In this document: positions 1-64,000 of the stretch, in pieces | Layout: each line of letters opens with the position of its first letter | Position numbering within the stretch: the first letter of the stretch is position 1 | Source of the DNA: Ignavibacteria bacterium | GTDB lineage: Bacteria > Bacteroidota > Ignavibacteria > Kapaibacteriales > Kapaibacteriaceae | Reading direction: 5' to 3' | NCBI GenBank assembly: GCA_016707005.1 | Contig: JADJIQ010000001.1 | Coordinates: 395,846-459,845 of the forward strand | Length of the DNA: 64,000 nt | Made by a program: the position numbers and the translations under genes | The notes under the pieces: generated by a model | Seen by the model: only the letters and a program-made list of their open reading frames with translations | Database searches by the model: none | What the model was told of the DNA's origin: nothing

Positions 1-28
1 TGGTCCGGGGAGATGATGGCGTTGTCGG

Positions 29-1396
29 TCATAGGGGAACAGATAGGATCAAAATGTCTGTCGTTGTGGACGTAATTCGTGTTCGTTCAGCTACGCGGAT
101 CCCGCAGACCCAAACGATGCCAGCATCATCACAGATCACCCGAATATGTCGGCGTTCAGCATGAGGAATACGGCTATTGGTTAACAGATCAGAAACCAAT
201 ACTGTTCCGTTGAGCCCGAAGGGTTGGAACCTATCGCCGTTGCGCCATTCCCGCCAGATGAGTGGCCCTTGAAGCGACGACACGTCAATGTAGGCTACCG
301 AACCATCCGCGCGAGGGTGCAGATCGCCGAGTGGACATCTCTGTACCGACAACATATACGTGCCTGCAACATACGTCCCGTCGCCGTCGATGGCAACTTC
401 ATGTGCGCCATTATCGTGTTCGAGAACGGATACTACGATCTGATCTCGTTCACGCAACGCCGTTCGATTCTCTGATAGGGAGGCCTCAGACCCTGCCTCT
501 GCATTGAGCAGGGCTGTGAGTCTCGCAACATCTTCATGTGTACATGAGAGTGCCGATCGAAAGATCTCATGAACCAAACCGCGAGGGAGCCCCTTCATTG
601 CCTCAACAACAAAGGAGGGGGCTTCTGCATGTTCGGTTATCATCACAGCAGGGCTGATCTCACGAACAACGCTGCGAACAACTACATCCGCATCACGAAC
701 AAGCTCGCTTGACCTGAGGATCCGTTCCGAAACTGATGGGCCAAAAACCTCGCGCAGTGCGGGCATGATCACCGATCGTACACGGTTTCGCAGGAAGCGC
801 TGGTCGGCATTACTTTGATCTTCTCGCCATGCAAGCCCGGCCGATAACGCGGCATCGCGTACTTGTGCTCGAGAGATCGTAAGGAAGGGTCTGATAACGC
901 GAACACCCGGGCCCAATGCCCGTTCCGGCGGGATCCCGCTCAGCCCCTGTGTGCCACTGGCTCGCGCCAGATTCATGAGCATCGTCTCGGCATTGTCATC
1001 CATCGTGTGGGCCGTAAGCACCACTGATGCGCTGCTCTCGTGTGCTACGCGAGTGAGGAACTGGTAGCGGAGCTCACGAGCGGCCCCTTCTATTCCAAGT
1101 CCCGATGAGCGGGCGTAGGATTCTACATCTAGACGTTGCGTGATGCAAGGAAGACCAAGGGAATCGGCGATGGAGACAACAAGACGTTCATCATCATCGC
1201 TCTCCACGCCTCGTAATCCATGATTGGCATGGGCAACAAGGCACGACAGGTTGTGGATCGAACGTGCTGTATTGATAGTGTGGAGTAGTGTTACGCTATC
1301 AATGCCGCCACTTACGGCAATGACCAGTTGTTCGCCAAGTGCCCCATGCCGTGCCAGTGCGGAGACCGCTTCGTTCAAAAGGACGTCAGGGATCAT
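29..1396 (-). CDS. tilS: tRNA(Ile)-lysidine synthetase
   Basis: N-terminal PP-loop SGGIDS motif (VSGGIDSVTLLH) and a length of 455 aa, typical of TilS. Confidence 0.85.
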   Translation of the reverse strand: MIPDVLLNEAVSALARHGALGEQLVIAVSGGIDSVTLLHTINTARSIHNLSCLVAHANHGLRGVESDDDERLVVSIADSLGLPCITQRLDVESYARSSGLGIEGAARELRYQFLTRVAHESSASVVLTAHTMDDNAETMLMNLARASGTQGLSGIPPERALGPGVRVIRPFLTISRAQVRDAALSAGLAWREDQSNADQRFLRNRVRSVIMPALREVFGPSVSERILRSSELVRDADVVVRSVVREISPAVMITEHAEAPSFVVEAMKGLPRGLVHEIFRSALSCTHEDVARLTALLNAEAGSEASLSENRTALRERDQIVVSVLEHDNGAHEVAIDGDGTYVAGTYMLSVQRCPLGDLHPRADGSVAYIDVSSLQGPLIWREWRNGDRFQPFGLNGTVLVSDLLTNSRIPHAERRHIRVICDDAGIVWVCGIRVAERTRITSTTTDILILSVPL

Positions 1397-1501
1397 GGAG
1401 TGGCGTCTACCATCTCATCGAGCTCATCTGCATAGCGCAGCATACGTTCTTCCACCTCTGCATAGGTCTCGTACCGGACCACATCTTGTCGGCAAAGAGA
1501 G

Positions 1502-2377
1502 TTATTGCGGAGCCCCCTTAAGATATCCGCCATAGTGTTTGCGAAACTCATGCACGGCACGTCGGGGAGACTTGTAGGTGAGTTCCAGACGCAGGTGTTC
1601 CAAACATGTGAGGATGCGTTCTCGCGACGACACAGGTGTATACGAACCCGTGGCCATGAATTCCTTGGCATGAGCGAACACGAAGGGATTTCCGATGGCT
1701 GCACGCCCGATCATCACCGCATCAGCTCCTGTTTCATCAAAGGCCCGCTTGACGTCTTCAGGTGTTTTGATATCCCCATTGACGATCACAGGAATGTTCA
1801 CCACCTGTTTGATCTTCGGGATCCATGACCAATCGGCATCGCCATCATGACCCATATCACGGGTCCGACAGTGCACGGTGAGGGCAGCAGCTCCGGCATC
1901 TTCGATCATTTTTGCTACCTCAAGGATCACGATCGAATCCCGCGACCACCCAAGACGTGTCTTTACCGTCACGGGCATCTTTACGGCATCTACGATAGAA
2001 CGCGTGAGTTTCTGCATCCCCGCGGGGTCCTTGAGAAGTGCGGCTCCGGCATTGCGAACCACAACATTCTTTACCCAGCAGCCAAAGTTGATGTCAATGA
2101 AATCCGGGCCGGACTCTTCCGCCCTGCGAGCGGCTTCAACCATGATATCCTCGTCACCTCCAAAGATCTGGATGGCTACCGGACGTTCTTCTTCGGCCAG
2201 ACGCAACTTTTCCATCGATCTCCGGGCATCGCGCACCAGTCCGTCGCTCGAAATGAACTCGGTATAGACAATATCTGCCCCATACCGCTTACAGATCATG
2301 CGGAACGGAAGGTCTGTGACATCCTCCATGGGGGCAAGGACTATGCCCTTATCGACGGTAACGTGGCCTATTTGCAT
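1502..2377 (-). CDS. tRNA-dihydrouridine synthase (Dus family)
   Basis: Strong Dus-family similarity by eye (VLAPMEDVTDLPFRMICKRYGADIVYTEFISS, FMN TIM-barrel motifs). Confidence 0.85.
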   Translation of the reverse strand: MQIGHVTVDKGIVLAPMEDVTDLPFRMICKRYGADIVYTEFISSDGLVRDARRSMEKLRLAEEERPVAIQIFGGDEDIMVEAARRAEESGPDFIDINFGCWVKNVVVRNAGAALLKDPAGMQKLTRSIVDAVKMPVTVKTRLGWSRDSIVILEVAKMIEDAGAAALTVHCRTRDMGHDGDADWSWIPKIKQVVNIPVIVNGDIKTPEDVKRAFDETGADAVMIGRAAIGNPFVFAHAKEFMATGSYTPVSSRERILTCLEHLRLELTYKSPRRAVHEFRKHYGGYLKGAPQ

Positions 2378-2672
2378 TGGGCAAAACTACGATAGGGAGG
2401 GGGCTGGGCAGTGCGCAGGGGGACAGAAAAACCACGTAATCGCACTCAACCCCTTGGAAACGCTGAAACTTCTGGGCATGTTAGCGGTCGGGATCATATA
2501 CGGCAGACAGCATTGGGGATAGAAAAAAAATCCCTTGTTTTGTGTAAACAGCTTCTGTTCGTATACTCGCAGGTAACGCAAAACGAACATCAGCATTTGG
2601 TAATGCAAATGCGGGTATCGTTTGCGGACTTCAAACGGGGATATCTACTCTTACTCATCTAGGGATTTGGTC

Positions 2673-4004
2673 ATGCGAAAACTGTGCCTTCTTGCGGCAT
2701 TCGCCGTGTTTGCTGTGCAGGTGATGACAGCAGGTGGCGATAATACTCAGGCCGTTGAGCCCGGTATTGACACCATGCCACCTGTGTTGACCATGCAGTC
2801 GCTGCCTTGTGGCGTCCGCGAATTTACGGCAACGGAAACCCGGAACATTCCGGATCCTCCCCGCGCTACACCGAATGAACGCGATCAGGTTGAACGCGGG
2901 ATCCAGTCGATCCGTCTTGCTCTCGACCCGCAAGCACAGAACATCAAGCTGACGCTCATCAACCCAACAACGTTCCCAAAAGATCCAAAGGTCACAAGCG
3001 CAACGTTCCAAGTTGCTCTGATCGATGCATCAAAGGGCGGTAGCTGCGTTGTTGAAGTCCGCGACTGGAACAACAACCTCACAACCCGTCAGATCACCAT
3101 TGGTGCTGCTACTCCGACACTGTCGGCCGCTGCTATCAACGTTGGTCTTATCAATGTCGGTCAGAATGGTCAAGGAACGCTTACGGTTACAAACAACACC
3201 GGCGCTCCACTGGTCATCACATCGATCACACTCGCTAATGGCACACGTTTCGCAGTCACCGCTGGTGGTGGTTCCGTGACCATTCCTGCCGGCGGCACAC
3301 ACACGATCGCCTTCAGCTACACACCGATCATCGGTTCTGAAGCCGGCGATTCCGACGTACTCACAGTAGCAACGGCTTGCGGCGACGTAACCTGCGCTCT
3401 CTCCGGTACCGGTGGTGTTTCGCGTATCTCCACAACGCCGGCACTCACGTTCGATGAAACACGTGCTGACTATGAGGATTGCACTCCAACAGGTCCTACA
3501 GAGATCACGATCTCGAACACTGGTAATGTTGCAATGAGCGTCATTGATTGGACCTTTAACAACACTGACTTCTATGCCGCAGCTGGAGCACCAGCAAAAC
3601 CAGTAGCTGTAGCGGCTGGTGCATCGGTAACTATTAGTGTCTGTATGAAGAAGTCAACCTTGGGCGTCGCAACCGGAACAGTAACGTTCACAAACGATGC
3701 AACTGACGGTGCAAACAACGTAACCCAGCTGAATGGCAACATCACAACCAGTGTTGAAGATGAAATGGGCAAGACAGCTCGCGTGTGGTTCGATGCTGCT
3801 AACGAGCAGATCGTCTTCACAACGGTTCGCGTGAATTCGCCGGTCTTCGTTCACGACATCAACGGTCGCGTTCTTGCTTCGTCCACGGTATCTGATGCTG
3901 GTTCTTTCTGCATCAATACTTCGGCATGGAACAACGGCGTAGTAGTGATCACGTATTCTGACGAAAACGGTCAGCGCACACGTACACTCTCGATCGTTCG
4001 CTAA
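2673..4004 (+). CDS. secreted Ig-like/beta-sandwich repeat protein with probable T9SS C-terminal sorting domain
   Basis: Signal peptide MRKLCLLAAFAVFAVQV. Repeated TLTVTN..PLVITSI beta-sandwich-like modules. C-terminal ~80 aa resemble a Por_Secre_tail domain. Start refined to the internal ATG at 2673. Confidence 0.55.
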   Translation: MRKLCLLAAFAVFAVQVMTAGGDNTQAVEPGIDTMPPVLTMQSLPCGVREFTATETRNIPDPPRATPNERDQVERGIQSIRLALDPQAQNIKLTLINPTTFPKDPKVTSATFQVALIDASKGGSCVVEVRDWNNNLTTRQITIGAATPTLSAAAINVGLINVGQNGQGTLTVTNNTGAPLVITSITLANGTRFAVTAGGGSVTIPAGGTHTIAFSYTPIIGSEAGDSDVLTVATACGDVTCALSGTGGVSRISTTPALTFDETRADYEDCTPTGPTEITISNTGNVAMSVIDWTFNNTDFYAAAGAPAKPVAVAAGASVTISVCMKKSTLGVATGTVTFTNDATDGANNVTQLNGNITTSVEDEMGKTARVWFDAANEQIVFTTVRVNSPVFVHDINGRVLASSTVSDAGSFCINTSAWNNGVVVITYSDENGQRTRTLSIVR

Positions 4005-4032
4005 GCGTTCATCAGAATCTCGACATTCCCAA

Positions 4033-4060
4033 AGGGGCTGGCTTACGCCAGCCCCTTTTT
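4033..4060 (+). terminator. rho-independent terminator
   Basis: Hairpin GGGGCTGGC-TTAC-GCCAGCCCC followed by TTTTTCG, immediately after the 4004 stop. Confidence 0.8.
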
Positions 4061-4267
4061 CGTTTGTACTCGACCCTCAAAGCGCCCGATTTTGGCAGAA
4101 TTCGTCTTAAATGACGCCTGGCTGCCGGATACTACGGGAGGCCGGACACGGTCACCGTTTGACAGAAAAATCCAGTGGTGGCCAGATGGTGGAAACTTGA
4201 TACGTAAAAAGGAGATGGTCCCTTCGTAACTTCGTCCGATTCGCATTTCCTTACGCAATTCCACCCC

Positions 4268-5293
4268 ATGGCCCGTTTTCGGATTTTCTCCAACGACGTC
4301 GGTATCGATCTCGGTACCGCGAACACCCTCATCTGGCAAAAAGGAAAGGGGATCGTCCTCAACGAGCCATCGATCGTTGCGTTCGATCGCACTTCTAAGA
4401 ATATCATCGCCATCGGCCATGAAGCCGAAAAGATGGTGGGAAAAACACACCGCGATATCAAGACCATCCGTCCGTTGAAGGATGGAGTGATCGCAGACTT
4501 TGAGATCGCAGAAGGAATGCTTCGTGCATTCATTCAAAAGACATCCACATCGATCGCTCATGCAAAGCGCATGGTTATCTGTGTACCGTCGGGTATCACA
4601 GAGGTTGAGAAGCGCGCCGTGCGTGACTCTGCAGAACATGCCGGCGCGAAACAGGTACACCTTATCGCTGAACCAATGGCCGCTGCCATCGGTGTAGGCT
4701 TGGATGTGCACGAACCGATGGGTAACATGGTTGTTGATATTGGTGGCGGTACAACCGAGATCGCCGTTATCGCTCTATCGGGCATCGTTGTTGATGAATC
4801 CATTCGCATCGCTGGTGATGAGCTCACCAATGCCATCGTCAATTGGTTCAAGAGACAACACAACATCCTCATCGGCGATCGTACTGCAGAGATCATCAAG
4901 GTGAATGTTGGTTCTGCATGGCCCCTTCCCGAAGAACTTGAGATCGAAGTAAAGGGTCGAGACATGGTGGCCGGGACTCCAAAGAGTATCATCGTCTCCA
5001 GTGAAGAGATCCGTGAAGCACTCAATGAGAATATCTCTACGATCATCGAAGCTGTATTGACGTTGCTTGAGAAGACGCCGCCTGAATTGTCGGCCGATAT
5101 CTTCGACCGTGGCATCATCCTCTCCGGTGGCGGAGCATTGTTGAAGGGGCTTGACGAACGCCTCCGACGTGAAACATCGTTGCCCGTTCATGTGGCCGAT
5201 GATCCACTCACTGCCGTTGTACGTGGCACCGGAAAGGTCCTTGAGGATCTCGACGCGTATTCGTCTGTCTTGATCAAGTCGAAGCGATACTAA
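4268..5293 (+). CDS. mreB: rod shape-determining protein MreB
   Basis: Actin-like ATPase N-terminus FSNDVGIDLGTANTLIW. Length 341 aa. Confidence 0.95.
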   Translation: MARFRIFSNDVGIDLGTANTLIWQKGKGIVLNEPSIVAFDRTSKNIIAIGHEAEKMVGKTHRDIKTIRPLKDGVIADFEIAEGMLRAFIQKTSTSIAHAKRMVICVPSGITEVEKRAVRDSAEHAGAKQVHLIAEPMAAAIGVGLDVHEPMGNMVVDIGGGTTEIAVIALSGIVVDESIRIAGDELTNAIVNWFKRQHNILIGDRTAEIIKVNVGSAWPLPEELEIEVKGRDMVAGTPKSIIVSSEEIREALNENISTIIEAVLTLLEKTPPELSADIFDRGIILSGGGALLKGLDERLRRETSLPVHVADDPLTAVVRGTGKVLEDLDAYSSVLIKSKRY

Positions 5294-6144
5294 TGCGTCG
5301 ATTTATCGACTTTGTTGTTCGATTCAAGAACTACATCACCCTTGGAACACTTGTGGTGATGTCGTTCGCATTCATGAGCGTTGGGAGTCTCTCACAGCTT
5401 GGCGGATTCCGTGCAGTGATCGTTGGATCCATCGGATGGATGCAATCATTGTTTGCATGGATCCCGAACCCGGTAGCACTTAAGAGTGAGAACCTTGCGC
5501 TTCGTGAGCTGAATCTCCAGCTTGCCGTTGAGTCGGCACGGTCGCGCCAATCAATGGTCGAGAATACCACGCTCCGCAAGATGCTTGAATTGCCGGCGTA
5601 TACAGATTATCATCTGATCGCTGCCGATGTGATAGGGAAGACAACAACGCAGTCCCGGAATTACGCAACGATCAACAAGGGTATAGAGGACGGCGTTCAA
5701 GAGGGGATGTGCTGCATCACTGATGCGGGACTCGTTGGCATCGTCATCGGAACATCGCCGCACTTCGCAGTGCTGCAGCTCTTGCTCAATCGTGATACGC
5801 GTGTGAGTGCAAAGGTTCAACGTACACGTGTTGATGGGATCATTCAATGGGAAGGTGAGACCTTCCTCGTCCTGAAGAACGTGCCTCGCTCGCTCGATGT
5901 ACAAGCAGGAGATGTGATCCTCACGTCATCCTACAGTCAAAAATATCCGGCCAACATCGTCATCGGAAGAGCAACGCAAGTTGACGAAGAGGCGAACTCT
6001 CTTTTCCGTCGAGTAGTGGTTGAGCCCGCCGTGAACTTCGCAACACTTGAACAGCTCTTCATTGTTGATACGAGACCGAACAGTGAACGTGTTGCTTTGG
6101 AGAAACGCACTGATGAACGACTTCCGCAACGATCAACGCCGTAA
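5293..6144 (+). CDS. mreC: rod shape-determining protein MreC
   Basis: Position between mreB and mreD. N-terminal TM helix plus coiled-coil region. Start overlaps the mreB stop. Confidence 0.75.
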   Translation: MRRFIDFVVRFKNYITLGTLVVMSFAFMSVGSLSQLGGFRAVIVGSIGWMQSLFAWIPNPVALKSENLALRELNLQLAVESARSRQSMVENTTLRKMLELPAYTDYHLIAADVIGKTTTQSRNYATINKGIEDGVQEGMCCITDAGLVGIVIGTSPHFAVLQLLLNRDTRVSAKVQRTRVDGIIQWEGETFLVLKNVPRSLDVQAGDVILTSSYSQKYPANIVIGRATQVDEEANSLFRRVVVEPAVNFATLEQLFIVDTRPNSERVALEKRTDERLPQRSTP

Positions 6145-6150
6145 TCGATC

Positions 6151-6684
6151 ATGGCACTGAACTTCGATCTGCAACGCTCACAATTCGTGACCAATCCGGC
6201 ACTACGGTTCATCGTGTATGCGGTGGTGGCGCTCTTGCTGAATGTGGTCCATGTGGTGTTTCTGCGATTTGTTGCTGTGAGTTCGGTTACGCCGGACTTA
6301 TTGCTGATCCTCACGGTTTGGATCGCGATCGTTGAGGGTCAGTTCACAGGCATGATCGCCGGGTTCTTGGCCGGATTGCTGTTCGATGTGGTCTCGGCAG
6401 ACGTCTTAGGCTCAAATGCGCTGGCAAAAACCGCAGCAGGATTCGTTGCCGGCTACTTCTGGCGCGAAGGGTATGCAATGCAGACCATTGGCAGTTATCG
6501 ATTCCTGCTCATTGTTGCGCTTGCCGGGGGTGTGCATAACCTCCTGTATTACTTCTTCTACGTTCGCCCGATGCAGATCTCTTTTGGGATGTTTTTCTTG
6601 AAGTACGGGGTTGCCACCACCCTCTATACCACCGTGGCCGCCGTCTTCCCGATGCTGTATGTGAATAGGCGCAAGGATCAATAG
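6151..6684 (+). CDS. mreD: rod shape-determining protein MreD (polytopic membrane protein)
   Basis: Small hydrophobic protein with several TM helices directly after mreC. Identified by synteny. Confidence 0.6.
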   Translation: MALNFDLQRSQFVTNPALRFIVYAVVALLLNVVHVVFLRFVAVSSVTPDLLLILTVWIAIVEGQFTGMIAGFLAGLLFDVVSADVLGSNALAKTAAGFVAGYFWREGYAMQTIGSYRFLLIVALAGGVHNLLYYFFYVRPMQISFGMFFLKYGVATTLYTTVAAVFPMLYVNRRKDQ

Positions 6685-6792
6685 GTCTGCGACGTTGATG
6701 TGAATAGTGTGGATAACTCCAACGGTTGGGGTCACGCCCGGCTGTCGCAATTTGGGCGGTTATAGAACGACTCATTACCGGAATTCAACGAA

Positions 6793-9700
6793 ATGTATCT
6801 GTCGAAACTCGAGATGGTGGGCTTTAAGAGTTTTGGTCTCAAGACCGATCTCGAGTTCACCGATGGTGTAACAGCGATCGTCGGACCGAACGGATGTGGC
6901 AAGACGAACGTTGTGGATGCCATACGTTGGGTGCTTGGAGAACAGAAGACGTCGATGCTTCGCGCAGACTCAATGGACCAAGTGATCTTCAATGGTTCAC
7001 GAGCCAGGAAGCCCCTTGGCATGGCAGAGGTATCGTTGACGATCGAGAACAACAAGCAGATCTTGCCTACGGAATATTCGCAGGTGGTGATCACTCGTCG
7101 CCTCTTCCGCAATGGTGAGAGTCAGTACCTCCTGAATAAGACGCAGTGCAGGCTTCGAGACATCGTGGATCTCTTCATGGATACCGGTATGCGCTCAGAT
7201 GCCTATTCGGTGATCGAATTGAAGATGATCGAAACGATCCTCAGCGATAAGGCTGATGAGCGCAGACACCTCTTTGAGGAGGCTGCCGGTGTTACGAAGT
7301 ACAAGGCGCGCAGGAAAGAGGCACAACGCAAGCTTGATGCAGCACAACGTGATATTGCTCGCGTGCAGGATATCGTTCGTGAAGTGCAGAAGACCGTGAA
7401 TTCGCTGGCACGTCAGGCAGAGAAGGCACGTCAGCATCAGGATCTGTCCACACGACTGCGCGACCTCGACCGAATTCTGTTTGCGTTTGAATATGCCGAA
7501 GAGTTCATTGCTCTAACGCAACTCCTGGAACGTATCACTGGGATACGGCAGAAGCGCGAGGCTGCAGAGGCTGCCTTGACGTCTGCCGAGCAACAGGTGA
7601 TCGTGGCGGAAAAGACGCACGAGCAGATGGAACAGGAACTCCGCACTGCCATCACCTTCGAGAATGATGTTCGCACGGCATTGAGTGAAGTGCAGCAACG
7701 GATCTCCTTGGTCGACGAACGAAAGGCTTCGGCACAACGCGCGCTCGAACGTCTCGATCGTGAACAGAACGAGTCGCAGTCCCAACAGTCATCCACATCG
7801 CAAGAGCTTCAGCAAGTACGAGACCGTATGGTAAGCGGGAAGCTGGAGCATGAAGAAGCGGTAAAGGAACTTGAGGCCCAACGAGCACTTGTGGAAGAAG
7901 CTCAGGCCACCCTCGTGCAAATGCGTGAGGAAATGCATGGTCAGCGAGAAGGTCTCACGGCCGCACGTCAGATCCTCAATGAGCAGCGCAATCAGGCAGA
8001 CAGATATCGCATTCAAGGCGAAGGTCAGCAACGCAGACTCGCAGAGAACGAAGCACAACAACGTCAGGCATCGGAACGACTGGCACAGGTAGAGGACCAG
8101 ATAGCGCGCGAGAGTGCGGATCTGCCTGCCTTGGATCAGCAGCTTGCGGAGTCGGAGCAACGTTTGCATACCGCCGAGGCTCGCCAACGCGATCTCCAGA
8201 CCGAACAAGAAGGACTTCAAAAGGACTCTGAAGATCTGCGCTCGAAACTCGGGCACAGCTCTGCCTCGCTCGAGTTTCTTGTTGGTCTGGTGGACACTAC
8301 GGAGAGCAGCAAGTTCCTGCTCAACACGCCGGAGTGGACGCCATCGGGTGAGAAGCTCACGCTTGCAGAGGTGATCAACACCGGTGAGGAGCTCCGTGTG
8401 GCAATCGAAGCCGCGCTTGGTGATGCAGCCCGTTACTTTGTTGTGGCACATCGCACCGAGGCACAGCAGGCCATCAGCGCACTTTCGAAGAACAGCGTCG
8501 GCAAGGCCACATTCTTGTGTCGCGATGCGATCCCTGCGATCGAACAGCCCCCTTCACTTGGGAACATCGACGGAGTGATCGGTTGGGCATCTGAGCTTGT
8601 GCAGGCAGACGAACAATTGCGCGGCGCGGTACGAGGCATCCTTGGCCATACCGTGGTTGTGCGGTCGATGGATGATGCATGGAAGGCCATGAGCCAAACT
8701 CCTGCAACATCCGCAGTTACGCTCTCGGGAGAGATCGTTCATCGTGCCGGGGCAGTACGCGGCGGCTCTACATCGAAGACGGAAGGCGTACGTGTTGGAC
8801 GCCGTGAGCGGATCGATCAGCTCAGAGGAGAGATCGCCACACTTGAACAGCGTATCGCAGATGTTGATGGACGACTTCGGGCAGTGAAGCAGGAGTTGGG
8901 GACGATCGACTTGCGCAGGCTTGGCGACGAGGTTCGTAAGGTAGCGATCATCCGCAATGACCGTCAGCAACGTTTGGATTCGCTGCGCGGCAGAGTGGAT
9001 GATGTACATGCCCAGCAGCAACACCTTCATGAAGAAGCGCAGCGCATCGCCGGGGAGCTTGAGTCTCTCCGTGTGGACGCTTCTGCGGCTGAGCATGCGA
9101 TCACGGAGGCCAGTGAAGGAGTAGCAAAACTTGAGTCGGAACTAGCTTCGGCTACAGAAGCACTTCAGAATGTTGAGCAGCTCGTGAATCAGCGTATCGG
9201 TGAGATGCGCGGAGTTGAGATTCGCGTGGTGCGTTTGAGCGGTGAGCTCCAGACGCTTGTTAGCAACGAAGGTCGACTCACGAACCAAAGTCTTACGATC
9301 GATCAACGTCGTGAACAGCGCGATACAGAACGCAACGATCTTCAACAGCAGATCGCAACGTTTGAAACAGAGCGTACGGAGTCTGATACGAGCGCCTCAA
9401 CGATCGTTGCCCGATTGGCCGAAGCGAGGTCCAAGAGAGAAGGTTTGGAGCTTTCCGTGCGCGAGCATTCGGCTGCCTTCCATCAGGCCGGAGAGGATGT
9501 TCGACGTCAGCGGAAGGAACTCGATGGGATCGTCAATGAGCAGCACGAGGCCGATCTCAAGCACAATGAAGTACGCCTCCGCATGGAATCACTGGCGCGT
9601 AGGGCAAGTGAAGAGCTCGACCTAGAAGTGCCGGAAAATCCGCAAATGCCGGAGTCGGAGGTTGCGCCCGAGGAGCTTCGCACACAGGTGCAGGATCTCC

Positions 9701-10335
9701 GACGTAAACTCACATCGATGGGCAACGTGAACTTCCTCGCCCTCGAAGAACATGAACGGGAGAACGAACGATTCCTCTTCCTCACGCAACAACTCTCCGA
9801 TCTCACGGAAAGTGAGCGAGCACTCAACGAGACCATCGCCGAGATCAATCTCACGGCGCGTGAGAAGTTCACGTCCACATTTGTGCGAATCCGTGAGAAC
9901 TTCTCAACGCTCTTCAAGATGCTCTTCAGTGAGGATGACGAAGCCGATCTTCAGATGATCGAATCGGCAGATAATGATCCGCTCGAATGCACGATCGAGA
10001 TCACAGCGAAGCCTCGCGGGAAACGACCGCACAGCATTGAAATGTTGTCCGGGGGTGAAAAGACCCTTACCGCCATTGCTCTGCTGTTTGCGATCTACTT
10101 GGTGAAGCCGAGCCCCTTCTGTATCCTTGATGAAGTGGATGCACCGCTCGACGATGCCAATATTGACCGCTATTTGAAGATCATTCGGAAATTTGCAGAG
10201 AACACACAATTTTTGATGATCACGCACAATAAGAAGACGATGGAAGCGGCTGATACACTATACGGCGTCACGATGGAAGAACCGGCAGTGTCAAAGGTTG
10301 TCTCTGTTCATCTTGCAGGCAAATCCGCTGCCTGA
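6793..10335 (+). CDS. smc: chromosome segregation protein SMC
   Basis: N-terminal Walker A LEMVGFKSFG...IVGPNGCGKTN, ~900 aa coiled coil with hinge, C-terminal signature LSGGEKTLTAIALLFAI and Walker B ILDEVDAPLD. Length 1180 aa. Confidence 0.95.
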   Translation: MYLSKLEMVGFKSFGLKTDLEFTDGVTAIVGPNGCGKTNVVDAIRWVLGEQKTSMLRADSMDQVIFNGSRARKPLGMAEVSLTIENNKQILPTEYSQVVITRRLFRNGESQYLLNKTQCRLRDIVDLFMDTGMRSDAYSVIELKMIETILSDKADERRHLFEEAAGVTKYKARRKEAQRKLDAAQRDIARVQDIVREVQKTVNSLARQAEKARQHQDLSTRLRDLDRILFAFEYAEEFIALTQLLERITGIRQKREAAEAALTSAEQQVIVAEKTHEQMEQELRTAITFENDVRTALSEVQQRISLVDERKASAQRALERLDREQNESQSQQSSTSQELQQVRDRMVSGKLEHEEAVKELEAQRALVEEAQATLVQMREEMHGQREGLTAARQILNEQRNQADRYRIQGEGQQRRLAENEAQQRQASERLAQVEDQIARESADLPALDQQLAESEQRLHTAEARQRDLQTEQEGLQKDSEDLRSKLGHSSASLEFLVGLVDTTESSKFLLNTPEWTPSGEKLTLAEVINTGEELRVAIEAALGDAARYFVVAHRTEAQQAISALSKNSVGKATFLCRDAIPAIEQPPSLGNIDGVIGWASELVQADEQLRGAVRGILGHTVVVRSMDDAWKAMSQTPATSAVTLSGEIVHRAGAVRGGSTSKTEGVRVGRRERIDQLRGEIATLEQRIADVDGRLRAVKQELGTIDLRRLGDEVRKVAIIRNDRQQRLDSLRGRVDDVHAQQQHLHEEAQRIAGELESLRVDASAAEHAITEASEGVAKLESELASATEALQNVEQLVNQRIGEMRGVEIRVVRLSGELQTLVSNEGRLTNQSLTIDQRREQRDTERNDLQQQIATFETERTESDTSASTIVARLAEARSKREGLELSVREHSAAFHQAGEDVRRQRKELDGIVNEQHEADLKHNEVRLRMESLARRASEELDLEVPENPQMPESEVAPEELRTQVQDLRRKLTSMGNVNFLALEEHERENERFLFLTQQLSDLTESERALNETIAEINLTAREKFTSTFVRIRENFSTLFKMLFSEDDEADLQMIESADNDPLECTIEITAKPRGKRPHSIEMLSGGEKTLTAIALLFAIYLVKPSPFCILDEVDAPLDDANIDRYLKIIRKFAENTQFLMITHNKKTMEAADTLYGVTMEEPAVSKVVSVHLAGKSAA

Positions 10336-10363
10336 TCCACGTTCCCCACAAATAACGTTGACC

Positions 10364-10894
10364 ATGAAGATCCTCCTCTCTGCTATCGCTCTCTTCGTTC
10401 TTGCATCATCTACGGCAGCAGTTGCCCAGGATGAAACACAGCAAACTGTACTCACCGAGTCCATCAAGGGTTCATTCGGCAAGGTCTGGCGCTCTGTGAA
10501 GAGAGCAATGGAGCAATCCGGCTGCCCTAAGCCCCAGACAGAAAAGATCATCGAACCTGCAGAAGAGGGTGGTCTGTATAAAGGGCAATACATTTCCGAC
10601 TACTGTCTTCTCGCTGAAGGTGAAGACAGCACGAAGGACGTGATCGAACGGTATTCAAAGGTTCCGCGCATTCGTGGCGGTATATGGGTCACCTGCCGCG
10701 TGCAGTACAAGATCAACGTCAAGGAGGAAGAAGGCGGTCAGACCAAGATCATCCTCCGCGCCGAAATGTCGGGCTTCGAAGAATTCATCACTGCTGCAAA
10801 CCACTTCTGGGTCTCCAATGGAGACCTCGAACGCAAGATGATGGCCGCGATCATGGCGTTTACGAATGAAGAATTGCAGAAGGCAGGGGAATAG
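10364..10894 (+). CDS. hypothetical secreted protein
   Basis: Internal ATG at 10364 gives signal peptide MKILLSAIALFVLASSTAAVAQ. The longer ORF would overlap the smc 3' end. No recognisable domain. Confidence 0.5.
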   Translation: MKILLSAIALFVLASSTAAVAQDETQQTVLTESIKGSFGKVWRSVKRAMEQSGCPKPQTEKIIEPAEEGGLYKGQYISDYCLLAEGEDSTKDVIERYSKVPRIRGGIWVTCRVQYKINVKEEEGGQTKIILRAEMSGFEEFITAANHFWVSNGDLERKMMAAIMAFTNEELQKAGE

Positions 10895-10972
10895 TTACTC
10901 AGTTACGGAGTTACCCAGTTACCCAGTTACAGAGCTATAGAATAACTGCGTAACTCTGTAACTGCGTAACTA
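10893..10972. repeat. composite inverted array: (AGTTACNN)x5 - spacer - (NNGTAACT)x3 between convergent gene ends
   Basis: Read directly: tAGTTACtcAGTTACggAGTTACccAGTTACccAGTTACag ... ctgcGTAACTctGTAACTgcGTAACTag. The two arms are reverse complements of each other, giving a long imperfect hairpin. The first unit contains the upstream TAG stop. Confidence 0.8.
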
Positions 10973-11200
10973 GGTAATTAGCAAATCATACTCCGCTACC
11001 TTGATATCAAACTCTGCCCCAGGTGAATACATCTGTGCGGTTTCATCGCTAAGAGGCTTGGTGACGCGCACAGTAGCCCAGCAGCCGCCGTGGAATTTTA
11101 CGACCTCTGCCGCGTATAGAGGTTTGCCGCGCAGAGAGACATTGTAGGTGTTGCCAACAACGAAAGCTTCCTTAGCGACCTTATCGTGGACTGGTTTCAT
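10970..11200 (-). CDS. hypothetical small protein
   Basis: 76-aa ORF whose start overlaps the aspartokinase stop in ATGA fashion. No recognised domain. Confidence 0.4.
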   Translation of the reverse strand: MKPVHDKVAKEAFVVGNTYNVSLRGKPLYAAEVVKFHGGCWATVRVTKPLSDETAQMYSPGAEFDIKVAEYDLLIT

Positions 11201-12351
11201 GATGTTGGGTCCTGTGAACTGAGTTGAAGGTGAAGTCTACGCACCACATCCGATGCAACGTGTGCAGGTACGCGCAGTACGGCAGTGCGATCTGCATGCG
11301 ACGTATGAACGTCACATGGCGTGTCGGAGTGTAGTTCAAGTACAACGGACGTAACGGCCGGAAGCCATTGCGGGCAATCGATGAAGACCGTAGTGATCTC
11401 CACATCTGACCCGGCATGATCGGCGATCACGATCGGCAGGCATTGTCCGGGCGCACCATCAATGATCGTGGATTCACCGTTCGGATGTTCAGCACTGGCA
11501 ATACGGATGGGGAGTCCCGAGACCGCAGCCGGATCGATCATCGTAGGATAAAGAAGCTTGAGCCCGTGATGAGCAGCCACCCGAGCCTGATCATAGGTTA
11601 AATGTGGACGTATCGATGTGTTCTCCGTTGTGTGCGGATCGGCACTGCGGATACCTTCCACGTCGGTGAAGATCACCACTTCTTGTGCCTCGAGCAGGGA
11701 GCCAAGGAGCGTTGCTGTGAGGTTGGAAGACTCTTTGCCCATCGTGGTTGTGGCTCCATCCTCAGAACGCCCTACAAAGCCCTGCACCAGTACGATCCGA
11801 TGTTTGGAAAGGGCCGGGAGAAGTTCATGCTGGACCCGGATCGCCGTTTTTTCCGGTATGGGGCTAGCTTTTCCGTGGTCTGCTGTCGTTACGATAACCG
11901 TCTGGGCGTCTACGCCAACCACATCCAGACCAGCCTCCTGCAAGACGTGACGCGCAATGTGGAGGGCAAAGAACTCCCCATGGGCCAAGATCCTGTCCAA
12001 CGTCTTTGGGGTTAGCTGTCGCGTGGTGGACACCCCGTCCAAAACAGCCGTAAGAGCCGTGCGTGCTTCGTCTAGCAACGCCTCCATTCCCTCGCGGGTG
12101 GTTGCCGATGGCAACAGCGCCCTCACAAGCGTTCGATGGTCTGCCACCACCTGGTCCAGACGCTCGCGCGCCTCGGCAGCCAAACCCTTCTGGGCAAGGC
12201 GGGAGGCAAACTCAAGGTCTCGGGTTGCCGTGGCAAATGCTGACACCACTACCAGGGTACCATGACCAGGCTGAGCTTGAAGGATGCGAACCATACGCCG
12301 GAACCCGTCCGGCTCGCGGAGCACGGCTCCGCCGAATTTCATGACGATCAT
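11197..12351 (-). CDS. aspartate kinase (amino-acid kinase family with C-terminal ACT-like region)
   Basis: MKFGG N-terminus, VVVSAF, VQGFVG...TTMGKESSNLTATLLG...IFTDVEGIRSADP matches the aspartokinase catalytic core. Length 384 aa. Confidence 0.7.
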   Translation of the reverse strand: MIVMKFGGAVLREPDGFRRMVRILQAQPGHGTLVVVSAFATATRDLEFASRLAQKGLAAEARERLDQVVADHRTLVRALLPSATTREGMEALLDEARTALTAVLDGVSTTRQLTPKTLDRILAHGEFFALHIARHVLQEAGLDVVGVDAQTVIVTTADHGKASPIPEKTAIRVQHELLPALSKHRIVLVQGFVGRSEDGATTTMGKESSNLTATLLGSLLEAQEVVIFTDVEGIRSADPHTTENTSIRPHLTYDQARVAAHHGLKLLYPTMIDPAAVSGLPIRIASAEHPNGESTIIDGAPGQCLPIVIADHAGSDVEITTVFIDCPQWLPAVTSVVLELHSDTPCDVHTSHADRTAVLRVPAHVASDVVRRLHLQLSSQDPTS

Positions 12352-12393
12352 GCGGCAAATCTAGCACCTGCCAAGTGACCATTCAGCAAGTAC

Positions 12394-12424
12394 TTGCATA
12401 GAATTGTGAACTGCCGTATGTTTG
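12394..12424 (+). promoter_or_regulatory. Bacteroidota-type sigma-A promoter candidate for DUF4295-rpmE-rpsR operon
   Basis: -33 TTG at 12394-12396, then a 20-nt spacer, then -7 TATGTTTG (TAnnTTTG) at 12417-12424. Partly overlaps the 12-nt perfect palindrome GCAAGTACTTGC (12386-12397). Confidence 0.45.
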
Positions 12425-12472
12425 TTGTTCCCACGGAAACGAACTACTCAACCTCAGGCTATTGAGGACGAC

Positions 12473-12646
12473 ATGGCTAAGCAGCAAACATTCGGCGACA
12501 AGACAAAGAAAAAAGCCGGCGATTCGAAGATCAGCGTCAAGGTCATCAAGGCCTTCCGCTCAGAGAAGGGCACCGTTAAGTACATGGAGCGCTTCGTAAA
12601 GGTCGACGACGTTGGACAAATCGACAAGATGGATTTCACGAGGTAA
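12473..12646 (+). CDS. small basic protein, DUF4295-like (ribosomal-protein-associated)
   Basis: 57-aa Lys-rich protein [28 protein letters not shown] directly upstream of rpmE. This resembles the DUF4295 proteins found next to ribosomal protein genes in Bacteroidota. Confidence 0.4.
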
Positions 12647-12651
12647 TTTCG

Positions 12652-12894
12652 ATGAAGAAGGGCATTCACCCCGCATACAAGACCATCGACATCGTAATGA
12701 CCGATGGTACCACCTACAAGACCCGTTCGTGCTTCAAGGGCGATCGCATGGTTCTTGAAATCGATTCAAAGTCACATCCGTTCTACACGGGCAAGCAAAT
12801 GCTCATAGACACGGCTGGTCGCGTTGACCGATTCAAGAAGCGTCTCGAAAAGACCCAGGCCGTGCGCGACGCGAAGGCCGCACAAGGAAAGTAA
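12652..12894 (+). CDS. rpmE: 50S ribosomal protein L31
   Basis: [10 protein letters not shown]...SHPFYTGKQ...GRVDRFKKR is the classic L31 signature. Confidence 0.9.
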
Positions 12895-12909
12895 ACAGGA
12901 GATTATCAC

Positions 12910-13185
12910 GTGGCAATGCCAACCTCACCAAATCCGAATACGATCAATTCGCCGTTCCGCCAAAAGCGGAACCAACCGAAGAAGCGTACAAATCCACTCA
13001 AGAAGTCGCGTTTGATCGATTACCTCGATCCGAAGTTCTTGGGTCGCTTCACGAACGACCAAGGCAAGATCCTGCCCCGTCGTATCACTGGCGTAACGGC
13101 TCTTCAGCAACGTCGCCTCTGCAGCGCGATCAAGTATGCACGCCACCTGGCACTGCTGCCGTTCGTAGCGCAAGACACGCGTTAA
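12910..13185 (+). CDS. rpsR: 30S ribosomal protein S18
   Basis: [34 protein letters not shown] matches the S18 core. Confidence 0.85.
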
Positions 13186-13187
13186 GA

Positions 13188-13280
13188 AATGACGTTAAGA
13201 CAGTTATGACGTTATGACAATTATGACGGTTATGACAGCTGTAACCCCGTAACTGAGTAACTACGTAACTGAGTAACTTC
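13188..13280. repeat. tandem word arrays: (TTATGAC)-like x5 then (GTAACTNN)x5
   Basis: aatgacgttaagacagTTATGACgTTATGACaaTTATGACggTTATGACag then GTAACcccGTAACTgaGTAACTacGTAACTgaGTAACTt, starting 3 nt after the rpsR stop. Confidence 0.8.
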
Positions 13281-13298
13281 TCAAAAGAGTAATTATCC

Positions 13299-13328
13299 AA
13301 AAAAGCCCCGCACTGCGGGGCTTTTTTC
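13299..13328. terminator. bidirectional rho-independent terminator
   Basis: AAAAAA-GCCCCGC-ACT-GCGGGGC-TTTTTT between the convergent rpsR and queG-like genes. Confidence 0.85.
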
Positions 13329-13329
13329 G

Positions 13330-14385
13330 TTAGCGCTTGCTGGCATCCACGGCGTGATGCGGAGTGGGACGTCGGCCTCGCTCTCGATGGACCTGTGGGT
13401 ATTCGTGTCTATCAAGAAGAGGGACAGAGTCGCAGACAGGAGGGGGATCGTGCATTACAACCGTGGGGAAGATCTTGGTGGGCTCGCCATTGAAATCTTT
13501 TGCCCATTCCTTGTGGTTGTAGACGCAGACGGGTAAGCAGGCTGAGCAATAGTTGTGTTTGGCGAAGTAGGGGAAACACTTGCCGGTGTCCACCTTGTAT
13601 CGATCATTCCCTAGGTGATCCTTGCCAGCCTCGGGGCTGCGTTCATCCGGAATGGCGTCTGCCGGACAATAGATCCTGCATGCCTTGCACGTATCGCAGA
13701 AGGCGGCAATGCCTGCGTCGATCGGTGCATCACATGCAAGAGGCATTGAGGTGAGCACACTCCCCATGCGAAACAATGGACCAAGCTCGGGGTTGATGAT
13801 GCTACCATGTCTTCCAAGTTCACCAAAACCAGCCTTGAGCCCGATCGGGATGTGAAGCACGTTACTGTCGCCCAGCGGGTGTTCTACTCGGCAGGCATAG
13901 CCCCGCTTGCGAAGGGCATCTGCCAGACCGATCACCACCTCGCCGAGGTCGTGATAGATCCGCATACATTCGATGGCACTTCGCGTATCCGGCACGCTCT
14001 GGAATTCGGCGTATCGCATGCGTTTCCCGACAGCGATTGCGAAGTGTTCGTGAACCTCTCGGCCTCGGTAGATATCAGATGGTTCTATTGCGCAGATACC
14101 AACGATGTCGGCACCAAGGTCTCGCGCTACGGACTTTACCCACGTAGCTGCTTCTTGACCACCAGAGAAAGGCTGCTCAACGTCTGCAACGGGTCCGGTG
14201 AAACGAGGCGCTTGTTCATCATGAATGAGATGCAGGTATTCCTGTACTTCGGAGATCACGATCGAACGACCGCCAACGCCCGCATACCACTCCGCCCAGG
14301 CGAATGCCGGTACTGCATCAGGTGCTGCCCTTATCGGCTCTGATAGGTAGTTGTGGTTGGATGAAAGTGTTTCCATGATTGCCAA
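13330..14385 (-). CDS. QueG-like 4Fe-4S protein (epoxyqueuosine reductase / reductive-dehalogenase-like family)
   Basis: LGADIVGICAIEP N-region, a central GFGELGRHGSII segment, and two Cys clusters CDTCKACRIYCP and CSACLPVCVYN. Has an ~80-aa N-terminal extension that is unusual for QueG. Confidence 0.5.
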   Translation of the reverse strand: MAIMETLSSNHNYLSEPIRAAPDAVPAFAWAEWYAGVGGRSIVISEVQEYLHLIHDEQAPRFTGPVADVEQPFSGGQEAATWVKSVARDLGADIVGICAIEPSDIYRGREVHEHFAIAVGKRMRYAEFQSVPDTRSAIECMRIYHDLGEVVIGLADALRKRGYACRVEHPLGDSNVLHIPIGLKAGFGELGRHGSIINPELGPLFRMGSVLTSMPLACDAPIDAGIAAFCDTCKACRIYCPADAIPDERSPEAGKDHLGNDRYKVDTGKCFPYFAKHNYCSACLPVCVYNHKEWAKDFNGEPTKIFPTVVMHDPPPVCDSVPLLDRHEYPQVHRERGRRPTPHHAVDASKR

Positions 14386-15431
14386 TACTCTCGATACGAT
14401 TGAACAACCACACCGGATGTGATGGAGTCGCGAAAGACCGTGACAGGAGAACCGAACGATGTTGGGCGTTGAAACGCTATGACCGTTGCATTAACGGTGT
14501 CCCTGATCACAGATACGTTCGATCGCATCACAAGATCGCGCACCGGATAGGCGCGAGCTGCGCCGTTGATCTCTACACCGATGACCAAGGATCGTTTCCC
14601 GTACGACTGCGTTGTATCGCCGGTGCGGACTGCAAAGCCCCTTGACCAATCATAACGATCACCTGTTGCTTCATCAGGAACAAAGGTGGAGACGGACGAG
14701 ACATTTGTAAGGGCTAACATTTCTGACACGGTGCCCTGTGTGAACGGAACATCCGAAAAGACCTTTCCCTTCTGGGGTCCTACAACACATTCTCCTGTGG
14801 CCTGATACCACCAGCTGCCCGTTGTTCGGTCCTCGAAGATCGCATTGAAGTGATTGGCTCCAACAAGACGAAACGTCTCATGTTTGCCATCGATCATCGG
14901 TGAATAAACACGTCCGGTATGACACATCGTGCAATAGGTCACAAGAACCGGGACGCCCCCTACAGTGTCGTGGATCTTATGATGATGGGCTACGAGGTCA
15001 AGTGGATAGCCGGCTGCTTGACCATTGAGATACACCCACATGTAGACCGTTGTATCGGACGAAGCCTGCGAAGGATCTATCTGTGTTCTCTTGACCGAAG
15101 AGGGTTCGTTGAACATCTCTTCTGCAGATGCTTCGGTACGCGACAAATAGTGAAGGCCTCCGGCAAGGACGACGAGAAGAACGATCAGCGTTCTCCACCA
15201 CCATCGCGTTGATGGCCATGTGTTGATGATGCCGATCAACATTAGACCGATACCGATCCCGATGGAGAGATACTGTACTTGATAGACCACATAGGAGAAC
15301 GTGATGCTATCCCACTCTTGCATGGCCGGCACAATGGGCATGAGCGTTAAGCCCAGGGCCAGAGCAGGAACGATGACAAAGAGCCATCCGATGAGAATGA
15401 AGGACCAACGATACTGCTGTAGCATGAACAC
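14331..15431 (-). CDS. DUF3179 domain membrane protein
   Basis: N-terminal TM helices. The core VPVLVTYCTMCHTGRVYSPMIDG...LVGANHFNAIFEDRTTGSWW matches the DUF3179 signature. Confidence 0.55.
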   Translation of the reverse strand: MFMLQQYRWSFILIGWLFVIVPALALGLTLMPIVPAMQEWDSITFSYVVYQVQYLSIGIGIGLMLIGIINTWPSTRWWWRTLIVLLVVLAGGLHYLSRTEASAEEMFNEPSSVKRTQIDPSQASSDTTVYMWVYLNGQAAGYPLDLVAHHHKIHDTVGGVPVLVTYCTMCHTGRVYSPMIDGKHETFRLVGANHFNAIFEDRTTGSWWYQATGECVVGPQKGKVFSDVPFTQGTVSEMLALTNVSSVSTFVPDEATGDRYDWSRGFAVRTGDTTQSYGKRSLVIGVEINGAARAYPVRDLVMRSNVSVIRDTVNATVIAFQRPTSFGSPVTVFRDSITSGVVVQSYREYWQSWKHFHPTTTTYQSR

Positions 15432-15514
15432 ACTCCAGATAAGGCCTTCAATATCGGTCGTATGAACGTTCAGTTCACAGGTCGGATAGGCGCTTCGAAC
15501 ATTAGTAGCTTAGG

Positions 15515-16606
15515 TCAAATGGGGCGTCGTCTATTGCGGACATAATCCACAAACATGTCCTTGCCCAAACCATCGAGAGCCGTGTAGAATGCTCTTCCCC
15601 GATTTGCCTTGGTGAGATCTTCCACGAATTGGACGAGGTACGGATCCTGTGCGATCATGAATGTTGCAATGGTAATGCCGTCCCGTCGGCAGGCCACTGC
15701 TTCGTCGAGAGTCTTGTTGACGATCATTTGATCCAGCCCCCAGGAGTTCTTGTAGATCGTGCCGTTCTCCATCGTGAGGGCGGATGGTTTACCATCGGTG
15801 ATCATGAAGATCTGTTTGTTCACTGAGCGAGATCGACGAAGTAGCTGACGGGCAAGTCGAAGTCCATCACGTGTGTTTGTATGAAAGGGGCCAACAGTGA
15901 GGTAGGGGAGGTCTTTCACCGATACCCGACGGGCCTCGTCACCAAAGACCACAACTTCAAGAGAGTCCTTGGGGAACTTGGTTTGGATCAACTCAGACAG
16001 TGCGATAGCAACTTGCTTCGCAGGTGTGATCCTATCCTCGCCATAGAGGATCATCGAGTGTGAAATGTCGATCATCACTACTGTAGAGCAACGAGTCTGG
16101 AGCTCCGTTTCATAAACCCGGATATCGTCCTCGCGGAGGTCCGAGCCCTCGATGTCACCGGTGCGCTTGAAGAGGTTGGACATCGTTTCCGTGACGTCGA
16201 TATTCGCCGCCTGGTCGCCGAATGCATATGAGCGTGTGTCGGGGGTTCTTTCAACTCCAGAACCCGAGAAGGGGGCGTCATGGTTGCCGGGATCTGCCTT
16301 TTTCAGTGAGCTGAAGATCTCGTTCAGGGCATCGGTGCGCATTTTTCGGTCCGCCTTGGGGGTAGGCCGGAGATTCCCGTTCTCATCGGTATCAAGGAAC
16401 CCTTGCGTTTGGAGGAGTCGAACAAAGTCATCCATGGACATCGACCGAAGCAGGCCGTGTTTTTCGTCGAGATCCCGAAGGATGTCGAGCGCCTGTTCTG
16501 CATCTCCGCTCACGTGTAAGAGGACGTAGGAAAAGATGTTGAGCATCCGCTCCAGCTCTTGTTCAGCTGTAGAAGACGTCTCGGTCCAGCGCGAATAGAT
16601 GATCAT
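15515..16606 (-). CDS. von Willebrand factor type A (VWA) domain protein
   Basis: MIDISHSM (MIDAS-like DxSxS) ...VVVFGDEA...FMITDGKPS. No adjacent MoxR-type ATPase. Confidence 0.6.
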   Translation of the reverse strand: MIIYSRWTETSSTAEQELERMLNIFSYVLLHVSGDAEQALDILRDLDEKHGLLRSMSMDDFVRLLQTQGFLDTDENGNLRPTPKADRKMRTDALNEIFSSLKKADPGNHDAPFSGSGVERTPDTRSYAFGDQAANIDVTETMSNLFKRTGDIEGSDLREDDIRVYETELQTRCSTVVMIDISHSMILYGEDRITPAKQVAIALSELIQTKFPKDSLEVVVFGDEARRVSVKDLPYLTVGPFHTNTRDGLRLARQLLRRSRSVNKQIFMITDGKPSALTMENGTIYKNSWGLDQMIVNKTLDEAVACRRDGITIATFMIAQDPYLVQFVEDLTKANRGRAFYTALDGLGKDMFVDYVRNRRRPI

Positions 16607-16652
16607 GACCCAATTTACTTCGATATGTGGGCAATTTCTCGCCCCCTACCTT

Positions 16653-16682
16653 TTGTCATTATTTGGGAAGGCGCTATATTTG
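16653..16682 (+). promoter_or_regulatory. Bacteroidota-type promoter for tRNA-Gln
   Basis: -33 TTG at 16653-16655, then a 19-nt spacer, then -7 TATATTTG at 16675-16682. The tRNA 5' end lies 14 nt downstream. Confidence 0.5.
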
Positions 16683-16695
16683 CGGCTCTCCCAAT

Positions 16696-16769
<74 letters not shown>

Positions 16770-16795
16770 AAGAAAGATCACAAGCCGGAAAACCC

Positions 16796-17743
16796 GTGGA
16801 CTCAGAGATAACCATCGTCGCCGGCAGGTCTAACTTTGACATCGCGCAGAAGATCGCACGGGCGACACATCGCGAGCTGTCAGAAGTTACGATCCGCAAT
16901 TTCAGTGATGGTGAGATCTGGGTCAAGTACGAAGAGAATGTACGCGGTGTTGATCTCTACATCGTTCAATCGACATTTGCTCCGGCGGACAACCTGTTGG
17001 AGCTTTTGATGTTGATCGATGCTGCCAAGCGTGCTTCGGCTCGCCGCATCACGGCTGTGATCCCGTACTTTGGATATGCGCGTCAGGATCGGAAAGATCA
17101 ACCTCGGGTGGCGATCACGGCGAAGCTGGTGGCCAATCTCCTTGTTGAGGCTGGTGCCAATCGTGTTGTGACCATGGATCTTCATACGCCGCAGCTGCAG
17201 GGGTTCTTCGATATTCCTCTCGATCACCTTTACGCTTCAACGGTAACAGTGCGGATGCTGAAGTCACTTGGACTTCAGAATTTGGCAGTAGCCGCGCCGG
17301 ACGTCGGAGGTGTGAAAACAGCTCGGGCCTATGCAAAGATGCTTGGTGATGCAGACCTCGTGGTTGTTGATAAGCGTCGGCCAAAGCACAATGTTGCTGA
17401 GGTGATGAATATCATCGGTGAAGTGCAAGGGAAGAACATCATCATCATTGATGATCTGATCGACACAGGCAGCACGTTCGTTCAGTGTGCAGAATCATTG
17501 AAAAAAGCGGGAGCAGAGACCATCATCGGGGTCTGCACCCATCCGGTGTTCTCCGGCGAGGCGGTGGAACGGATCTCGAAAAGTGAAGCGCTTACCCGCC
17601 TTTACGTTACCGATACCATCCCACTTCGTGTAGAGAACCCAAAGATCGAAGTTATCAGTGTGGCCGGGCTATTCGCCGAGGCGATCATCCGTACGCACGA
17701 GAATCAATCCATCAGCTCGTTGTTCGATAAGGCAGAGAGCTGA
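16796..17743 (+). CDS. prs: ribose-phosphate pyrophosphokinase
   Basis: The whole 315-aa protein is collinear with Prs (GVDLYIVQS, DLHTPQLQGFFDIP, PRPP-binding IIIDDLIDTGST). Confidence 0.95.
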   Translation: MDSEITIVAGRSNFDIAQKIARATHRELSEVTIRNFSDGEIWVKYEENVRGVDLYIVQSTFAPADNLLELLMLIDAAKRASARRITAVIPYFGYARQDRKDQPRVAITAKLVANLLVEAGANRVVTMDLHTPQLQGFFDIPLDHLYASTVTVRMLKSLGLQNLAVAAPDVGGVKTARAYAKMLGDADLVVVDKRRPKHNVAEVMNIIGEVQGKNIIIIDDLIDTGSTFVQCAESLKKAGAETIIGVCTHPVFSGEAVERISKSEALTRLYVTDTIPLRVENPKIEVISVAGLFAEAIIRTHENQSISSLFDKAES

Positions 17744-17777
17744 TCCACCTCGACAACATTCATCGACAGGTACTACC

Positions 17778-18362
17778 ATGAGTCAGATCGTCCTTCAAGC
17801 CGAGCCACGTGAGCCGGGCCAGACCGGAGCCAAGCAGCTTCGCCGCAATGACCGCGTCCCAGGCGTGTATTATGCAAAGGGTCAAGATCCTGTGCACTTC
17901 TCCGTTCAGAAGCTTGCTCTTCGTCCGGTGGTCTATACAGCCGAAGCCAAGACCGTTCGCCTCGAAGTTGATGGCAAGGGGCTCCTTTGCGTCCTCAAGG
18001 ATGTGATGTTTGACCCGGTAACGGACAAGATCCTTCACGTTGACCTGCTCGGCGTAGCAGCCGGTGAGAAGATCGCCGTAGAGATCCCGCTTCACATCGT
18101 GGGCCTCTCGATCGGTGTTCGTGACGGTGGTAGCTTGGAGCACGTGATGCACAAGGCCCATGTCCGCGTAGACCCAACGATCATGCCTGAGCACATTGAC
18201 ATTGATGTGTCGGATCTTGTAAAGGGTGCTGCGATCCATATCAGCGATCTCAACATTCCTGGTGTGGAATTCACAGACCGTCCGGATGCAGTGATCGTGG
18301 CCTGCCATGCACCTAAGGTTGCAACTGCTGAAGAAACAGCTGAAGCCGCCAAGAAGGGCTGA
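17778..18362 (+). CDS. rplY: 50S ribosomal protein L25 / general stress protein Ctc
   Basis: L25/Ctc N-terminal beta-barrel LQAEPREPGQTGAKQLRRNDRVPGVYY plus Ctc C-terminal domain. Start set at the internal ATG at 17778; the longer GTG ORF would overlap prs. Confidence 0.85.
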   Translation: MSQIVLQAEPREPGQTGAKQLRRNDRVPGVYYAKGQDPVHFSVQKLALRPVVYTAEAKTVRLEVDGKGLLCVLKDVMFDPVTDKILHVDLLGVAAGEKIAVEIPLHIVGLSIGVRDGGSLEHVMHKAHVRVDPTIMPEHIDIDVSDLVKGAAIHISDLNIPGVEFTDRPDAVIVACHAPKVATAEETAEAAKKG

Positions 18363-18392
18363 TCGAGCCTCACGATCAATAATGAACTTCAA

Positions 18393-18422
18393 GAAGGCCT
18401 CCCGAACGGGAGGCCTTTTTTC
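18393..18422 (+). terminator. rho-independent terminator
   Basis: GGCCTCCCG-AAC-GGGAGGCC followed by TTTTTTCG after the rplY stop. Confidence 0.85.
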
Positions 18423-18561
18423 GTTGTGGGAGGTCGGTGTGGATGAAATGACGATGAATTAATACGTACCCTGACAAAAGTCATAGTTGGGGAGTTGACT
18501 CTCCCCGAGATTCGTACCCAAGAGTAAGACATCACAGTTCAAACACGCTGGGAGGCGAACA

Positions 18562-19140
18562 ATGAAAACGGTTCTAATGGTTGTATCCTTATTCCTTGCG
18601 ATAGGGGCCTTTGCTGAAGCAAAGGCAGATAAATACAGTGATAAGACAGTTTCGATGAAGATCGATGGAACGTCCACATTGCATGACTGGACCACTCCAG
18701 TTGGTAAGGTGAAGGCAAATGGTGACCTCACTGTTGCAAATGGCGAACTTCAGGCCGTTAATGCCATGTGGGTTCAAGCAGACGTCCTGTCCATTAAGTC
18801 CGAAAAAGGCGAGGACATGGACGAGAAGATCTACGAAGCTCTCAAGTCTGAAGAACATCCGAAGATCACGTACAACATGACGTCCATGAAGTCGATCAAG
18901 AAGGTCGGCGCGGAATACGTTGTCGAAACGAATGGCGATATGACGATCGCCGGTGCTACGAAGAAGATCGACATGACAGTTAAGGGGACAGTTCAGCCCA
19001 ATGGTGATGTTGTCTTCACGGGTTCTGTGAAGATGATGATGACCCATTATGGCATGGACCGCCCAACGGCCATGCTAGGCATGATCAAGTGCGGGGACGC
19101 GATCACCGTGTCCTTTACGCTGACGATGAAGAAGTCCTAA
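18562..19140 (+). CDS. YceI-like periplasmic protein (paralog 1)
   Basis: Signal peptide. YceI-like eight-stranded barrel motifs (EALKSEEHPKITYN, HYGMDRPTAMLGMIKCGDAITVSF). Confidence 0.65.
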   Translation: MKTVLMVVSLFLAIGAFAEAKADKYSDKTVSMKIDGTSTLHDWTTPVGKVKANGDLTVANGELQAVNAMWVQADVLSIKSEKGEDMDEKIYEALKSEEHPKITYNMTSMKSIKKVGAEYVVETNGDMTIAGATKKIDMTVKGTVQPNGDVVFTGSVKMMMTHYGMDRPTAMLGMIKCGDAITVSFTLTMKKS

Positions 19141-19182
19141 ACTCGAATCACCCAACACTCATTCACATCTCTGGGGACTGAA

Positions 19183-20595
19183 ATGAAAATGACGCGACTA
19201 CTCGCAATCTCGCTCGTGCTGCTGTCATCGATATCGATGGCAACGGCACAATGGATGGCGCCTATCCAATATTGGCGTCCGTATGACAAGTCCGGCTTGG
19301 GAATCTTTGAAACATCAAAAGACTCAGGTGCTGCATTCACAGGTCTTGCCGTTCGCATCGGTGGCGGTTTCACGCAAGGGTATCAGATGCTGAGCCACGA
19401 GAACTATGTAACGAACTCCGATGGCAAGCTCAATGAAGCTCCTGCCGGTGGATGGCTTCGTTCGGACTCGGCCAACGCGCTCTATAAGATCGGTGCCGGC
19501 TTCAACAACGCATCTGCGAATTTGAATATCGACGCCCAACTCGCACGTGGTGTTCGCATGAACCTCGTGCTCTATCTCTCGGCACGTCACCACCAAGAAA
19601 CATGGGTCAAGGGTGGTTACATCCAGATCGATGATCTTGGATTCCTCAATAGCTCCTTCTTGAACGACCTGATGCAGTATTTGACGATCAAGGTCGGTCA
19701 CATGGAGATCAACTATGGTGATGCCCACTTCCGTCGCTCTGATGGTGGTTCAACGATCTACAATCCGTTCATCGAAAACTACCTTATCGATGCCTTCACA
19801 ACGGAGATCGGTGCCGACCTCACATTCCAACACAGTGGCTTCCTTGCTGTTCTCGGTCTGACGAATGGTGAGATCAAGGGTAACATCGTTCCTCTTGCAG
19901 ACACACTTGACAAGTCGCCAGCCATCTATGCAAAGCTTGGCTATGATGGCAAGGTGAACGAAGACTTCCATTATCGCATCACCGGTTCCATGTACACGCA
20001 ATCTCAGTCACCACGGAACACGCTGTTCTGGGGAGACCGTACTGGATCGAACTACTACATGGTAATGGAAAAGCAGTATTCCACATACAATACTGTTCAA
20101 TCATCAACCACTGCTCAAGCATGGTCCGGTCGTATCAATCCGAACTTCGGAAACAACGTCACAGCGTTTGAGTTCAACGGCTTCCTCCAATTCGGCGGAC
20201 TGGAACTCTTCGCAACGTATGACATGGCAACAGGTGCTAACAGCCCTGCAGAGCACAACTCAACACTCGGCGATCGCAGTATGTCCCAGATCGCTGCTGA
20301 TCTCCTCTATCGCTTCGGCGACAGCCGCAACTTCTACCTTGGTGCACGCTATAACGGTGTAACAGTTGAAGAAGGTGCTTTGAAGGCAGACAAGAGTGAT
20401 TACCTCCAAACGAACGTTAGCCGCATCAGCTTCGCTGCTGGTTGGTACATTCTTGATCAACTCTTCCTCAAGGCAGAGTACATGATGCAGAACTACAATG
20501 ACTATCCAGCAACTGCAGATGGCTTCGCTTCGAACGACTATCGCAATGGTGGAAAGATCAGTGGTCTGACCATTCAAGCTGTCGTAGGCTTCTAA
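19183..20595 (+). CDS. predicted outer-membrane beta-barrel (porin-like) protein
   Basis: Signal peptide MKMTRLLAISLVLLSSISMATAQ. Alternating amphipathic strands, Tyr/Gly/Asn-rich. C-terminal ...AVVGF aromatic residue. Confidence 0.5.
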   Translation: MKMTRLLAISLVLLSSISMATAQWMAPIQYWRPYDKSGLGIFETSKDSGAAFTGLAVRIGGGFTQGYQMLSHENYVTNSDGKLNEAPAGGWLRSDSANALYKIGAGFNNASANLNIDAQLARGVRMNLVLYLSARHHQETWVKGGYIQIDDLGFLNSSFLNDLMQYLTIKVGHMEINYGDAHFRRSDGGSTIYNPFIENYLIDAFTTEIGADLTFQHSGFLAVLGLTNGEIKGNIVPLADTLDKSPAIYAKLGYDGKVNEDFHYRITGSMYTQSQSPRNTLFWGDRTGSNYYMVMEKQYSTYNTVQSSTTAQAWSGRINPNFGNNVTAFEFNGFLQFGGLELFATYDMATGANSPAEHNSTLGDRSMSQIAADLLYRFGDSRNFYLGARYNGVTVEEGALKADKSDYLQTNVSRISFAAGWYILDQLFLKAEYMMQNYNDYPATADGFASNDYRNGGKISGLTIQAVVGF

Positions 20596-20700
20596 AACAT
20601 CGGCCCCCAATGGCTGTGAACATGACGTCCGGACCTGCGATCAAATGCGATCTCAGGTCCGGCGTTGTTTTGTTCTGATCTTTCATCCGTAGCTTTCACC

Positions 20701-21297
20701 ATGATCTCTTCTACACTTCTCAGCCTCGCTGTCCTGCTTCTCTCTCCATTTGGAGTCCCCCACGACTATCCCTTTGAGATCGAAAAGGGGAGCAAACTCT
20801 ACATTGAGGGCACGAGCAATGTGAACTCCTTCGAGTGTATGTGTACGGATGAGTTCAATCCTCAGACTGCCAAGATCACCCTCAGCGATGATGAGCGTCA
20901 AGTATGGTTCACAGGCACAACGTTGAAATTGAAGACGTCACTACTTGACTGCGATAACAGCAAGATGAACCGGGACCTCTGCGAAGCTCTGAAGTCCGAA
21001 GATTACCCATACATCCGTATCGATCTGCACGATGCTCTGATAACGGAAGGTACTTTCGATGATCCCAATGGGGCAAAGATCACGTGTAATGCCTCGATCA
21101 CGATCACGAACATCGCACGCAAGGTGTCGCTGATCGTAAAGGGCCGAAGACTTAGCAGCGGCCGATATCGCTTCATTAGCACCAAGGAATTGCTCATGAC
21201 CGATTTTGGTGTTGAGCCCCCTACAGCACTTCTTGGATTGATCAAGGTCCGCAATTCGATACGCATCAATTTTGACCTGATCACAAAAGGGGGCTGA
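20701..21297 (+). CDS. YceI-like periplasmic protein (paralog 2)
   Basis: Shares motifs with the 18562 ORF (CEALKSEDYPYIRI, DFGVEPPTALLGLIKVRNSIRINF). Start placed at the internal Met (MISSTLLSLAVLLL). Confidence 0.55.
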   Translation: MISSTLLSLAVLLLSPFGVPHDYPFEIEKGSKLYIEGTSNVNSFECMCTDEFNPQTAKITLSDDERQVWFTGTTLKLKTSLLDCDNSKMNRDLCEALKSEDYPYIRIDLHDALITEGTFDDPNGAKITCNASITITNIARKVSLIVKGRRLSSGRYRFISTKELLMTDFGVEPPTALLGLIKVRNSIRINFDLITKGG

Positions 21298-21311
21298 CCC
21301 GTTCGTTAGCT

Positions 21312-22325
21312 CTAGCTGCGCTCTACCCAGCGCCCATCGGTCTTGATGATGTCCATCAGCGCATCCACTGCACCGGCAGCCGGGATGTTGCGCTGAACGA
21401 TGTCTTGGCCTCGATAGAGCGTGATCCGCTCGGGACCCGACCCTACGTAGCCATAGTCCGCATCGGCCATTTCGCCCGGACCGTTGACGATGCATCCCAT
21501 GATGCCGATCTTCACACCCTTGAGATGATCAGTGTGTGACCGAATGAGCGACGTGGTCTCCTGCAGGTCAAACAGTGTTCTTCCGCAGGACGGACAGCTG
21601 ATATACTCTGTCTTTGTCATGCGAGTCCGCGCTGCCTGCAAGACATTGTACGCGAGCCGAAGAGAGAGTGCTTCATCGCGGCGCTCAGCGATACCAACGG
21701 TTAGCATCACTCCGTCGCCGTATCCGTCCACGAGCAGTCCTCCCAGGTCGGTGGCTGCATAAAGCGCAGCAACATCCGGAGAGTGAGCATCCAATTGCCG
21801 TTCAAGGATGATCGGTGTTGTGATGCCGTTCAGAAGGATCGTATCACATGCCATGCGCATGCTGGTGTAGTATGATCGCGACTCACTTCGCAGCATCAAC
21901 ACGGCTGTGGTATCGGCTCCAATTTGCTCCAGGAGCTCATGCGTGATCTCGCGGATCTCACAGCGCACGATGTTCATCACGGAGTGACGATCCGTGGAGC
22001 TGAAATACTCGGCCGCTTCGATGAGCGGTACACAATAGAAGCGATCTGAATGTGTGAGCCAACTGCGATGATCAAGGATCTGCCGCGTACCTGATGGAGC
22101 CATGAAGGTCAATGGGGAGGTGCCCATGTAGAGCAACTCCGCGGCTTGATCTCTCATCGTCCATTTATCCGTTACGGGGTCATAGACGTGACCAACTGCA
22201 GCTAAGTCCTCCATGCTCACGTTCTCGGCTCCTGTAAGGTCTGCTATGACCCTCGGAACGTTGTCGAAGCCAATGCTAGCCACGGCACGGGAACTCCGCC
22301 TGTGGTACGAATACGGATCTCTCAC
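21312..22325 (-). CDS. ispG: IspG (HMBPP synthase), C-terminal part: A* insertion domain plus 4Fe-4S B domain
   Basis: [15 protein letters not shown]...[22 protein letters not shown] is the IspG Fe-S domain. Begins with GTG overlapping the upstream TGA (GTGA) in a different frame from the N-terminal part. Confidence 0.8.
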
Positions 22326-23224
22326 GTATACCTCCGTGCAAGAGCCTGTGCCACGGGGATCTCGGCCTCCGGTTCCTCGGTGAGAGAGACGCGGATGGTG
22401 TCACCAAGTCCGTCCTCAAGCAGGGTGCCGATTCCTAATGCACTTTTCACACGACCGTCTTCGCCGTCTCCGGCCTCGGTCACACCGAGATGCAATGGAT
22501 ATGGTTTGAGACCTTCATGTTTGAGACGAGCCACAAGCAGTCGGTAGGCTTGGATCATGACGAGGGCATTGCTCGACTTCATCGACAGTACGATGTTGTC
22601 ATATCCTTCATCGTCTGCAACACGAAGAAACTCCAACGCAGATTCAACCATGCCGTGGGGGTTGTCTCCGTAACGACTCATAATGCGGTCCGATAACGAA
22701 CCATGATTGGTTCCGATACGCATCGCCGTCCCATATTCCTTGCAGATACGGATAAGGGGCAGGAAACGGTCGCGAATACGTTCCATTTCGGCAGCGTATT
22801 CGGCGTCAGTGTATTCGATCACATTGAACTGCTTCTTGTCAACATAGTTCCCCGGATTGATCCGAACTTTCTCTACTACCCGGGCGGCTATCTCCGCAGC
22901 ATTTGGCGTGTAATGGATGTCGGCTACAAGCGGTGTGGTGTATCCGCGAGCGCGAAGCTCCTTGCGGATCTCTTCGAGATTCTTGGCCTCACGCATGCTT
23001 GGTGCTGTGATGCGAACGAGTTCGCACCCTGCATCGATCATCCGTATGGACTGTGCAACAGTGGCCTCGGTATCCATTGTGTTCGTGGTGGTCATGGACT
23101 GCACACGAATAGGGAAGGACGAGCCCAACCCCAGGTCACCAATGGCAACGTCGATCGTCTGTCGGCGTTGGTACGTCGTCAGGGATTCGCAATACGACGG
23201 GAGAGCAACGTCAGAAAGCTGCAT
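22322..23224 (-). CDS. ispG: IspG (HMBPP synthase), N-terminal TIM-barrel part
   Basis: [23 protein letters not shown] and NPGN are IspG A-domain motifs. The two parts together (637 aa) equal the long-form IspG of the Bacteroidota/Chlamydiae type. Confidence 0.8.
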
Positions 23225-23226
23225 GA

Positions 23227-24156
23227 TCAGAGTTGTCGGCTTACTTCAAAGAGAACACGTTTCTCTGCCTCCGTCAAGCTATGATAACCGGCCTGTGAGA
23301 TCTTGTCGAGTATCTCATCGATCATCTCTTGCGTGATAGGAGCCCCGTCTACAACAAATCGTGTTGGGGTACTGGTTCTTGGAGGGGGCGGAGCAGTAGG
23401 CGTCATCACCTCGCGACGTTCATACCGAGACGGAAGGTCTCGGAAATCGGCCTCGATGATATTGTCTTCATCGCGAAGCCGTGATGGGATGGGGCCGCCC
23501 TTACGATCGATCATACGGAACAACGGCTCGCCGAACTTGAGCAACAAGTAGCCGCCAAGTGCACCGCCAAGGTGGGCGAAGTGCGCAACACCGTCACTTG
23601 TATTGAAGAGTCCGGAGAGAAGGTCGATACCTGCATAGATCATCACAAAGATGCGTGCAGGGATCGGGAAGAAGATCGGGAACATCATCACCGGACGTGT
23701 TGGGAACGTAAGGCCGAATGCCAACAACACTCCCATGATCGATCCCGATGCTCCTACGGTTGGTCCAAGTGTCTCTTTCAGCAGGGGGCTGATGGCGATA
23801 TGGACAGCGCCAGCTGCGATGCCGGAGAGAAGGTAGTAGGTGGCGAACTTCTTCGTACCCCAGAGGTTCTCCAGCTCCATGCCGAACATCCAGAGAGCGA
23901 GCATGTTGAAGAAGAGGTGACCGAACGATCCGTGCATGAACTGGTAGGTGAGCAACTGCCATGGCATGAATCCGGATTCTACGGGCCAGAGGGCAAAGAG
24001 CGTCATCACGGTCTCTTCTACCGGACGTCCGGAATACGTGAGCCCCATCAGGAAGACGGACTGAACGAGGAAGATCGCTACGTTGGCAGCGAGGAGGAAC
24101 TTGATGAACGGCGGGAAGACGGCGTAACCGCGACCCTGACCAAGGTTTGGTGACAT
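23227..24156 (-). CDS. rhomboid family intramembrane serine protease with C-terminal soluble extension
   Basis: Six TM helices, catalytic GASGSIMG serine motif and [10 protein letters not shown] His motif. About 100-aa C-terminal cytoplasmic tail. Confidence 0.8.
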
Positions 24157-24159
24157 GTG

Positions 24160-26357
<2,198 letters not shown>

Positions 26358-26424
26358 TCAATGGAATGTGAGAAGGAATCGTGGGCGCAAAAATACCATG
26401 AATGCGCCGAATGGCTGTGATCCC

Positions 26425-26994
26425 CTAGGACTTCTTCACCTTGGACGGGTTCTTCTCAACAAAGTCCTTCCATGCCTGACGTTTGGAGGTGGCTCCTCCG
26501 CGTTTAAGGGCAGGGGGCGGGCCACCATTTACAGCGTGGCAGATGGCTACGGCAAGCGCATCCGTTGCATCGAAGAACTCATGTGTCTCCTCGATCGAGA
26601 GGATGGCCTTCACCATATGCTGAACTTGGTCCTTTGGAGCGGCTCCTCGACCCGTAACGCTACGCTTTACCTGCATCGGCGTGTATTCGATCGGATCGTG
26701 TCCGGCTTGGGCGCAGGCAAGCATTGCAACGCCACGGGCGTGGGCAAGCTGGACGATGGAGAGCACGTTCTTCGCGTAGAAGACCTTCTCCATTGAGCAT
26801 ACATCAGGTGAGGTGCGTTCGATCACGGCGGCAAGCCGGTCATGGATCTCGCGAAGTCGGGCAGGGAACGAGGAGGTTCTCCGTTTTACGGCAACAACGC
26901 CGTATTCAACCAGGGTCATCGTAGAGCCTTCTACGTCGATAACGCCGTAGCCACACACAACGGATCCCGGATCGATGCCGAGGATGCGCATCAC
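26425..26994 (-). CDS. ruvC: Holliday junction resolvase RuvC
   Basis: MRILGIDPGSVVCGYGVID N-terminus and conserved acidic residues. Length 189 aa. Confidence 0.9.
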   Translation of the reverse strand: MMRILGIDPGSVVCGYGVIDVEGSTMTLVEYGVVAVKRRTSSFPARLREIHDRLAAVIERTSPDVCSMEKVFYAKNVLSIVQLAHARGVAMLACAQAGHDPIEYTPMQVKRSVTGRGAAPKDQVQHMVKAILSIEETHEFFDATDALAVAICHAVNGGPPPALKRGGATSKRQAWKDFVEKNPSKVKKS

Positions 26995-27722
26995 TCGTCG
27001 TCTCTCAATTCGGCATTATGAAAGACGCTTTGTACATCGTCGTTGTCATCAAGTGCATCGAGAAATTTCAACAGCTTGTTCTCGATCTCCGGATCGTCGA
27101 TCTCTATCGTAGTGTTCGGCTCAAAGACGATGTGTTGTTCCCGAACACTGAGACTCGATGCAACAACGGTGTTGGCGCATGTGCCAAGCATATCAACGGC
27201 GCAAATGATCACTGCTCCGTCATCGATCATTACAACATCATCTGCTCCTGCCTCAAGTGAGATCTCAAGAAGCTCTTCCTCTGAGCGATCTGTCTCGATC
27301 CGGATCTCGCCCTTGCGCGTGAAATTCCAGTTCACGGAGTTGGTCTCGCCGAGTGCGCCGCCATATTTGGCGAAGGAGGCTCGAAGTTGTTGTGTTGTTC
27401 GGTTGCGGTGGTCTGTAGTGCAGACAACGATCACGGCCACGCCGCCAGGCCCATACCCTTCATAGGTAACGTCCTCGTAGGTAAGACCTTCTAGTTCACC
27501 CGTGCCCCGCAGGATTGCGCGCTTGATGTTATCCGCAGGCATCGAAATCGCCTTAGCGTTCTCGATCGCCATGCGAAGTCGGGAATTTCCGTCTGGGTCG
27601 CCCCCTCCAATACGTGCTGCTACAATGATCTCCTTCGAAGATCTCGTAAAGAGCTTGCCACGTTTTGCATCTACAACAGCCTTACGCCGCTTGATGTTTG
27701 CCCACTTGCTGTGTCCTGCCAT
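26991..27722 (-). CDS. YebC/PmpR family DNA-binding transcriptional regulator
   Basis: MAGHSKWANIKRRKAVVDAKRGKLFT is the invariant YebC N-terminus. Confidence 0.9.
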   Translation of the reverse strand: MAGHSKWANIKRRKAVVDAKRGKLFTRSSKEIIVAARIGGGDPDGNSRLRMAIENAKAISMPADNIKRAILRGTGELEGLTYEDVTYEGYGPGGVAVIVVCTTDHRNRTTQQLRASFAKYGGALGETNSVNWNFTRKGEIRIETDRSEEELLEISLEAGADDVVMIDDGAVIICAVDMLGTCANTVVASSLSVREQHIVFEPNTTIEIDDPEIENKLLKFLDALDDNDDVQSVFHNAELRDDE

Positions 27723-27765
27723 TGGGCAAAACTACAATGCAAGCGTGAACGACGTCGAAACGATA

Positions 27766-29223
27766 TCAACGACTGAACGTTGCCGTCTTGGTTGAAGATT
27801 CGTTCTTGATAACGAGCATGTAAACGCCCGAGGCCAATGAAGCTGTTGGGATCAACACCTCTGTAGCGGAGGAAGCAACTTCCACTGAGTACATCGTTCT
27901 ACCCTTGATGTCCACAACAGAAACGGTCCATTGTGATGGGGAGGCTTCATCCAGGCGTATCCGGAGTTCGTTTCGTGCAGGGTTCGGTCCGTAGCTGAAG
28001 CCAGCTGAAACGGCAAGATCGGACCCTTCAACAGAGGTAGGATTATGAACGGCCGGATTCTCAAGAACAACGATGCGACCGCGTTTTGCATCTCCACTTT
28101 CGTACAGAGCTGCGTAAACTCTACCGTCTTGAGCTACAGTTACATCCATGATACGCTCGGTCTCTCCCTCAAGTGAGAGGTCGATCAACTGGCCTTCATC
28201 AAGCGTCATTACATCGTCCGATGGACGCGTAGCATCAATATTGGTGACCAAACCGCCTTCATTGAGGTTGGCGACAACCAATCCTCTTCCACGTAACGTG
28301 CCGATCAGCAAGGAGTTCGTCCAGTCCGGTATTGCATTTGAGCCATAATAGGCCATTCCACTTGGAGCCTGATTCATAGTAGCAAGGGGGCACTTCATCC
28401 CCTGAGGGGCACTTGTGCAATAGCCTGCTATGTTCAACCAACCGTAATTTGAACCGGCTTCGAGGCGATTAACCTCGTCAAAAGAAAGTGGGCCCATTTC
28501 CGTAGAGTAGATCACTCCGGCGTTGACAGAAGAGGTAGGCGGGACCTGTACAAGGCCAAGTGGGTTGCGATGCCCTGAAGTATAGATGTATGAACCTGCA
28601 CTTTTGGGGAACGTTTCAGAGAAGTGGGGATTTGACGGAACGGCTTCTCCTTCAAAAGTCATACGTATGACCTTGCCATTCACGTTCTCCATCTTGTTAG
28701 GGTCGAGATTGTCGTAGGACCCAACACTCACGAGAAGCGTATTGTCAGCCAGCGTTTCCAAGGTAAGGCCCTGCGACAAAGGGACGCCTCCTGTTGCAAA
28801 GATTCGCCGTGGTTCAATAAGCTTTTCACCATCGAAACGGTACCGCTCAACAACCAACGTGTCTCCTACCCGTGTTGACGTGACAAAGACTATAGGGGTG
28901 CCTGTGGTGAAGGATGGGTGCAGGGCAATGCCATAAAGACCACCGCGCACATTGGGATCACTCGGGCTCACTGAGATGTCAACCGTAAGAACTGTTGTGG
29001 TAACCCCTGTAATAGGGTGGACACGAAGCACGTTCCCACTCACCCGGTCTGTAAGCCAAAGGTAGCCATCGTTCCCTTGAGTCATGCTGGCAGGATACCC
29101 AACGTTGTCAGCCAACAATCGCAAATTCAATTCAGTACCCTTGGGCAGGGTGATTGTGCGCTGAGCATACGAAGAGACTGCTACGCAGATCAACGATATG
29201 AGAATAAGGATCGGACGAGCCAT
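27766..29223 (-). CDS. PQQ-dependent sugar (glucose/sorbosone) dehydrogenase-like beta-propeller with T9SS C-terminal sorting domain
   Basis: Signal peptide MARPILILISLICVAVSSYAQ, GSDH-like motif ...DEVNRLEAGSNYGW, and C-terminal CTD (NPARNELRIRL...ASGVYMLVIKNESSTKTATFSR). Confidence 0.55.
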   Translation of the reverse strand: MARPILILISLICVAVSSYAQRTITLPKGTELNLRLLADNVGYPASMTQGNDGYLWLTDRVSGNVLRVHPITGVTTTVLTVDISVSPSDPNVRGGLYGIALHPSFTTGTPIVFVTSTRVGDTLVVERYRFDGEKLIEPRRIFATGGVPLSQGLTLETLADNTLLVSVGSYDNLDPNKMENVNGKVIRMTFEGEAVPSNPHFSETFPKSAGSYIYTSGHRNPLGLVQVPPTSSVNAGVIYSTEMGPLSFDEVNRLEAGSNYGWLNIAGYCTSAPQGMKCPLATMNQAPSGMAYYGSNAIPDWTNSLLIGTLRGRGLVVANLNEGGLVTNIDATRPSDDVMTLDEGQLIDLSLEGETERIMDVTVAQDGRVYAALYESGDAKRGRIVVLENPAVHNPTSVEGSDLAVSAGFSYGPNPARNELRIRLDEASPSQWTVSVVDIKGRTMYSVEVASSATEVLIPTASLASGVYMLVIKNESSTKTATFSR

Positions 29224-29289
29224 GGTCACTCCCAAAGGGATGGACGAATACATGAGTGACAATCTACAAACAAAAATCCCTCCGTACAA

Positions 29290-32088
29290 CTACGTATTAC
29301 GTTGTACGTAAATCCTGGGAAGTTGACGGATCGCTTGAGCATAGGCTGGGGAGAATTGGAGAACTGACGGTGACCCTATCAAAATGAACTGATGTCGGGC
29401 CCGGGTCATTGCCACATTGAGCTTCCTATCGATCACCACGCCATTCACCTCGGTAGGAGAGACAATACTCTCAAGCTCTGCTGGTTCCCGCACACAGGTC
29501 CCGTAGAGGATCACATCGCGTTCGCTGCCTTGGAAGCGCTCAACGGTGTCCACGGACACCACGCCGGTCAGTTCGGTAGGGAGCATCGCAAGGATGGCGT
29601 TGTTCTGGACGCGAAATGGGGTGATGATGCCAATGGATGTCTCGTGTCCAGACCTAACAGCGTGGCTGTGAATTGCAGTAGCAAGGTTCACAAGAACACG
29701 GGCTTCTGCCTGGGCCTGATCGTCCGAGGATTCTACGGAAAGGAAACCCGTCCTACTCGGCAGGATCTCCGACCAAGGAAGGGGCTCCTTGGAGCATTGC
29801 CAACCCGCAAGGGTATTGAGTTTCCCACCGTAGAACGTTCTTGAAACGAAGTCCATAACGTCCTGATGCATCCGCCCTTGTTTCGTGAGCATCGCCGTTG
29901 ACCTCTCATCGCCCCGCTTGGCAGCACAACGGATGAGGCGTTCAAATGCCGACATTCCAAGAGACGTCATACAGATCTCTTCAAAGGCGGGTCCACGGAC
30001 GACCAATGCATCCTGACGTTGGGTAACAACGGCAGGCAGTTGACATTGGTCACCGATGAGGATGGCCCGGCCAACTCGGCTTGTGATGCCGATCAACGGT
30101 GTCTCCAGGATCTGCGACGCTTCGTCGACCACGGCCGTTGTGAACGCACCGAATTCCCAGATCTCTGCACTGGAGTACAAGGACTGCACGGTAGAAACGA
30201 TGCACCGCGATTCAGCAATAGCGTCCGATAACTCTTGCGGAGAAAGACGTTGTCCGAGTACGGGAATGGAACGTTCACCCAAAGCCCCTTCACTACTTCC
30301 GTGACGGAGGTGGGCAATTCCATGGTGTGCCAGTACAGCTGATATCTCGTTGGCAGCGCGGTTGGTATAGGCCACGGCGAGCACTCGCTCGTTGGGACGG
30401 TTCACGAGATCGGCAACGATCGATCTCAGGACGGCGGATGTTTTGCCAGTTCCAGGCGGACCCTGGATCAGGAAGAGTTCGTCGCTGGCCAAGGCACGTT
30501 CAATAATGGATTTCTGTTCGGACGTGAGCCCTATTGCGTCGATCTCCTTGATCGGAGAATGATGCGGGTCGCGCCTGCCCAGCAGCACGGATCGCTTCGA
30601 TTCCGGTGTATCAATGAATGTTCGGATGGCTGCGTAGAAAGATCTCACCGATGTGTCGAGAACGTCCTGTTCTAGGATCCACCGTCGACCAATGAGGTCT
30701 TCTACCTCGGCGTATTTGTTCCGCAGAGATACTTCAAGTTCAAGCGGACCGATCGTACGAAGAACGGCCTTGAACAACGGTCCGTCACATGGTCGTGCCT
30801 CACCATTACTCTCAGGATGAAGGATCACGGGATCACCGATCCTTAAAGCACAGTCTGTAAGGGGCTCCTGCCTCCGCAAGACAAGGTGCATGCGGTCCAT
30901 GTTCGATCCTGACTCATCGAGTTCGAGATCCGTGATCACGGTTGAGGCGCGCCTCTTCTCTGTGATGTCCTGTCGCCACAAGTCGGCGGTGGATCGTGAA
31001 GAGCCCCCTCCAATTCTCACCATTTCGTGATCGGCCGAGGTAAATCCAAGCCAGGCACGCACAACCAAGGCCTCTGTTGCATCGAGGTAGGTGAGGGCCG
31101 CGGCCAGGTCGGCGCGGGCATGTTCGTCATATGAAGAACCGCCCGTGACCGAACCTGACTGCATGATGCGTCGAACAGGACCTATCTGTCGCTTCGTAAG
31201 GGCAAGATCATTGGCGATGATCACGTTCCGGGCTGCGATCAAGAGGGAAAGCCATTGGTCGACGTCGTTCACTGGGCGTATCGGGACGTGTTCCGCTTGT
31301 ACGTACCAGACCTCGGCCGACACCGTTCGACCTGGCTCCGTTGCCTGCACCAAGGCCGTATAACCAGCCACCTGTGCGGCATGATCAGGTCTGACGGAAA
31401 CTCCGGAAGCCGCCGAACCTGCCTTCATTTCGATTACTCGGGTTGTATCTCCGTTGCGTACACAGATGTCCGCTCTGCCCTGTAACCCGAACGTAGGGGA
31501 GATGTAATGGGGCTCCAACGCGATCATACCGTTTGAGAACGTGGTGTATTGGGCTCGCAGAGCCGACATAGCCCGCGTTAGAACGTCGTTGATCTTGCCC
31601 AGAGAGTTCTCTCGAGCCGCGGCGGCCAAGGAAAGTGGCCTTGTACGCTCGGCATCAGCCATGATGACCTCGTCAGAGAGGGTTGGCTGACGTGTGAGAA
31701 TATCAAAGGCAGTATTGACCAAGGTGCCTGTGAGCGCTAGGCTCATCGCTCCTGAACGCCGCATTCGCTTTACAAGGACCTGATCCTCTGCCACTCCGGA
31801 GGTGGTGACGAGTTGAGCCGCCTCTGTGATGTCTACCACAACGTCTGGGTCGAGTACGATCCAAGTTCTACCTGAGCCCCCTGATCGAGTCACTACTCCG
31901 ATCTCACGTCCGATCAAGATCTCCCGTGTGGATAACCATGTGGACAGACCAAGTGATCGAGGTGGTAGATGAACGGTGTGGATAACCCCAGAAGCATCTT
32001 CAATAACAACGTGTTGCTCAGATTCGCGAACCTCAGTGATGCGTCCGCGTACCGAGGAAAACACCTGTGGAAAGTCGAAGGCGCTCAC
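29290..32088 (-). CDS. PD-(D/E)xK nuclease - SF1 helicase fusion (DNA2/Upf1-like AAA_11/AAA_12)
   Basis: N-terminal RecB-family nuclease motifs (DICVRNGDTTRVIEMK, then QVAGY). C-terminal SF1 helicase motifs: Walker A LIQGPPGTGKTS, Walker B VVDEASQ, LIGDQCQLPAVV, and NVAMTRARHQFILIG. Confidence 0.7.
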   Translation of the reverse strand: MSAFDFPQVFSSVRGRITEVRESEQHVVIEDASGVIHTVHLPPRSLGLSTWLSTREILIGREIGVVTRSGGSGRTWIVLDPDVVVDITEAAQLVTTSGVAEDQVLVKRMRRSGAMSLALTGTLVNTAFDILTRQPTLSDEVIMADAERTRPLSLAAAARENSLGKINDVLTRAMSALRAQYTTFSNGMIALEPHYISPTFGLQGRADICVRNGDTTRVIEMKAGSAASGVSVRPDHAAQVAGYTALVQATEPGRTVSAEVWYVQAEHVPIRPVNDVDQWLSLLIAARNVIIANDLALTKRQIGPVRRIMQSGSVTGGSSYDEHARADLAAALTYLDATEALVVRAWLGFTSADHEMVRIGGGSSRSTADLWRQDITEKRRASTVITDLELDESGSNMDRMHLVLRRQEPLTDCALRIGDPVILHPESNGEARPCDGPLFKAVLRTIGPLELEVSLRNKYAEVEDLIGRRWILEQDVLDTSVRSFYAAIRTFIDTPESKRSVLLGRRDPHHSPIKEIDAIGLTSEQKSIIERALASDELFLIQGPPGTGKTSAVLRSIVADLVNRPNERVLAVAYTNRAANEISAVLAHHGIAHLRHGSSEGALGERSIPVLGQRLSPQELSDAIAESRCIVSTVQSLYSSAEIWEFGAFTTAVVDEASQILETPLIGITSRVGRAILIGDQCQLPAVVTQRQDALVVRGPAFEEICMTSLGMSAFERLIRCAAKRGDERSTAMLTKQGRMHQDVMDFVSRTFYGGKLNTLAGWQCSKEPLPWSEILPSRTGFLSVESSDDQAQAEARVLVNLATAIHSHAVRSGHETSIGIITPFRVQNNAILAMLPTELTGVVSVDTVERFQGSERDVILYGTCVREPAELESIVSPTEVNGVVIDRKLNVAMTRARHQFILIGSPSVLQFSPAYAQAIRQLPRIYVQRNT

Positions 32089-33785
32089 TACTCCGGTCGG
32101 AGATCTTTGATACGAAGCTGGGGTGTTGTGGACCCGTTGAAGAGGTTCTCTTCGAGAGTATAGACAACCGAGAACGGTCTGCCGTGACTACAGTCATTGA
32201 TCTTATGCCCAAGGTTGAAGCCTATTGCATCAATAGCAAAGTTCTTCTGTAAGGCGCGCAGCTTTAAGTGGTTGTTTCCTACGATCTTAACGCCATTGGC
32301 TGACACCACATGTTCTGTGTGGAAAACCGGGCGATGATTCTTATATCCGTATGGAGCAAACTGCGCCAAGAACTTGAAAAAGCTTGGAGTTAGTTCGTTG
32401 AGCTGTAAGTCCGCATCGATCACAATCTCAGGTTTCAGCATATCGGCCGTGAGTGCATCAGCGGCGATCTTATCGAAGCGTTCGCGGAGTTCCGGGATAC
32501 GGTCCACCATCAAGGAGAGTCCGGCAGCGTGTTTATGTCCACCGAATTCAATGAGAAGGTCTTCGCATTGTTTCAGGGCACCGTGGATATCAAAATCCTT
32601 CACCGAGCGAGCCGATCCCTTGGCCATTCCGTCGATCGTAGTGAGCATAACCGACGGCACGTGGTATTTCTCCACGAGCCTTGAGGCCACGATGCCGATC
32701 ACCCCGGCATGCCAGTCATTGGAGTGGAGGATCAGGGCTCGTCCGCTACCTGAGATCAACTGGGCTTCTGCCTGACGGGACGCTTCTTCGAACGTGTGTT
32801 CGTCGATGGTTCTGCGTTGGCGGTTATCGTGTTCTAGTTCCTGAGCGATCCGGAAGGCCTTAAGCTCATCCGGTTGGATCATCATCTCCACGGCGCGGCG
32901 CGGATCGCCGAGACGTCCGGCAGCATTGATCCGCGGAGCCAGTCCAAAGATCACGCTGGCGTTTGTGAGCTGTCCAAGATGCAGGCCGGCACAATCCACC
33001 AGCCCCTTAAAGCCCGGACGCGGGTAGGAGTTGAGGAGTTCCAGACCAAAATGACTCAGGATGCGGTTCTCTTCGATCAAGGGGGCGATATCAGCCGCCG
33101 AGGCGATCGCCACAAAATCGAGGTATTCGTAGGCCAACTCCGGATGTCCGTGACGTTCCGAGAGGGCTTGCAGGAGTTTGAACGCTACTCCGCAGGCGGC
33201 AAGTCCCTTGAACGGATAGTTGCAGCCGGGTTTGATCGGATCGAGGATGGCATGGGCATTGGGGATCTCTTCGGCTGCCTGGTGGTGATCGCAGATTATC
33301 ACGTCGATACCAAGCTCGTTGGCGCGGTCAACTGCGCGCGAGGCCGTAACACCCACGTCTACCGTTACCACAACAGTGGCACCGGCTTCGCGTGCGCGCT
33401 CAACGGATAGCGGCGTGAAGCCGAATCCCTCTTCTAGGCGACTGGGAATGTGGTAATTGGCGTTTGCCCCGATCTTCCGGAGGAAGTGCAGGACCATCGC
33501 CGCGCTTGCTGTGCCGTCCACGTCATAATCACCGTGGATCCAGATCATCTCATGTGCTTCGATCGCCTTGTCGATACGGTCAACCGCCAACTCCATCCCA
33601 TCCATGAGCCATGGAGAATGGAGTTTATCCAGTGATGGTTCAAAGAACCGCTGGACAGCGTCGATCGTATCAATCCCTCGTCCAACGAGCACTCTGGCTA
33701 TTGGAGAGGGGACATTCAATTCTGAAATTATCTGTTTGACGGCAAGTTCATCTTTACATTCCCGGTTGATCCACCGATAGTTCAA
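32088..33785 (-). CDS. recJ: single-stranded-DNA-specific exonuclease RecJ
   Basis: DHH family motifs (IWIHGDYDVDGTASAAMV, ICDHHQ), DHHA1 domain and C-terminal OB fold. Length 565 aa. Confidence 0.9.
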   Translation of the reverse strand: MNYRWINRECKDELAVKQIISELNVPSPIARVLVGRGIDTIDAVQRFFEPSLDKLHSPWLMDGMELAVDRIDKAIEAHEMIWIHGDYDVDGTASAAMVLHFLRKIGANANYHIPSRLEEGFGFTPLSVERAREAGATVVVTVDVGVTASRAVDRANELGIDVIICDHHQAAEEIPNAHAILDPIKPGCNYPFKGLAACGVAFKLLQALSERHGHPELAYEYLDFVAIASAADIAPLIEENRILSHFGLELLNSYPRPGFKGLVDCAGLHLGQLTNASVIFGLAPRINAAGRLGDPRRAVEMMIQPDELKAFRIAQELEHDNRQRRTIDEHTFEEASRQAEAQLISGSGRALILHSNDWHAGVIGIVASRLVEKYHVPSVMLTTIDGMAKGSARSVKDFDIHGALKQCEDLLIEFGGHKHAAGLSLMVDRIPELRERFDKIAADALTADMLKPEIVIDADLQLNELTPSFFKFLAQFAPYGYKNHRPVFHTEHVVSANGVKIVGNNHLKLRALQKNFAIDAIGFNLGHKINDCSHGRPFSVVYTLEENLFNGSTTPQLRIKDLRPE

Positions 33786-33871
33786 CTTGATCCTGTTAAT
33801 TTGAATTCAATCAGCCTTAAGATACGACCGTAAGCCCCCTACTGTCAACTTTCATTCACACTGAAATTCAC

Positions 33872-34927
33872 GTGTCCCAACGAAAACCTCTGCAACCGGC
33901 AGTATCCGACGAAGAAGGCATAGGCTACCAGGCTCGCACTCGGGAACGTGCGAAGCGTGCTGAGCGAACAAAGACACGGATCAAGCAGGGGAAGGTGATA
34001 GATCATAAGGGGTTACGCGGAATTGTGGCAACGCCGATCGGTCCAAATTGGATCGTTGCCGTTGACCATGAGTTTTGGATCTGCGGCGTGTCGGGCGTAG
34101 TGGATGTGCCCCATACGTCCACGATGATCGTTGTTGGAGATGTGGTATGGATTGAGCCCGAGCAGGACCGAACGGAGCTTGGCGATCTTTCGGCCAACAT
34201 CGTCAAGGTGGAGCCCCGTATCACCGTGTTATCGAGAAAGGCTGCCGGCAAGGCCCAGAAGGAACAGGTGCTGGTGGCCAATGTTGAGCAGCTTGGGATC
34301 GTGATGTCGGCAACGTTGCCGGACTACAACAAGCGCCTTATCGACCGATATCTCATCGCTGCCGACAAGGGAGATCTTGAGCCCTTTATCGTGATCAACA
34401 AGATGGACCTGATCGATCCGCAGTATTATCCCGATTTCGAAGACGACCTGCATGTCTACATCGAGCAGTTGGCATTGCCGGTGATCTTCCTGAGTGCCAA
34501 GTCCGGTACGGGTATGCAGCAACTTCAAGACATCCTAGCCGGGCGTTCCACCCTGCTCACCGGTCCGTCGGGCGTGGGGAAGTCCTCCATGATCAATCGT
34601 TTCACTGATGCACGTCAGCGTGTAGGGGCGATCTCCGAAAAGTATGAGAAGGGGCGCCATACAACCACCGCATCGTTGGTGATCCCGCTACCGGGCGGGG
34701 GGATCGTGGTTGATTCACCGGGCATCCGTGAATTTGGGATCTTCGAACTCGAAGCAGGCGAGCTCCCGTTCTACTTTGAGGAGTTCACCCCATATGCGGC
34801 TCATTGCAAATTCGCGCCGTGTTCGCACACACATGAACCGAATTGTGCTGTAAAGGCTGCCGTAAAAGCAGGTGAGATCGATGAGGAGCGATACGTATCG
34901 TATTTGAATCTGAAAGAAACGTTGTAA
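33872..34927 (+). CDS. rsgA: ribosome small-subunit-dependent GTPase A (RsgA/YjeQ)
   Basis: Circularly permuted GTPase (NKMDL, LTGPSGVGKSSMINRF) and C-terminal Zn knuckle CKFAPCSHTHEPNCAV. Confidence 0.85.
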   Translation: MSQRKPLQPAVSDEEGIGYQARTRERAKRAERTKTRIKQGKVIDHKGLRGIVATPIGPNWIVAVDHEFWICGVSGVVDVPHTSTMIVVGDVVWIEPEQDRTELGDLSANIVKVEPRITVLSRKAAGKAQKEQVLVANVEQLGIVMSATLPDYNKRLIDRYLIAADKGDLEPFIVINKMDLIDPQYYPDFEDDLHVYIEQLALPVIFLSAKSGTGMQQLQDILAGRSTLLTGPSGVGKSSMINRFTDARQRVGAISEKYEKGRHTTTASLVIPLPGGGIVVDSPGIREFGIFELEAGELPFYFEEFTPYAAHCKFAPCSHTHEPNCAVKAAVKAGEIDEERYVSYLNLKETL

Positions 34928-34948
34928 ACAACCTTCTTCCTATCTTTG
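34922..34948 (+). promoter_or_regulatory. candidate Bacteroidota-type promoter for tRNA-Ser/tRNA-Leu
   Basis: TTG at 34922-34924, then a 16-nt spacer, then TATCTTTG at 34941-34948, 25 nt upstream of tRNA-Ser. The spacer is slightly short. Confidence 0.3.
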
Positions 34949-34972
34949 CGGCCCCATGAAGCGCTGAGAAAT

Positions 34973-35059
34973 GGAGAGGTGCGAGAGTGGTTGAATCGGG
35001 CGGTCTCGAAAACCGCTAAGGCAGCAATGCCTTCGAGGGTTCGAATCCCTCCCTCTCCT
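34973..35059 (+). tRNA. tRNA-Ser (anticodon CGA)
   Basis: Manual fold: acceptor GGAGAGG/CCTCTCC, anticodon arm GCGGT-CTCGAAA-ACCGC (anticodon CGA), long variable arm, T arm GAGGG-TTCGAAT-CCCTC. Confidence 0.85.
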
Positions 35060-35068
35060 CTGCGGTTC

Positions 35069-35152
35069 GGGCGAGTGCTGAAATTGGCAGACAGGCGGGT
35101 CTCAGAAGCCCGTGTTCGCAAGGACGTGTGGGTTCAAGTCCCACCTCGCCCA
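35069..35152 (+). tRNA. tRNA-Leu (anticodon CAG)
   Basis: Manual fold: acceptor GGGCGAG/CTCGCCC, anticodon arm CGGGT-CTCAGAA-GCCCG (anticodon CAG), long variable arm, T arm GTGGG-TTCAAGT-CCCAC. Lies 9 nt after tRNA-Ser. Confidence 0.85.
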
Positions 35153-35173
35153 CAAGATGAAGGACTAGGTGCT

Positions 35174-35216
35174 AGTTACAAGTTACTAGTTACTAGTTAC
35201 TGGTTACTGGTTACGA
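35174..35216. repeat. tandem heptamer array (AGTTACT / GGTTACT) x6
   Basis: AGTTACaAGTTACTAGTTACTAGTTACTGGTTACTGGTTACg between tRNA-Leu and ppk2. Confidence 0.8.
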
Positions 35217-35256
35217 CGTACAGAGAGAGGGTCGATAGTTGTAACTAATCCCGGCA

Positions 35257-36192
35257 ATGGTGCAAAAAGAACCTACTTCGGCTGAAGCTCACATTGCCAC
35301 TATTGCGGGGTCATTTGAACGTGAGCTGCACAAGCTCAAGGTAGCAGAAGGCAAGGCCGCAAATCTGCGAAAGCGAGCTACCGCATATCGTGGCAAGCTC
35401 TTTACCAAGGACACGGCAAGTGGGCTACTCGACCTCAGTGTTGAGCGACTTTCAGCATTGCAGGACAAACTATACGCTCACAATCAATACGGCATGCTCA
35501 TCTGTCTTCAGGCGATGGACGCTGCCGGAAAAGATGGGGCTGTCAAACACATCCTTTCTGGACTCAATCCGCAGGGTGTCCGTGTTACGTCGTTCAAGCA
35601 ACCGTCGAGTGAGGAACTCGATCACGACTTTCTGTGGAGGCATTACCGAGCACTACCTGCAAGGGGAGAGATCGGGATCTTCAATCGCTCGCACTATGAA
35701 AACGTGCTGATATCTCGGGTTCATCCAGAGATCGTTCTTGGTGAAAACCTTCCGAGCATCAACCCGATCGCGGACATCACAAAGGAGTTCTGGGCTGAAC
35801 GACTCCACATGATTCGCCAGTTTGAAAACATCGTAGTAGGAAGTGGCACCCTCGTTGTAAAGTTCTTTCTGCACGTTTCCAAGGAAGAACAGTGTAAGCG
35901 ATTGATAAGTCGGATTGATGATCCAACCAAGAACTGGAAATTCTCCGTTGGAGATGTTCTAGAGCGTGCATATTGGGATGATTATCTTGACGCTTACGAG
36001 GAAGCAATTTCGGCAACCTCTACAGCTGATAGCCCGTGGTACGTTATTCCCGCTGACGACAAGTGGTATGCTCGTGTTGCCATGGCAACGATCATTCATT
36101 CGCATATGGACTCGTTGAACTTGTCATACCCAACACTTTCACCACAACAAAAAAGCGCGCTGAGAAAGGCGCGAAAGGAGCTCCTCCGTTGA
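35257..36192 (+). CDS. polyphosphate kinase 2 family (PPK2) nucleotide phosphotransferase
   Basis: Walker A-like LQAMDAAGKDG and the PPK2 lid motif IFNRSHYENVL. Length 311 aa. Confidence 0.85.
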   Translation: MVQKEPTSAEAHIATIAGSFERELHKLKVAEGKAANLRKRATAYRGKLFTKDTASGLLDLSVERLSALQDKLYAHNQYGMLICLQAMDAAGKDGAVKHILSGLNPQGVRVTSFKQPSSEELDHDFLWRHYRALPARGEIGIFNRSHYENVLISRVHPEIVLGENLPSINPIADITKEFWAERLHMIRQFENIVVGSGTLVVKFFLHVSKEEQCKRLISRIDDPTKNWKFSVGDVLERAYWDDYLDAYEEAISATSTADSPWYVIPADDKWYARVAMATIIHSHMDSLNLSYPTLSPQQKSALRKARKELLR

Positions 36193-37154
36193 GAATCATC
36201 CATGTACTTCTTCTCACCGTTTTTCTCGGCGCAAGTCTCCAAGCAACGGCCGATGGAACACCGAGGAAGAGCAAGAAGCCGGCTTCCAAGGCAACTCTCA
36301 ATGTACCAGAGCCACCCGCAGAGTTGGTGATACAAGAACAACAACCGAGTCAGGTACAGAAGTCTGCTTCACGTTCTGCATCAACAGCGCCAGTTTCCGT
36401 GTCGATACCGCCTGTGCAACTACCGTCGGATCCGCAAGACACCTATCGTGAGCAATGGAGATTTGTTGCGCAGAGACGGATTGGAAGGTACCGGGTTATG
36501 CTGCCCGCAGGCATGCAACCAGGTCGACGGTATCCACTCGTGATTCTCTTTCATGGCAATGGAAATTCTCCCTCCGTGATGCTCAATTGGGCCCGTGAAC
36601 TGAAGCTCGACAGTACGATGTTTATCTGCCCAGAAGCCCCATACGTAAAGCTTCCGGAGACGATGTCCTCCGGAGCGCCTCGATACACCGCCATGGCTGA
36701 TGCCATGGGAATGAGTGATACCGTTTCACCAGAGGCCGTGTCTCTATCTGCCGACTGGTATTACGATGTGATCCGGGATGCTCAGCGAACCTTACCAGTA
36801 GATACCTTACAGAAGCCATCGCTGATAGGATTCTCTCAAGGTGGATTTTATAGTCACGTTGTGATGACCCGTCACCCCGATGCCTTCTCCTCCGTTGTCT
36901 CCATTTGTGCAAGCATGTATCCTGAGGGTAAGGTCTTTGAGCGCTATGCCGGACTTCAGTCATTTGATCTCGGCATCATGGTTGCTCATGGTCGACAAGA
37001 CACGGTGGTGCCGTTCCAAACGGGCGAGAGCATCAAGAACGCTCTCGAAGCTGCCGGCATGCAGCCATTGTTTGTCCCATTCGATGGGGGGCATTGGCCG
37101 TCGCCGGTAGCCACAGAACGCATCCGCCAGTGGCTTCTTTCTCGGAGAAAGTAG
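36189..37154 (+). CDS. secreted alpha/beta-hydrolase (carboxylesterase/phospholipase family)
   Basis: Candidate TTG start overlapping the ppk2 TGA, giving signal peptide LRIIHVLLLTVFLGASLQA. Nucleophile elbow GFSQGG and a C-terminal HGRQDTVVP...FDGGHW Asp/His pair. Start uncertain. Confidence 0.55.
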   Translation: MRIIHVLLLTVFLGASLQATADGTPRKSKKPASKATLNVPEPPAELVIQEQQPSQVQKSASRSASTAPVSVSIPPVQLPSDPQDTYREQWRFVAQRRIGRYRVMLPAGMQPGRRYPLVILFHGNGNSPSVMLNWARELKLDSTMFICPEAPYVKLPETMSSGAPRYTAMADAMGMSDTVSPEAVSLSADWYYDVIRDAQRTLPVDTLQKPSLIGFSQGGFYSHVVMTRHPDAFSSVVSICASMYPEGKVFERYAGLQSFDLGIMVAHGRQDTVVPFQTGESIKNALEAAGMQPLFVPFDGGHWPSPVATERIRQWLLSRRK

Positions 37155-37197
37155 CCTCCTTCCCCATGTTTCGTAAATTTGAGCATGTGTGGAATAA

Positions 37198-37246
37198 CAG
37201 TATTCTAGCACTCGATTTCTAGCATTCTACCACTCTAGCATTCTAA
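37198..37246. repeat. tandem octamer-like array (TCTAGCAY variants) x5
   Basis: tattCTAGCActcgatTTCTAGCATTCTAccacTCTAGCATTCTAac immediately upstream of nuoD. Confidence 0.7.
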
Positions 37247-37247
37247 C

Positions 37248-38540
37248 ATGAGCCTTCCCGTCTCGAACTCCGCCACGATCGAACGTGTTGAAAAGCTGCG
37301 TCAGAACAAGATCCTCCGCGAGGTACAGGACAAAGACACTGTTGCGATGTTCGAGGATCCGCTTGAGAACGATATGGTTCTCAACATGGGTCCGCAGCAT
37401 CCGGCAACACACGGTGTGCTGCGCGTTTTGCTTCGTCTTGACGGAGAGACGGTTGTGAAGTGTGTTCCTGAGCTGGGATATCTGCACCGTGGATTTGAAA
37501 AGATCGCCGAGAACTGTACGTATCACGAGTTCATTCCACATACGGACCGACTCGACTACATCTCGCCGATGTCGAACAACGTTGCGATCTGTATGGCCAT
37601 TGAAAAGGCTGCGGGTATTCATGTGCCGGACCGTGCGGTATGGATCCGTATGCTGGTGAGTGAGCTTGCTCGTATCTCGTCACACCTTTTGGCTATGGGC
37701 GCTACGTCCATGGACGTGGGCGCTATGACGGTCTTCCTTTGGACGTTCACCGAACGTGAAAAGCAGTACGACCTCTTCGAACGGATGTGCGGCGCTCGCT
37801 TCACAACGAGTTTTGCTCGCATCGGCGGCGTAGCCAATGACATCCCGGACGACGTCCTGCGCGACACGCGTGCATGGCTGAATCAATTGCCGGAGCGTAT
37901 GTCGGAAGTAGAACGCCTCGTTAACAGAAATCGCATCTTCGTTGATCGTATGGCCGGCACTGGCTACATCTCGGCAGAGAAGGCCATTGAACTTGGACTC
38001 TCCGGCGCAACGTTACGCGGATCCGGTGTGAACCGCGACCTCCGCCGCGACGAGCCATACATGTTCTACGATCAGGTGGACTTTGACGTCATCACCCGTA
38101 ATGATGGCGACTGCTATTCGCGCTACATGGTCCGCGATCTCGAGATCTGGGAATCAATGAAGATCTGTCACCAGTGCATCGATAAACTCGAGTCAATGCC
38201 ACGTACCCCGGTTCTTGCAGACGATCAGCCACAAACAGTTCTCTCCCGCAAGGCCAACATCTACACCAAGATGGAAGAGCTGATCAACGACTTCATGATC
38301 ATCAACTTCGGAACGATGCCGCCCGTAGGCGAAACCTACACGGCCATTGAATCTCCAAAGGGCGAACTCGGCTTCTTCATCGTGAGCGATGGCACCGGTC
38401 ACCCATGGAAACTCAAGATCCGCTCCCCGTCATCCTCCAACCTTCAGGCCCTGAAATTCATGGCCGAAGGCGCCATGGTCTCCGACGTGGTTGCGATCAT
38501 CGGTAGCATCGATCCGGTGATGGGTGAAGCAGACAAGTGA
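37248..38540 (+). CDS. nuoD: NADH-quinone oxidoreductase subunit D (49 kDa / NuoD)
   Basis: MGPQHPATHGVLRVLLRLDGE...ELGYLHRGFEK and the rest collinear with NuoD. No other nuo genes are adjacent. Confidence 0.9.
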   Translation: MSLPVSNSATIERVEKLRQNKILREVQDKDTVAMFEDPLENDMVLNMGPQHPATHGVLRVLLRLDGETVVKCVPELGYLHRGFEKIAENCTYHEFIPHTDRLDYISPMSNNVAICMAIEKAAGIHVPDRAVWIRMLVSELARISSHLLAMGATSMDVGAMTVFLWTFTEREKQYDLFERMCGARFTTSFARIGGVANDIPDDVLRDTRAWLNQLPERMSEVERLVNRNRIFVDRMAGTGYISAEKAIELGLSGATLRGSGVNRDLRRDEPYMFYDQVDFDVITRNDGDCYSRYMVRDLEIWESMKICHQCIDKLESMPRTPVLADDQPQTVLSRKANIYTKMEELINDFMIINFGTMPPVGETYTAIESPKGELGFFIVSDGTGHPWKLKIRSPSSSNLQALKFMAEGAMVSDVVAIIGSIDPVMGEADK

Positions 38541-38545
38541 GTTCA

Positions 38546-38660
38546 GAATAGCGAATAGCGAATAGCGAATAGCGAATTCCAAAGTTCGCACATTAGCACA
38601 CTAGCACACTAGCACACTAGCACACTAGCACACTAGCACACTAGCACATTAGCACACTAA
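38546..38660. repeat. tandem arrays (AGCGAAT)x4 then (TAGCACAC)x8
   Basis: agaatAGCGAATAGCGAATAGCGAATAGCGAATtcc ... cat-TAGCACAC x6 -TAGCACATTAGCACAC, starting 6 nt after the nuoD stop. Confidence 0.9.
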
Positions 38661-38663
38661 CGA

Positions 38664-39263
38664 TTGCCCAACCCATCCATCATCACACCGGAGCGCAAGG
38701 CGCGCATTGAGCATGTTTTGCGGAGGCGCCAGCCGACGTTAACTGTGGTGTTTGAGAATGTGCATGATCTCCATAACGTGAGTGCTGTGTTGCGATCGTG
38801 TGATGCAGTGGGTGTGTTAGAGGCTTTTGCCATCTATAATGGTGGGCAGGTGTTTCCCGGACTCGGCCAGAAGTCTTCCGGCGGTGCGTTCAAATGGATC
38901 CCGATCCATCTCTTCGAAACGGTTGAAGAGTGTTACGCAGCGATCAGAGCAAAGGGGTTTGCGATCTACACCACGCACCTTGCTGCGGACTCCGTTTCCT
39001 TGCACAACATGGATCTTACGAAGCCCGTTGCCCTCGTGTTTGGAAACGAACATGAAGGGGTAACGGAAGAAGCGCGCACGGCTGCGGATGGCAACTTCCT
39101 TGTGCCACAGATGGGCATGGTGCAGTCGCTCAACATCTCCGTCGCGTGCGCAGTATCGCTTTACGAGGCTATGCGACAACGTATGGTTGCCGGCATGTAC
39201 GATACGCCCCAGATCGCCCCTGCTGAGTTAGAGGCGATGATCACCGAGTGGTCGAGCAGATAG
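38664..39263 (+). CDS. SpoU/TrmH family RNA 2'-O-methyltransferase
   Basis: SPOUT fold motifs (VVFENVHDLHNVSAVLRSCDAVGV, LVFGNEHEGVTEEA, VPQMGMVQSLNISVACAVSLYE). Confidence 0.8.
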   Translation: MPNPSIITPERKARIEHVLRRRQPTLTVVFENVHDLHNVSAVLRSCDAVGVLEAFAIYNGGQVFPGLGQKSSGGAFKWIPIHLFETVEECYAAIRAKGFAIYTTHLAADSVSLHNMDLTKPVALVFGNEHEGVTEEARTAADGNFLVPQMGMVQSLNISVACAVSLYEAMRQRMVAGMYDTPQIAPAELEAMITEWSSR

Positions 39264-39264
39264 T

Positions 39265-41091
39265 CTATTCGTAGTACACAGCGCGTTTGAGCGCAGTTTG
39301 TGCTGGCGTTGGTGTTGGACTGATCTCAATGAAGTGTCGTTCAACCTTGTTGACCATCTCCGCAGCACCTTTGAGTTCCACTTCCTGTCCGTCACGGAGC
39401 ACAACCATGGACAGTGTGTCTCCCACCTTGGAGGTTCGGAACTTCTCCAAAGTGGCACGACCGGTCTCTGATTGGAATGCCTCTTGCAACGTCATTCCCT
39501 CTACAGTAACAATGCGATCGCCATCTACGATCTTCATCGGGTTTACTGGATCAGTTACGCTGAGTACGAGCCCAGGCTTTCCGTCAAACATTTTGAAGTC
39601 GCCCTTAAATCCAAAGCCCGGAGCTTTGGAGACTTTTTCTGCCGTATAGTCCCATCCGATGAGTGCAAGGATATCCTTGATCGGTGGACGTTCCGTGCCC
39701 TTGATGTATCTGTCGCAGTACTCGCGAACCTTGGCGTTTGTAACACGTTCGATGAGTGTAAAGAGAGAGTCATCTTGGAAGGGGCGAGCCGGACCGTAAT
39801 CCTGCATGAGACGATAGATCACGTCCAAGAGGCCCATGGAGCCCCCTGACGATTCTCTGATCACGATATCGAGCAAGAAGGCATTTACGGCACCGTACGT
39901 ATAGACGATAGGGTAGAGCTGTTGTCCCTTTGTTGAGAGCACATCGCGAGAGAATTCTGTGAAGGAGAAGTCCTTACCAAGTCTGTCCATGTCCTTGAGT
40001 TTGCCTTCAATATCCTTGCGGAATGCATTCTCCTTGATTGTAGAATCATGCAAGGGGGCGAGGGTGGAGAAGTACTCAGTTGTGCCTTCATAGAGCCAGA
40101 GATGCTGCGACATCTTAGGAGCGCGGAAGTCAAAGTAGTCGATCTCTTCGCTGTGAAGGTTGAGCGGCACGAGGATATGGAGGAACTCGTGGACAGCAAC
40201 TTCTCCAAGCCCGATTGGTCGCTTTTGGAAACCAAGGAAGTAGAACGAGCTATAGCCGTGTTCCAGAGCGCCCATGCCGCCCGGGTTGGCAACCTTGGTA
40301 CGATCACCTTTCCACAGATAGAGCAAGAACGCATAATGATTCACCGGCATCGTTGGAAGAAGCTTGCCGATGGTCTTGGTCAGGCGAGCAAGTTCCTTTG
40401 CATAGGCGGGAGCTACGGTGTCACGTCCGGCATGAGCACAATGGACAAGCACGCGAACTCCCTCCACCATGAACGTTGCGGTGTCTGGCAGGGAGTACAT
40501 CACTGGACTATCCACCAGCTGATCATACGTGTCGGCCAGATACGTATCGAGCGTATCAGAGATCCGAGCGATGTTGATCGCAGAGCCACCAAAGAGATGT
40601 TTCGGATGTTTGATGTTCACTTGAAACGGCACGTGTTGTTTGCCATCAACGAAGCAGACGATGCCGCCGTGATTCAAAACAAAGATGCTGTCGGCCTCAA
40701 AGTCTGTTCCTGCGGGCGCGAACACATCAATGCCACTGGTGGTATCATCGAACGAATCATCCAGTTCATACGAGATGAATCGCAAGTTGCGAGCGTTCTC
40801 CACAACGAATTGAGAGTCGACCGAACGTCGAACCGTAAGATCCTTGAGTGATGAATCCAGAGCGCGGAAGTTCCGCACGAGCTTCCACCACTTGTGCTCT
40901 TCGTAGGTGCCAGGCACCGTGACAGGGAAGATCACAAGGGCCGTATCGGCATTAACACGCGGCGGCCACATGGAGATCCGAATGCGATCTTCAAAGACGT
41001 TCGCGAGGTCCACGTCAACGCGATACCGTGGTTCTTGGGCTTGTACGGCTACACCGACAAGGAGGAGAAAGGCGAGGAGGGTTGTGCGCAT
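39265..41091 (-). CDS. secreted M61-family zinc metallopeptidase (glycyl aminopeptidase-like) with C-terminal PDZ domain
   Basis: Signal peptide MRTTLLAFLLLVGVAVQAQ (internal start at 41091), HEXXH VAVHEFLHIL plus a downstream EYFS Glu, and a C-terminal PDZ-like segment DGDRIVTVEGMTLQE...GDTLSMVVLRDGQE. Confidence 0.6.
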   Translation of the reverse strand: MRTTLLAFLLLVGVAVQAQEPRYRVDVDLANVFEDRIRISMWPPRVNADTALVIFPVTVPGTYEEHKWWKLVRNFRALDSSLKDLTVRRSVDSQFVVENARNLRFISYELDDSFDDTTSGIDVFAPAGTDFEADSIFVLNHGGIVCFVDGKQHVPFQVNIKHPKHLFGGSAINIARISDTLDTYLADTYDQLVDSPVMYSLPDTATFMVEGVRVLVHCAHAGRDTVAPAYAKELARLTKTIGKLLPTMPVNHYAFLLYLWKGDRTKVANPGGMGALEHGYSSFYFLGFQKRPIGLGEVAVHEFLHILVPLNLHSEEIDYFDFRAPKMSQHLWLYEGTTEYFSTLAPLHDSTIKENAFRKDIEGKLKDMDRLGKDFSFTEFSRDVLSTKGQQLYPIVYTYGAVNAFLLDIVIRESSGGSMGLLDVIYRLMQDYGPARPFQDDSLFTLIERVTNAKVREYCDRYIKGTERPPIKDILALIGWDYTAEKVSKAPGFGFKGDFKMFDGKPGLVLSVTDPVNPMKIVDGDRIVTVEGMTLQEAFQSETGRATLEKFRTSKVGDTLSMVVLRDGQEVELKGAAEMVNKVERHFIEISPTPTPAQTALKRAVYYE

Positions 41092-41194
41092 AAGTAACAA
41101 AACTATGGACAAAGAAGAAAACCTATGCGTGTTAGCGAGGTAGAAGTTGCGCTTCACTGATACATTTTTTTCGGATGAGGCGTAGTTTACTGAT

Positions 41195-42769
41195 ATGCCC
41201 TCCAGAACCACCGATTCAGAGCGGTTTACAGAACTCCTTTCCCGGGCCGAAGTGCACGAGGAAACGGCCATTCAGAGCCTTGCAGCAGCTGTGGCTCTGG
41301 CCAGAGATAGAATGAAGGGGGCTCAGCGCGATCGATCACTCTGGCGGACACATTGGATACGTGCTGCTCTCCGGCTTGCAGAACTACTGGAACGCAAAGA
41401 GTCGGCACGTGAAGCACTTGAGGTGTTGCAACCGCTCATCCATGAACTGGATGCCTGCGATGATGCCGACCTGGTTATGCGGACCAAACAAGAATTGGGT
41501 CGATATCTGATGATCCGGGGAGATCTCGATATTGCCATGGATCTTCTCCAACAGGCATTGCGAGATGCCGAGGTACTAAATAATACAGCTGTAGCCTCCG
41601 CTGCTTCGGGCAACATCGGCATGGTGTTCTTCAACCACGGCGAGTTCGATGACGCGCTGGTATGGTTCAATAAGACCGTTGTGTTGATGCGTCAACGCGG
41701 AGACAAGGCTCGGACCGCCCTTGCCCTGCGCAGTGTTGGAATGACGCATAGCAAGAAGAAAAGCTATTCCAAGGCATTGAAGTCCTACGCAGACGCATTG
41801 AAGGAACTCAACTCGAGTACCGAGGATAACATCGACTCGCGGATAGAAATCCAGATCCGGGAGTCCATTGGCGTTGATCAACTGAACCTTGCTGATGCAA
41901 CGCAGAAAGCCACGCACTATCAAGCGGCGATAGAGGCATTTTTAGAGTGCCTTGAGCTTGCCAGACGCAATGGGCTTGACGTTTCACGTGCGGTGGCATT
42001 ACGAAATCTCGGCCAGGTCTATGCAGAGACTGACTATGCCGAACATGACATCCACAAAGCCATCGCGTTGTTTGAAGAGGCACGGCAGATCATTGAACCA
42101 AAGTCGATCCATACACTTCACTATCAGATCAACAGAGAGCTTGCATTCGCCTATGAGGCGGTAGGAGACGCCGCCCAAGCACTTGAAGCCTACAAGCGCT
42201 ACCACTCTTCTGAAAGGGCCGTCATTGACCTCGACTCTGCCTCAAAGTTGCGCTCGATCGAAGAACGTCACCGTTTTGAACGATCGCAGGAAGAGTTGCG
42301 AAGAGAACAAGAGCGCTCACTTGAGCTCGAGGCTGAAGCCCGCAAGCGCACCGCGGAACTCTCTCACCTTACTCTAGCCATTGGTGAGACTAATGCTCGT
42401 TTGCGCGATCTCTCAAGCAGGATTCGGGTACAAGCACGTATCGCCGATCAACCAACAAAGCAACTCTTCCTAAATATCATTCAGGACATCGACGCTTCAC
42501 TCGGCACTGAGATCTTCTGGAGTGGAATCGAAGAACAACTATCCAACCTCCATGGTGAGTCGCTTCAGTACCTGTCTAAACATTTTCCTTCCCTTACCCC
42601 TACCGAACGCAAGGTCTGCGCCCTCATTCGGATAGACCTTTCCTCCAAGGAGATCGCCAGACTGCTCAATACGGAACCACGTTCAATAGAAAAGTACCGC
42701 CAACGCATCCGCAAGAAACTCGGCCTCACCGCATCCGACTCGCTGTCCACATTCATTTCGTCTTTATAG
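41195..42769 (+). CDS. TPR-repeat protein with C-terminal LuxR/GerE-type HTH (transcriptional regulator)
   Basis: Multiple TPR-like helices, a coiled-coil segment, and C-terminal LTPTERKVCALIRIDLSSKEIARLLNTEPRSIEKYRQRIRKKLGL, a LuxR-type HTH. Confidence 0.7.
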   Translation: MPSRTTDSERFTELLSRAEVHEETAIQSLAAAVALARDRMKGAQRDRSLWRTHWIRAALRLAELLERKESAREALEVLQPLIHELDACDDADLVMRTKQELGRYLMIRGDLDIAMDLLQQALRDAEVLNNTAVASAASGNIGMVFFNHGEFDDALVWFNKTVVLMRQRGDKARTALALRSVGMTHSKKKSYSKALKSYADALKELNSSTEDNIDSRIEIQIRESIGVDQLNLADATQKATHYQAAIEAFLECLELARRNGLDVSRAVALRNLGQVYAETDYAEHDIHKAIALFEEARQIIEPKSIHTLHYQINRELAFAYEAVGDAAQALEAYKRYHSSERAVIDLDSASKLRSIEERHRFERSQEELRREQERSLELEAEARKRTAELSHLTLAIGETNARLRDLSSRIRVQARIADQPTKQLFLNIIQDIDASLGTEIFWSGIEEQLSNLHGESLQYLSKHFPSLTPTERKVCALIRIDLSSKEIARLLNTEPRSIEKYRQRIRKKLGLTASDSLSTFISSL

Positions 42770-42843
42770 TCATACCGTCATACCGTCATACCGTCATTTA
42801 GTCAGTTAGTCACTTAGTCATTTCTTTGTCCGGCTTTTGTCCG
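42770..42843. repeat. tandem arrays (CGTCATAC)x3, (TYAGTCA)x3, (CTTTTGTCCGG)x2
   Basis: TCATACCGTCATACCGTCATACCGTCAtttaGTCAgttaGTCActtaGTCAtttCTTTGTCCGGCTTTTGTCCGG, directly after the regulator stop and upstream of the RHS gene. Confidence 0.8.
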
Positions 42844-42906
42844 GGTGCGCCGCATTACTGCAAGTGCAAGATTCGCCTCCGAAATCACAAACACCCGGAG
42901 GGGACG

Positions 42907-45900
42907 ATGAGTATCATTGGGAGAATTTGTTTGACACTCCTGCTTGCTACGTCAGTAATGGCCGGCACAGCACAAGCGGGAGAACTTGCAGTGCCATCGA
43001 AAAGATGGAGTTCGCAGGCTATCGTGGGGCGCCAGATGGTCCTGCGGTTTCTACTCACGAACAGGAATTCGGTATATGCACTTGGTCCGGTCCAGTGGAC
43101 CATCACTGTGCGGTATCTGCTCACACAGGCCATCATGTTCCAATTGGCCGGGTCAACCTTTGTTGGGGCGGGCCAGAGTTTAGAGGCAATCCCTGAACTA
43201 GCATGGACTCCAACAATGGAGGGGGCTCACCAGGTCACGATTGAGGCAAACAGCGAGGCGAACATCACTGGTCCACAAACGCTCATGGTCAATGAAACCG
43301 TGCTCGCTTCTACGGATTGCACCACTCGCCCGGCTCTCTCACCTGGTAACTTGCTTATTGCAACCTCTAGTGGAAGTATCACTTACACAGCTCCAAAAGG
43401 ATGTTGCTACAAGGTCATGCCGTTCATGAACTCCGAGACATTCTGGGACATGACGCCGGATACGGAGCAGACCATCTCAGACGGCCAGTCTGTAACATTC
43501 ACCATGACGGTCAAAGGCAATCAGCCGATGGCCACTGCTGTTGGCTTTGCGTGGCGAGAATGTGAAAAGGGAACGCCAAAGGGTCATGACTACATTGTTG
43601 TTTCACCGCGCATGCCCCCTTCAAACGGCGATACGGTGAACGGAACAGACGGACCACATATCTGGACGTCGACCTTTGGGGACCCTGTATCGCCCCGTAC
43701 CGGGACCTTTGTTTTGCGAGAAGATCCAGATCTAGATTTTGGAGTTGGTCCTTTGCGCTTTGAGCGTTTGTATGATGGAATGGGCATCACCTCTGGTTTT
43801 ATCTCAAACCTCGGCTTCAACTGGACTCATACCTACGATGCTTCTGTGGTCGTTACGCCCACGGAACACTTGGTCCAGCTGCCTGGGTTTGAAAGAGCGG
43901 CGTTCACAAAGGTCGGCAGTACCTACACACTGCGATCCATGAGTACCAATGTTCTCACACTACAAGACCATCAGGGCGGATGGCTCCTTACAGATGCCAC
44001 ACGTTTAACGCAGTACACGTTCAACGCCCAAGGGATGTTAACAAAGATCGACGATGGTGCTATGCCCGTGTATGTCGTATGGAATGGCTCGTCACTTGCT
44101 CGTGTAACAGATTCGCTTGGCCATGTGATCACGTTCACAACAAACGACCAAGGTCGCATTATCACGGCATCGAATGGAACGCTGACATGTACCTATGCGT
44201 ATTCAACCGCCCAGGAACTCGCTTCCGTAACGAGTAGCAATGGTTTTGCTACAACGTATGCGTATGGAGCAATACCCGGACAGATCACGTCCGTGGATCG
44301 CGGTGCAGGTGTTGTTGAAGTAAGCAACACGTATGATGCTAGCGGACGTATCACAGCACAGACCGATGCAGAAGGTCGTGCCTCCACGTACACCTACAGC
44401 AGCTCTTCATCACGCTACGTGGATGGAGCAGGTGTTGCGGAAGATCATACATGGAATATGCGTGGGCAGGTAACATCCATTGGCACGGGCACAACTGCGA
44501 TGCGTTTTACCTACAACGTCAACAATAGACCATCAATGATCATATCAGCAGGGGGCGATACAACACTCTTTACGTGGCACGAAAGCGGTAGACCAGCCAG
44601 TATCAGACATGGAGCTGGCGGAGTGGAGCGGTGGGAGTACCGTCAGCGACAATGGAACGGTGCCACTGTCTGGGACTGCACAACACATATCGATGAAGTA
44701 GGACGACGGATTACCTTCGAACGTGATGGCCGAGGCTGGTTAACCGGTATTGGTGGAGCTACTCGCCCCTTTACCTATACGCGAGACACACAAACCGGAC
44801 TCATCACTGAGGCTCGTTCTATGTCGGCAACTACCATGTACACGTACGATGCGAGCGGCCACATCACCTCAATGCGCAATGCACTTGGAGCCACAACAAC
44901 GTTTATCACCAATGGTAGAGGCGATGTCACAAAGATCTCGTACCCCGATACCTCCAGTGTTTCATTTGAGTACGATGCTCACGGGAAGGTCACAAAGTAC
45001 ACCGATGAGATGGGCGCTTCAACATCATGGACGTATGACCGCTGGGGGAGGGTATCGAGTGAAACCGGTCCCGGTAGTGTAACCACAACCTACGGGATAG
45101 ACCGCACGGGCCGGATGACGAGGATGAGCAGGGCCGGTCGTGATGCCGTCACGTTTGACTACGATGATGCCGGACGTCTTACTACAACACACGTTGGTTC
45201 GAGCATTGTTACGTCGCGCGAATATGACAATGCCGGATGGTTGTCTGCCATTGCCGATGCGGAGAGTCGCAAAGAACTCTATACAAACAACGCTGACGGA
45301 TACATTACGAAACATGTTGCCCGCGCCGGAGGAATGACGGAATTCCAACACGATGGACGTGGACTGATCACTGATGTTACCACTCCAACGGGCGGTGCTG
45401 AAGCGTTTCGATTTGATGCATCGGGCGATGTGATTGACTATCGTGATGCTTCTCAACGTTTCTCGGCGTTCACATATGGTAGAACAGGCCAGATATCTCG
45501 CTGGCAGCATGGTCCGGTCAACACCGTGATGACATATGATACGCTGGGCAGGATCACCTCATGCAGAGATACGGATGGTGGTACTTGGAACTATGCATAT
45601 AACGCAATGGACTTGGTCACCAAACGAACAGATCCATCGGGTTCTTCAACAACATATGATTACGACCTCCGAGGCAGAGTTCGTTCGATCACCGATGCTC
45701 AGGGCGTGGTAACTCTGCTTCGACGCGATAAGCGGGGGAACATCATTGAACAACGTAGGGCTTCAGACCTGCGTCACACATACACATATGATGTGGCTGG
45801 ACGCCCAACGTCCACTACGCGGTCAACGAGCGCGTATGATGCAACTGGCACGCTCACGCAGACCAATGGTGTTGCGATAACATGGAACACAAATGGTACT

Positions 45901-47154
45901 ATAGCCAGCATCGGCGTAGCACCCGGAAAGAACATCACGTACACCTATGATGCAATGTTCCGTGTTAAGACCATATCAGATTGGACTGGGGCAACGATCA
46001 CACTTCAGCGCGATGCAAACGGGTCGATCATCGAAACACAACGCTCCGGAGCATTGACCACGCGCTATACGCGCGATGCGTCAGGAGCCTTGACGATGAT
46101 CGAAGAGAGTCCAACAGTTTCGATGACGATCGCTCGTTTTGCAGATGGTAGGATCTCCTCAATTCAATCGCAAGGATATCTCGATGGACCACCGTTGGAT
46201 GACGATCGTACACTGACGTATTCCTCGGCAAATACACTCATGTCGCCGATGCATCCTTCAGTAGGTCAGCTCATAACGGATGGATACGATCGAGTTGTTG
46301 GTGTCCGCAGCGGGGCCGACTCCACGATTGTTGTTCACAACGACGCACTAGGTGGTCTGACACAGTCGGTTCTGGTGAACGGACAATTGTGGGTAGTACT
46401 CTCAACTGCTCAAGACGGATTGTTTGGAATGGTGAATGTTGCCAACGGTGAGCATCGATATTTCCACTATGATGCCAGCGGCAATGTTGTCGCAGTGAGT
46501 GATGATAACGGTACCATTGTTTCGCGATTTGCCTATGGTGCGTATGGAGAGCCCCTTGCATCGGATGGTGAGACACAGATCCCGTTTCAGTTTGGAGGTC
46601 AGCGTGGCACGTGGACGCCGGGAGCTTCACAATACGTGATGGGTACACGTGTTTACGATGCCACAACAGGAAGATTCACCACTGAAGACCCTGTGGAACA
46701 GCTAGACCCACGTGCATTCAACGCTTATGCCTATGCATGGGGCGACCCAGTCAACGCTCATGATGCATCGGGTGCAACGCCCGAAGCAAACCTGCCGGCA
46801 CCAGACTGGCTCGAGGAGTCACGACGCAACAGTGATCGTGCAATAGCAAAGGCTGCAGCGATCAATGACATCATCCAGGCCGATGAGGCACAACGCGAGT
46901 TGGATCGTCAGGCAGAGCGTCGGGCGCGTGAAGTTCGTACTCGGACACGTCCAAGCGCAACACCTAAGCCATCAAAGCCAACAAAAACCAACAACCCACC
47001 CCCTCCAACTCCTGCACCGGTACCCACACCACCACCGGCACCTGCGCCCGCACCTGTTCCTGGTGGGAAACGAGCTCCAGCTGGCGGATCCAATCGTGGC
47101 AGCTACCTGCCCGATTGGGCGCGAGACATCCTCGAATATTTCATCGTTTTTTAA
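42907..47154 (+). CDS. YD-repeat / RHS-family giant secreted protein (polymorphic-toxin-like)
   Basis: Signal peptide MSIIGRICLTLLLATSVMAGTAQA. More than 25 YD repeats (e.g. YTYDASGRITAQTDAEGR). RHS core ending ...NAYAYAWGDPVNAHDASG (DPxG-type motif). The C-terminal ~125 aa are Pro-rich low complexity. Start chosen at the internal ATG at 42907. Confidence 0.85.
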   Translation: MSIIGRICLTLLLATSVMAGTAQAGELAVPSKRWSSQAIVGRQMVLRFLLTNRNSVYALGPVQWTITVRYLLTQAIMFQLAGSTFVGAGQSLEAIPELAWTPTMEGAHQVTIEANSEANITGPQTLMVNETVLASTDCTTRPALSPGNLLIATSSGSITYTAPKGCCYKVMPFMNSETFWDMTPDTEQTISDGQSVTFTMTVKGNQPMATAVGFAWRECEKGTPKGHDYIVVSPRMPPSNGDTVNGTDGPHIWTSTFGDPVSPRTGTFVLREDPDLDFGVGPLRFERLYDGMGITSGFISNLGFNWTHTYDASVVVTPTEHLVQLPGFERAAFTKVGSTYTLRSMSTNVLTLQDHQGGWLLTDATRLTQYTFNAQGMLTKIDDGAMPVYVVWNGSSLARVTDSLGHVITFTTNDQGRIITASNGTLTCTYAYSTAQELASVTSSNGFATTYAYGAIPGQITSVDRGAGVVEVSNTYDASGRITAQTDAEGRASTYTYSSSSSRYVDGAGVAEDHTWNMRGQVTSIGTGTTAMRFTYNVNNRPSMIISAGGDTTLFTWHESGRPASIRHGAGGVERWEYRQRQWNGATVWDCTTHIDEVGRRITFERDGRGWLTGIGGATRPFTYTRDTQTGLITEARSMSATTMYTYDASGHITSMRNALGATTTFITNGRGDVTKISYPDTSSVSFEYDAHGKVTKYTDEMGASTSWTYDRWGRVSSETGPGSVTTTYGIDRTGRMTRMSRAGRDAVTFDYDDAGRLTTTHVGSSIVTSREYDNAGWLSAIADAESRKELYTNNADGYITKHVARAGGMTEFQHDGRGLITDVTTPTGGAEAFRFDASGDVIDYRDASQRFSAFTYGRTGQISRWQHGPVNTVMTYDTLGRITSCRDTDGGTWNYAYNAMDLVTKRTDPSGSSTTYDYDLRGRVRSITDAQGVVTLLRRDKRGNIIEQRRASDLRHTYTYDVAGRPTSTTRSTSAYDATGTLTQTNGVAITWNTNGTIASIGVAPGKNITYTYDAMFRVKTISDWTGATITLQRDANGSIIETQRSGALTTRYTRDASGALTMIEESPTVSMTIARFADGRISSIQSQGYLDGPPLDDDRTLTYSSANTLMSPMHPSVGQLITDGYDRVVGVRSGADSTIVVHNDALGGLTQSVLVNGQLWVVLSTAQDGLFGMVNVANGEHRYFHYDASGNVVAVSDDNGTIVSRFAYGAYGEPLASDGETQIPFQFGGQRGTWTPGASQYVMGTRVYDATTGRFTTEDPVEQLDPRAFNAYAYAWGDPVNAHDASGATPEANLPAPDWLEESRRNSDRAIAKAAAINDIIQADEAQRELDRQAERRAREVRTRTRPSATPKPSKPTKTNNPPPPTPAPVPTPPPAPAPAPVPGGKRAPAGGSNRGSYLPDWARDILEYFIVF

Positions 47155-47163
47155 GGGGCAACC

Positions 47164-47619
47164 ATGAAAACCTTCATCATTCTCATCGCAGTATTCGCCA
47201 CAACACTAAGTGTTTGGTCTCAGACCTACACCTACGATGCTGCTGGCCGCATTGCCAGTGTTCGATATGCTGGTGGCAAACAAACAACCTATACCTATGA
47301 CGGTAGAGGCAACATCACCAAGCGTACTACTGCAACGGTGAACAGTGTTAGTGATGAATACGAGGTGGCATCAAAAATCACACTGGCGCCCAATCCCACA
47401 TCATCAACGATCATGGTACAGCTCGGCAACGTCGTCAGCGGCAACATTCCTCGACTCATCATTACTGATGTTGCCGGGCGCACGGTTGCCGAGCAGGCCA
47501 TGGCACGAGGTCAGTCATCGTCTACGCTGGATGTTCAACACCTATCATCCGGAATGTACATTGTGACATTCGTTGATGGTATCAATGAACAGAGGAGCCC
47601 CTTGCTTATCATGCGATAG
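47164..47619 (+). CDS. small secreted YD-repeat protein with T9SS C-terminal sorting domain
   Basis: Signal peptide MKTFIILIAVFATTLSVWSQ, two YD repeats (TYTYDAAGRIASVRYAGGKQTTYTYDGRGNITKRT), and a CTD (LAPNPTSSTIMVQL...SSGMYIVTFVDG...LLIMR). Lies 9 nt after the RHS stop. Confidence 0.7.
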   Translation: MKTFIILIAVFATTLSVWSQTYTYDAAGRIASVRYAGGKQTTYTYDGRGNITKRTTATVNSVSDEYEVASKITLAPNPTSSTIMVQLGNVVSGNIPRLIITDVAGRTVAEQAMARGQSSSTLDVQHLSSGMYIVTFVDGINEQRSPLLIMR

Positions 47620-48784
47620 GGGGCTTGTTTGAGGGCAGCTCAACCATGGACATCAACCGTGGTGCTGCGCCCCATGCATCGATCATGATCCGAACGCGAT
47701 CGGCCCATTGGTGTCGGTCGCGTTCGTTCGTATCAACAACATCCGCTCGAAGCAGAATGTTCTTTTGTGTGTGCTCCAGGGAGATGAATTCTTCCAGGCG
47801 GGCATCGTAGCCAAGAGCGCGAAGAATGTCACGTCGCACAGAGTCCGTGAGCAGATCACCCAGACGTTCCTTGGTGATCCCGTCATCAAGGAGGGGGCGG
47901 GCATAGTCCGGAACCGACTCTTTCCGGAGTTGTTTCTGCACTTCATGGTGACAGCACGGAGCAACGAGCATCCTCTTGGCCTTCATCGCAAGGCCCAGTG
48001 CAATTGCTTCATCGGTTGCCGTATCGCATGCATGCAGGGCGATCAGCAGATCACATTCCTGCGTTGGAATAACATCGCCGATGCGAGCACAGGTGAACGT
48101 GGCATTTGTCAGACCAAGCTTCTGCGCAACCATTGTACAGTGGTCAACCACGTGTTGATTTGCATCAACGCCAAGCAGATGCACATCGATACCCTCGCGT
48201 TGCAGCACATACATCAGCGAGAGCGAGAGGTAGGCCTTGCCACAACCCGCATCAACGATACGGTACGACGTCGTTTCAGAGGTGGTTGGTCGCGCCCGCT
48301 TCAAGAGGTGGTTCACCTGACGAAATTTATCGGCCATGGCCGCCTTGATCTTCCCATCCGGTGTTGCCAGATCCAGCGCCACAAGGAGTGCTGCATCATG
48401 TTCCGGAGTGAGGATCTTTGGCTTTGTGCGGTCTGCAGCAACACCTTCCCATCGTGAGCGTGAAGGGGGCAGATGTTTCGTAGAGGTTTTTACATCGCCC
48501 CCTTTATAGGTCCTAAGGATCTGCAGATCCGCTTCCGGTGTTTGCACCAGGACCTGACGAAAGGTCTTCTCCATCCACGGCATCAGCGCCGACGATGGGT
48601 CGCCCACGATCTTCAGCGCCGGATCCGTGAACGCCTGCTTTTCCGTGAATCGTTCAATGCGGATGTTCCACCCCTCTGCCGAATTCACCCCCGACACCAC
48701 TACCTTCTGCACCTCCGATCCCTTGGGAGGCTTGGAGAAGGTGGCCACAAAGGCCGAGGCAGAGGAGAGGAAAGGAGCGATCAT
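47609..48784 (-). CDS. class I SAM-dependent methyltransferase
   Basis: SAM-binding motif IVDAGCGKAYLS...LGVD...LIALHACDTATD. About 170-aa N-terminal domain of unknown function. Confidence 0.55.
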   Translation of the reverse strand: MIAPFLSSASAFVATFSKPPKGSEVQKVVVSGVNSAEGWNIRIERFTEKQAFTDPALKIVGDPSSALMPWMEKTFRQVLVQTPEADLQILRTYKGGDVKTSTKHLPPSRSRWEGVAADRTKPKILTPEHDAALLVALDLATPDGKIKAAMADKFRQVNHLLKRARPTTSETTSYRIVDAGCGKAYLSLSLMYVLQREGIDVHLLGVDANQHVVDHCTMVAQKLGLTNATFTCARIGDVIPTQECDLLIALHACDTATDEAIALGLAMKAKRMLVAPCCHHEVQKQLRKESVPDYARPLLDDGITKERLGDLLTDSVRRDILRALGYDARLEEFISLEHTQKNILLRADVVDTNERDRHQWADRVRIMIDAWGAAPRLMSMVELPSNKPPIA

Positions 48785-48831
48785 AGGAGCAAAAGTACCT
48801 CATGAAATGACTTCACTCGCTACGCTCGTAG

Positions 48832-48872
48832 TGACAAATGACTGATGACGAATGACCAATGACTGATGACAC
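48832..48872. repeat. tandem (NNATGAC)x5 array
   Basis: caaATGACtgATGACgaATGACcaATGACtgATGACacg in the divergent mtase/alaS intergenic region. Confidence 0.7.
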
Positions 48873-48881
48873 GAAACGGCA

Positions 48882-48966
48882 CCCCTTCTCAGGATGAGAA
48901 GGGGTCGGGGGATGAGCCAAGGAGAAAGCCAACGAGGGGCCTAAGGGGCGAGGCCCCACCTCGCCC
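48882..48966. promoter_or_regulatory. GC-rich structured element with mutually exclusive hairpins (candidate leader/regulatory RNA or operator)
   Basis: Hairpin CCCCTTCTC-aggatg-GAGAAGGGG (48882-48905). Then GGGGCC(48936-41)/GGCCCC(48952-57) competes with GGGCGAGG(48946-53)/CCTCGCCC(48959-66) because the two share nucleotides 48952-53. Confidence 0.3.
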
Positions 48967-49071
48967 GTCCCGTCCTGTGCCTACCCGGAGGTAGGTTGAT
49001 AACAAGCCCCTTACAAAGAACTTTCTCTGCCGTACTTTCGTGGTTTCGTTCTTCCGTATCACACCGGCATC

Positions 49072-51591
49072 ATGACTTCACGACAGATCAGACAGGCGTT
49101 CCTCGACTTCTTTGCAGCACGTGGACATCGCATCGTTCCATCGGCACCGGTGGTTCCGCACGGCGATCCTACGTTGCTCTTTACCAACGCCGGGATGAAT
49201 CAGTTCAAGGATGTGTTCCTCGGAACGGGGAAACGGGAGTACACACGAGCTGTTGATACGCAGAAATGCATCCGCGTTTCGGGGAAGCACAACGACCTCG
49301 AAGAAGTGGGATACGATACGTATCACCACACGCTCTTCGAAATGCTCGGTAACTGGAGCTTCGGAGATTATTTCAAGGAAGAAGCCATCGGGTGGTCGTG
49401 GGAGTTTCTTACAAGCGAGCTTCAACTACCTAAGGACCGACTCCACGCTACGGTCTATCGCACTGATGATGAGTCCTACGAGATCTGGAAGAAGTATCTG
49501 CCGGAATCGCACATACATCGCTTTGATGAAAAGGACAATTTCTGGGAGATGGGTGATACGGGGCCTTGTGGTCCGTGTACAGAGATCCATTTCGACCGGA
49601 CGCCGGACCTGAGTGGTGGACCTCTCGTGAACGCCGGTGTGCCGGAAGTGATCGAGATCTGGAACAACGTCTTCATTCAGTACAACCGCACCAGCGATGG
49701 TACGCTGGAAGACCTGCCGTCACGTCACGTCGATACAGGCATGGGCTTTGAACGACTCTGCGCCGTGATGCAGAAGAAGGACTCCAACTACGACACGGAT
49801 GTCTTCCAACCGATCATCGCCTTCACCGAAGACCTTTGTGGCAAGAGCTATCGCACCGAACTCGATCATCCGGATGGCGTAGCAATGCGCGTGATCGCCG
49901 ATCACATTCGCACACTCTCCTTTGCCATCGCCGACGGAGCCCATCCCGGTAATGAGGGAAGGGGCTATGTACTGCGCCGCATCCTTCGCAGAGCAGCTCG
50001 CTACGCCCGCAACCTCGGTCTGACAGAGCCCGTGCTCTGGAAACACGTTGCCATCCTCTGCGAAACAATGGGCGATGTGTTCCCGGAACTCATTGCACGT
50101 CGCAGCGTTATCGAACGCATCATCAAGGCCGAAGAAGAGTCCTTCCTCGCAACACTCGATAGGGGGCTCCTACGCTTCGATGCCGTTGATACAACCTCCG
50201 GTGTTGTCGGTGGTGCTGATGCGTTTGAGCTATACGACACGTTTGGCTTCCCGTTAGACCTCACGCAACTGATCGCACGTGAGCGTGGACTCACGGTTGA
50301 CGAAGCCGGATATCTGAAACATCTTGAGGAACAGCGCACACGTTCTCGGGCAGCGCGCAAGAGTCACGCCCAGGAAGCGTCAAAACTTTCTATCGATGCG
50401 ATGTCACGTTTTGTTGGGTATAACGCCACTGAGACTTCATCAGCGGTTGTTCACGCAGAAGGAAATCTCATCGTGTTGGCAGAAACTCCGTTCTATGTAG
50501 AGATGGGCGGTCAGGTAGCAGATACCGGACAGATTGTGATAGGGGGCATTCCCTTCCGCGTGGAAGACGTGCGTAAGCACGGCGACGCTATCGTGCATAT
50601 CTGCGAGACGGATGTTGATGCAACAATTGGTGATGTTGCTCTAGCTCAGGTTGATGCACCACGTCGTAAAGACATCGAACGCGAACATTCCGTAACGCAC
50701 TTGCTTCACGAAGCATTGCGCAGAGTGCTCGGATCGCATGTGCAACAAGCGGGGTCGCTGGTTGCGCCGGAGCATCTTCGGTTCGACTTCGCCCACTTCG
50801 AACGTATGCGTCCCGATGAGATCCAAGCCGTTGAAGACATGGTCAACGAAAAGATCTTTGAGTCCATTGCAATCCATACAGAAGACATGCCAATTGAAAA
50901 GGCACGCACAGTGCCTGGCGTAAAAATGTTCTTTGGTGACAAGTATGGCGATAACGTACGCGTGGTATTCATCGATGAAAAGTTTTCCGTTGAGTTCTGC
51001 GGAGGCACACACGTGCAGAACACCAGTGAGATCGGACTCTTCAAGATCCTTGGAGAGAGCAGTGTGGCAAGCGGTGTACGTCGTCTCGAAGCAATTGCCG
51101 GACGAAGTATTCCAACATGGCTCAAGGAGCTCGATGCCAAGCGTGACATCATGTCCGATGACATGGCACGTCAGGCAGAACGCATCAAGCAGCTCGAAAA
51201 AGAACTCGCCTCTCTCAAGACTGACGAACTCAAGACCCTCATCCCATCGATCGTTTCTTCTGCCGTTTCCGTTGGCGATGTACGTGTAGCATCAGCGCGC
51301 GTAACAGTCTCCGATGCAGAACAACTTAAGGACCTCGGAGATGAACTTCGTTCATCGCTCAAGAGCGGTGGCATTGGCCTTCTCGGCTGCGTTCTCGATG
51401 ACAAGGTCCAGCTCGTCTGTGTTGTTACCGATGACCTCACCAAGACCCACAGCGCCGGCAAACTGATTGGCATCGTTGCCAAGGAACTCGGTGGCGGTGG
51501 CGGCGGTAAACCCCACATGGCCACGGCAGGGGGCAGGGACATCGCCAAACTCGACGAAGTCCTCGCAAGCTTCCCTCGTGTAATACAGTAA
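49072..51591 (+). CDS. alaS: alanine--tRNA ligase
   Basis: Class II aaRS N-terminal motifs (FLDFFAARGHRIVPSAPVVP, FTNAGMNQFKDVFLG), editing-domain HxxxH/CxxxH region, and C-terminal DHHA1 (GGGGGKPHMA). Length 839 aa. Confidence 0.95.
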   Translation: MTSRQIRQAFLDFFAARGHRIVPSAPVVPHGDPTLLFTNAGMNQFKDVFLGTGKREYTRAVDTQKCIRVSGKHNDLEEVGYDTYHHTLFEMLGNWSFGDYFKEEAIGWSWEFLTSELQLPKDRLHATVYRTDDESYEIWKKYLPESHIHRFDEKDNFWEMGDTGPCGPCTEIHFDRTPDLSGGPLVNAGVPEVIEIWNNVFIQYNRTSDGTLEDLPSRHVDTGMGFERLCAVMQKKDSNYDTDVFQPIIAFTEDLCGKSYRTELDHPDGVAMRVIADHIRTLSFAIADGAHPGNEGRGYVLRRILRRAARYARNLGLTEPVLWKHVAILCETMGDVFPELIARRSVIERIIKAEEESFLATLDRGLLRFDAVDTTSGVVGGADAFELYDTFGFPLDLTQLIARERGLTVDEAGYLKHLEEQRTRSRAARKSHAQEASKLSIDAMSRFVGYNATETSSAVVHAEGNLIVLAETPFYVEMGGQVADTGQIVIGGIPFRVEDVRKHGDAIVHICETDVDATIGDVALAQVDAPRRKDIEREHSVTHLLHEALRRVLGSHVQQAGSLVAPEHLRFDFAHFERMRPDEIQAVEDMVNEKIFESIAIHTEDMPIEKARTVPGVKMFFGDKYGDNVRVVFIDEKFSVEFCGGTHVQNTSEIGLFKILGESSVASGVRRLEAIAGRSIPTWLKELDAKRDIMSDDMARQAERIKQLEKELASLKTDELKTLIPSIVSSAVSVGDVRVASARVTVSDAEQLKDLGDELRSSLKSGGIGLLGCVLDDKVQLVCVVTDDLTKTHSAGKLIGIVAKELGGGGGGKPHMATAGGRDIAKLDEVLASFPRVIQ

Positions 51592-51650
51592 CCCCGTAAC
51601 CCCGTAACCCCGTAACCCCGTAACTCCGTAACCCCGTAACTCCGTAACTA
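51588..51650. repeat. tandem octamer array (GTAACCCC / GTAACTCC) x8
   Basis: GTAACCCC x4, GTAACTCC, GTAACCCC, GTAACTCC, GTAACTAA. The first unit contains the alaS TAA stop, and TAA recurs in all three frames. Confidence 0.9.
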
Positions 51651-51660
51651 AGGAACAGAC

Positions 51661-52038
51661 ATGGCAAACTCATTCGAAGCAGTCGGCACGATGCACGTCG
51701 TGATGGACACGCAGCAGGTGAAGGACACCTTCAAGAAGCGTGAATTTGTGATCGAGATGCAGGATGGCAATTATCCGCAGCACATCAAGTTTCAGGTGAC
51801 GCAGGATCGTTGTGCCTTGCTCGACAACTTCAAGGTTGGTCAGCAAGTAAAGGTCCTCTTCAACTTGCGGGGTCGCCCCTTCCAAAACCGTGAAGGCCAG
51901 ACCGTCTACTTCACAAACCTCGAAGCATGGCGCATTGAGCCTGCAACAGGCACAGCCACACCTACAGGTGCAGATTACAGTCAGATCACGCCGGCAAGCG
52001 CTGGTGCGAAGGATGACTTTGATGATGTTCCGTTTTAA
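51661..52038 (+). CDS. DUF3127 domain protein
   Basis: MHVVMDTQQVKDTFKKREFVIEMQDGNYPQHIKFQV...GQTVYFTNLEAWRIE matches the DUF3127 pattern common in Bacteroidota. Confidence 0.55.
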   Translation: MANSFEAVGTMHVVMDTQQVKDTFKKREFVIEMQDGNYPQHIKFQVTQDRCALLDNFKVGQQVKVLFNLRGRPFQNREGQTVYFTNLEAWRIEPATGTATPTGADYSQITPASAGAKDDFDDVPF

Positions 52039-52133
52039 GGCTTTTTAAGCGGCTTCTTAAAGCGCCTTTGTAAGCGCCTTTGTAAGCGCCTTTGTAAGCG
52101 ATTTCTACAAGCGCCTTCTACAAGCGTCTTCTC
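52039..52133. repeat. tandem ~12-nt array (GCGCCTTTGTAA x3 with degenerate flanking units)
   Basis: GGCTTTTTAAGCGGCTTCTTAAA-GCGCCTTTGTAA x3 -GCGATTTCTACAAGCGCCTTCTACAAGCGTCTTCTC, immediately after the DUF3127 stop. Confidence 0.85.
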
Positions 52134-52202
52134 GATAGGGATACATTTGACTACATTGTATTACATTGTATTCAGTTGTAGTCATTTTTCCAAGGAATCA
52201 TC

Positions 52203-52475
52203 ATGCCATCAACGAGCGTCCGTCTTGATTCTGATCTTGATGCAAAATTGGCTCTTCTTGCGAGCGAGTTGGATCGAAGCAAGAGCTGGATCATTATTCA
52301 GGCACTTCGCGAGTATCTGGGCCACGCTGCGGCCGAAAGACATCGATGGGAGCAAACGCGCGAAGCTTTGGAATCCGTTTCTAAGGGTCGAGTGGTGCCA
52401 GCTGAAGATGTACACACATGGCTTCGAAGTGGCGCTAGTGATTCAGGGACGCTCTTGCCTCGAGATTCCAGGTGA
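52203..52475 (+). CDS. ribbon-helix-helix (CopG/ParD-like) antitoxin
   Basis: N-terminal RHH SVRLDSDLDAKLALLASELDRSKSWIIIQALREYL. Overlaps the downstream toxin by 4 nt. Confidence 0.7.
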   Translation: MPSTSVRLDSDLDAKLALLASELDRSKSWIIIQALREYLGHAAAERHRWEQTREALESVSKGRVVPAEDVHTWLRSGASDSGTLLPRDSR

Positions 52476-52765
52476 AGTGCGTCTACACCCACGAGGCGGT
52501 CGTTGATTTAGAGCGTATCCGGATATTTCTCATCGAGCACTATTCCGAGAGTTACAGCAGTATCATCGAAGAATTGATCGAGCGAGTTGCGAAGCTCGAG
52601 GAATTTCCACGACTAGGGTCCCGACTTGTTTCATCACCTATAGCGTTAGAGTTACGAGAGATCGTCATTGGCTCATACGTTGTTCGATATCTCATACTCG
52701 ATCAAACTGTAAGTATTCTTCGAGTATGGTATGGTAAGGAAGATCGATCGGGTATTGAGAGTTAA
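52472..52765 (+). CDS. ParE/RelE-family type II toxin
   Basis: YTHEAVVDLERI...ELREIVIGSYVVRYLILDQTVSILRVWYGKEDR is the ParE fold signature. GTG start overlapping the antitoxin stop (GTGA). Confidence 0.7.
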   Translation: MKCVYTHEAVVDLERIRIFLIEHYSESYSSIIEELIERVAKLEEFPRLGSRLVSSPIALELREIVIGSYVVRYLILDQTVSILRVWYGKEDRSGIES

Positions 52766-53223
52766 CACAGAACTCGATTGAGTTCAGTCTGAAACTGGCT
52801 CGGGTCTTGCGTGTCTGCCGGACCAACCACATATCGTTCCCAGAACGTTGAGCCGAACTCATAGCTCGCTTCATCAACCGCTGTCATGAATTCTTGCCAG
52901 GCATCGCCAAGACCTTCATATGGTCCATGGTAGATGGTTCGAACAACGCGGCAGGCAGGGAGTTTGCTTACCTTGACACGTCCGGTCTCTTGTAAAGCGC
53001 CATCAATGGGCACGCCGATCTCAAAGTCAAACGTATCCGTTGGCATACGATGATGATATGAGAAGAGGGGGCCTGTTGGTCCGATCCCCTGAGCACCTAA
53101 TGTTGAATACAGTTCAACGATAGCAGGATCCATTTCTTCCTGCATTTCCGTTCTTGGGATAACAAGATGGATGGACGCTGTGACTTGTTCATCCATGGTT
53201 GCAAGCGTTGGAGTTGTATTCAT
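52762..53223 (-). CDS. GyrI-like (AraC effector-binding-like) small-molecule-binding protein
   Basis: Duplicated beta-alpha-beta-beta halves (HLVIPRTEMQE...FDFEIGVP; ...RTIYHGPYEGLGDAWQEF), typical of the GyrI-like domain. Confidence 0.55.
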   Translation of the reverse strand: MNTTPTLATMDEQVTASIHLVIPRTEMQEEMDPAIVELYSTLGAQGIGPTGPLFSYHHRMPTDTFDFEIGVPIDGALQETGRVKVSKLPACRVVRTIYHGPYEGLGDAWQEFMTAVDEASYEFGSTFWERYVVGPADTQDPSQFQTELNRVLC

Positions 53224-53243
53224 GTTGTTGTTATTATCGTGAG

Positions 53244-53603
53244 ATGGAAACCAAAACTACTACCATTGACCAGTACCTCAAAACGGTTGACGCAGATAAG
53301 CGGCGTGTTCTTGAGGACATACGTTCATCCATCCGCGCTCTCGTACCTGATGCAGTTGAGTGCATCAACTACGGTGTTCCAACCTTTAAACTCAACGGCA
53401 AGAACCTCATCCATTTTGCAGCAGCAAAGAACCATTGCTCGCTTTTTCCAGGTCCCGGCGCAATAGCGGCTTTCTCTGAGGAACTTACTGCCTTTGCTAC
53501 GAGTAAAGGAACCATTCGATTTACGGTGGAGAGCCCCTTACCGAAGAGTTTGGTGAGGAAGATCGTAAAACACCTTGTCGAAAAGACGTCATCCCGAGCG
53601 TAG
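53244..53603 (+). CDS. DUF1801 domain protein
   Basis: IDQYLKTVDADKRRVLEDIRSSIRALVPDAVECINYGVPTFKLNGKNLIHFAAAKNHCSLFPG matches DUF1801. Internal ATG start at 53244. Confidence 0.6.
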   Translation: METKTTTIDQYLKTVDADKRRVLEDIRSSIRALVPDAVECINYGVPTFKLNGKNLIHFAAAKNHCSLFPGPGAIAAFSEELTAFATSKGTIRFTVESPLPKSLVRKIVKHLVEKTSSRA

Positions 53604-53638
53604 TCGAGGGATATGACATTATGACGTTATGACATTTT
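53587..53638. repeat. conserved 25-nt motif CGTCATCCCGAGCGTAGTCGAGGGA followed by (TTATGAC)x3
   Basis: One of three near-identical copies of the 25-mer; the others are at 59268 and 62657. Overlaps the last 5 codons of the DUF1801 gene. Confidence 0.85.
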
Positions 53639-53670
53639 TGAATCGTACATCATTCGGTTACGGAGTATAC

Positions 53671-54060
53671 ATGTCGAACATCGTTGAAATGGCTGCCGGT
53701 ACCTTTACACTACTTTCCGTTCTTACCATTGGCTTTCAGATCGCGCTTGGCCTAGGTGCTCCGTGGGGGAGATTCACACTTGGGGGAAAATATCCTGATG
53801 TCCTTCCAATGAAGGCACGGTTGATTCCCGTTTTCTCAACAGTGGTCCTTGCGTTCTTTATTGCGATCGTCCTTACCCGTGCTGGACTCATACGTCCGGA
53901 CCTTCTAGAACCGTCTCGTATTGCTATCTGGTTGCCCGTTACCTACATGGCGCTTGGACTCGGTTTGAATTCCGTCTCCAAGAGCAAGCCCGAGAGAAGA
54001 CTGTGGGTACCGGTGATCTTGGTGATGCTTGTGTGTACGTTGATCGTGGCTCTTGTTTGA
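53671..54060 (+). CDS. hypothetical 4-TM membrane protein
   Basis: Four hydrophobic helices. No recognised domain. Start uncertain (53629 or 53671). Confidence 0.4.
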   Translation: MSNIVEMAAGTFTLLSVLTIGFQIALGLGAPWGRFTLGGKYPDVLPMKARLIPVFSTVVLAFFIAIVLTRAGLIRPDLLEPSRIAIWLPVTYMALGLGLNSVSKSKPERRLWVPVILVMLVCTLIVALV

Positions 54061-54066
54061 GTGGCC

Positions 54067-55908
54067 TCACAATCGCTCCAACCAGTAGGTTGTCATCATA
54101 CCCTTACCCTTGACCTCTATAGTTCCGCGCTCCGTAACCCCGAAACCCTGCAGCTCTTCTGCAAACGCTTGGCTGATGTGAATACGTCCGGGTTCGCTGT
54201 GTTGCTCCATGCGTGCTGCAATATTGACAGCGTCACCCCAGATGTCGTACATGGGTCGCGTAGCGCCGATAACGCCGGCAACTACGGTGCCGATGTGCAT
54301 ACCAATGCGCACGCGAACTCCATAGGTTCCATCGGTTATTGCCTTCATCATGTCCATAGCACAATGGGCTGCTCGATGCGCAGGTTGTGATACCATGTCT
54401 GGCAAATTGGCCACAGCCATGTAGGCATCGCCGATGGTTTTGATCCGAACGAGGCCGTGATGTTCGATGATCGTATCGAATTGCGTGAAGATTCGCTCGA
54501 TGAAGTCCAACACTTCCTTGGGTTCCATGTTTTCCGAGATCGTGGTAAAGCCAACGAGGTCGGCAAAGAGAATCGCGACGTCAGTGTGGACATCTGCAAT
54601 GCGGCGTTCGCCGGAGAGAATTCTTTCTGCAACCGTACCAGGCATCACTGAATGAAGAAGATCTCGCTCGCGTTGAGCGGTGCGACGTTCTTCTTCTCGC
54701 TCACGTTCTACTGTGAACAGTGCTAGTCGTTGTTGAGCTGTCGTATTCGTGACCGATGTCTCCAATTGAGTGCGCTCGAGCAAGCACTGGTAAGCACGGC
54801 TGGACGCTTGCGTGGCGGCATAGGCAACGTGGAGTTCTGCCAGCGAACGAAGCAGAGCCGACACATCTGCGCGTTGACGTGCCGCATCAGCAATTGGCTC
54901 TAGAATGTCGATCGCTTTCTGGTGATCACCTTCGCACATCAACAACCGAGCCTCTTCGATGACATGAGTTATCCGCTGCGGTTCGTTTGAAGCCATAGCA
55001 AGAGCATCTTCTGCTCTCTGAAGCCACAACCGTGCCTGTTCGATGTTACCCAACACCCGATGTGCTGCGGACAGCCCACGTCGTGCGCCGGTTGCCATTG
55101 ACCATTTGCTCTTGTCTGTGCTCAAGCGTTCAGCTACCAGCAGTTCGTGAATGGCCTGCGTCGCATCGTTGTCCTCAAGGTGCAATAGGCCAATGTTCAG
55201 CGCAGCATACGTAGCAAATCTCTCTGCATCGGCGCCGGTGTCGATCGTGCGTACCTGTTCGAAGTATGTGCGTGCCTTCTCGCGATTACCCGTTTCGCCA
55301 TACAGCACACCAAGATTTAACATGGCGATCGCTAGCGCTATAGGATTATCCAACGTCGTGAACGTTTCATAGGCCCTGAACTGCATGCGTACCGCATCGG
55401 CTAGGAGCCCCTTTCGACTATAGATCGTAGCTAACTCGGTAAGGGCATTGCCCAAGGCTGCAGGGTAGGGAAGTGCGCCAAGAAGAGCAACGGCGTGTTC
55501 ACCGTGTGTTTGGGCATCGTCATATCGACCTTGTTGCGTTGCGCAGAGTGCCAGTGTGCGAAGTGCGCGTGCCTGATAGCCAACATCCGTCATGGTATCT
55601 ACATCGAGGTCTTGCATCAAATCGAGTGCCTCGTCTACCTCCGTGGATTCCGCCAAGAACTGCGTCCAACCCGTCACCATTCGGTAGTGTAGATCGTACG
55701 GTCTTTTGGAAGGGGGCAGTGCAGTGAACGAAGCAAACGCTGACCGTGCACCTTGCAGATTCCGTTGAGAACACTGCAGTTCCAAATTGAGCCATAGTTG
55801 CAACCACCATGGCTCAGGGTCGGCGGGCATTTCCGCTACCAGTCTATCCAGCATAGGCTTGCGGATACCGAGGATAGCATCGTCGATCTGTTGGAGCATA
55901 GTTGACAT
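54067..55908 (-). CDS. TPR-repeat class III adenylate/guanylate cyclase
   Basis: N-terminal ~400 aa of TPR-like repeats. C-terminal CYCc domain (VAILFADLVGFTTISE...IKTIGDAYMAV...GIHIGTVVAGVIG...YDIWGDAVNIAARME). Confidence 0.8.
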   Translation of the reverse strand: MSTMLQQIDDAILGIRKPMLDRLVAEMPADPEPWWLQLWLNLELQCSQRNLQGARSAFASFTALPPSKRPYDLHYRMVTGWTQFLAESTEVDEALDLMQDLDVDTMTDVGYQARALRTLALCATQQGRYDDAQTHGEHAVALLGALPYPAALGNALTELATIYSRKGLLADAVRMQFRAYETFTTLDNPIALAIAMLNLGVLYGETGNREKARTYFEQVRTIDTGADAERFATYAALNIGLLHLEDNDATQAIHELLVAERLSTDKSKWSMATGARRGLSAAHRVLGNIEQARLWLQRAEDALAMASNEPQRITHVIEEARLLMCEGDHQKAIDILEPIADAARQRADVSALLRSLAELHVAYAATQASSRAYQCLLERTQLETSVTNTTAQQRLALFTVEREREEERRTAQRERDLLHSVMPGTVAERILSGERRIADVHTDVAILFADLVGFTTISENMEPKEVLDFIERIFTQFDTIIEHHGLVRIKTIGDAYMAVANLPDMVSQPAHRAAHCAMDMMKAITDGTYGVRVRIGMHIGTVVAGVIGATRPMYDIWGDAVNIAARMEQHSEPGRIHISQAFAEELQGFGVTERGTIEVKGKGMMTTYWLERL

Positions 55909-55963
55909 GGTGCGAATGTACGCAGGAGGAAGTCATGAGGTCGTTTCGTAATTAGCATGTACA

Positions 55964-56920
55964 ATGAGATCAAGACTTCTTCTGCTCACGTTGCTTTTGT
56001 GCCCGAACCTTCAAGCACAGGACAATTCAACAACTACGTCCGCTATCCATCAACTCGTAGGCAGATGGAGTGTGACCGTTGACGGTCAGGAAGCGTCGAT
56101 CATGAATGCTCAGGTCGAAGCCTGGCGATCTATGCCTGATGGGTCGCTGGTTGGCTGGAGTGGGACATCTCATGGTACGGGCATTCACAAGAGCGAAGAT
56201 CTCGCGCTCTCAAAACGTTCGGGCACGTGGACCTATGAGGCTAGGGTTGTTAAACAGAACAACGGCAAGGCCGTGGCGTTTGCTTGTACGAAGATGACAA
56301 AGGACATCATCGTCTTTGAGAATCCGATGCATGACTTCCGGCAGAAGATCGAGTATCAGTTCAGATCGCGCAATGAGATCGTTGTGACGGTCAGTGGCTC
56401 GGCGCGGAAGTTTGTTCTCAGGTTCCGGCGTATTCCCGAGGGAGTCATCTCCTACTCGCCCCTGCAACTCGACACCTCGGCGACGAACACCCCTAAGATC
56501 CCGTCACCGACACAACCCACAGCTCGAATCAAGGGACTGATCGGTAGCTGGGAAAGCAGTGATCACAACAAGACTATGAAGATCGCCGAGGTAGGTCCTG
56601 GGCGATATGCAGGGACGATCATGACCCTTGCATCAGATCTGAAAACATTGATCGAGTTCAAGATCGAAGTCTTCAAAAGGAAGAACCAATGGATGTTGTC
56701 CTTGCAGCGCCCGGTTTGGAACAACAGTGAGCAAATGATGTATCGTTTGATCCACAGCTCGATCAAAACACTCATCTTTCAGAACCATTGTGGTGAGTCA
56801 CCAAATCAGCTGCATTTTGAGTTCGCTGACAAGGACTCCATACTCCTTTCGTGTGACGATGTTGTTGGCATGGAAGGCGAATCAAGCGGTCGCGTGATCG
56901 ATCTCAAACGAAGTCACTGA
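55964..56920 (+). CDS. hypothetical secreted protein
   Basis: Signal peptide MRSRLLLLTLLLCPNLQAQ. Two internally similar halves. No recognised domain. Confidence 0.4.
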   Translation: MRSRLLLLTLLLCPNLQAQDNSTTTSAIHQLVGRWSVTVDGQEASIMNAQVEAWRSMPDGSLVGWSGTSHGTGIHKSEDLALSKRSGTWTYEARVVKQNNGKAVAFACTKMTKDIIVFENPMHDFRQKIEYQFRSRNEIVVTVSGSARKFVLRFRRIPEGVISYSPLQLDTSATNTPKIPSPTQPTARIKGLIGSWESSDHNKTMKIAEVGPGRYAGTIMTLASDLKTLIEFKIEVFKRKNQWMLSLQRPVWNNSEQMMYRLIHSSIKTLIFQNHCGESPNQLHFEFADKDSILLSCDDVVGMEGESSGRVIDLKRSH

Positions 56921-56931
56921 ACAACCTTCAT

Positions 56932-57336
56932 ATGCCGCACAAACCATTCACGATCAAGAGCCTGAGTTTTGTTTCGCTCTACATGCGAGACATTGAAGCT
57001 GCCGTGGCATTTTATACCTCAGTGTTCGGTCCGCACGAGTACACAGAAGAGAATGAGATCCTCTACGGTTGGAGAATGGGATCCACGTGGTTGACGATGT
57101 TCCCAAGCACCGCCGGAACCGCCACAGATCGTAATCCGTGTAATACGGAGTTTGCCATTGAAGTGTCGTCTCCAGCTGAGGTTGATGTGCTCTACGCTGC
57201 TCTTGTCTCAGCAGGGGCAACTATAGGAATGACTCCTCGAGATACAACCATGTATGTGCCGATGCGATTCTGCTGTGTTGACGATCCCTTTGGCGTCAGG
57301 ATCGATGTCTATTGTCCGCTTGGAACAGACCTATGA
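56932..57336 (+). CDS. VOC (glyoxalase/bleomycin-resistance) family protein
   Basis: Paired beta-alpha-beta-beta-beta modules (FVSLYMRDIEAAVAFYTSVFG; FAIEVSSPAEVDVLYAALVSAGA). Confidence 0.5.
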   Translation: MPHKPFTIKSLSFVSLYMRDIEAAVAFYTSVFGPHEYTEENEILYGWRMGSTWLTMFPSTAGTATDRNPCNTEFAIEVSSPAEVDVLYAALVSAGATIGMTPRDTTMYVPMRFCCVDDPFGVRIDVYCPLGTDL

Positions 57337-57716
57337 CTGAACAAACCGATGTTGAAGAATATCTCCGCACGTTTGAGCACCCTAACAAGGAAGTTCTGTT
57401 GCGCGTGCGTGAGATCATACTCGGCGTTGATCCCAAGATTCAAGAAGGCATCAAGTGGAAGGTGCCCAGCTTCCGCACCACCGAATTCTTCGCAACGTTT
57501 CATGTCAGGTCGAAGAAGGGTATGGGGCTTGTCCTTCATTTTGGTGCGAAGAAACGCCAAGATCTGCCCGAACGGTCAACGATCTCAGATCCCACGAACC
57601 TGCTCGAGTGGCTATCTGATGACCGGGCGATGATCACATTTGGATCGATCCAAGAGGTTGACAAGAGCGAGCATGAGTTCGCAAACATCATACGTCAGTG
57701 GAGTAAACTTGTCTGA
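57333..57716 (+). CDS. DUF1801 domain protein (second copy)
   Basis: EYLRTFEHPNKEVLLRVREIILGVDPKIQEGIKWKVPSFRTTEFFATFHVRSKKGMGLVLHFG. ATG overlaps the VOC stop (ATGA). Confidence 0.5.
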   Translation: MTEQTDVEEYLRTFEHPNKEVLLRVREIILGVDPKIQEGIKWKVPSFRTTEFFATFHVRSKKGMGLVLHFGAKKRQDLPERSTISDPTNLLEWLSDDRAMITFGSIQEVDKSEHEFANIIRQWSKLV

Positions 57717-57866
57717 TTCGCTCAGTACGCTCGAGCGAAAGCTGTAGGTGCCGGTGATCGCGATCATGCTAGCATGTTCATTAGTTGTAGCGCTTGAAGT
57801 GTCTTTTCTCAACTATTTTGAGAGAGGCTAAATGAGCAATTCACGAATGATAATCGGGGGGCTACT

Positions 57867-58229
57867 ATGGAAACAGATCCTACAGTTCATGACAGAGATT
57901 CAGAAGAGGCCTTTGCCTATGCCATAGAACAGATGCATGGCGGAATTCCACTTTTTAAGATCGAGGAGCAGCTAGTTCAACGCGGATTGAGCGAGGAATC
58001 TGCTTCGGCCGTCATCGCACGAGTTTCGGACTACCGTACATCCTCTGAAGCAAAGGAAGCTCGCAGCAGCATGAATCAAGGTGCCGTCTGGTTCTTAGGC
58101 GGGATTGTCGTTACCGTAGCAACCTATGTGCTTGCAACCGGAGGTGGAACCTATGTTGTTGCATGGGGTGCCGTCGTTTTCGGTGGAATCCAATTCGTAC
58201 GTGGCTACATGAAACTGCAGAACTATTGA
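57867..58229 (+). CDS. hypothetical small membrane protein (2 TM)
   Basis: Soluble N-terminal ~70 aa, then two Gly-rich TM helices. Confidence 0.35.
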   Translation: METDPTVHDRDSEEAFAYAIEQMHGGIPLFKIEEQLVQRGLSEESASAVIARVSDYRTSSEAKEARSSMNQGAVWFLGGIVVTVATYVLATGGGTYVVAWGAVVFGGIQFVRGYMKLQNY

Positions 58230-58251
58230 GAAGATGTGATCGGTGTTCTTT

Positions 58252-58611
58252 CTATGCCCGTGAGCCAGACCTCTTACTCGAAGCAGGGGATCTTTTACCC
58301 ACGACCGTTGCAACGATGGCCTTCTCCGGCATGTCGAGGGCTATAAGAACACGGATCAAGAGGTCGAAAGACACGGACGGATCGCCGGCTTCGAGTTTCG
58401 CGATCCTAGATTGGCTTGTACCGACTCGTTCTGCAAGCTCCGTTTGTGTGAGATGACACTTTTTCCGTCGGGTATACACTTCCATTACAAGAGAAGCCTT
58501 GATGTTGACATACTTTTCCTCACTTGGTGTGAGGGTAAGGAACTCAGCAACAGAGCCCACTCTAAACCCCGCAGACTCTAGTCGTCTTTTTCGAACATCA
58601 TTCATGATCAA
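58252..58611 (-). CDS. HTH XRE-family antitoxin (HigA-like)
   Basis: HTH LTQTELAERVGTSQSRIAKLEAGDPSVSFDLLIRVLIAL. Overlaps the upstream toxin gene by 4 nt. Confidence 0.65.
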   Translation of the reverse strand: MIMNDVRKRRLESAGFRVGSVAEFLTLTPSEEKYVNIKASLVMEVYTRRKKCHLTQTELAERVGTSQSRIAKLEAGDPSVSFDLLIRVLIALDMPEKAIVATVVGKRSPASSKRSGSRA

Positions 58612-58946
58612 TCCTCCTGTAGGTCATACCATCGAAAACTTGCGATGCATGTTTTGATAACTGACGTAGGAAGTGTTTCTGTCTTCTTCTTGAACACATC
58701 GACGACAAGTATGACTTCCGTATCGATTCTGTAGATGATTCTCCATGTCACATTTCCGTCATTGATTCGTAGCTCATGGCAGTTTCGACCGATCATCGGT
58801 AAAGGCCGCGAAAATGGCATTGAGATCAAGCCACCTAGCTGCAGAACCCGCAAGAGTAAGCCTGTCTTTTTCCTTGCCTCCGCCGAAAACGGTGGAGTTC
58901 TTACTGAACCATGAATCCAAACGATGACCTTTTCTTTGAAGTACAT
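58608..58946 (-). CDS. RelE/ParE-superfamily toxin, Gp49/HigB-like
   Basis: ...IHGSVRTPPFSAEARKKTGLLLRVLQLGG..LSMPFSRPLPMIGRNCHELRI.DGNVTWRIIYRIDTEVILVVDVFKKKTETLP matches the phage Gp49-like (HigB) family. Toxin-first gene order. Confidence 0.65.
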   Translation of the reverse strand: MYFKEKVIVWIHGSVRTPPFSAEARKKTGLLLRVLQLGGLISMPFSRPLPMIGRNCHELRINDGNVTWRIIYRIDTEVILVVDVFKKKTETLPTSVIKTCIASFRWYDLQED

Positions 58947-59127
58947 GCTCGCCTCACAAAATATGTCAAAAGTGACATATCGTCAAAACGTGATGATTGT
59001 ATTCTCCAGTAAGTGTCTTCATCGTCGAAGAACGTGACGAATGTCATTGAGACTCTCCTGATGGATAGATAGGTTTGAGAATCGGTCATAGAGGTCGACC
59101 TACGACCTCACTGAAACAGAGGCACCT

Positions 59128-59199
59128 ATGCTAAGGGTCATACTCATCATCTTTGTCGCAGCTGCTCTCATCATCGGCATCGCCTTTGTTTGGGGCTAG
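59128..59199 (+). pseudogene. 23-codon remnant of a paralog of the 61759 gene (N-terminal TM helix only)
   Basis: MLRVILIIFVAAALIIGIAFVWG* against MLKIIISIVVVAALIIGIVYAWGYY... at 61759, with 21 identical nt (AGCTGCTCTCATCATCGGCAT). Followed by the same heptamer array plus 25-nt motif that follows the full-length gene. Confidence 0.55.
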
Positions 59200-59202
59200 A
59201 TG

Positions 59203-59292
59203 AACAGCGAACACAGAACAGCGAACAGCGAACAGCGAACACAGAACAGCGAACACAGAACAGCGAACGTCATCCCGAGCGAAGTCGAGGGA
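59203..59292. repeat. tandem heptamer array (GAACAGC/GAACACA)x9 plus 25-nt motif CGTCATCCCGAGCGAAGTCGAGGGA
   Basis: GAACAGCGAACACAGAACAGCGAACAGCGAACAGCGAACACAGAACAGCGAACACAGAACAGCGAA then the conserved 25-mer at 59268-59292. Confidence 0.9.
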
Positions 59293-59435
59293 CAACGAGA
59301 GAGGGCGTAGAGACGAAGGGATAATGGGGCTGGAGACGCAACGCCATCTATGTTCGCCAACCTCGGGCAGAACATTCCATATATTCGAATTGATACTTTG
59401 AATAACTGATACATACATCCCTCCGGCAGGTCGAC

Positions 59436-59918
59436 ATGAAACGTGTTGTTGTTTCTATTGTGCTCCTTGCCTTCGCACTGCTTCTACCTTCTCGCATGTT
59501 GGCACAGTGGGTGTCAGTAGACGGACCATACGTAGACGCTGGTGGTGTCTTTGCGCAAGTTGGTTCGAATCTTTTCGTAGCTACAGAAAATTATGTTTTC
59601 CGCTCCACGAACAATGGTGATAGCTGGACACCCGTTAATAACGGTCTGCCAGAAGATGGGATTTATTCACTTTTAGGTGTTGGGACAAAACTTTATGCAG
59701 GCGCGGATGCTAGTTCGGGTTCACTCTATGTTTCCTCCGATAGTGGAGCAAGTTGGAAGATGTTAGATATGATGTATTTCAAAAGCGGAATCAAGCAACC
59801 TGTTGGGGACGTCATGTCTTTGGCTTCGCTGGGTGAAAATCTGTTCGTTGGTACATCATATGGCCTAGTGTTACGCTCGGATAACGAAGGCGACAGCTGG
59901 ACCTTGGTAAAAAGGTAA
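59436..59918 (+). CDS. BNR/Asp-box repeat beta-propeller protein, N-terminal part (signal peptide + first repeats)
   Basis: Signal peptide MKRVVVSIVLLAFALLLPSRMLAQ. SxDxGxSW motifs (STNNGDSWT, SSDSGASWK, SDNEGDSWT). Ends at a TAA created by an A5 run. Confidence 0.7.
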   Translation: MKRVVVSIVLLAFALLLPSRMLAQWVSVDGPYVDAGGVFAQVGSNLFVATENYVFRSTNNGDSWTPVNNGLPEDGIYSLLGVGTKLYAGADASSGSLYVSSDSGASWKMLDMMYFKSGIKQPVGDVMSLASLGENLFVGTSYGLVLRSDNEGDSWTLVKR

Positions 59919-59919
59919 T

Positions 59920-61590
59920 ATGTCATACTCCGTAACTCTTATGGCGCATGAGTCTACTCTCTATGCCGGTACTCATCGTGTTTGCTCATCAACAAATCAG
60001 GGGAATGATTGGACAGATAGTGGAAGTCTCCTCTCAAGAACTAGAGTTGTATCCTTTGCGAAAATTGCAACGCATCTGTTTGCGGCAACAAATGGGGTGG
60101 GGGTGATACATTCGCCCGACGATGGCATTACATGGGATACGGTAGACAATGGCTTACCTGATACTACAGTCAACACTCTCCTCGCAAGTGGTAATGCTCT
60201 GTTTGCGGGTACACGGTCAAGGGGAGTGTATGTCTCTTCAAACTATGGGGCGAGCTGGAGTCCTTCCAATAATGGTTTGACAGACACCACAGTTGCGTCG
60301 TTGATCGAGCATGGCAAGTATCTTTTTGCCTCAACGCCTAACCAGGGAATCCTCCGCTCATCTGATCAAGGTGCTTCATGGACAGAAGCCAATATTGGAT
60401 TTTCAGGCACATCTTTAGTTCGCTCCATACTGAGCAGGGGAGAATATCTTTTTGCTGGAACCGACAAGGGGGGTGCATACCGACATAATGGGGTGAATTG
60501 GCGTTCAACAAAGGTTGGTCTTCAAACTGAGTATGCCAGCTCTTTGGCGGTTCAAGACTCAGTCTTGTTTGTTGGAGTCTTTCGCGTGCAGGCTGCGAAT
60601 CAACGAGGTGGCGTATTCCGTTCCTCCGACGATGGTGATTCGTGGCGTCCATACAACACTGGCCCTAGCAGTGATGTTTGGAGCCTAGCCGTCAACGATG
60701 CAAATGTGTTCGCCGGAACGCAGATTGGTGTGTATCGTTCCACTGATTATGGAGATAATTGGAACGCTGCCAATGGCCCAATTAAAGGCGGAATGGGGAT
60801 AGAAATGAGATATCAGTACATCTTATCTCTCGCTTCTATAGGGACAACGATATTTGCGGGGGGAAATAGAGATGTCTTTGTATCTACAAACTACGGATCG
60901 ACTTGGAGTTTTGTGAGATTCAATGTACCCACGGACAGAATTAGGTCTCTGGCTGCTATTGGAACAAATATGTTTGCTACAACCGTTAACGGGGGAGTGT
61001 TTCGTATCTCAGGAAGCGGTGATACCTACACCGCGGAATCGGCTGGTCTATCTGGGAAGACCGTAAACTCTCTTGCAGTTAGTGGCACGAATCTCTTTGC
61101 AGGAACGGTTGATGGGGGAGTCTTTCTGACAACTGACATGGGTAAAACGTGGACGTCTATTAATGATGGCCTCCCTTATTCGTCGGTTACTGCATTAGCA
61201 ATACATAAAGGAAATCTATATGCGGGTGCAGCATCAATCGTCGAGTTCTGGCATGGCGCGGGTGTCTTTGTTCGCCCCCTTTCTGAGATTGTAACAACGG
61301 TAAATGAAACATCCGCAAGCGAGTTGACTCCATTGCTTCAATCTCAGAACTTTCCGAATCCCTTCACTAATGTGACAGACATTGAATTCACGTTGAGAGA
61401 ATCTGCACACGTTACCATTACGATCTACAATGCACTCGGTGCAATTGTGCAGACAATAGCGTCCAAGGAATTTCCGGCAGGTCACAACACTGCAACATGG
61501 GATGCATCCTCCCATGAAGTCGGTCTGTATTTCTATCGCATAATTGTTGGGTCGCAAAGTGAGACCAAGAGTCTCTTGATCATGCGTTAG
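59920..61590 (+). CDS. BNR/Asp-box repeat beta-propeller protein, C-terminal part with T9SS sorting domain
   Basis: At least 10 further SxDxGxxW repeats. C-terminal CTD FPNPFTNVTDIEFTL...GLYFYRIIVGSQSETKSLLIMR. Continuous with the 59436 ORF if one A is removed from the A5 run at 59909-59913. Confidence 0.75.
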   Translation: MSYSVTLMAHESTLYAGTHRVCSSTNQGNDWTDSGSLLSRTRVVSFAKIATHLFAATNGVGVIHSPDDGITWDTVDNGLPDTTVNTLLASGNALFAGTRSRGVYVSSNYGASWSPSNNGLTDTTVASLIEHGKYLFASTPNQGILRSSDQGASWTEANIGFSGTSLVRSILSRGEYLFAGTDKGGAYRHNGVNWRSTKVGLQTEYASSLAVQDSVLFVGVFRVQAANQRGGVFRSSDDGDSWRPYNTGPSSDVWSLAVNDANVFAGTQIGVYRSTDYGDNWNAANGPIKGGMGIEMRYQYILSLASIGTTIFAGGNRDVFVSTNYGSTWSFVRFNVPTDRIRSLAAIGTNMFATTVNGGVFRISGSGDTYTAESAGLSGKTVNSLAVSGTNLFAGTVDGGVFLTTDMGKTWTSINDGLPYSSVTALAIHKGNLYAGAASIVEFWHGAGVFVRPLSEIVTTVNETSASELTPLLQSQNFPNPFTNVTDIEFTLRESAHVTITIYNALGAIVQTIASKEFPAGHNTATWDASSHEVGLYFYRIIVGSQSETKSLLIMR

Positions 61591-61758
61591 CGGGTGGCCT
61601 CCACGGTTATTCCACTCGTACCTACCTCTCCACTTCGTGTCGTGGTTCCTTTAAAACGTGACAGATGTCATGGGCTATTGCTCCGGGTCGACGTAGATTT
61701 CACCACCAGTTGAACGTGATGAGTCATCACACCCGTGCGTGTTTATGCAGGAGGAGCT

Positions 61759-62589
61759 ATGCTGAAGATCATAATCTCAATTGTCGTTGTAGCTGCTCTC
61801 ATCATCGGCATTGTCTACGCATGGGGATACTATCGATGGGCAACGCGTACAGAATCGTTGCGCTCAAAGCTCTATGGAACAATGCAGAGCCCCATTCCCG
61901 CAACGTATGACCCACACGAGCTTGACAGTCTTCCGTCATGTGTGCAGCGATACCTGCGTTTGGTGCTTGTGCCTGGTCAGCCCATCATACGCGAGGTCTA
62001 CCTCGAGCATGAGGGAGAGATGGACATGTCGCAAGACAAGTGGGTACCATTCACCTCAAAGCAATACATCTCCACACGTGAGCCCGGTTTTATCTGGGAC
62101 GCGCGCATTGCTATGTTCCCCGGCATCAAGGCACACGTCCACGATGCCTTTGTAGATGGCAAGGGGCTCCTTCACGCCTCAGTGATCGGACTCATCACCA
62201 TGATGGAACAATCCGGCAGTGCCTTCGACTACGGCGAGTATCTACGGTGGTGTGCGGAGTCCGCGTGGTACCCAACCGCCATGTTGCCGAGTCAGGGGGC
62301 GTCATGGCAGCCCCTTACCGACACCTCTGCCCGTGTGACCTTCAAAAACGGATCGTTAACTGCCACCCTCACCGTCACATTCAGTCCAGACGGACTCATG
62401 AGTACCATCCGAGCCGAAGACCGCGGCAGGGAAGTGAACAGTCAGACCATCCCCACCCCCTGGGAAGGCCGATGGAGTAACTACATCCGCATGAACGGCA
62501 TGCTTGTGCCGGGTACCGGTGAAGTAGCGTGGATTCTGGAGGAGGGAAGGAAGGTGTATTGGAAAGGCCGAATAGCGAATAGCGAATAG
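61759..62589 (+). CDS. hypothetical N-terminally membrane-anchored protein
   Basis: N-terminal TM helix MLKIIISIVVVAALIIGIVYAWGYY, ~250-aa soluble domain of unknown function. Last 6 codons (RIANSE*) are encoded by the AGCGAAT array. Start at the internal ATG at 61759. Confidence 0.5.
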   Translation: MLKIIISIVVVAALIIGIVYAWGYYRWATRTESLRSKLYGTMQSPIPATYDPHELDSLPSCVQRYLRLVLVPGQPIIREVYLEHEGEMDMSQDKWVPFTSKQYISTREPGFIWDARIAMFPGIKAHVHDAFVDGKGLLHASVIGLITMMEQSGSAFDYGEYLRWCAESAWYPTAMLPSQGASWQPLTDTSARVTFKNGSLTATLTVTFSPDGLMSTIRAEDRGREVNSQTIPTPWEGRWSNYIRMNGMLVPGTGEVAWILEEGRKVYWKGRIANSE

Positions 62590-62681
62590 CGAATAGCGAA
62601 CAGCGAACAGCGAACAGCGAACAGAGAACAGCGAACAGCGAACAGCGAACAGAGAACGTCATCCCGAGCGGAGTCGAGCGA
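62568..62681. repeat. tandem arrays (AGCGAAT)x4 then (AGCGAAC/AGAGAAC)x9 plus 25-nt motif CGTCATCCCGAGCGGAGTCGAGCGA
   Basis: gccgaatAGCGAATAGCGAATAGCGAATAGCGAACAGCGAACAGCGAACAGCGAACAGAGAACAGCGAACAGCGAACAGCGAACAGAGAA then the 25-mer at 62657-62681. Uses the same words as the arrays at 38546 and 59203. Confidence 0.9.
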
Positions 62682-62780
62682 TTGTTTTCGTCTAGAGATA
62701 CAAGGTCCTTCTGGATGGAACGCACTAAAGCAATCCTTCTGATCCAACAATAACTGAACCTTCCCATTGTACTTGGCCCC

Positions 62781-64000
62781 CTATACCGCCTTCACCCCAA
62801 TGTCACGGAGATACTTATATGTGCCATCATAGAACGCGGGCTTGCGGGTAATGTCTTGCTCGGAGCCGTGGGGGACGCAGATTACCATGCCCTGGCGGGC
62901 GCGGGTGAGGAGGACGCGGTAGGCATTTAATTGGTAGGCTTGACGATCGGGGTGCTTGACGTTTGTCCACCGGTCGCCTCGGAATGAAAACTGCTGCCAA
63001 ACATTGCGAGTATTTGCGTGACGGAAGTCTGCATCCCATGCAATACATGTCCAGTCAAGCTCTAATCCCTGCACATCAAACTCTGTTGCAACAGTCTCAA
63101 GAAAATATGAGGAACGTACATCTTGCTTGGCGTTCAAGAACCAATGTACGGGGTTGATCTTTGACGTTACATCTATCGCATAGGGACGGAGCCGCTGCGC
63201 AGCACTCGATGCGAGTATCCCATACCGCTCACTACCACGAGCACGTTCTTTCACCCACTGCTTGGCAGCAGCAACATCGCGTGTTACGACTATGGGGAAG
63301 CTCTTCTGTATTTGAGCAAGTAGCGTCGATGCCTCGGTGTCGAAACGAAGAAGCGCATTTACAAAGCCGGACACAGACTCGGAACGAAACGACCGCACGG
63401 ATGCAGACAGATGGAGCGCAGGCATGTGTGTAAACACGCCGCGCTGAGTAAGATCTTCAAGGGGCTCGTGTGTTCCACTCTCACTCAATGCGAGATGCGA
63501 TGACGCATACACCTTCCAGTTATGGAAGCGAGATCTACACGCCTCAAGCCACGCCGCAATGCCGGCCTCCCCACGGTTGATCTCTTGTCCATTGCCAACC
63601 AGACAAACTATCACTGCCCACTCGTGGTGACGGTCCATGCAGGAAATGAGAAACTCGGGCTCGGAATGATCAAAGTCTTTTACGCCCTTCTTGCTCGACA
63701 TAAACCGCTTCGTCATCTCCCTGTTCCACGCACGCTGCGCTTCGTCGAACACCACGATCTGTTCTGCAGGAGGCTCCTCGGAATGCACTCCTTCGTCACG
63801 GAAGTGGTGAACATTTTGAATAAAGGACTTAACGCTATGCTCAGCCGACTTCTTTGTCTTCCTCTCACCTCGTTCCTTAGCCTGCCGAACAGCATCACGC
63901 GTCAGCGCCTCGCGTAAAACGGCTACGAGTGGGGCATTACCGGAGAGATACACGCAGTGTTGCTTTGTTTCTTTGTCGATGGAAGTTGTTGCAAGATCGA
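62781..64000 (-). CDS. DUF2075-like (Schlafen-related) P-loop NTPase, C-terminal portion; gene continues beyond window edge
   Basis: Walker B IVVFDEAQRAWN, downstream LAYRVLLTRARQGMVICV motif. The reading frame stays open from 63953 to the window end (...IDKETKQHCVYLSG...). Confidence 0.55.
   Translation of the reverse strand, partial: DLATTSIDKETKQHCVYLSGNAPLVAVLREALTRDAVRQAKERGERKTKKSAEHSVKSFIQNVHHFRDEGVHSEEPPAEQIVVFDEAQRAWNREMTKRFMSSKKGVKDFDHSEPEFLISCMDRHHEWAVIVCLVGNGQEINRGEAGIAAWLEACRSRFHNWKVYASSHLALSESGTHEPLEDLTQRGVFTHMPALHLSASVRSFRSESVSGFVNALLRFDTEASTLLAQIQKSFPIVVTRDVAAAKQWVKERARGSERYGILASSAAQRLRPYAIDVTSKINPVHWFLNAKQDVRSSYFLETVATEFDVQGLELDWTCIAWDADFRHANTRNVWQQFSFRGDRWTNVKHPDRQAYQLNAYRVLLTRARQGMVICVPHGSEQDITRKPAFYDGTYKYLRDIGVKAV

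Follow-up and report, generated by a model that had tools for sequence, protein, structure and literature searches.

What are the short tandem words that stand directly behind so many stop codons in the compact genome of this uncultured wastewater bacterium, a Kapabacteria-like member of Bacteroidota? A first-pass annotation of the 64,000-nucleotide stretch analysed here (the window) listed tandem arrays at twelve loci, and TRF recovered an array at all 12. In total, TRF reported 15 arrays in the window and 0 in every one of 30 dinucleotide shuffles, for which both the whole window and the concatenated intergenic DNA served as templates, so their number is far above chance. All the arrays in the window are intergenic, and they take up 816 of 4,398 intergenic nucleotides (19%) in a stretch that is 93% coding. 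Units are mostly 7-8 nt long, with one array built of a 12-13 nt unit. Arrays occur in all three convergent spacers, in 7 of 15 co-directional (+ +) spacers and in 2 of 8 divergent ones. The arrays and their associated elements are as follows.

10893..10930: left arm of an inverted pair, five copies of AGTTACNN (TRF); its first unit includes the TAG stop of the gene upstream (10364-10894).
10943..10977: right arm of the pair, four to five inverted copies of GTAACTNN (TRF), overlapping the 3' end of a convergent 76-aa gene (10970-11200, minus strand).
13189..13238: array behind rpsR (S18), TTATGACN(1-2) five times, beginning 3 nt past the stop.
13241..13278: second rpsR array, GTAACNNN five times, two units being GTAACTGA.
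13296..13327: canonical terminator, hairpin plus T-run (AAAAAAGCCCCGCACTGCGGGGCTTTTTT), directly 3' of the two rpsR arrays; context, not an array.
35164..35214: seven copies of AGTTACT, beginning 10 nt past the end of tRNA-Leu; a lone inverted unit, GTAACTA, lies nearby at ~35241.
37198..37249, plus strand: degenerate TCTAGCA-type array, reaching into the ATG at 37248.
38546..38577: AGCGAAT, 4.6 copies, beginning 5 nt past the stop codon at 38540.
38588..38659: nine copies of TAGCACAC (TRF).
42769..42823: three copies of GTCATACC, then four of GTCANTTA (TRF); its first unit overlaps the TAG stop of a TPR-GerE gene, and downstream of the array is an RHS toxin gene.
42824..42846: CTTTTGTCCGG, adjoining the previous array; weak, two copies only.
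48832..48870: ATGACNN, 5.6 copies (GTCATNN on the minus strand), in a divergent region.
51588..51648: GTAACCCC, 7.6 copies; its first unit contains the alaS TAA stop, and 12 nt separate the end of the array from the DUF3127 ATG.
52041..52132: GCGCCTTTGTAA-type 12-13-mer, seven copies, beginning 2 nt past the DUF3127 stop.
53612..53636: three copies of TATGACNT, directly after a copy of the 24-nt motif; the DUF1801 stop codon lies within that copy.
59202..59268: alternating GAACAGC/GAACACA, 9.6 copies, followed by the 24-nt motif.
62569..62657: four copies of AGCGAAT, then eight to nine of AGCGAAC (TRF).
62658..62681, plus strand: dispersed 24-nt motif GTCATCCCGAGCGNAGTCGAGGGA; other copies at 53588-53611 and 59269-59292.

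Two details of the original description needed correction, as TAGCACAC is repeated nine rather than eight times and the period at 48832 is 7 nt rather than 5. The reported sharing of words between distant loci is real. For the word common to 59202 and 62569 the origin is a duplication: each array has DUF6544 sequence before it, at 59202 a 23-codon remnant of the N-terminus of a paralogue, and the 24-nt motif after it, and on this sequence evidence the 59202 array is homologous to the 62569 array. At 62569 the DUF6544/DUF6920 gene (61759-62589) ends within the array, its final 6 residues and stop codon being encoded by the first three units, and an allele of 90% identity (L106) retains the AGCGAAT/C array at its end. 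The 24-nt motif itself has three matches against 0 expected, and every copy abuts an array.

The annotation had placed the arrays immediately 3' of genes, which holds for nine of the twelve loci (10893, 13189, 35164, 38546, 42769, 51588, 52041, 53612 and 62569), where the array starts between -21 and +10 nt from a real stop codon or, at 35164, a tRNA end. Across the window, arrays lie nearer to stops than under uniform placement (permutation test, p = 0.0004). The other three do not fit. At 48832 the adjacent "stop" belongs to a spurious ORF, and the array occupies a divergent promoter region, 47 nt upstream of a methyltransferase start and just upstream of its promoter (TACTTTTG at 48790, minus strand). 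The 37198 array begins 43 nt past a stop and is a 5' leader of the next gene, since it lies downstream of a -7 box (TAAATTTG at 37174) and runs into the ATG, and the stop before 59202 is that of the DUF6544 pseudogene remnant. Boxes of the TAnnTTTG (-7) type are intergenic in 12 of 18 cases, several of them 4-6 nt from a start codon, and the 52041 array lies upstream of one such box (TACATTTG at 52142). In a genome that is 93% coding, the arrays occupy the little DNA that is free of constraint, directly behind stop codons. They fill all the space left once a promoter zone of ~45 nt is excluded, so that stop adjacency requires no function. Closure of all three frames on the plus strand is seen in 10 of 15 arrays, against ~35% expected for random units; stop triplets occur in every frame of most units, so that an array can abut a stop codon or supply it.

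The suggestion that these are hotspots of slipped-strand expansion was borne out by strains 98-100% identical to the window, which differ by whole units at 42769, 38588, 38546, 35164, 52041 and 10893, as replication slippage would produce. Although arrays make up only ~1.4% of the sequence, they hold 22 of 79 indel events, an enrichment of about 27-fold. Copy number varies in perfect arrays and is constant in degenerate ones. The most variable array, at 42769, has five alleles in ten assemblies and 3 to about 9 copies; the 38588 array has 6 to 10 copies, that at 38546 falls to three in one strain, the one behind tRNA-Leu differs in 3 of 8 strains, and the 52041 array is one unit shorter (-12 nt) in L004 and expanded in L006. 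The first rpsR array carries a 13-nt deletion in one strain type. No variation was found at 37198 in 8 strains or at 51588 in 7. We conclude that the arrays are formed and resized by replication slippage.

The arrays do not drift freely. Turnover affects their 2-3 spacer bases, copy number and even period, but leaves cores of 4-6 nt fixed. The cores are GTAAC/GTTAC and GTCAT/ATGAC, jointly GTMAY. Four independent GTAAC arrays have mismatches in 2 of 110 core cells against 20 of 66 spacer cells, and four GTCA arrays in 1 of 88 against 21 of 76, with core positions chosen partly post hoc and strains that are not independent samples. In L117, an 88%-identical relative with a 4-fold-site divergence of 0.35-0.42, both TGAC and GTAACT arrays are retained after rpsR (AGTGACNN eight times at the first site and GTAACTNN six times at the second), and another relative, L102, keeps a GTCAT array (GTCATTCC) behind the TPR-GerE gene at the 42769 site. 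SNP density is 0.42% in arrays, a count that omits the wholly replaced arrays of L115 and L116, against 1.9% at flanking third-codon positions, and the degenerate arrays have 0 SNPs, against about 8 expected on the basis of their flanks. Relative to the upstream gene, the sense strand carries RTKAC at 10893, 13189, 35164 and 53612 and GTMAY at 51588 and 42769. Concerted evolution together with quasi-palindrome correction can mimic both the low SNP density and the conserved hairpins.

The annotation had also proposed the arrays as an alternative family of 3'-end elements. This fits the 10893/10943 pair, which lies between convergent genes and is predicted to fold into a hairpin of ~37 bp on either strand (dG -38.6 and -41.5 kcal/mol; z -6.2 and -7.4). 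Three alleles of this convergent spacer carry different words but always inverted arrays, with stems of about 20-37 bp and z from -5.5 to -10: the window allele (AGTTACNN) scores -6.2, and L115 and L116, both built of TAATGAC/GTCATTA, score -5.5 and -10. Between alleles with flanks of 95-97% identity the word has been wholly replaced, with the inverted architecture kept in the two other alleles. Against a single family covering all loci stand the mixed core orientation, the three arrays in promoter or 5'-leader positions, the absence of a U tract at any array or array hairpin in the window, and the terminator behind the rpsR arrays. That terminator is identical in L117, and its presence means that the arrays are not needed for termination there; by eye we count about four canonical terminators in the window (near 4031, 13300, 18410 and 20630) rather than the three reported. 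The two rpsR arrays pair imperfectly with each other (z -2.5), and their mutual pairing in L117 is not significant (z -1.0). RNA of the 51588 array is predicted to be unstructured (z +2.3), and the Kapaibacterium relative L022 has an alaS-DUF3127 spacer of similar length without any array. From the predicted folds, a 3'-end role for the inverted hairpin pairs is plausible.

Neither the statement that the repeats belong to no described class nor the idea of a family peculiar to this lineage could be upheld, as they match long simple sequence repeats (SSRs), cyanobacterial STRRs and TAACTGA repeats (PMC4679880, PMC2670836), and MAGs of other Chlorobi, Ignavibacteria and Bacteroidales contain arrays of a similar kind. 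The long SSRs of Mrazek, Guo and Shah (2007), with units of 5-11 nt, are, in the summary given in PMC4679880, likewise head-to-tail short units longer than chance, intergenic, mostly of 7-8 nt and not multiples of three, phylogenetically sporadic and attributed to slippage. Set against that summary, our arrays differ in their extreme density (2.3 per 10 kb versus 0.26 in 80 other genomes), in having more octamers than heptamers and one 12-13 nt unit, and in their clear core-plus-spacer structure. Cyanobacterial STRR heptamers are also short-unit intergenic tandem arrays with possible inter-cistron hairpins, for which transcript stabilisation or translational coupling has been proposed (PMC2670836). 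They come from a different phylum, most units here are 8 nt, and none of the three canonical STRR words was found in tandem here. The GTCATTG unit at 48832 is a rotation of the STRR2 word TTGGTCA. TAACTGA direct repeats, known from Beggiatoaceae, Cyanobacteria and five Bacteroidetes, overlap upstream stop codons (MacGregor 2015, PMC4679880). They share with our arrays this overlap, the intergenic position, stops in all frames, 7-nt-step indels between close strains, the mixture with other words and contigs that break inside arrays. Related units occur here (GTAACTGA at 13249 and TCAGTTA at 42802), but tandem TAACTGA was not found, many words replace the single dominant heptamer, and the anchor is the stop rather than the position directly upstream of starts.

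The REP/BIME elements of enterobacteria are extragenic, lineage-specific repeats found 3' of genes and in convergent spacers. RAYT transposases spread their units, which are imperfect palindromes of ~35 nt and, in alternating orientation, form hairpins with a presumed protective effect on mRNA 3' ends. Our arrays have the extragenic position, the gene 3' ends, the convergent spacers and the hairpins in common with them, but what has been amplified here, in situ, is a word of 7-8 nt, and the gene calls for the window and its surroundings include no RAYT-like gene. Borg tandem direct repeats are described in PMC9879509 as pervasive, perfect and fast-evolving, arising independently at many genic and intergenic sites of an archaeal extrachromosomal element, and often lying within genes, where they create disordered protein regions. 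Compared with that description, the arrays studied here are chromosomal, intergenic and built of shared words.

Taken together, we favour, tentatively and at a little under even probability, the reading that these are STRR or long-SSR-type arrays, resized by slippage and conserved in their cores, in which the cores are recognised, inverted pairs act as 3' hairpins and direct arrays as spacers. A reading without any cellular role, which we judge rather unlikely, makes them neutral or selfish by-products: slippage-prone arrays would expand into tolerant DNA, the cores would survive because only units with an intact core keep expanding, and template-switch correction would keep inverted arms complementary. 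Whole-unit polymorphism and the 27-fold indel enrichment suit it, as do the filling of all space from stop codon to promoter zone, the swapped word between near-identical flanks, the arrayless spacer of L022, the mixed orientation and Mrazek's view, as summarised in PMC4679880, of long SSRs as slippage products. It sits poorly with mismatches concentrated in the spacers of both sets of four independent arrays, with cores unchanged at 0.35-0.42 synonymous divergence, with 0 SNPs in degenerate arrays that slip poorly, and with the 19% of spacer DNA that a 93%-coding genome gives to arrays.

Ribbon-helix-helix proteins coat tandem boxes of 7-8 bp, as MetJ does on 8-bp metboxes and the omega repressor on 7-bp heptads in direct or inverted orientation, and TRAP binds (G/U)AG repeats with 2-3 nt spacers. 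All three resemble the arrays in a conserved core, free spacers and a fixed short period, which, with the occurrence of both core orientations (direct or inverted sets suit dsDNA recognition), would fit a double-stranded platform for a cooperatively binding protein serving as roadblock, insulator or nucleoid organiser at gene ends. We consider this improbable. Those systems have a known binder at few operator or leader sites; here the loci are many and lie behind stops, the genes in front are housekeeping ones, the binder is hypothetical with no candidate identified, and unrelated words such as TAGCACAC, AGCGAAT and GCGCCTTTGTAA would each require their own. Control of downstream translation from the 5' leader, which we hold to be very improbable, has a precedent in MacGregor's proposal that an S1, Csp-like or CsrA-like protein binds TAACTGA repeats in Shine-Dalgarno-poor genomes (PMC4679880), and regulatory effects of heptamer repeats have been reported or proposed (PMC4679880; bioRxiv 10.1101/2022.06.06.494920). 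The 37198 array does form a 67-nt leader reaching the ATG, those at 51588 and 38588 end 12-22 nt before the next start, L027 has ACTGACM six times directly upstream of the alaS ATG, and direct arrays are predicted to be unstructured; yet the arrays are anchored to stops, with 12-123 nt to the next start, all three convergent spacers have arrays though no start codon follows, and orientation is mixed. That copy number switches or tunes neighbouring genes, as in phase variation, seems extremely improbable: the most variable array does sit between a LuxR-type regulator gene and the RHS toxin gene, but the neighbours of most arrays are housekeeping genes (alaS, rpsR, tRNA-Leu, a NuoD-like gene), the arrays follow stops instead of lying within ORFs or between promoter boxes, and a change in copy number switches no reading frame.

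In the favoured explanation, slippage creates and resizes arrays in the free DNA directly behind stops, and some sequence-specific factor or process would recognise their cores. Inverted arrays between convergent genes may form a long RNA hairpin, which would terminate or protect the transcripts from both sides, and direct arrays may serve as unstructured inter-cistron spacers that close all three reading frames. As the class has already been described in cyanobacteria, Beggiatoaceae and some Bacteroidetes, what is new is its presence, at unusual density, in a Kapabacteria-like lineage.

The tandem word arrays that the first-pass annotation placed at twelve loci are present at every one of them, with Tandem Repeats Finder (TRF) and direct reading of the sequence in agreement, and its observation as a whole was largely right. 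Named by their start positions, the arrays lie as follows.

10893 and 10943, inverted pair between convergent genes
13189 and 13241, two arrays after rpsR
35164, array of period 7
37198, array in a 5' leader that follows a TAAATTTG box
38546 and 38588 (the latter of TAGCACAC units), after the NuoD-like gene
42769, array of GTCATACC units between a TPR-GerE gene and an RHS toxin gene
48832, array directly upstream of the promoter of a minus-strand methyltransferase gene
51588, array with a stop codon in its first unit
52041, array with a unit of 12 to 13 nt
53612, degenerate array
59202, array preceded by a 23-codon remnant of a DUF6544 paralogue
62569, array encoding the final six residues of the DUF6544/DUF6920 protein

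TRF periods are mostly 7 to 8 nt (7 at 35164, 38546, 48832, 59202, and 62569, and 8 in most others), with one 10-mer and only 52041 beyond 11 nt. Under a fixed criterion (period of 5 to 16, at least three copies), the window holds 15 arrays, whereas each of 30 dinucleotide-preserving shuffles, of the whole window and of the concatenated intergenic DNA, holds none. This amounts to 2.3 arrays per 10 kb; the identical criterion, applied to the alaS-centred loci of 80 other genomes (1.40 Mb in total), returned 36, or 0.26 per 10 kb, and 15 gammaproteobacterial loci together gave one array. As numerous assemblies of one population, made independently from short or long reads, contain the arrays, we can discard assembly artefacts as their source. 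Four short-read contigs (L102, L104, L105, and L106) end inside arrays, and the practical consequence is that short-read assemblies break at them and gene callers may extend or truncate gene ends there. Rfam at gathering thresholds returned three tRNAs only and no RNA family over any array. The repeat of TACATTGTAT at 52152-52186 was dropped from the family. The whole stretch at 52142-52186, TACATTTGAC TACATTGTAT TACATTGTAT, is a tandem duplication of the -7 box region upstream of an RHH-ParE toxin-antitoxin pair, and the repeat is more likely an antitoxin operator than a word array, which probably places it outside the family.

The window is 98 to 100% identical to activated-sludge and wastewater MAGs, for example, GCA_016705185.1, GCA_963853545.1, and GCA_016708405.1. 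Among the AlaRS matches listed from a one-genome-per-species collection, the organism's own species was not found, and the closest alaS genes, at 57 to 67% identity, come from MAGs of Candidatus Kapaibacterium, Kapabacteria, Chlorobiota, and Ignavibacteria. Membership of the Bacteroidota agrees with the presence of Por_Secre_tail proteins and with a DUF4295 match, weak and subthreshold, on the small gene that precedes rpmE. A metagenome scan with the M61 peptidase recovered two loci only, one of which (L102) reaches the 42769 array. Exact-protein look-ups gave matches for Gp49 and L31 and none for the ORF at 62781-63953 or for a guessed DUF6544 product. The gene map, built from genes called in matching assemblies and from ORFs, also contains the following.

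13330-14376, minus strand, 348-aa gene with a weak 4Fe-4S match
21312-23224, minus strand, ispG (GcpE), called as two ORFs with a 4-nt overlap (GcpE, 300 aa; GcpE_C, 337 aa)
37248-38540, stand-alone 430-aa Complex1_49kDa (NuoD-like) gene between esterase and SpoU methylase genes, outside any nuo operon and flanked by arrays on both sides
59436-59918 and 59920-61590, two ORFs of a 717-aa Por_Secre_tail/BNR gene
61759-62589, DUF6544 gene

In this lineage, ispG may be a split gene or carry a frameshift. In the 13330-14376 gene, some strains differ at 7 to 8% of nucleotides (18 to 21% at four-fold sites) while its neighbors differ by <1 to 3%, a pattern suggestive of recombination over a local tract or of diversifying selection. 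The 717-aa gene is split by one A at 59909 that the homologous loci L001, L002, and L103 lack, the extra base being a sequencing error or a true frameshift.

About 93% of the window is coding, and the intergenic DNA comes to 4398 nt in 47 spacers. Arrays occupy 816 nt of it (19%), and their overlap with genes is limited to the last few codons. Among spacers of at least 40 nt, they are found in 3/3 convergent, 7/15 co-directional (+ +), 0/4 co-directional (- -), and 2/8 divergent ones. In nine of the ten spacers that follow the 3' end of a gene or tRNA, the array block begins 0 to 10 nt from the stop, and the stop codon lies within the first unit at 10893, 42769, and 51588 and within the third at 62569. 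The claim that arrays sit immediately 3' of stop codons thus held for nine loci (permutation test against uniform placement, P = 0.0004) and had to be given up for three, namely, 48832, 59202, and 37198, the last being the sole array that runs into an ATG.

The Bacteroidota -7 box, TAnnTTTG, was the informative promoter signal, whereas a scan for sigma-70 promoters and terminators gave counts at shuffle level. Twelve of the 18 copies of the box are intergenic, in 6.9% of the sequence, often just 4 to 6 nt from a start codon (for example, 2382, 12356, 27727, 41098, and, on the minus strand, 48790), and such positions suggest that many mRNAs of this lineage are leaderless or nearly so. The arrays adjoin stop codons at distances of 12 to 123 nt from the next start, and once approximately 45 nt of promoter before that start is excluded they take up all the space left, so stop adjacency alone needs no function. 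On the plus strand, 10 of the 15 close all three frames, against about 35% expected for random units, and an array can therefore abut or replace a stop codon. The arrays occupy only the unconstrained DNA that follows stop codons.

Comparison of 26 strain loci revealed whole-unit differences at 42769 (3, 4, 6, 8, and about 9 copies), 38588 (6 to 10), 38546 (3 or 4), and 35164, as well as one 12-nt unit fewer and an expansion at 52041 and the loss of 13 nt where the 13189 array begins. In L114, one of these strain loci, 10893 is one unit shorter. Of 79 indel events, 22 fall in arrays, which make up about 1.4% of the aligned sequence, and these figures and the whole-unit steps bear out the earlier suggestion of slipped-strand hot spots. 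Near-perfect arrays are variable while the degenerate ones (37198, 48832, and 53612) are invariant, which is the signature of replication slippage. The arrays originate and change length through this process.

Differences between units are confined to two or three positions around an invariant core of 4 to 6 nt (core-spacer: AGTTAC-NN, GTAAC-NNN, ATGAC-NN, GTCA-NNNN, GAACA-NN). Mismatches occupy 2/110 core cells versus 20/66 spacer cells in the four GTAAC arrays and 1/88 versus 21/76 in the four GTCA arrays, where core positions were partly picked post hoc and a core defined on one array still holds in others. In the relative L117 (88% identical overall, 0.35 to 0.42 differences at four-fold sites), rpsR is followed by eight copies of AGTGACNN and six of GTAACTNN, where the window has five of TTATGACN and five of GTAACNNN, and the terminator behind them is identical in both. 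At the 42769 site, L102 has GTCATTCC in place of GTCATACC, and the AGCGAAT-to-AGCGAAC array is kept in a 90%-identical DUF6544 allele. The alaS-DUF3127 spacer carries a GTCATTNCTTCT array in L021, an alaS-centred locus from another genome, and no array in L022, from a Kapaibacterium relative. Around the convergent spacer at 10895-10969, two further relatives, L115 and L116, have flanks 95 to 97% identical to the window, with four to five copies of TAATGAC and 11 of GTCATTA/GTAATTA instead of the window's AGTTACNN/GTAACTNN, and in both the arrays are still inverted and the first unit still contains the stop codon. TAGTTAC units are mixed with TAATGAC units in L116, which joins the two cores in one consensus, GTMAY (reverse complement, RTKAC).

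What changes is copy number, the bases of the spacer, the period, and even the word; what stays is the short cores, the anchoring to stop codons, and the inverted-pair hairpin. SNP density is 0.42% in alignable arrays, the only ones compared, versus 1.9% at flanking third-codon positions, among strains that are not independent samples. We do not take this deficit as proof of selection, because concerted evolution, which makes array divergence all-or-none, and the wholly replaced arrays left uncounted both bias it.

A 24-nt motif, GTCATCCCGAGCGNAGTCGAGGGA, occurs at 53588-53611, 59269-59292, and 62658-62681 (three copies, zero expected). Every copy adjoins an array, and a DUF1801 gene ends within the copy at 53588, which provides its final codons and TAG stop; the motif may be a small dispersed element of its own. 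The DUF6544 remnant, a 23-codon ORF at 59129-59200 (MLRVILIIFVAAALIIGIAFVWG), corresponds to the paralogue's N terminus and is joined to the 59202 array. In L106, a full-length DUF6544 allele, 90% identical, stands beside Gp49 with no Por_Secre_tail gene between them, an arrangement that is a structural variant bounded by copies of array plus 24-nt motif. A 16-nt motif, ACGTGACNNATGTCAT, lies upstream of the Por_Secre_tail gene (59032-59047) and of the DUF6544 gene (61656-61671), two copies against 0.06 expected, and a palindrome, ATATGTCAAAAGTGACATAT, lies at 58961 beside the Gp49/HTH pair. Both are likely regulator binding sites.

The class itself, which the first-pass annotation did not recognize as described, is covered by the literature, as long simple sequence repeats (LSSRs), STRRs, and TAACTGA arrays. 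Canonical STRR words are CCCCAGT, TTGGTCA, and CAACAGT, and none of them is in tandem in the window on either strand. STRRs are 7-bp repeats of cyanobacteria, hairpin-capable between cistrons (PMC2670836), whereas the host here, with its Kapaibacterium, Chlorobiota, and Ignavibacteria alaS relatives, is not a (filamentous) cyanobacterium. MacGregor's TAACTGA arrays, from Beggiatoaceae, Cyanobacteria, and five Bacteroidetes, are intergenic, with other heptamers mixed in, strains differing by indels in 7-nt steps, stops in all frames, overlap with upstream stop codons, and contigs breaking inside (PMC4679880). The window arrays are likewise intergenic, with stops in all frames and the upstream stop codon overlapped, but they abut stops, while the BOGUAY TAACTGA sets are mostly forward and a few nucleotides upstream of starts. 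Two adjacent TAACTGA copies were not found in the window, where the word is present only within nonadjacent GTAACTGA octamers at 13250 and 13266. Strict membership in STRR1-3 or the TAACTGA repeats therefore fails, as none of those words is in tandem. According to the account in PMC4679880, the long simple sequence repeats of Mrazek and colleagues with 5- to 11-nt units, heptamers being commonest, are mostly intergenic and phylogenetically sporadic. With LSSRs (units of 1 to 11 nt) the window arrays share head-to-tail units of at most 11 nt (except 52041), lengths beyond chance (15 versus 0 in the shuffles), and whole-unit polymorphism between strains. They are of the same kind as LSSR, STRR, and TAACTGA arrays, a new and very dense case (one survey counts <4 satellites per Mb in most bacteria; PMC6749651) whose local features are dominant octamers, core-plus-spacer units, and inverted pairs.

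Similar arrays occur in other MAGs of the FCB group. Examples are a 138-nt complex array of TACGACT/TACCACT in L022 (18014-18151), six ACTGACM copies immediately before the alaS ATG in a Chlorobiota MAG (L027, 9951-9993), and four to five arrays in about 12 kb at one Bacteroidales and one Calditrichota locus (L060 and L056). REP/BIME elements are imperfect palindromes of about 20 to 40 nt, unlike these nonpalindromic 7- to 8-nt words, and no RAYT-like Pfam family was found among genes called in or around the window. CRISPR repeats of 23 to 50 nt with unique spacers of similar length also differ from a period of 7 to 13 nt with 0 to 3 variable bases. Integron attC was another candidate class, provisionally set aside.

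The proposed 3'-end role stood only in part. Inverted pairs are predicted to be strongly structured at convergent gene ends, with a hairpin at 10895-10969 of -38.6 kcal/mol (z = -6.2) for the window allele, -51.6 (z = -5.5) for L115, and -57.6 (z = -10) for L116. On the other side, core orientation is mixed, and of about four canonical terminators in the window one (13296-13327) lies directly behind the rpsR arrays and separate from them, so those arrays are not the terminator. Pairing of one rpsR array with the other gives a marginal hairpin in the window (z = -2.5), and in L117 it falls short of significance (z = -1.0). Intrinsic (Rho-independent) termination does not fit any array, since the hairpins are A+T-rich rather than G+C-rich and no T run follows. 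For direct arrays, folding predicts RNA without structure (51592-51660, z = +2.3; 62569-62700, z = +1.5). Rho rut sites are unstructured stretches of transcript, C-rich and G-poor, in which YC dinucleotides recur at regular intervals. C greatly exceeds G only at 51588, 38588, and 37198, G equals or exceeds C at 13189, 38546, 35164, and 62569, and several units have no YC dinucleotide, so the rut-site idea probably does not extend to all the arrays.

With slightly less than even confidence, we favor a combined functional reading in which the cores would be recognized by something sequence-specific, inverted pairs would form RNA hairpins that work in both directions where convergent genes end, and direct arrays would serve as unstructured spacers closing all reading frames. 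The mixed core orientation and the rpsR terminator weigh against it. A purely mutational or selfish origin, to which slippage and the filling of free space lend themselves, and under which inverted arms could stay complementary through template-switch correction, with no selection needed, seems to us less likely given the retained cores. That a cooperative binder similar to MetJ or omega uses the arrays as platforms on the DNA duplex is improbable; the invariant cores would suit it, as they would the combined reading. Translational control from 5' leaders, which the position of 37198 recalls, is very improbable with nine of ten array blocks at stops. A Nostoc preprint reports that deletion of heptamer repeats alters promoter activity (10.1101/2022.06.06.494920). 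Phase-variable contingency loci, in which copy number would switch a surface or virulence gene, are hardly credible: the arrays follow stops of housekeeping genes and lie neither inside ORFs nor between promoter elements, with 42769, variable in copy number and upstream of the RHS gene, a possible exception.

Ever since heptamer and octamer arrays of the STRR type were noticed in cyanobacteria, their role has been a question, and this lineage is a favorable comparative system for it: the arrays are very dense, the genome is compact, near-identical MAG strains are plentiful, relatives exist at 88 to 97% identity, and the promoter boxes are clearly recognizable. If the constraint reflects a binding factor or an RNA 3'-end role, it would point to a gene-boundary mechanism beyond the hairpin-plus-U and Rho models. 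A bolder and improbable idea is that GTMAY/TGAC-core arrays, STRRs, and TAACTGA words are platforms for one conserved, hypothetical oligomeric nucleic-acid-binding protein that marks gene ends. Were it true, this protein would act in termination, insulation, or transcript protection, as a cross-phylum 3'-end system in genomes with few canonical terminators.

Follow-up and report, generated by a model that had tools for sequence, protein, structure and literature searches.

A conserved three-gene RHS locus of Ignavibacteria with a predicted non-enzymatic post-core tail and a small partner gene bearing a T9SS sorting domain

Introduction

Bacterial Rhs cocoon effectors, T6SS-associated and other, enclose their C-terminal segment in a shell of YD repeats, and solved examples include RhsA (7q97), Tse15 (8uxt/8uy4), RhsP (8h8a) and the Salmonella and Advenella Rhs cores (8qj entries). 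In the ABC toxins one shell is built from two RHS-repeat chains encoded by adjacent genes (TcB-TcC, YenB-YenC), and the TcdB2-TccC3 and YenB-YenC entries in our Foldseek listing are two-chain RHS cocoons among the solved structures. Many bacterial teneurin-like proteins (TLPs) are predicted to be Sec-exported and surface-anchored (PMC13018210; PDB 9ifo/9pt5), and their CTDs are small, about 15 kDa, with one non-enzymatic, membrane-active example (PMC13018210). The TLP-positive phyla of that study include no FCB-group phylum, and Bacteroidota, Ignavibacteria and T9SS are unmentioned there. In P. gingivalis the T9SS-cargo gene PGN_1817 adjoins the largest Rhs gene, PGN_1818, and a mechanistic link between the two has been proposed (PMC6775972).

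Here we describe an RHS locus in 64,000 nucleotides of contig JADJIQ010000001.1 of an Ignavibacteria bacterium, the whole of this stretch being referred to as the window. Its RHS protein shares with the cocoon effectors the YD-shell fold, the DUF6531 plug, the two-Asp core and a C-terminal segment placed where cargo sits, but it has a Sec signal peptide and an Ig-like N-terminus where the effectors have PAAR/VgrG-linked prePAAR modules. Furthermore, its tail is conserved instead of polymorphic and comes without toxin fold or immunity gene, and the locus adds a gene for a secreted partner with two YD repeats (2xYD). The shell is also structurally similar to those of the ABC toxins (6h6g, 4igl), which may serve as a model for 2xYD joining by beta-sheet continuation. 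However, SpvB, beta-propeller and TcA partner are missing from the window system, and its second chain, for which interaction with the shell is inferred, consists of only two repeats and a sorting domain and not of half a shell. In contrast to TLP CTDs, which are hypervariable and accompanied by immunity genes, the window tail is conserved, contains no TM segment and lacks an immunity gene, and domain searches detected no FN-plug or NHL beta-propeller in the RHS protein. The partner carries a bona fide type-A T9SS CTD, but unlike in ordinary T9SS cargo the passenger is only the 2xYD module of ~55 aa, and the RHS protein carries no CTD of its own. Two other ORFs in the window are ordinary cargos with a T9SS CTD in cis, and the organism therefore appears to use T9SS. 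PGN_1817 is likened to the window partner by its gene position, and the Rhs C-termini of P. gingivalis are, in contrast to the window tail, highly variable.

Results

The RHS protein and its core

The RHS ORF (42907-47154, plus strand) runs from an ATG at 42907 to a stop at 47152-47154 and encodes a product of 1415 aa (Table 1). The N-terminus, MSIIGRICLTLLLATSVMAGTAQA-GE, again reads as the Sec signal peptide reported by an earlier, sequence-only reading of this DNA; this is the least conserved part of the protein between orthologues, as is usual for signal peptides. The following region, aa 25-257, is 83% identical to that of the orthologue P0003, which exceeds shell conservation. AlphaFold2 (AF2) models it as all-beta with low confidence (pLDDT 49), Foldseek returns generic Ig-like folds (MSP, ASH, transglutaminase beta-barrel) and Pfam gives a weak Big_3_5 match and nothing else; the region probably forms two Ig-like beta-sandwich domains.

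Table 1. Features of the RHS locus, in window coordinates
Feature	Position	Strand	Basis or remark
TPR + LuxR/GerE-type HTH regulator	41195..42769	+	Pfam TPR_12 8.6e-18, GerE 1e-7; first gene of three-gene cassette
8-nt tandem array, GTCATACC x3.6 then GTCATTTA x3.9	42769..42823	.	TRF; between regulator and RHS gene
Conserved box CTTTTGTCCGGGTGCGCCGC	42834..42853	+	just 3' of array; candidate promoter or operator
RHS signal peptide, aa 1-24	42907..42978	+	basic n-region, hydrophobic core, cleavage motif AQA-G; from sequence
N-terminal region, aa 25-257	42979..43677	+	two probable Ig-like beta-sandwiches
DUF6531 plug and YD-repeat shell, aa 258-1209	43678..46533	+	Pfam PF20148, PF05593, PF25023; AF2; Foldseek
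RHS-associated core, aa 1210-1290	46534..46776	+	TIGR03696 3.7e-14; predicted scissile bond A1290-T1291
Putative catalytic D1261	46687-46689	+	invariant in subfamily alignment
Putative catalytic D1286	46762-46764	+	invariant in subfamily alignment
Post-core tail, aa 1291-1415 (125 aa)	46777..47151	+	AF2, profile searches, orthologue alignments
Charged helix of tail, aa ~1301-1344	46807-46938	+	AF2
Pro-rich stretch of tail, aa ~1351-1385	46957-47061	+	
Tail end motif GSYLPDWARDILEYFIVF, aa 1398-1415	47098-47151	+	
Partner gene, 151 aa	47164..47619	+	signal peptide, two YD repeats, T9SS type-A CTD

DUF6531 was located at aa 258-316, and RHS_repeat was matched at 2.4e-57 (Pfam/NCBIfam). In the AF2 model of aa 216-1415 the shell consists of about 90 beta-strands with pLDDT mostly 75-90, and Foldseek groups it with solved Rhs cocoons (8qja, 8qjd, 8uxt and 7q97; best 8qja, E 5e-55). 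The best reading of the large product is an intact RHS cocoon exported by Sec. The "more than 25 YD repeats" counted earlier stand as structural hairpins, but only 17 literal YD dipeptides are present.

The reported RHS core is matched by TIGR03696 Rhs_assc_core at aa 1210-1289 (53 bits, cutoff 32.5). Its signature DPRAFNAYAYA is teneurin-like, and its best contiguous match is teneurin-3 (DPAPFNLY versus DPRAFNAY, E 7e-9). Both D1261 and D1286 are strictly kept across orthologues down to about 33% identity. The terminal DASGA carries P to A and L to A substitutions relative to the usual DPxGL motif, which weigh against certainty of the predicted cleavage. Across 78 homologues the D+1 and post-G residues vary and DASGA falls inside this family variation; with the two catalytic Asp retained, the core motif is thus not degenerate, as had been considered. 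The TLP structure 9ifo ends at its own cleavage residue, L2144, whose aligned counterpart in the window protein is A1290. Since both Asp residues of the autoprotease are kept, the tail is predicted to be cleaved, probably after A1290.

The post-core tail

The sequence beyond HDASGA is exactly as first quoted and consists of a helix, a Pro-rich stretch and an aromatic end. The observation that no toxin is recognisable there also holds: the 125 aa have no match in Pfam, NCBIfam or PDB, and an exhaustive HMMER search with the tail recovered its own cluster alone, with no relatives outside the clade. In the AF2 model, at low pLDDT throughout, a single long helix leads into a disordered stretch, and the tail closes with a short helix. 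No TM segment is predicted in the tail, a profile search found no known C-terminal sorting signal on the RHS protein, and no alternative reading frame is open across the tail. On this modelling the tail is best described as a clade-specific, intrinsically disordered segment in which an ER/K-type helix is followed by polyproline and by an aromatic end motif of 18 aa.

The RHS orthologues fall into three subclades, with identities of 98%, 73% and about 33-45%. Between the window and P0003, identity rises from 70% in the shell to 84% in the tail and 97% in its last 30 aa, and dN falls correspondingly from 0.21 to 0.096 and 0.030. With pS saturated everywhere (0.65-0.74) in the same analysis, dN/dS comes to 0.054 in the tail and 0.020 over the last 30 aa. 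A second, independent pair, L002 and L008, shows the same trend (shell 47%, tail 55%, end 62% identity), and in the third subclade L018 retains the layout of helix, Pro-rich stretch and 'YLSDDLRDLLEWFTVL'. This architecture is common to P0003, L006, P0004, L008 and L018. The tail is under strong purifying selection. In both of the independent orthologue pairs it is conserved no less than the shell, and conservation peaks at its extreme C-terminal motif. The earlier suggestion that the tip might be the variable part is thereby contradicted and the polymorphic-toxin frame fails; the sequence comparisons point to a conserved non-enzymatic segment.

The partner gene and the locus

No immunity-like gene follows the RHS gene, in agreement with the sequence-only reading, but that reading overlooked the 151-aa gene that begins 9 nt past the RHS stop. 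Its product consists of a signal peptide (aa 1-20), two YD repeats (aa ~21-60) followed by a degenerate third, and a T9SS CTD (aa ~75-151), matching RHS_repeat (1.7e-13), Por_Secre_tail (4.2e-11) and TIGR04183 (9.3e-10). The gene also adjoins the RHS gene in L001, L002, L006, L008 and L018, that is, with the window, in all six of six orthologous loci, and a dN/dS of 0.056 points to purifying selection on its YD part. The idea of a payload supplied in trans is not supported, as the neighbour supplies a sorting/anchoring domain on a 2xYD module. The window contains no other RHS or CT fragments.

Genes of the form signal peptide-2xYD-X also adjoin the RHS genes P0008, P0024 and P0015. In a metagenome census, with adjacent partners detected by a heuristic of our own, a partner of signal peptide, two YD repeats and X adjoins 12 of the 25 complete RHS genes of the core subfamily, while the same architecture was found in 2 of 755 ORFs elsewhere in the census loci; adjacency is enriched over background (p = 0.003). 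The X modules comprise T9SS CTD, SLH, dockerin, CFI-box-CTERM, Soli_cterm, DUF4214 and Ig-like domains.

The TPR-LuxR gene and the word array described upstream are both real, the latter being an 8-nt tandem repeat. In L001, L002 and L018 the regulator likewise lies immediately 5' of the RHS gene (77%, 36% and 46% identity). Arrays differing in unit and copy number occupy the same place in L001 (x12.2) and L002 (9-nt unit, x6.7), and none is present between regulator and RHS gene in L018. The box CTTTTGTCCGGGTGCGCCGC is the only long block identical among the intergenic regions of the window, L001 and the distant L002. In L001 and L002 the cassette lies within housekeeping synteny (nuoD, SpoU, M61, alaS).

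Discussion

The reading that we favour, with about an even chance of being correct, is a surface RHS system of two genes, one for the shell and one for an anchoring adaptor, in which the tail is a conserved non-enzymatic cargo that is cleaved and kept inside the shell. By analogy with TcB and TcC, which form a single cocoon, the two-YD head of the partner would dock onto the beta-sheet shell, and its type-A CTD would direct the complex into type IX secretion or fix it to the cell surface. The tail would be cut after A1290 and held within the shell. Among the points against this reading are the putative step of T9SS passage of a folded ~150-kDa shell and the lack of an adjacent partner in about half of the complete subfamily loci. 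Moreover, an ER/K helix combined with polyproline would be expected in spacers or stalks more than in encapsulated cargo.

This make-up could instead serve an external stalk or tether of teneurin-like topology. The uncleaved tail would leave the shell as a spacer of 20-35 nm (single alpha-helix plus polyproline) and its aromatic end motif would bind an envelope component or a target, with the cocoon as a balloon on a string. We consider this unlikely, although the spacer-like composition and structure prediction (charged helix of 44 residues, 45 Pro-rich residues), the tails of P0004, L008 and L018 with about 85 helical and 70-90 P/G-rich residues, the peak of conservation at the extreme C-terminus and a core nearest in sequence to the non-cleaving teneurin cores are all in its favour. 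In the RHS proteins P0067 and P0070, moreover, the core is followed by ~700 aa and a T9SS CTD, which shows that FCB-group RHS proteins may bear large post-core regions ending in such a domain and that these regions are not always encapsulated. The strictly kept Asp pair argues for cleavage, the depositors of several solved bacterial RHS cocoons (8h8a, 8h8b, 8uxt) call them autoproteolysed or cleavage mutants, and the TLP is cleaved as well. An uncleaved tail would also end without TM segment or known sorting signal, and its end motif is unlikely to be the ligand of the adaptor, since subfamily tails differ while the adaptor head is constant.

If cleaved, the tail might act outside the shell as a small non-enzymatic effector, i.e. 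a peptide-like toxin or host-interaction factor that is membrane-active or delivered by a short-motif 'translocation' peptide and targets non-kin, hence the missing immunity gene and the conserved sequence. The solved bacterial teneurin-like protein does enclose a hydrophobic, membrane-damaging CTD of ~90 aa (PMC13018210), and the window tail occupies the canonical cargo position behind an intact Asp dyad. Tails vary widely across the RHS core subfamily, much as they do in toxin systems, and one has a secretin domain and another a weak PLA2-like match. However, the hydrophobic segments of the tail are too short for a membrane helix (maximum KD19 0.13 in the window, 0.76 in P0004) and more than 70% of it is charged helix or low-complexity Pro/Gly that is predicted disordered. 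The absence of an immunity candidate at the window, L001 and L002 loci, and a syntenic chromosomal locus conserved over deep divergence, which is atypical of conflict systems, make this role quite improbable.

The small YD/T9SS gene could also be an unrelated neighbour or an orphan RHS fragment, leaving the RHS protein to act alone and to be exported otherwise (T2SS, outer-membrane vesicles). Its YD segment best matches a mid-shell repeat, RHS aa 645-696, with 48% identity, so the partner could be a duplicated shell fragment, and the subfamily loci with no detectable adjacent partner fit this equally. We hold it to be very unlikely in light of the gene's own signal peptide and complete sorting domain, the purifying selection on its YD part, its retention in all six orthologous loci and the recurrence of the architecture, with other anchoring modules, beside RHS genes of unrelated lineages. 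Decay of the RHS gene, with the original toxin lost and the tail a meaningless read-through, would suit the low-complexity composition, the lack of homologues outside the clade and the related RHS protein P0015, which stops 11 aa beyond the core, but is effectively refuted by the dN/dS of the tail and its last 30 aa at saturated synonymous sites, the architecture retained in three subclades and the intact frame with alternative frames closed.

The two-gene surface system thus remains our preferred reading. Three genes, for the TPR-LuxR regulator, the RHS shell and the small adaptor, form a conserved unit on the chromosome. Among the partners the head is constant, which may partly reflect closeness of 2xYD to the generic YD consensus, and the envelope-anchoring or secreted-protein module varies; the partner is the probable surface tether of the cocoon.

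The RHS protein and its core

The RHS gene is an intact, real reading frame (table below), and its product opens with a Sec-type signal peptide (MSIIGRICLTLLLATSVMAGTAQA/GE), followed by DUF6531 (found by Pfam/NCBIfam domain search), strong YD/RHS repeats (PF05593, 2.4e-57; TIGR01643, 5e-37) and an RHS-associated core (TIGR03696, 53 bits against a cutoff of 32.5, profile positions 1-75 of 76). The repeats and the core place the protein in the RHS/YD family, and the nearest protein in the database comes from an Ignavibacteria MAG. AlphaFold2 (AF2) modelled aa 216-1415 as a beta-hairpin shell with pLDDT mostly 75-90, for which the best Foldseek matches were the solved Rhs cocoons 8qja, 8qjd, 8uxt and 7q97, with teneurins, the bacterial teneurin-like protein (TLP) and Tc toxins ranking lower. 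The N-terminal 230 aa were modelled as Ig-like sandwiches, in a poor model (pLDDT 49) whose fold matches are only generic Ig-like.

The subfamily alignment shows no variation at the two aspartates of the core, D1261 and D1286. The motif reads DASGA in the window. Across an alignment of 78 homologues the position after the second Asp is usually Pro, around a dozen sequences having A, V, S or L instead, and the position after Gly is highly variable, non-Leu residues occurring in other homologues as well. L2144, the last modelled residue of the solved bacterial TLP and P1 of its autoproteolytic site, aligns with A1290 of the window. On sequence grounds the core is not degenerate, and the possibility that a degenerate core makes this protein a simple adhesin was ruled out, since the Asp dyad is kept and DASGA lies among the homologue variants. 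The predicted cut at A1290/T1291 would free a tail of 125 aa. The core bears the signature DPRAFNAYAYAWGDP, in generalized form N[PA][YF][QA][YF]A..[DN]P, and among PDB sequences it finds its best contiguous match in the core of teneurin-3 (DPAPFNLY, E 7e-9).

Coordinates of features at the RHS locus, elsewhere in the window and in compared loci (window nucleotides unless stated)
Feature	Position	Strand	Remark
Glucose/sorbosone dehydrogenase	27766-29289	-	cis Por_Secre_tail; ordinary T9SS cargo
TPR-LuxR regulator gene	41195-42769	+	
Short tandem array	42769-42853		between TPR-LuxR gene and RHS start; 8-nt unit, x~7.5; span includes the box after the array
RHS ORF	42907-47154	+	ATG 42907, stop 47152-47154; 1415 aa
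DUF6531	RHS aa 258-316		
RHS-associated core	RHS aa 1210-1289		
Post-core tail	RHS aa 1291-1415		125 aa
Partner gene	47164-47619	+	151 aa; starts 9 nt past RHS stop, same frame
Overlap of partner gene with methyltransferase 3' end	47609-47619		
TPR-repeat protein fused to adenylate/guanylate cyclase catalytic domain	54067-55908	-	the window's second TPR-type signalling protein, TPR-LuxR being the other
Sortilin/BNR-like protein	59920-61590	+	cis Por_Secre_tail; ordinary T9SS cargo
Array equivalent	L001 9818-9915		x12.2
Partner gene	L001 14252-14707		
Array equivalent	L002 9798-9857		9-nt unit, x6.7
RHS gene	L015 1419-4679		
RHS gene	L019 1-3552		

A conserved tail after the core

The tail following ...HDASGA is identical to the stretch first quoted from the sequence. 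No alternative frame is open across it, which rules out a frameshifted or alternative-frame toxin. That the post-core region holds no recognizable toxin was borne out: no toxin domain after the core was matched in Pfam, NCBIfam, the PDB or an exhaustive HMMER search, and the AF2 model of the tail, of low confidence throughout, has one long helix (aa ~1301-1344), then a disordered part, and ends in a short helix. A tail profile run by exhaustive HMMER against 1.84 billion representatives returned its own cluster only, the rest being marginal and confined to low-complexity columns. A word-indexed search with a 126-aa query gave no real match and missed even P0002, an orthologous protein with an identical tail in the same database, so that this null is uninformative; low-complexity queries can yield false negatives in word-indexed protein search.

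Orthologues were found at 98% identity (P0002), 73% (P0003, on contig L001, and L006) and about 33-45% (P0004, on L002, and L008 and L018). Four loci were recovered by a contig scan with the N-terminal alignment, the full-length RHS query giving none. All orthologues have the same post-core layout, in which a charged ER/K-type helix leads into low-complexity sequence rich in Pro or in Pro and Gly and the protein closes with a short aromatic motif, exemplified by the window (GSYLPDWARDILEYFIVF), L018 (EEYLSDDLRDLLEWFTVLRSKR) and P0004 (...SPSEIWDYYFGD). Between the window and P0003 identity is 70% in the shell, 85% in the core, 77% in the tail helix, 85% in the Pro-rich stretch and 97% in the last 30 aa. 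The corresponding dN values (Nei-Gojobori) are 0.21 for the shell, 0.096 for the tail and 0.030 for the last 30 aa, with synonymous sites saturated everywhere (pS 0.65-0.74). This pattern, together with the conservation of the tail, indicates that the tail is translated, functional and under purifying selection. The independent pair L002 and L008 shows 47% identity in the shell, 55% in the tail and 62% at the end. In both of these independent pairs, then, conservation is higher in the tail than in the shell, and the expectation that the tip would be the variable part was not upheld; judged by these alignments, the tail behaves in the opposite way to a toxin tip that is swapped. A common end motif with the tails of two further RHS homologues was considered and rejected, neither P0024 (VWDSYF; hhalign E 0.05, probability 1%) nor P0008 being significant by hhalign.

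A secreted YD partner follows the RHS gene

The gene directly after the RHS stop specifies a protein with a signal peptide, a pair of canonical YD repeats (2xYD) and the C-terminal domain (CTD) that sorts type-A cargo of the type IX secretion system, or T9SS (PF18962, 4.2e-11; TIGR04183, 9.3e-10). It combines the N-terminal Sec signal and the Por_Secre_tail that define T9SS type-A cargo. The sequence-only reading had seen no obvious small immunity gene here; immunity genes are indeed lacking, but a small gene, secreted and of YD/T9SS-CTD type, had been missed. The suggestion that a payload is supplied in trans finds no support in this neighbour, as what the adjacent gene brings is a sorting or anchoring domain on 2xYD. 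The head resembles the generic YD consensus and is 48% identical to the RHS protein's own mid-shell repeat at aa 645-696. The proteins P0125-P0127, tried as distant partner homologues, are merely RHS fragments. A convergent methyltransferase gene lies 3' of the partner gene, followed by alaS. Two other window ORFs carry T9SS sorting domains in cis (table), from which the organism is taken to be a T9SS user.

In every Ignavibacteria-clade partner (window, L001, L002, L008, L018) the residue before the first YD repeat is Gln (..WSQ/TYTYD, ..AQTYEYD, ..AQTFIYD), so that the mature N-terminus would start at or next to this residue. This recalls the 'Q-rule' that applies to substrates of signal peptidase I in Bacteroidetes. 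The synonymous divergence of the partner gene between the window and L001 (pS 0.39) is much below that of the adjacent RHS gene (about 0.69), for which recent recombination, codon- or RNA-level constraint and the overlap with the methyltransferase 3' end are possible reasons.

Recurrence of the partner in the RHS subfamily

Three unrelated signature-bearing RHS genes also adjoin a gene for a signal peptide, exactly two YD repeats and another domain. The partner of P0008 carries DUF4214, P0024 comes from a Verrucomicrobiota MAG and likewise has an adjacent signal peptide and 2xYD partner, and the partner of P0015 carries Soli_cterm. The P0015 protein itself ends 11 aa past the core and therefore has no cargo. 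No adjacent gene of this kind was present at four other RHS loci, namely P0026 and P0012, where the signature is missing from the core, and P0055 and P0100, whose core the search behind the 78-homologue alignment did not retrieve. The RHS gene at L015, of this subfamily, ends 11 aa after DPTGL, an 'empty' shell, yet keeps its signal peptide and 2xYD partner, and that at L019, of the same subfamily, has a secretin domain as its tail (PF00263, 7e-24).

A metagenome scan with the core alignment gave 80 loci, and a scripted census with a heuristic partner detector was made on 48 distinct loci. A signal peptide plus 2xYD ORF adjoins the RHS gene in 16 of these 48, mostly directly downstream on the same strand; where the RHS gene is complete and the flanks adequate the count is 12/25, i.e. 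only about half. The 2xYD pattern occurs in 16 of 863 ORFs near the RHS gene and in 2 of 755 farther off in the same loci (Fisher p = 0.003). The C-terminal modules of the partners, case by case, are a T9SS CTD, three SLH domains, dockerin repeats, CFI-box-CTERM, Soli_cterm, DUF4214 and Ig-like domains; a GlyGly-CTERM-like membrane anchor and a PVC-type beta domain were seen by eye only. The partner pattern is a constant 2xYD head joined to a variable envelope-anchoring or secreted-protein module. The RHS tails, by contrast, show almost no relationship to one another across the subfamily, and among ten scanned eight had no Pfam family, one had a secretin domain and one a weak PLA2-like match. 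With a head that is constant and tails that differ, the head would be expected to bind something equally constant in the RHS protein, the shell or the core, and not the tail.

The three-gene locus

The order of TPR-LuxR regulator, RHS gene and small YD/T9SS gene is kept in L001, L002, L008 and L018; L006 keeps the RHS and small genes, and its upstream sequence ends before the regulator position. L001 and L002 have nuoD, a SpoU methylase, an M61 peptidase and alaS as common neighbourhood. Neither further RHS or CT (C-terminal toxin tip) fragments nor orphan CT-immunity cassettes were found within the 64-kb window. The cassette is chromosomal and vertically inherited, not a mobile conflict island.

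A short tandem array separates the regulator gene from the RHS start (table), and its unit sequence and copy number differ among orthologous loci, L018 being without an array. The box after the array, CTTTTGTCCGGGTGCGC, is identical in the window, L001 and L002. A possible role for the array is that of an iterated site for regulator binding, or of a promoter element whose copy number varies. The orthologous syntenic contigs L005-L008 bear conflicting MAG labels (Ignavibacteria, 'Candidatus Didemnitutus' of the Verrucomicrobiota, and 'Hyphomicrobiales'). T9SS-CTD proteins are encoded on each of the contigs looked at closely (L001, L002, L006 and L008), and the gene order of the window recurs in L001 and L002, so the 'Didemnitutus' and 'Hyphomicrobiales' labels probably reflect mis-binned or mislabelled contigs.

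Relation to known systems

RHS cocoons are understood almost entirely as capsules of polymorphic toxins, which a T6SS or a Tc injection machine takes over or which, in Gram-positive bacteria, go to the cell wall. The RHS gene of the window differs from polymorphic RHS toxin/immunity systems on all three counts, having no variable tip, no recognizable toxin domain and no immunity gene directly after it. An ABC toxin BC component was rejected, as Pfam gave no SpvB/TcB region or beta-propeller and nothing similar, TcA included, lies in the neighbourhood. Membership of the TLPs, where an FN-plug and an NHL beta-propeller are expected, was likewise dismissed, since no NHL or FN match was obtained in Pfam and a protein of only 1415 aa leaves no room for a propeller. 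A Bacillus TLP does hold a small non-enzymatic C-terminal domain inside its YD shell (PMC13018210); unlike the window tail, however, C-terminal domains of this type are hydrophobic, hypervariable and accompanied by immunity proteins (PMC13018210).

No known sorting signal was recognized at the C-terminus of the RHS protein. No T9SS CTD was detected on the RHS protein by Pfam or NCBIfam, and PEP-CTERM, LPXTG and GlyGly-CTERM signals were rejected, as no NCBIfam CTERM model matched, the C-terminus (...EYFIVF) has no basic cluster and no tail segment is hydrophobic enough for a membrane helix (maximum 19-aa hydropathy 0.13). In the RHS proteins P0067 and P0070 a normal DPWGL core motif is followed by ~700 residues (DUF7619, Fn3-like), the last of which form a T9SS type-A CTD. 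A region of this size is far too large for an encapsulated cargo, implying that in some FCB-group RHS proteins the post-core part is outside the shell. Such proteins carry the T9SS CTD in cis. In the searchable literature on a 2xYD adaptor family or an RHS and T9SS link, where absence of evidence is all that a null can mean, we found only one remark, left unexplained, on a T9SS-cargo gene next to an Rhs gene in P. gingivalis (PMC6775972).

Proposed mechanism and significance

The original observation is confirmed and its interpretation partly supported. The locus encodes an RHS shell that is intact and exported by Sec, a tail that is conserved and disordered and is not of toxin type, and a co-conserved secreted 2xYD/T9SS-CTD partner, whose architecture recurs with different anchoring modules. 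By analogy with the two chains of the TcB-TcC and YenB-YenC cocoons, the 2xYD head may join the RHS beta-sheet. Type-A CTDs mediate passage through the T9SS and surface fixing after CTD removal; the partner CTD would then carry the complex through the T9SS, or fix the head to the cell surface once it is removed. The tail would be cleaved after A1290 and stay inside the shell, and the Ig-like N-terminal domains might contact a target. As to the role of the tail, we favour a conserved encapsulated non-enzymatic cargo, ahead of an external stalk, with a peptide effector against non-kin ranking last.

A more far-reaching reading, which we consider unlikely, is a previously undescribed 'split RHS' design, where a two-YD mini-protein would complete or clamp the cocoon and plug it into the anchoring system of the lineage (T9SS, S-layer/SLH, cohesin-dockerin or CTERM sorting), and where in the Ignavibacteria-like clade the toxin cargo would have been replaced by the conserved disordered helix-polyproline-aromatic tail. 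Were the 'split RHS' design true, a weapon would have become an organelle that stays on the surface and serves in adhesion or in recognition between cells, and bacteria would offer a parallel to the step from toxin to receptor that gave rise to teneurins.

To our knowledge, next to nothing is known of the route by which RHS proteins exported by Sec in diderm bacteria arrive at the surface and are retained there. The recurrent 2xYD neighbour with its lineage-specific anchor offers a concrete, testable model for their surface display, and the 2xYD partner would connect RHS proteins with the type IX secretion system. The tail, conserved and non-enzymatic, suggests that the cargo position can hold a non-toxin, which bears on how teneurin-type adhesion proteins may have evolved from toxins.

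Follow-up and report, generated by a model that had tools for sequence, protein, structure and literature searches.

Several groups have noticed genes for secreted toxins that lack a C-terminal sorting domain (CTD) beside genes for CTD-bearing cargo, and how such toxins exit from the cell has been left unexplained. To our knowledge, a protein is currently recognized as T9SS cargo solely when its own polypeptide carries a CTD, and we know of no cargo for which hitch-hiking through this system has been demonstrated. The locus described here raises the question in an unusually clean form. In a stretch of 64,000 nucleotides from an Ignavibacteria bacterium (the window), a gene for a giant RHS protein is strictly paired with a small gene whose product joins a sorting tag to two copies of the partner's own repeat. 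What does the small protein do for its large neighbor? The host organisms are abundant, uncultured bacteria of activated sludge, and the module would make the hitch-hiking question directly testable.

Architecture of the mini-protein

The small gene (the mini-gene) is an ORF at positions 47164 to 47619 of the forward strand, on which the other genes and domains of the locus also lie; it starts with ATG and encodes 151 amino acids plus a stop codon. ATG 47164 is the earliest start possible, the preceding in-frame stop being the TAA of the RHS gene at 47152 to 47154. The sequence-only reading had placed the mini-gene nine nucleotides after the RHS stop codon, and these coordinates confirm it: the spacer, GGGGCAACC (47155 to 47163), is 9 nt long and holds an SD-like AGGGG. 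Both ORFs use one frame in the window, and the TAA is the only stop codon between them.

Residues 1 to 19 of the mini-protein (MKTFIILIAVFATTLSVWS, with Q as the next residue; 47164 to 47220) make up a hydrophobic segment (Kyte-Doolittle value, 1.69) with Lys2, a core at residues 3 to 17, and a conserved cleavage-type site, VWS↓Q, that has small residues at −3 and −1; relatives carry AxA↓Q or AxA↓E. Judged by inspection, the N terminus is a predicted Sec/SPase I signal. From the first mature residue onward, two YD repeats occupy residues 20 to 62 (47221 to 47349), as seen with Pfam, NCBIfam, and alignment. The Pfam model RHS_repeat (PF05593) matches in two stretches within residues 24 to 57 with 51.1 bits (E = 1.7e-13; cut-off, 22 bits), and the NCBIfam model TIGR01643 (YD_repeat_2x) matches residues 24 to 62 with 35.2 bits (cut-off, 15.8 bits). 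A variable linker of residues 63 to 74 (47350 to 47385), the least conserved part of the alignments, is the region where CTD cleavage is expected, at a site that we infer. The remainder, residues 75 to 151 (47386 to 47616), is a type-A T9SS sorting domain according to Pfam (Por_Secre_tail, PF18962; residues 76 to 142, 43.4 bits, E = 4.2e-11; cut-off, 27 bits), NCBIfam (TIGR04183, the type-A sorting domain; 38.4 bits; cut-off, 23 bits), and the strand pattern of an AF2 model; the sorting domain match stops 9 residues short of the C terminus. The AF2 model, which was built from a 4-sequence alignment, has low confidence (pLDDT 55) and was used for its strand pattern only, places four beta-strands at residues 20 to 58 and a seven-strand sandwich in the CTD.

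The arrangement of signal peptide, two YD repeats, and Por_Secre_tail that the sequence-only reading described in this 151-residue ORF is thus reproduced by translation, Pfam, NCBIfam, and inspection. Once the CTD is removed, the passenger that is left amounts to about 52 residues, the YD repeats alone. Neither Pfam nor NCBIfam nor comparison with the neighboring RHS protein revealed homology to an Rhs core or CT in the mini-protein, which has four strands only and lacks a closed YD shell, a TIGR03696 core, and an autoproteolytic motif, features that the neighboring RHS protein does have. By its sequence, the mini-protein is a YD-repeat-containing protein and not an RHS protein, and its predicted signal peptide and sorting domain features mark it as putative type-A CTD cargo.

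Selection and distribution of the mini-protein family

A small ORF in frame with a large one might be debris or an artifact: an orphan rhs fragment, a functionless fission product of an RHS-CTD fusion, or part of a fusion produced by read-through or frameshifting. Two observations speak for this reading, namely, the shared frame of the two ORFs in the window, one TAA apart, and the existence of RHS proteins with a fused CTD, such as P0072 and P0075, in which the CTD comes after a post-core extension of about 700 residues (DUF7619 and others). Nevertheless, the mini-gene behaves as a gene. An identical mini-protein occurs on 19 contigs, of which four are NCBI MAGs from wastewater, and close orthologs with 90%, 79%, and 75% identity are each exactly 151 residues long. 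Comparison of the mini-gene with two orthologs by the Nei-Gojobori method gave dN/dS values of 0.17 to 0.28 at dS values of 0.31 to 0.59, indicating purifying selection on the mini-protein and, therefore, a genuine translated gene.

Searching with the single sequence recovered the three close orthologs alone. More divergent copies were reached via the RHS partner (locus L011) and via a scan of 185,579 species-representative genomes (locus L016), among which there are 4 full-length family loci. A profile search then found approximately 17 clusters of proteins of 146 to 173 residues, every one with both RHS_repeat and Por_Secre_tail, and beneath these full clusters only YD-only fragments. Two weak matches to the query, P0004 and P0005, proved to be unrelated YD-only proteins without a CTD and were set aside. 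When 1.84 billion representatives were searched with a HMMER profile, giant multi-repeat RHS proteins dominated, the sole small protein being the query's own cluster; a metagenome scan likewise returned mostly large RHS genes, with one full-length relative (L068; 98% identity). Source names of the clusters include "T9SS type A sorting domain-containing protein," "Candidatus Kapaibacterium sp.," and "Ignavibacteriae bacterium," and the family hosts are Ignavibacteria/Kapaibacteria-like genomes. The family thus does not reach beyond a single narrow clade.

An alignment of 18 sequences displays a uniform plan: a signal peptide (AxA), two YD repeats, a linker, and the CTD. The YD block follows the signal peptide directly with the pattern [Q/E]-x-[Y/F]-x-Y-D-x-x-G-R...Y-x-Y-D-x-x-G-N, contains exactly two repeats in 18 of 18 members, and is the best-conserved part of the protein; Y24, D25, G28, R29, Y35, Y43, Y45, D46, G49, N50, and T56 are invariant. 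The linker is variable, with lengths of 10 to 15 residues across the family.

These data leave the debris reading with very little probability. Every aligned member has its own ATG and signal peptide, dN/dS is well under 1, and the frame relation seen in the window is lost in close relatives and in other lineages. In L002 to L004, the spacer is 8 nt long, and spacers vary elsewhere; the shared frame in the window is therefore due to chance and not conserved, and both read-through of the stop codon and an artifact of recent fission are excluded. The CTD of the mini-protein is 22 to 28% identical to the CTDs of fused RHS-CTD proteins and to unrelated CTDs of the window alike. The sequence-only reading had also considered an orphan RHS fragment that acquired its own secretion signals. 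That idea has to be given up in view of the purifying selection, the own ATG and signal peptide, the fixed architecture and length over approximately 17 clusters, the missing homology to an Rhs core or CT, and a best match to the neighboring RHS protein of just 48% identity over 52 residues. An ancient origin by fission is conceivable but would not alter the present function of the mini-protein.

Pairing with the upstream RHS gene

The sequence-only reading proposed checking whether an rhs gene followed by a mini YD-CTD gene is found elsewhere, and this pairing is indeed conserved. Upstream DNA was available for 11 sequence-distinct contexts, one of which has unrelated flanking genes, and in every one of them an RHS gene lies directly upstream of the mini-gene, on the same strand (contexts were drawn from the window, L001, L002 to L004, the P0002 contig, L013/L015, L014, L011/L017, L016, L150, L151, L152, L153, and L148/L149). 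The RHS partners are 1413 to 1606 residues long, and the pair is kept in lineages whose RHS proteins are just 27 to 40% identical. No gene intervenes; the spacer ranges from 8 to 73 nt, with 8 nt in L002 to L004, 17 to 73 nt in other lineages, and 37 nt in L148/L149.

Most loci share the gene order nuoD, spoU, (M61 peptidase), TPR/LuxR, RHS, mini-gene, ..., alaS, DUF3127. Exceptions to this synteny are informative. In L002, the gene downstream of the pair differs; in L151, the pair is present and the TPR-LuxR regulator is absent; and in L148/L149, the pair sits in a different neighborhood that features an integrase, GmrSD, and a type I R-M system. The pair itself is therefore the conserved unit. 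Moreover, in L148/L149, both the N terminus and the tail of the RHS protein are of another type, and the mini-gene still follows, which points to the YD shell as the common denominator. On this sequence evidence, the mini-protein appears to be a dedicated partner of the upstream RHS protein and not a random fragment, and it is probably the dedicated secretion or anchoring partner.

The partner RHS protein

The partner gene (42907 to 47154, with its real start at ATG 42907) encodes a protein of 1415 residues in which Pfam and NCBIfam, together with inspection of the N terminus and, for the Ig-like modules, a structure model of modest confidence, support the following layout: a predicted signal peptide (..AQA↓GELA), two Ig-like modules, DUF6531, a YD shell, an Rhs core, and a tail. 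Neither Pfam nor NCBIfam detects a CTD in it, as the sequence-only reading had stated for the giant RHS protein. The Rhs_assc_core occupies residues 1210 to 1289 (46534 to 46773; TIGR03696, 53 bits) and ends in ..YAYAWGDPVNAHDASG; the motif is kept in orthologs and reads ..DP[VI]N..D..G in the lineages. Between lineages, the N-terminal region is more similar (about 45% identity) than the shell (23 to 34%), and it contains four invariant cysteines. An AF2 model of the N-terminal 266 residues (pLDDT 57) displays two tandem beta-sandwiches, for which a Foldseek comparison with the PDB returned only generic tandem Ig-like matches with TM scores of 0.2 to 0.25, which do not point to a function.

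The tail comprises 126 residues (46774 to 47151) and has no Pfam match, so that no toxin domain was recognized there with Pfam. In the window, it consists of a charged helix, a Pro-rich spacer, RGSYLP, and the amphipathic end DILEYFIVF. It is 74 to 92% identical in close relatives, conserved like the remainder of the protein, and its type is common to seven syntenic lineages, six of them in addition to that of the window; these share a charged helical segment, PPPxP, a Gly/Ser/Pro-rich spacer, RG-Y-P, and an amphipathic aromatic end. From these features, the RHS partner can be described as a vertically inherited, toxin-less cocoon protein that is predicted to be secreted, and not as a polymorphic toxin. 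A conserved RHS protein of this kind hints that bacterial RHS cocoons may also have a teneurin-like role and not act as weapons.

The nature of the tail bears on a further explanation. The position right after an rhs gene is usually occupied by an immunity gene, and the small size of the mini-protein, encoded immediately behind the rhs stop codon, would suit an immunity protein for the RHS C-terminal tail. However, the tail is conserved instead of polymorphic and has no recognized toxin domain, which for practical purposes rules out the immunity reading. In addition, the mini-protein is unchanged where the tail is wholly different (L148), with no sign of co-variation; it matches no immunity family in Pfam or NCBIfam; and YD repeats with an export tag would take it out of the producer's periplasm. 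We consider an immunity function extremely improbable.

Upstream region and regulator

A candidate cis-element, TGTCCGGcTTTTGTCCGGgtg (42827 to 42847), emerged from motif comparison among the loci and contains two copies of TGTCCGG 11 bp apart. It includes the 12-mer TTTGTCCGG[G/T]TG at 42836 to 42847, 60 nt before the RHS ATG. Every family locus with a nearby TPR-LuxR regulator, the non-syntenic L148/L149 included, has a single exact copy of this 12-mer, which lies upstream of the RHS gene on the coding strand. L151, where the regulator is absent, lacks the 12-mer; unrelated loci gave 3 matches in 136. The distribution fits one regulated promoter or operator for a putative RHS-mini operon. 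On its upstream side, the element is abutted by an 8-nt variable-number tandem repeat (42769 to 42823; GTCATACC in 3.6 copies and GTCATTTA in 3.9 copies, according to TRF), which differs between 3 and 8 copies among near-identical MAGs.

The regulator itself (41195 to 42769; Pfam) combines TPRs, a coiled coil, and a LuxR/GerE HTH domain. It is linked to the pair in L011, L013, L016, L150, L152, and L153 and lies 3 kb off in L148. It has neither a signal peptide nor a TM segment and is, thus, predicted to be cytoplasmic.

This regulatory setting invites the idea of PorA-like signaling, in which the state of the mini-protein would report the status of the T9SS or of the RHS protein and feed back on the operon via the TPR-LuxR regulator. 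PorA is likewise a small protein made of a signal peptide, one domain, and a CTD, with a regulatory and not an enzymatic role (PMC7712824), and a regulator and an operator-like motif do accompany the pair. Nevertheless, a regulator without a signal peptide or membrane segment cannot directly sense a protein in the periplasm or on the surface, L151 has the pair without either the regulator or the motif, and the YD-repeat nature of the passenger would be left unexplained. We therefore regard feedback signaling as improbable.

A possible secretion tag supplied in trans

Several observations indicate that the T9SS is a plausible route in this clade. Por sorting domains have been documented in Ignavibacteriae (PMC3534657), and a possible T9SS in Ignavibacteriae has been noted from BLAST evidence (PMC5837995). 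The window encodes two other Por_Secre_tail proteins, a GSDH (27766 to 29289, reverse strand) and a BNR/sortilin protein (59920 to 61590, forward strand), and related loci encode CTD-tagged arylsulfotransferases. Since RHS proteins with a CTD in cis exist, RHS shells are themselves plausible T9SS cargo.

Within the pair, the sole T9SS sorting domain is on the mini-protein, while both members have predicted Sec-type signal peptides. We propose, at somewhat less than even probability, that the mini-protein provides the RHS cocoon, in trans, with a T9SS tag or a surface anchor. A more specific version, which we put forward tentatively, is that the mini-protein could serve as a T9SS adaptor on which the RHS cocoon, folded, CTD-less, and 150 kDa in mass, would ride through the T9SS and by which it would be held at the surface.

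The steps of such a mechanism might be as follows. The RHS gene and the mini-gene would be co-transcribed and both proteins exported by Sec to the periplasm. There, the four-stranded YD sheet of the mini-protein may dock on the YD beta-shell of its RHS partner, with strands pairing edge to edge. The docking is modeled on TcB and TcC, which jointly form one shell; Busby et al. 2013 and Meusch et al. 2014 reportedly described this YD/RHS cocoon as being built from two polypeptides via a continuous beta-sheet. The CTD of the mini-protein would then engage the T9SS and carry the complex with it. Finally, PorU-type processing would take off the CTD, and the YD module with its bound RHS cocoon would stay on the cell surface. 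Alternatively, a mini-protein that is already anchored at the surface could tether the RHS protein there.

Two considerations lend this scheme some plausibility. The C terminus of an RHS protein is normally sealed within the cocoon and cleaved off, and it would thus be a poor site for a functional C-terminal sorting domain. Also, no hydrophobic core is obvious in a four-stranded YD sheet on its own, and this argues that the mini-protein may need a partner. Against the trans-acting tag or anchor stand other points. The invariant residues of the YD block mostly belong to the generic YD consensus and thus do not reveal an interface specific to the partner. The bulk of a folded RHS cocoon could be an obstacle at the SprA/Sov translocon. 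The divergence of the mini-protein correlates with that of the RHS protein in a mirror-tree comparison with an r of 0.68, which is what shared phylogeny alone gives. The restriction of the family to one clade also counts against the scheme.

The problem of getting a large, folded cocoon across disappears if the mini-protein is exported by the T9SS on its own. An anchored YD peptide of 50 residues, attached by lipid or LPS, would then serve on the surface as a dock, cap, or decoy, and RHS cocoons would not be carried through the translocon but would reach the surface otherwise, by vesicles, lysis, or an unrecognized RHS signal. The conserved pairing, the CTD on the mini-protein only, and the YD-repeat passenger fit this explanation equally, and the two N-terminal Ig-like modules of the RHS protein are typical of surface or extracellular proteins. 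However, no alternative export route for the RHS protein is visible, and the spacing of 8 to 73 nt together with the strict co-occurrence suggests stoichiometric co-assembly and not a later encounter. We judge separate export of this kind to be rather unlikely. Of the ideas in the sequence-only reading, both the adaptor that hitch-hikes the RHS protein through the T9SS and the anchored decoy or plug agree with all of these observations.

Returning to a mini-protein that carries its partner through the T9SS, such an adaptor, if confirmed, would, as far as we know, be the first example of hitch-hiking cargo, or trans-targeting, in the T9SS and would enlarge the secretome predicted for Bacteroidota-related phyla. 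Such an adaptor would also offer a minimal handle of about 50 residues for docking onto RHS shells. The RHS protein held at the surface in this way would be a bacterial teneurin-like cocoon and not a toxin.

Comparison with known systems

The sequence-only reading took the architecture of the mini-protein to be undescribed. This stands at the level of the family, for which neither Pfam nor NCBIfam has a model of its own and we found no published description. It does not extend to the linkage between CTD cargo and CTD-less Rhs genes, which was already noted (PMC6775972, PMC7073777), or to the union of RHS and CTD as such, which exists in cis.

The known loci that most resemble the pair place a gene for an Rhs protein or toxin with a signal peptide and without a CTD beside a gene for CTD cargo. 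In Porphyromonas gingivalis 381, a CTD-less Rhs gene is linked to a CTD-cargo gene (PGN_1817/PGN_1818; PMC6775972), and in the TANFOR toxin loci of Bacteroidetes, CTD-less toxin genes adjoin CTD cargo (PMC7073777). For such loci, the authors proposed a mechanistic link to the T9SS (PMC6775972, PMC7073777). There, however, the CTD gene is upstream and/or large and of the SprB/Fn3 type, whereas here it is downstream, minimal, and YD based. In addition, those loci encode polymorphic toxins with immunity genes, while the RHS protein described here is conserved, toxin-less, and vertically inherited.

The rhs modules of T6SS Rhs proteins and WapA share with this locus an rhs gene with DUF6531, a YD shell, a core motif, and a small gene close behind. 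Unlike those modules, the pair has no PAAR/VgrG context, no toxin domain, and a non-polymorphic tail; it occupies a housekeeping-type syntenic locus (nuoD...alaS), and its downstream gene does not encode an immunity protein. P0072 and P0075 resemble the pair in that a type-A CTD goes together with an RHS shell. They carry both on one polypeptide, whereas in the pair the CTD belongs to a separate mini-protein that has a signal peptide of its own.

ABC toxin complexes provide the precedent for a shell shared by two chains, on which the proposed docking is based. In those complexes, large portions of the shell come from TcB as well as from TcC; at this locus, in contrast, the RHS shell looks complete (approximately 1000 residues from DUF6531 to the Rhs core), the mini-protein would add only four strands, and the secretion route differs.

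Finally, PorA (PGN_0123) is the closest characterized minimal CTD protein. It shows that genuine CTD cargo can have a very small, non-enzymatic passenger and play an accessory part, and it has been reported from Porphyromonas only (PMC7712824). Going by its published description, the likeness is one of architecture only: a Sec signal peptide, a passenger, and a type-A sorting domain. The passenger of PorA is an Ig/FimH-like domain, whereas that of the mini-protein comprises two YD repeats, and its gene is strictly linked to that of an RHS protein.

Probable regulatory sequences of the operon

A conserved element, TGTCCGG-N4-TGTCCGG[G/T]TG, precedes the RHS gene on the forward strand (window 42827-42847). 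Each locus has a single copy, and the related loci with the element are L005-L008, L011, L013, L016, L148-L150, L152, and L153; even the non-syntenic locus has it. The element is missing in L151, which is the sole locus without the TPR-LuxR regulator. It is probably the operator of this regulator or, alternatively, the promoter of the operon.

Just upstream of the element is an 8-nt variable-number tandem repeat (window 42769-42823; units GTCATACC and GTCATTTA), the copy number of which is 3 versus 8 between near-identical MAGs. L013 carries a related repeat unit in about 12 copies, and L011 carries six copies of a 9-nt repeat. Variation in the 8-nt repeat may tune expression through slipped-strand events.

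At the other end of the operon, a convergent Methyltransf_32 gene (window 47609-48784, reverse strand) shares 11 nt of its 3' end with that of the mini-gene (window 47609-47619), an overlap that recurs in L013 and that leaves no room for a terminator.

Conserved ends of the RHS protein

The N-terminal region of the RHS protein (amino acids 25 to 290; window 42979-43780) is its best-conserved part across lineages. This region contains four invariant cysteines, is predicted to form two tandem beta-sandwich modules, and has no match to any known domain. The tail (amino acids 1290 to 1415; window 46774-47151) is conserved as well, and it combines a charged helix, a proline-rich spacer, the motif RGSYLP, and an amphipathic DILEYFIVF end. 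Longer tails in L011, L016, and L151 include a glycine zipper-like segment, GAFISGWIEG; a deletion removes this segment from the tail encoded in the window. In the "payload" position, where a polymorphic toxin would reside, the RHS protein has this conserved, nonenzymatic tail.

Related and neighboring loci

In L001 (positions 1-2560 of a metagenomic contig), a stop splits the RHS orthologue into two open reading frames, corresponding to RHS amino acids 563 to 862 and 876 to 1416; the downstream mini-gene is intact. The interruption reflects either pseudogenization or an error in assembly. The contigs of L014, L016, and L011/L017 have Ignavibacteria-type synteny yet come from MAGs labeled Candidatus Didemnitutus, Bradyrhizobiaceae, and Hyphomicrobiales, and they are probably mis-binned. 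Downstream of alaS and DUF3127, the window carries a RelB/ParE toxin-antitoxin pair (~52200-52760, equivalent to L005 15048-15610), and a TPR-guanylate cyclase gene is located at 54067-55908 on the reverse strand.

Other CTD proteins

The window encodes further cargo proteins with type-A CTDs, namely, a glucose/sorbosone dehydrogenase (window 27766-29289, reverse strand) and a BNR/sortilin-like protein (window 59920-61590, forward strand). Outside the window, P0072 and P0075 are RHS proteins of about 1,930 amino acids with a canonical core motif near amino acid 1213, which in P0072 reads ..NNPANGVDPWGL. Following this motif, both proteins have an extension of roughly 700 amino acids that includes DUF7619 and ends in a type-A CTD; they represent a cis form of RHS plus CTD.
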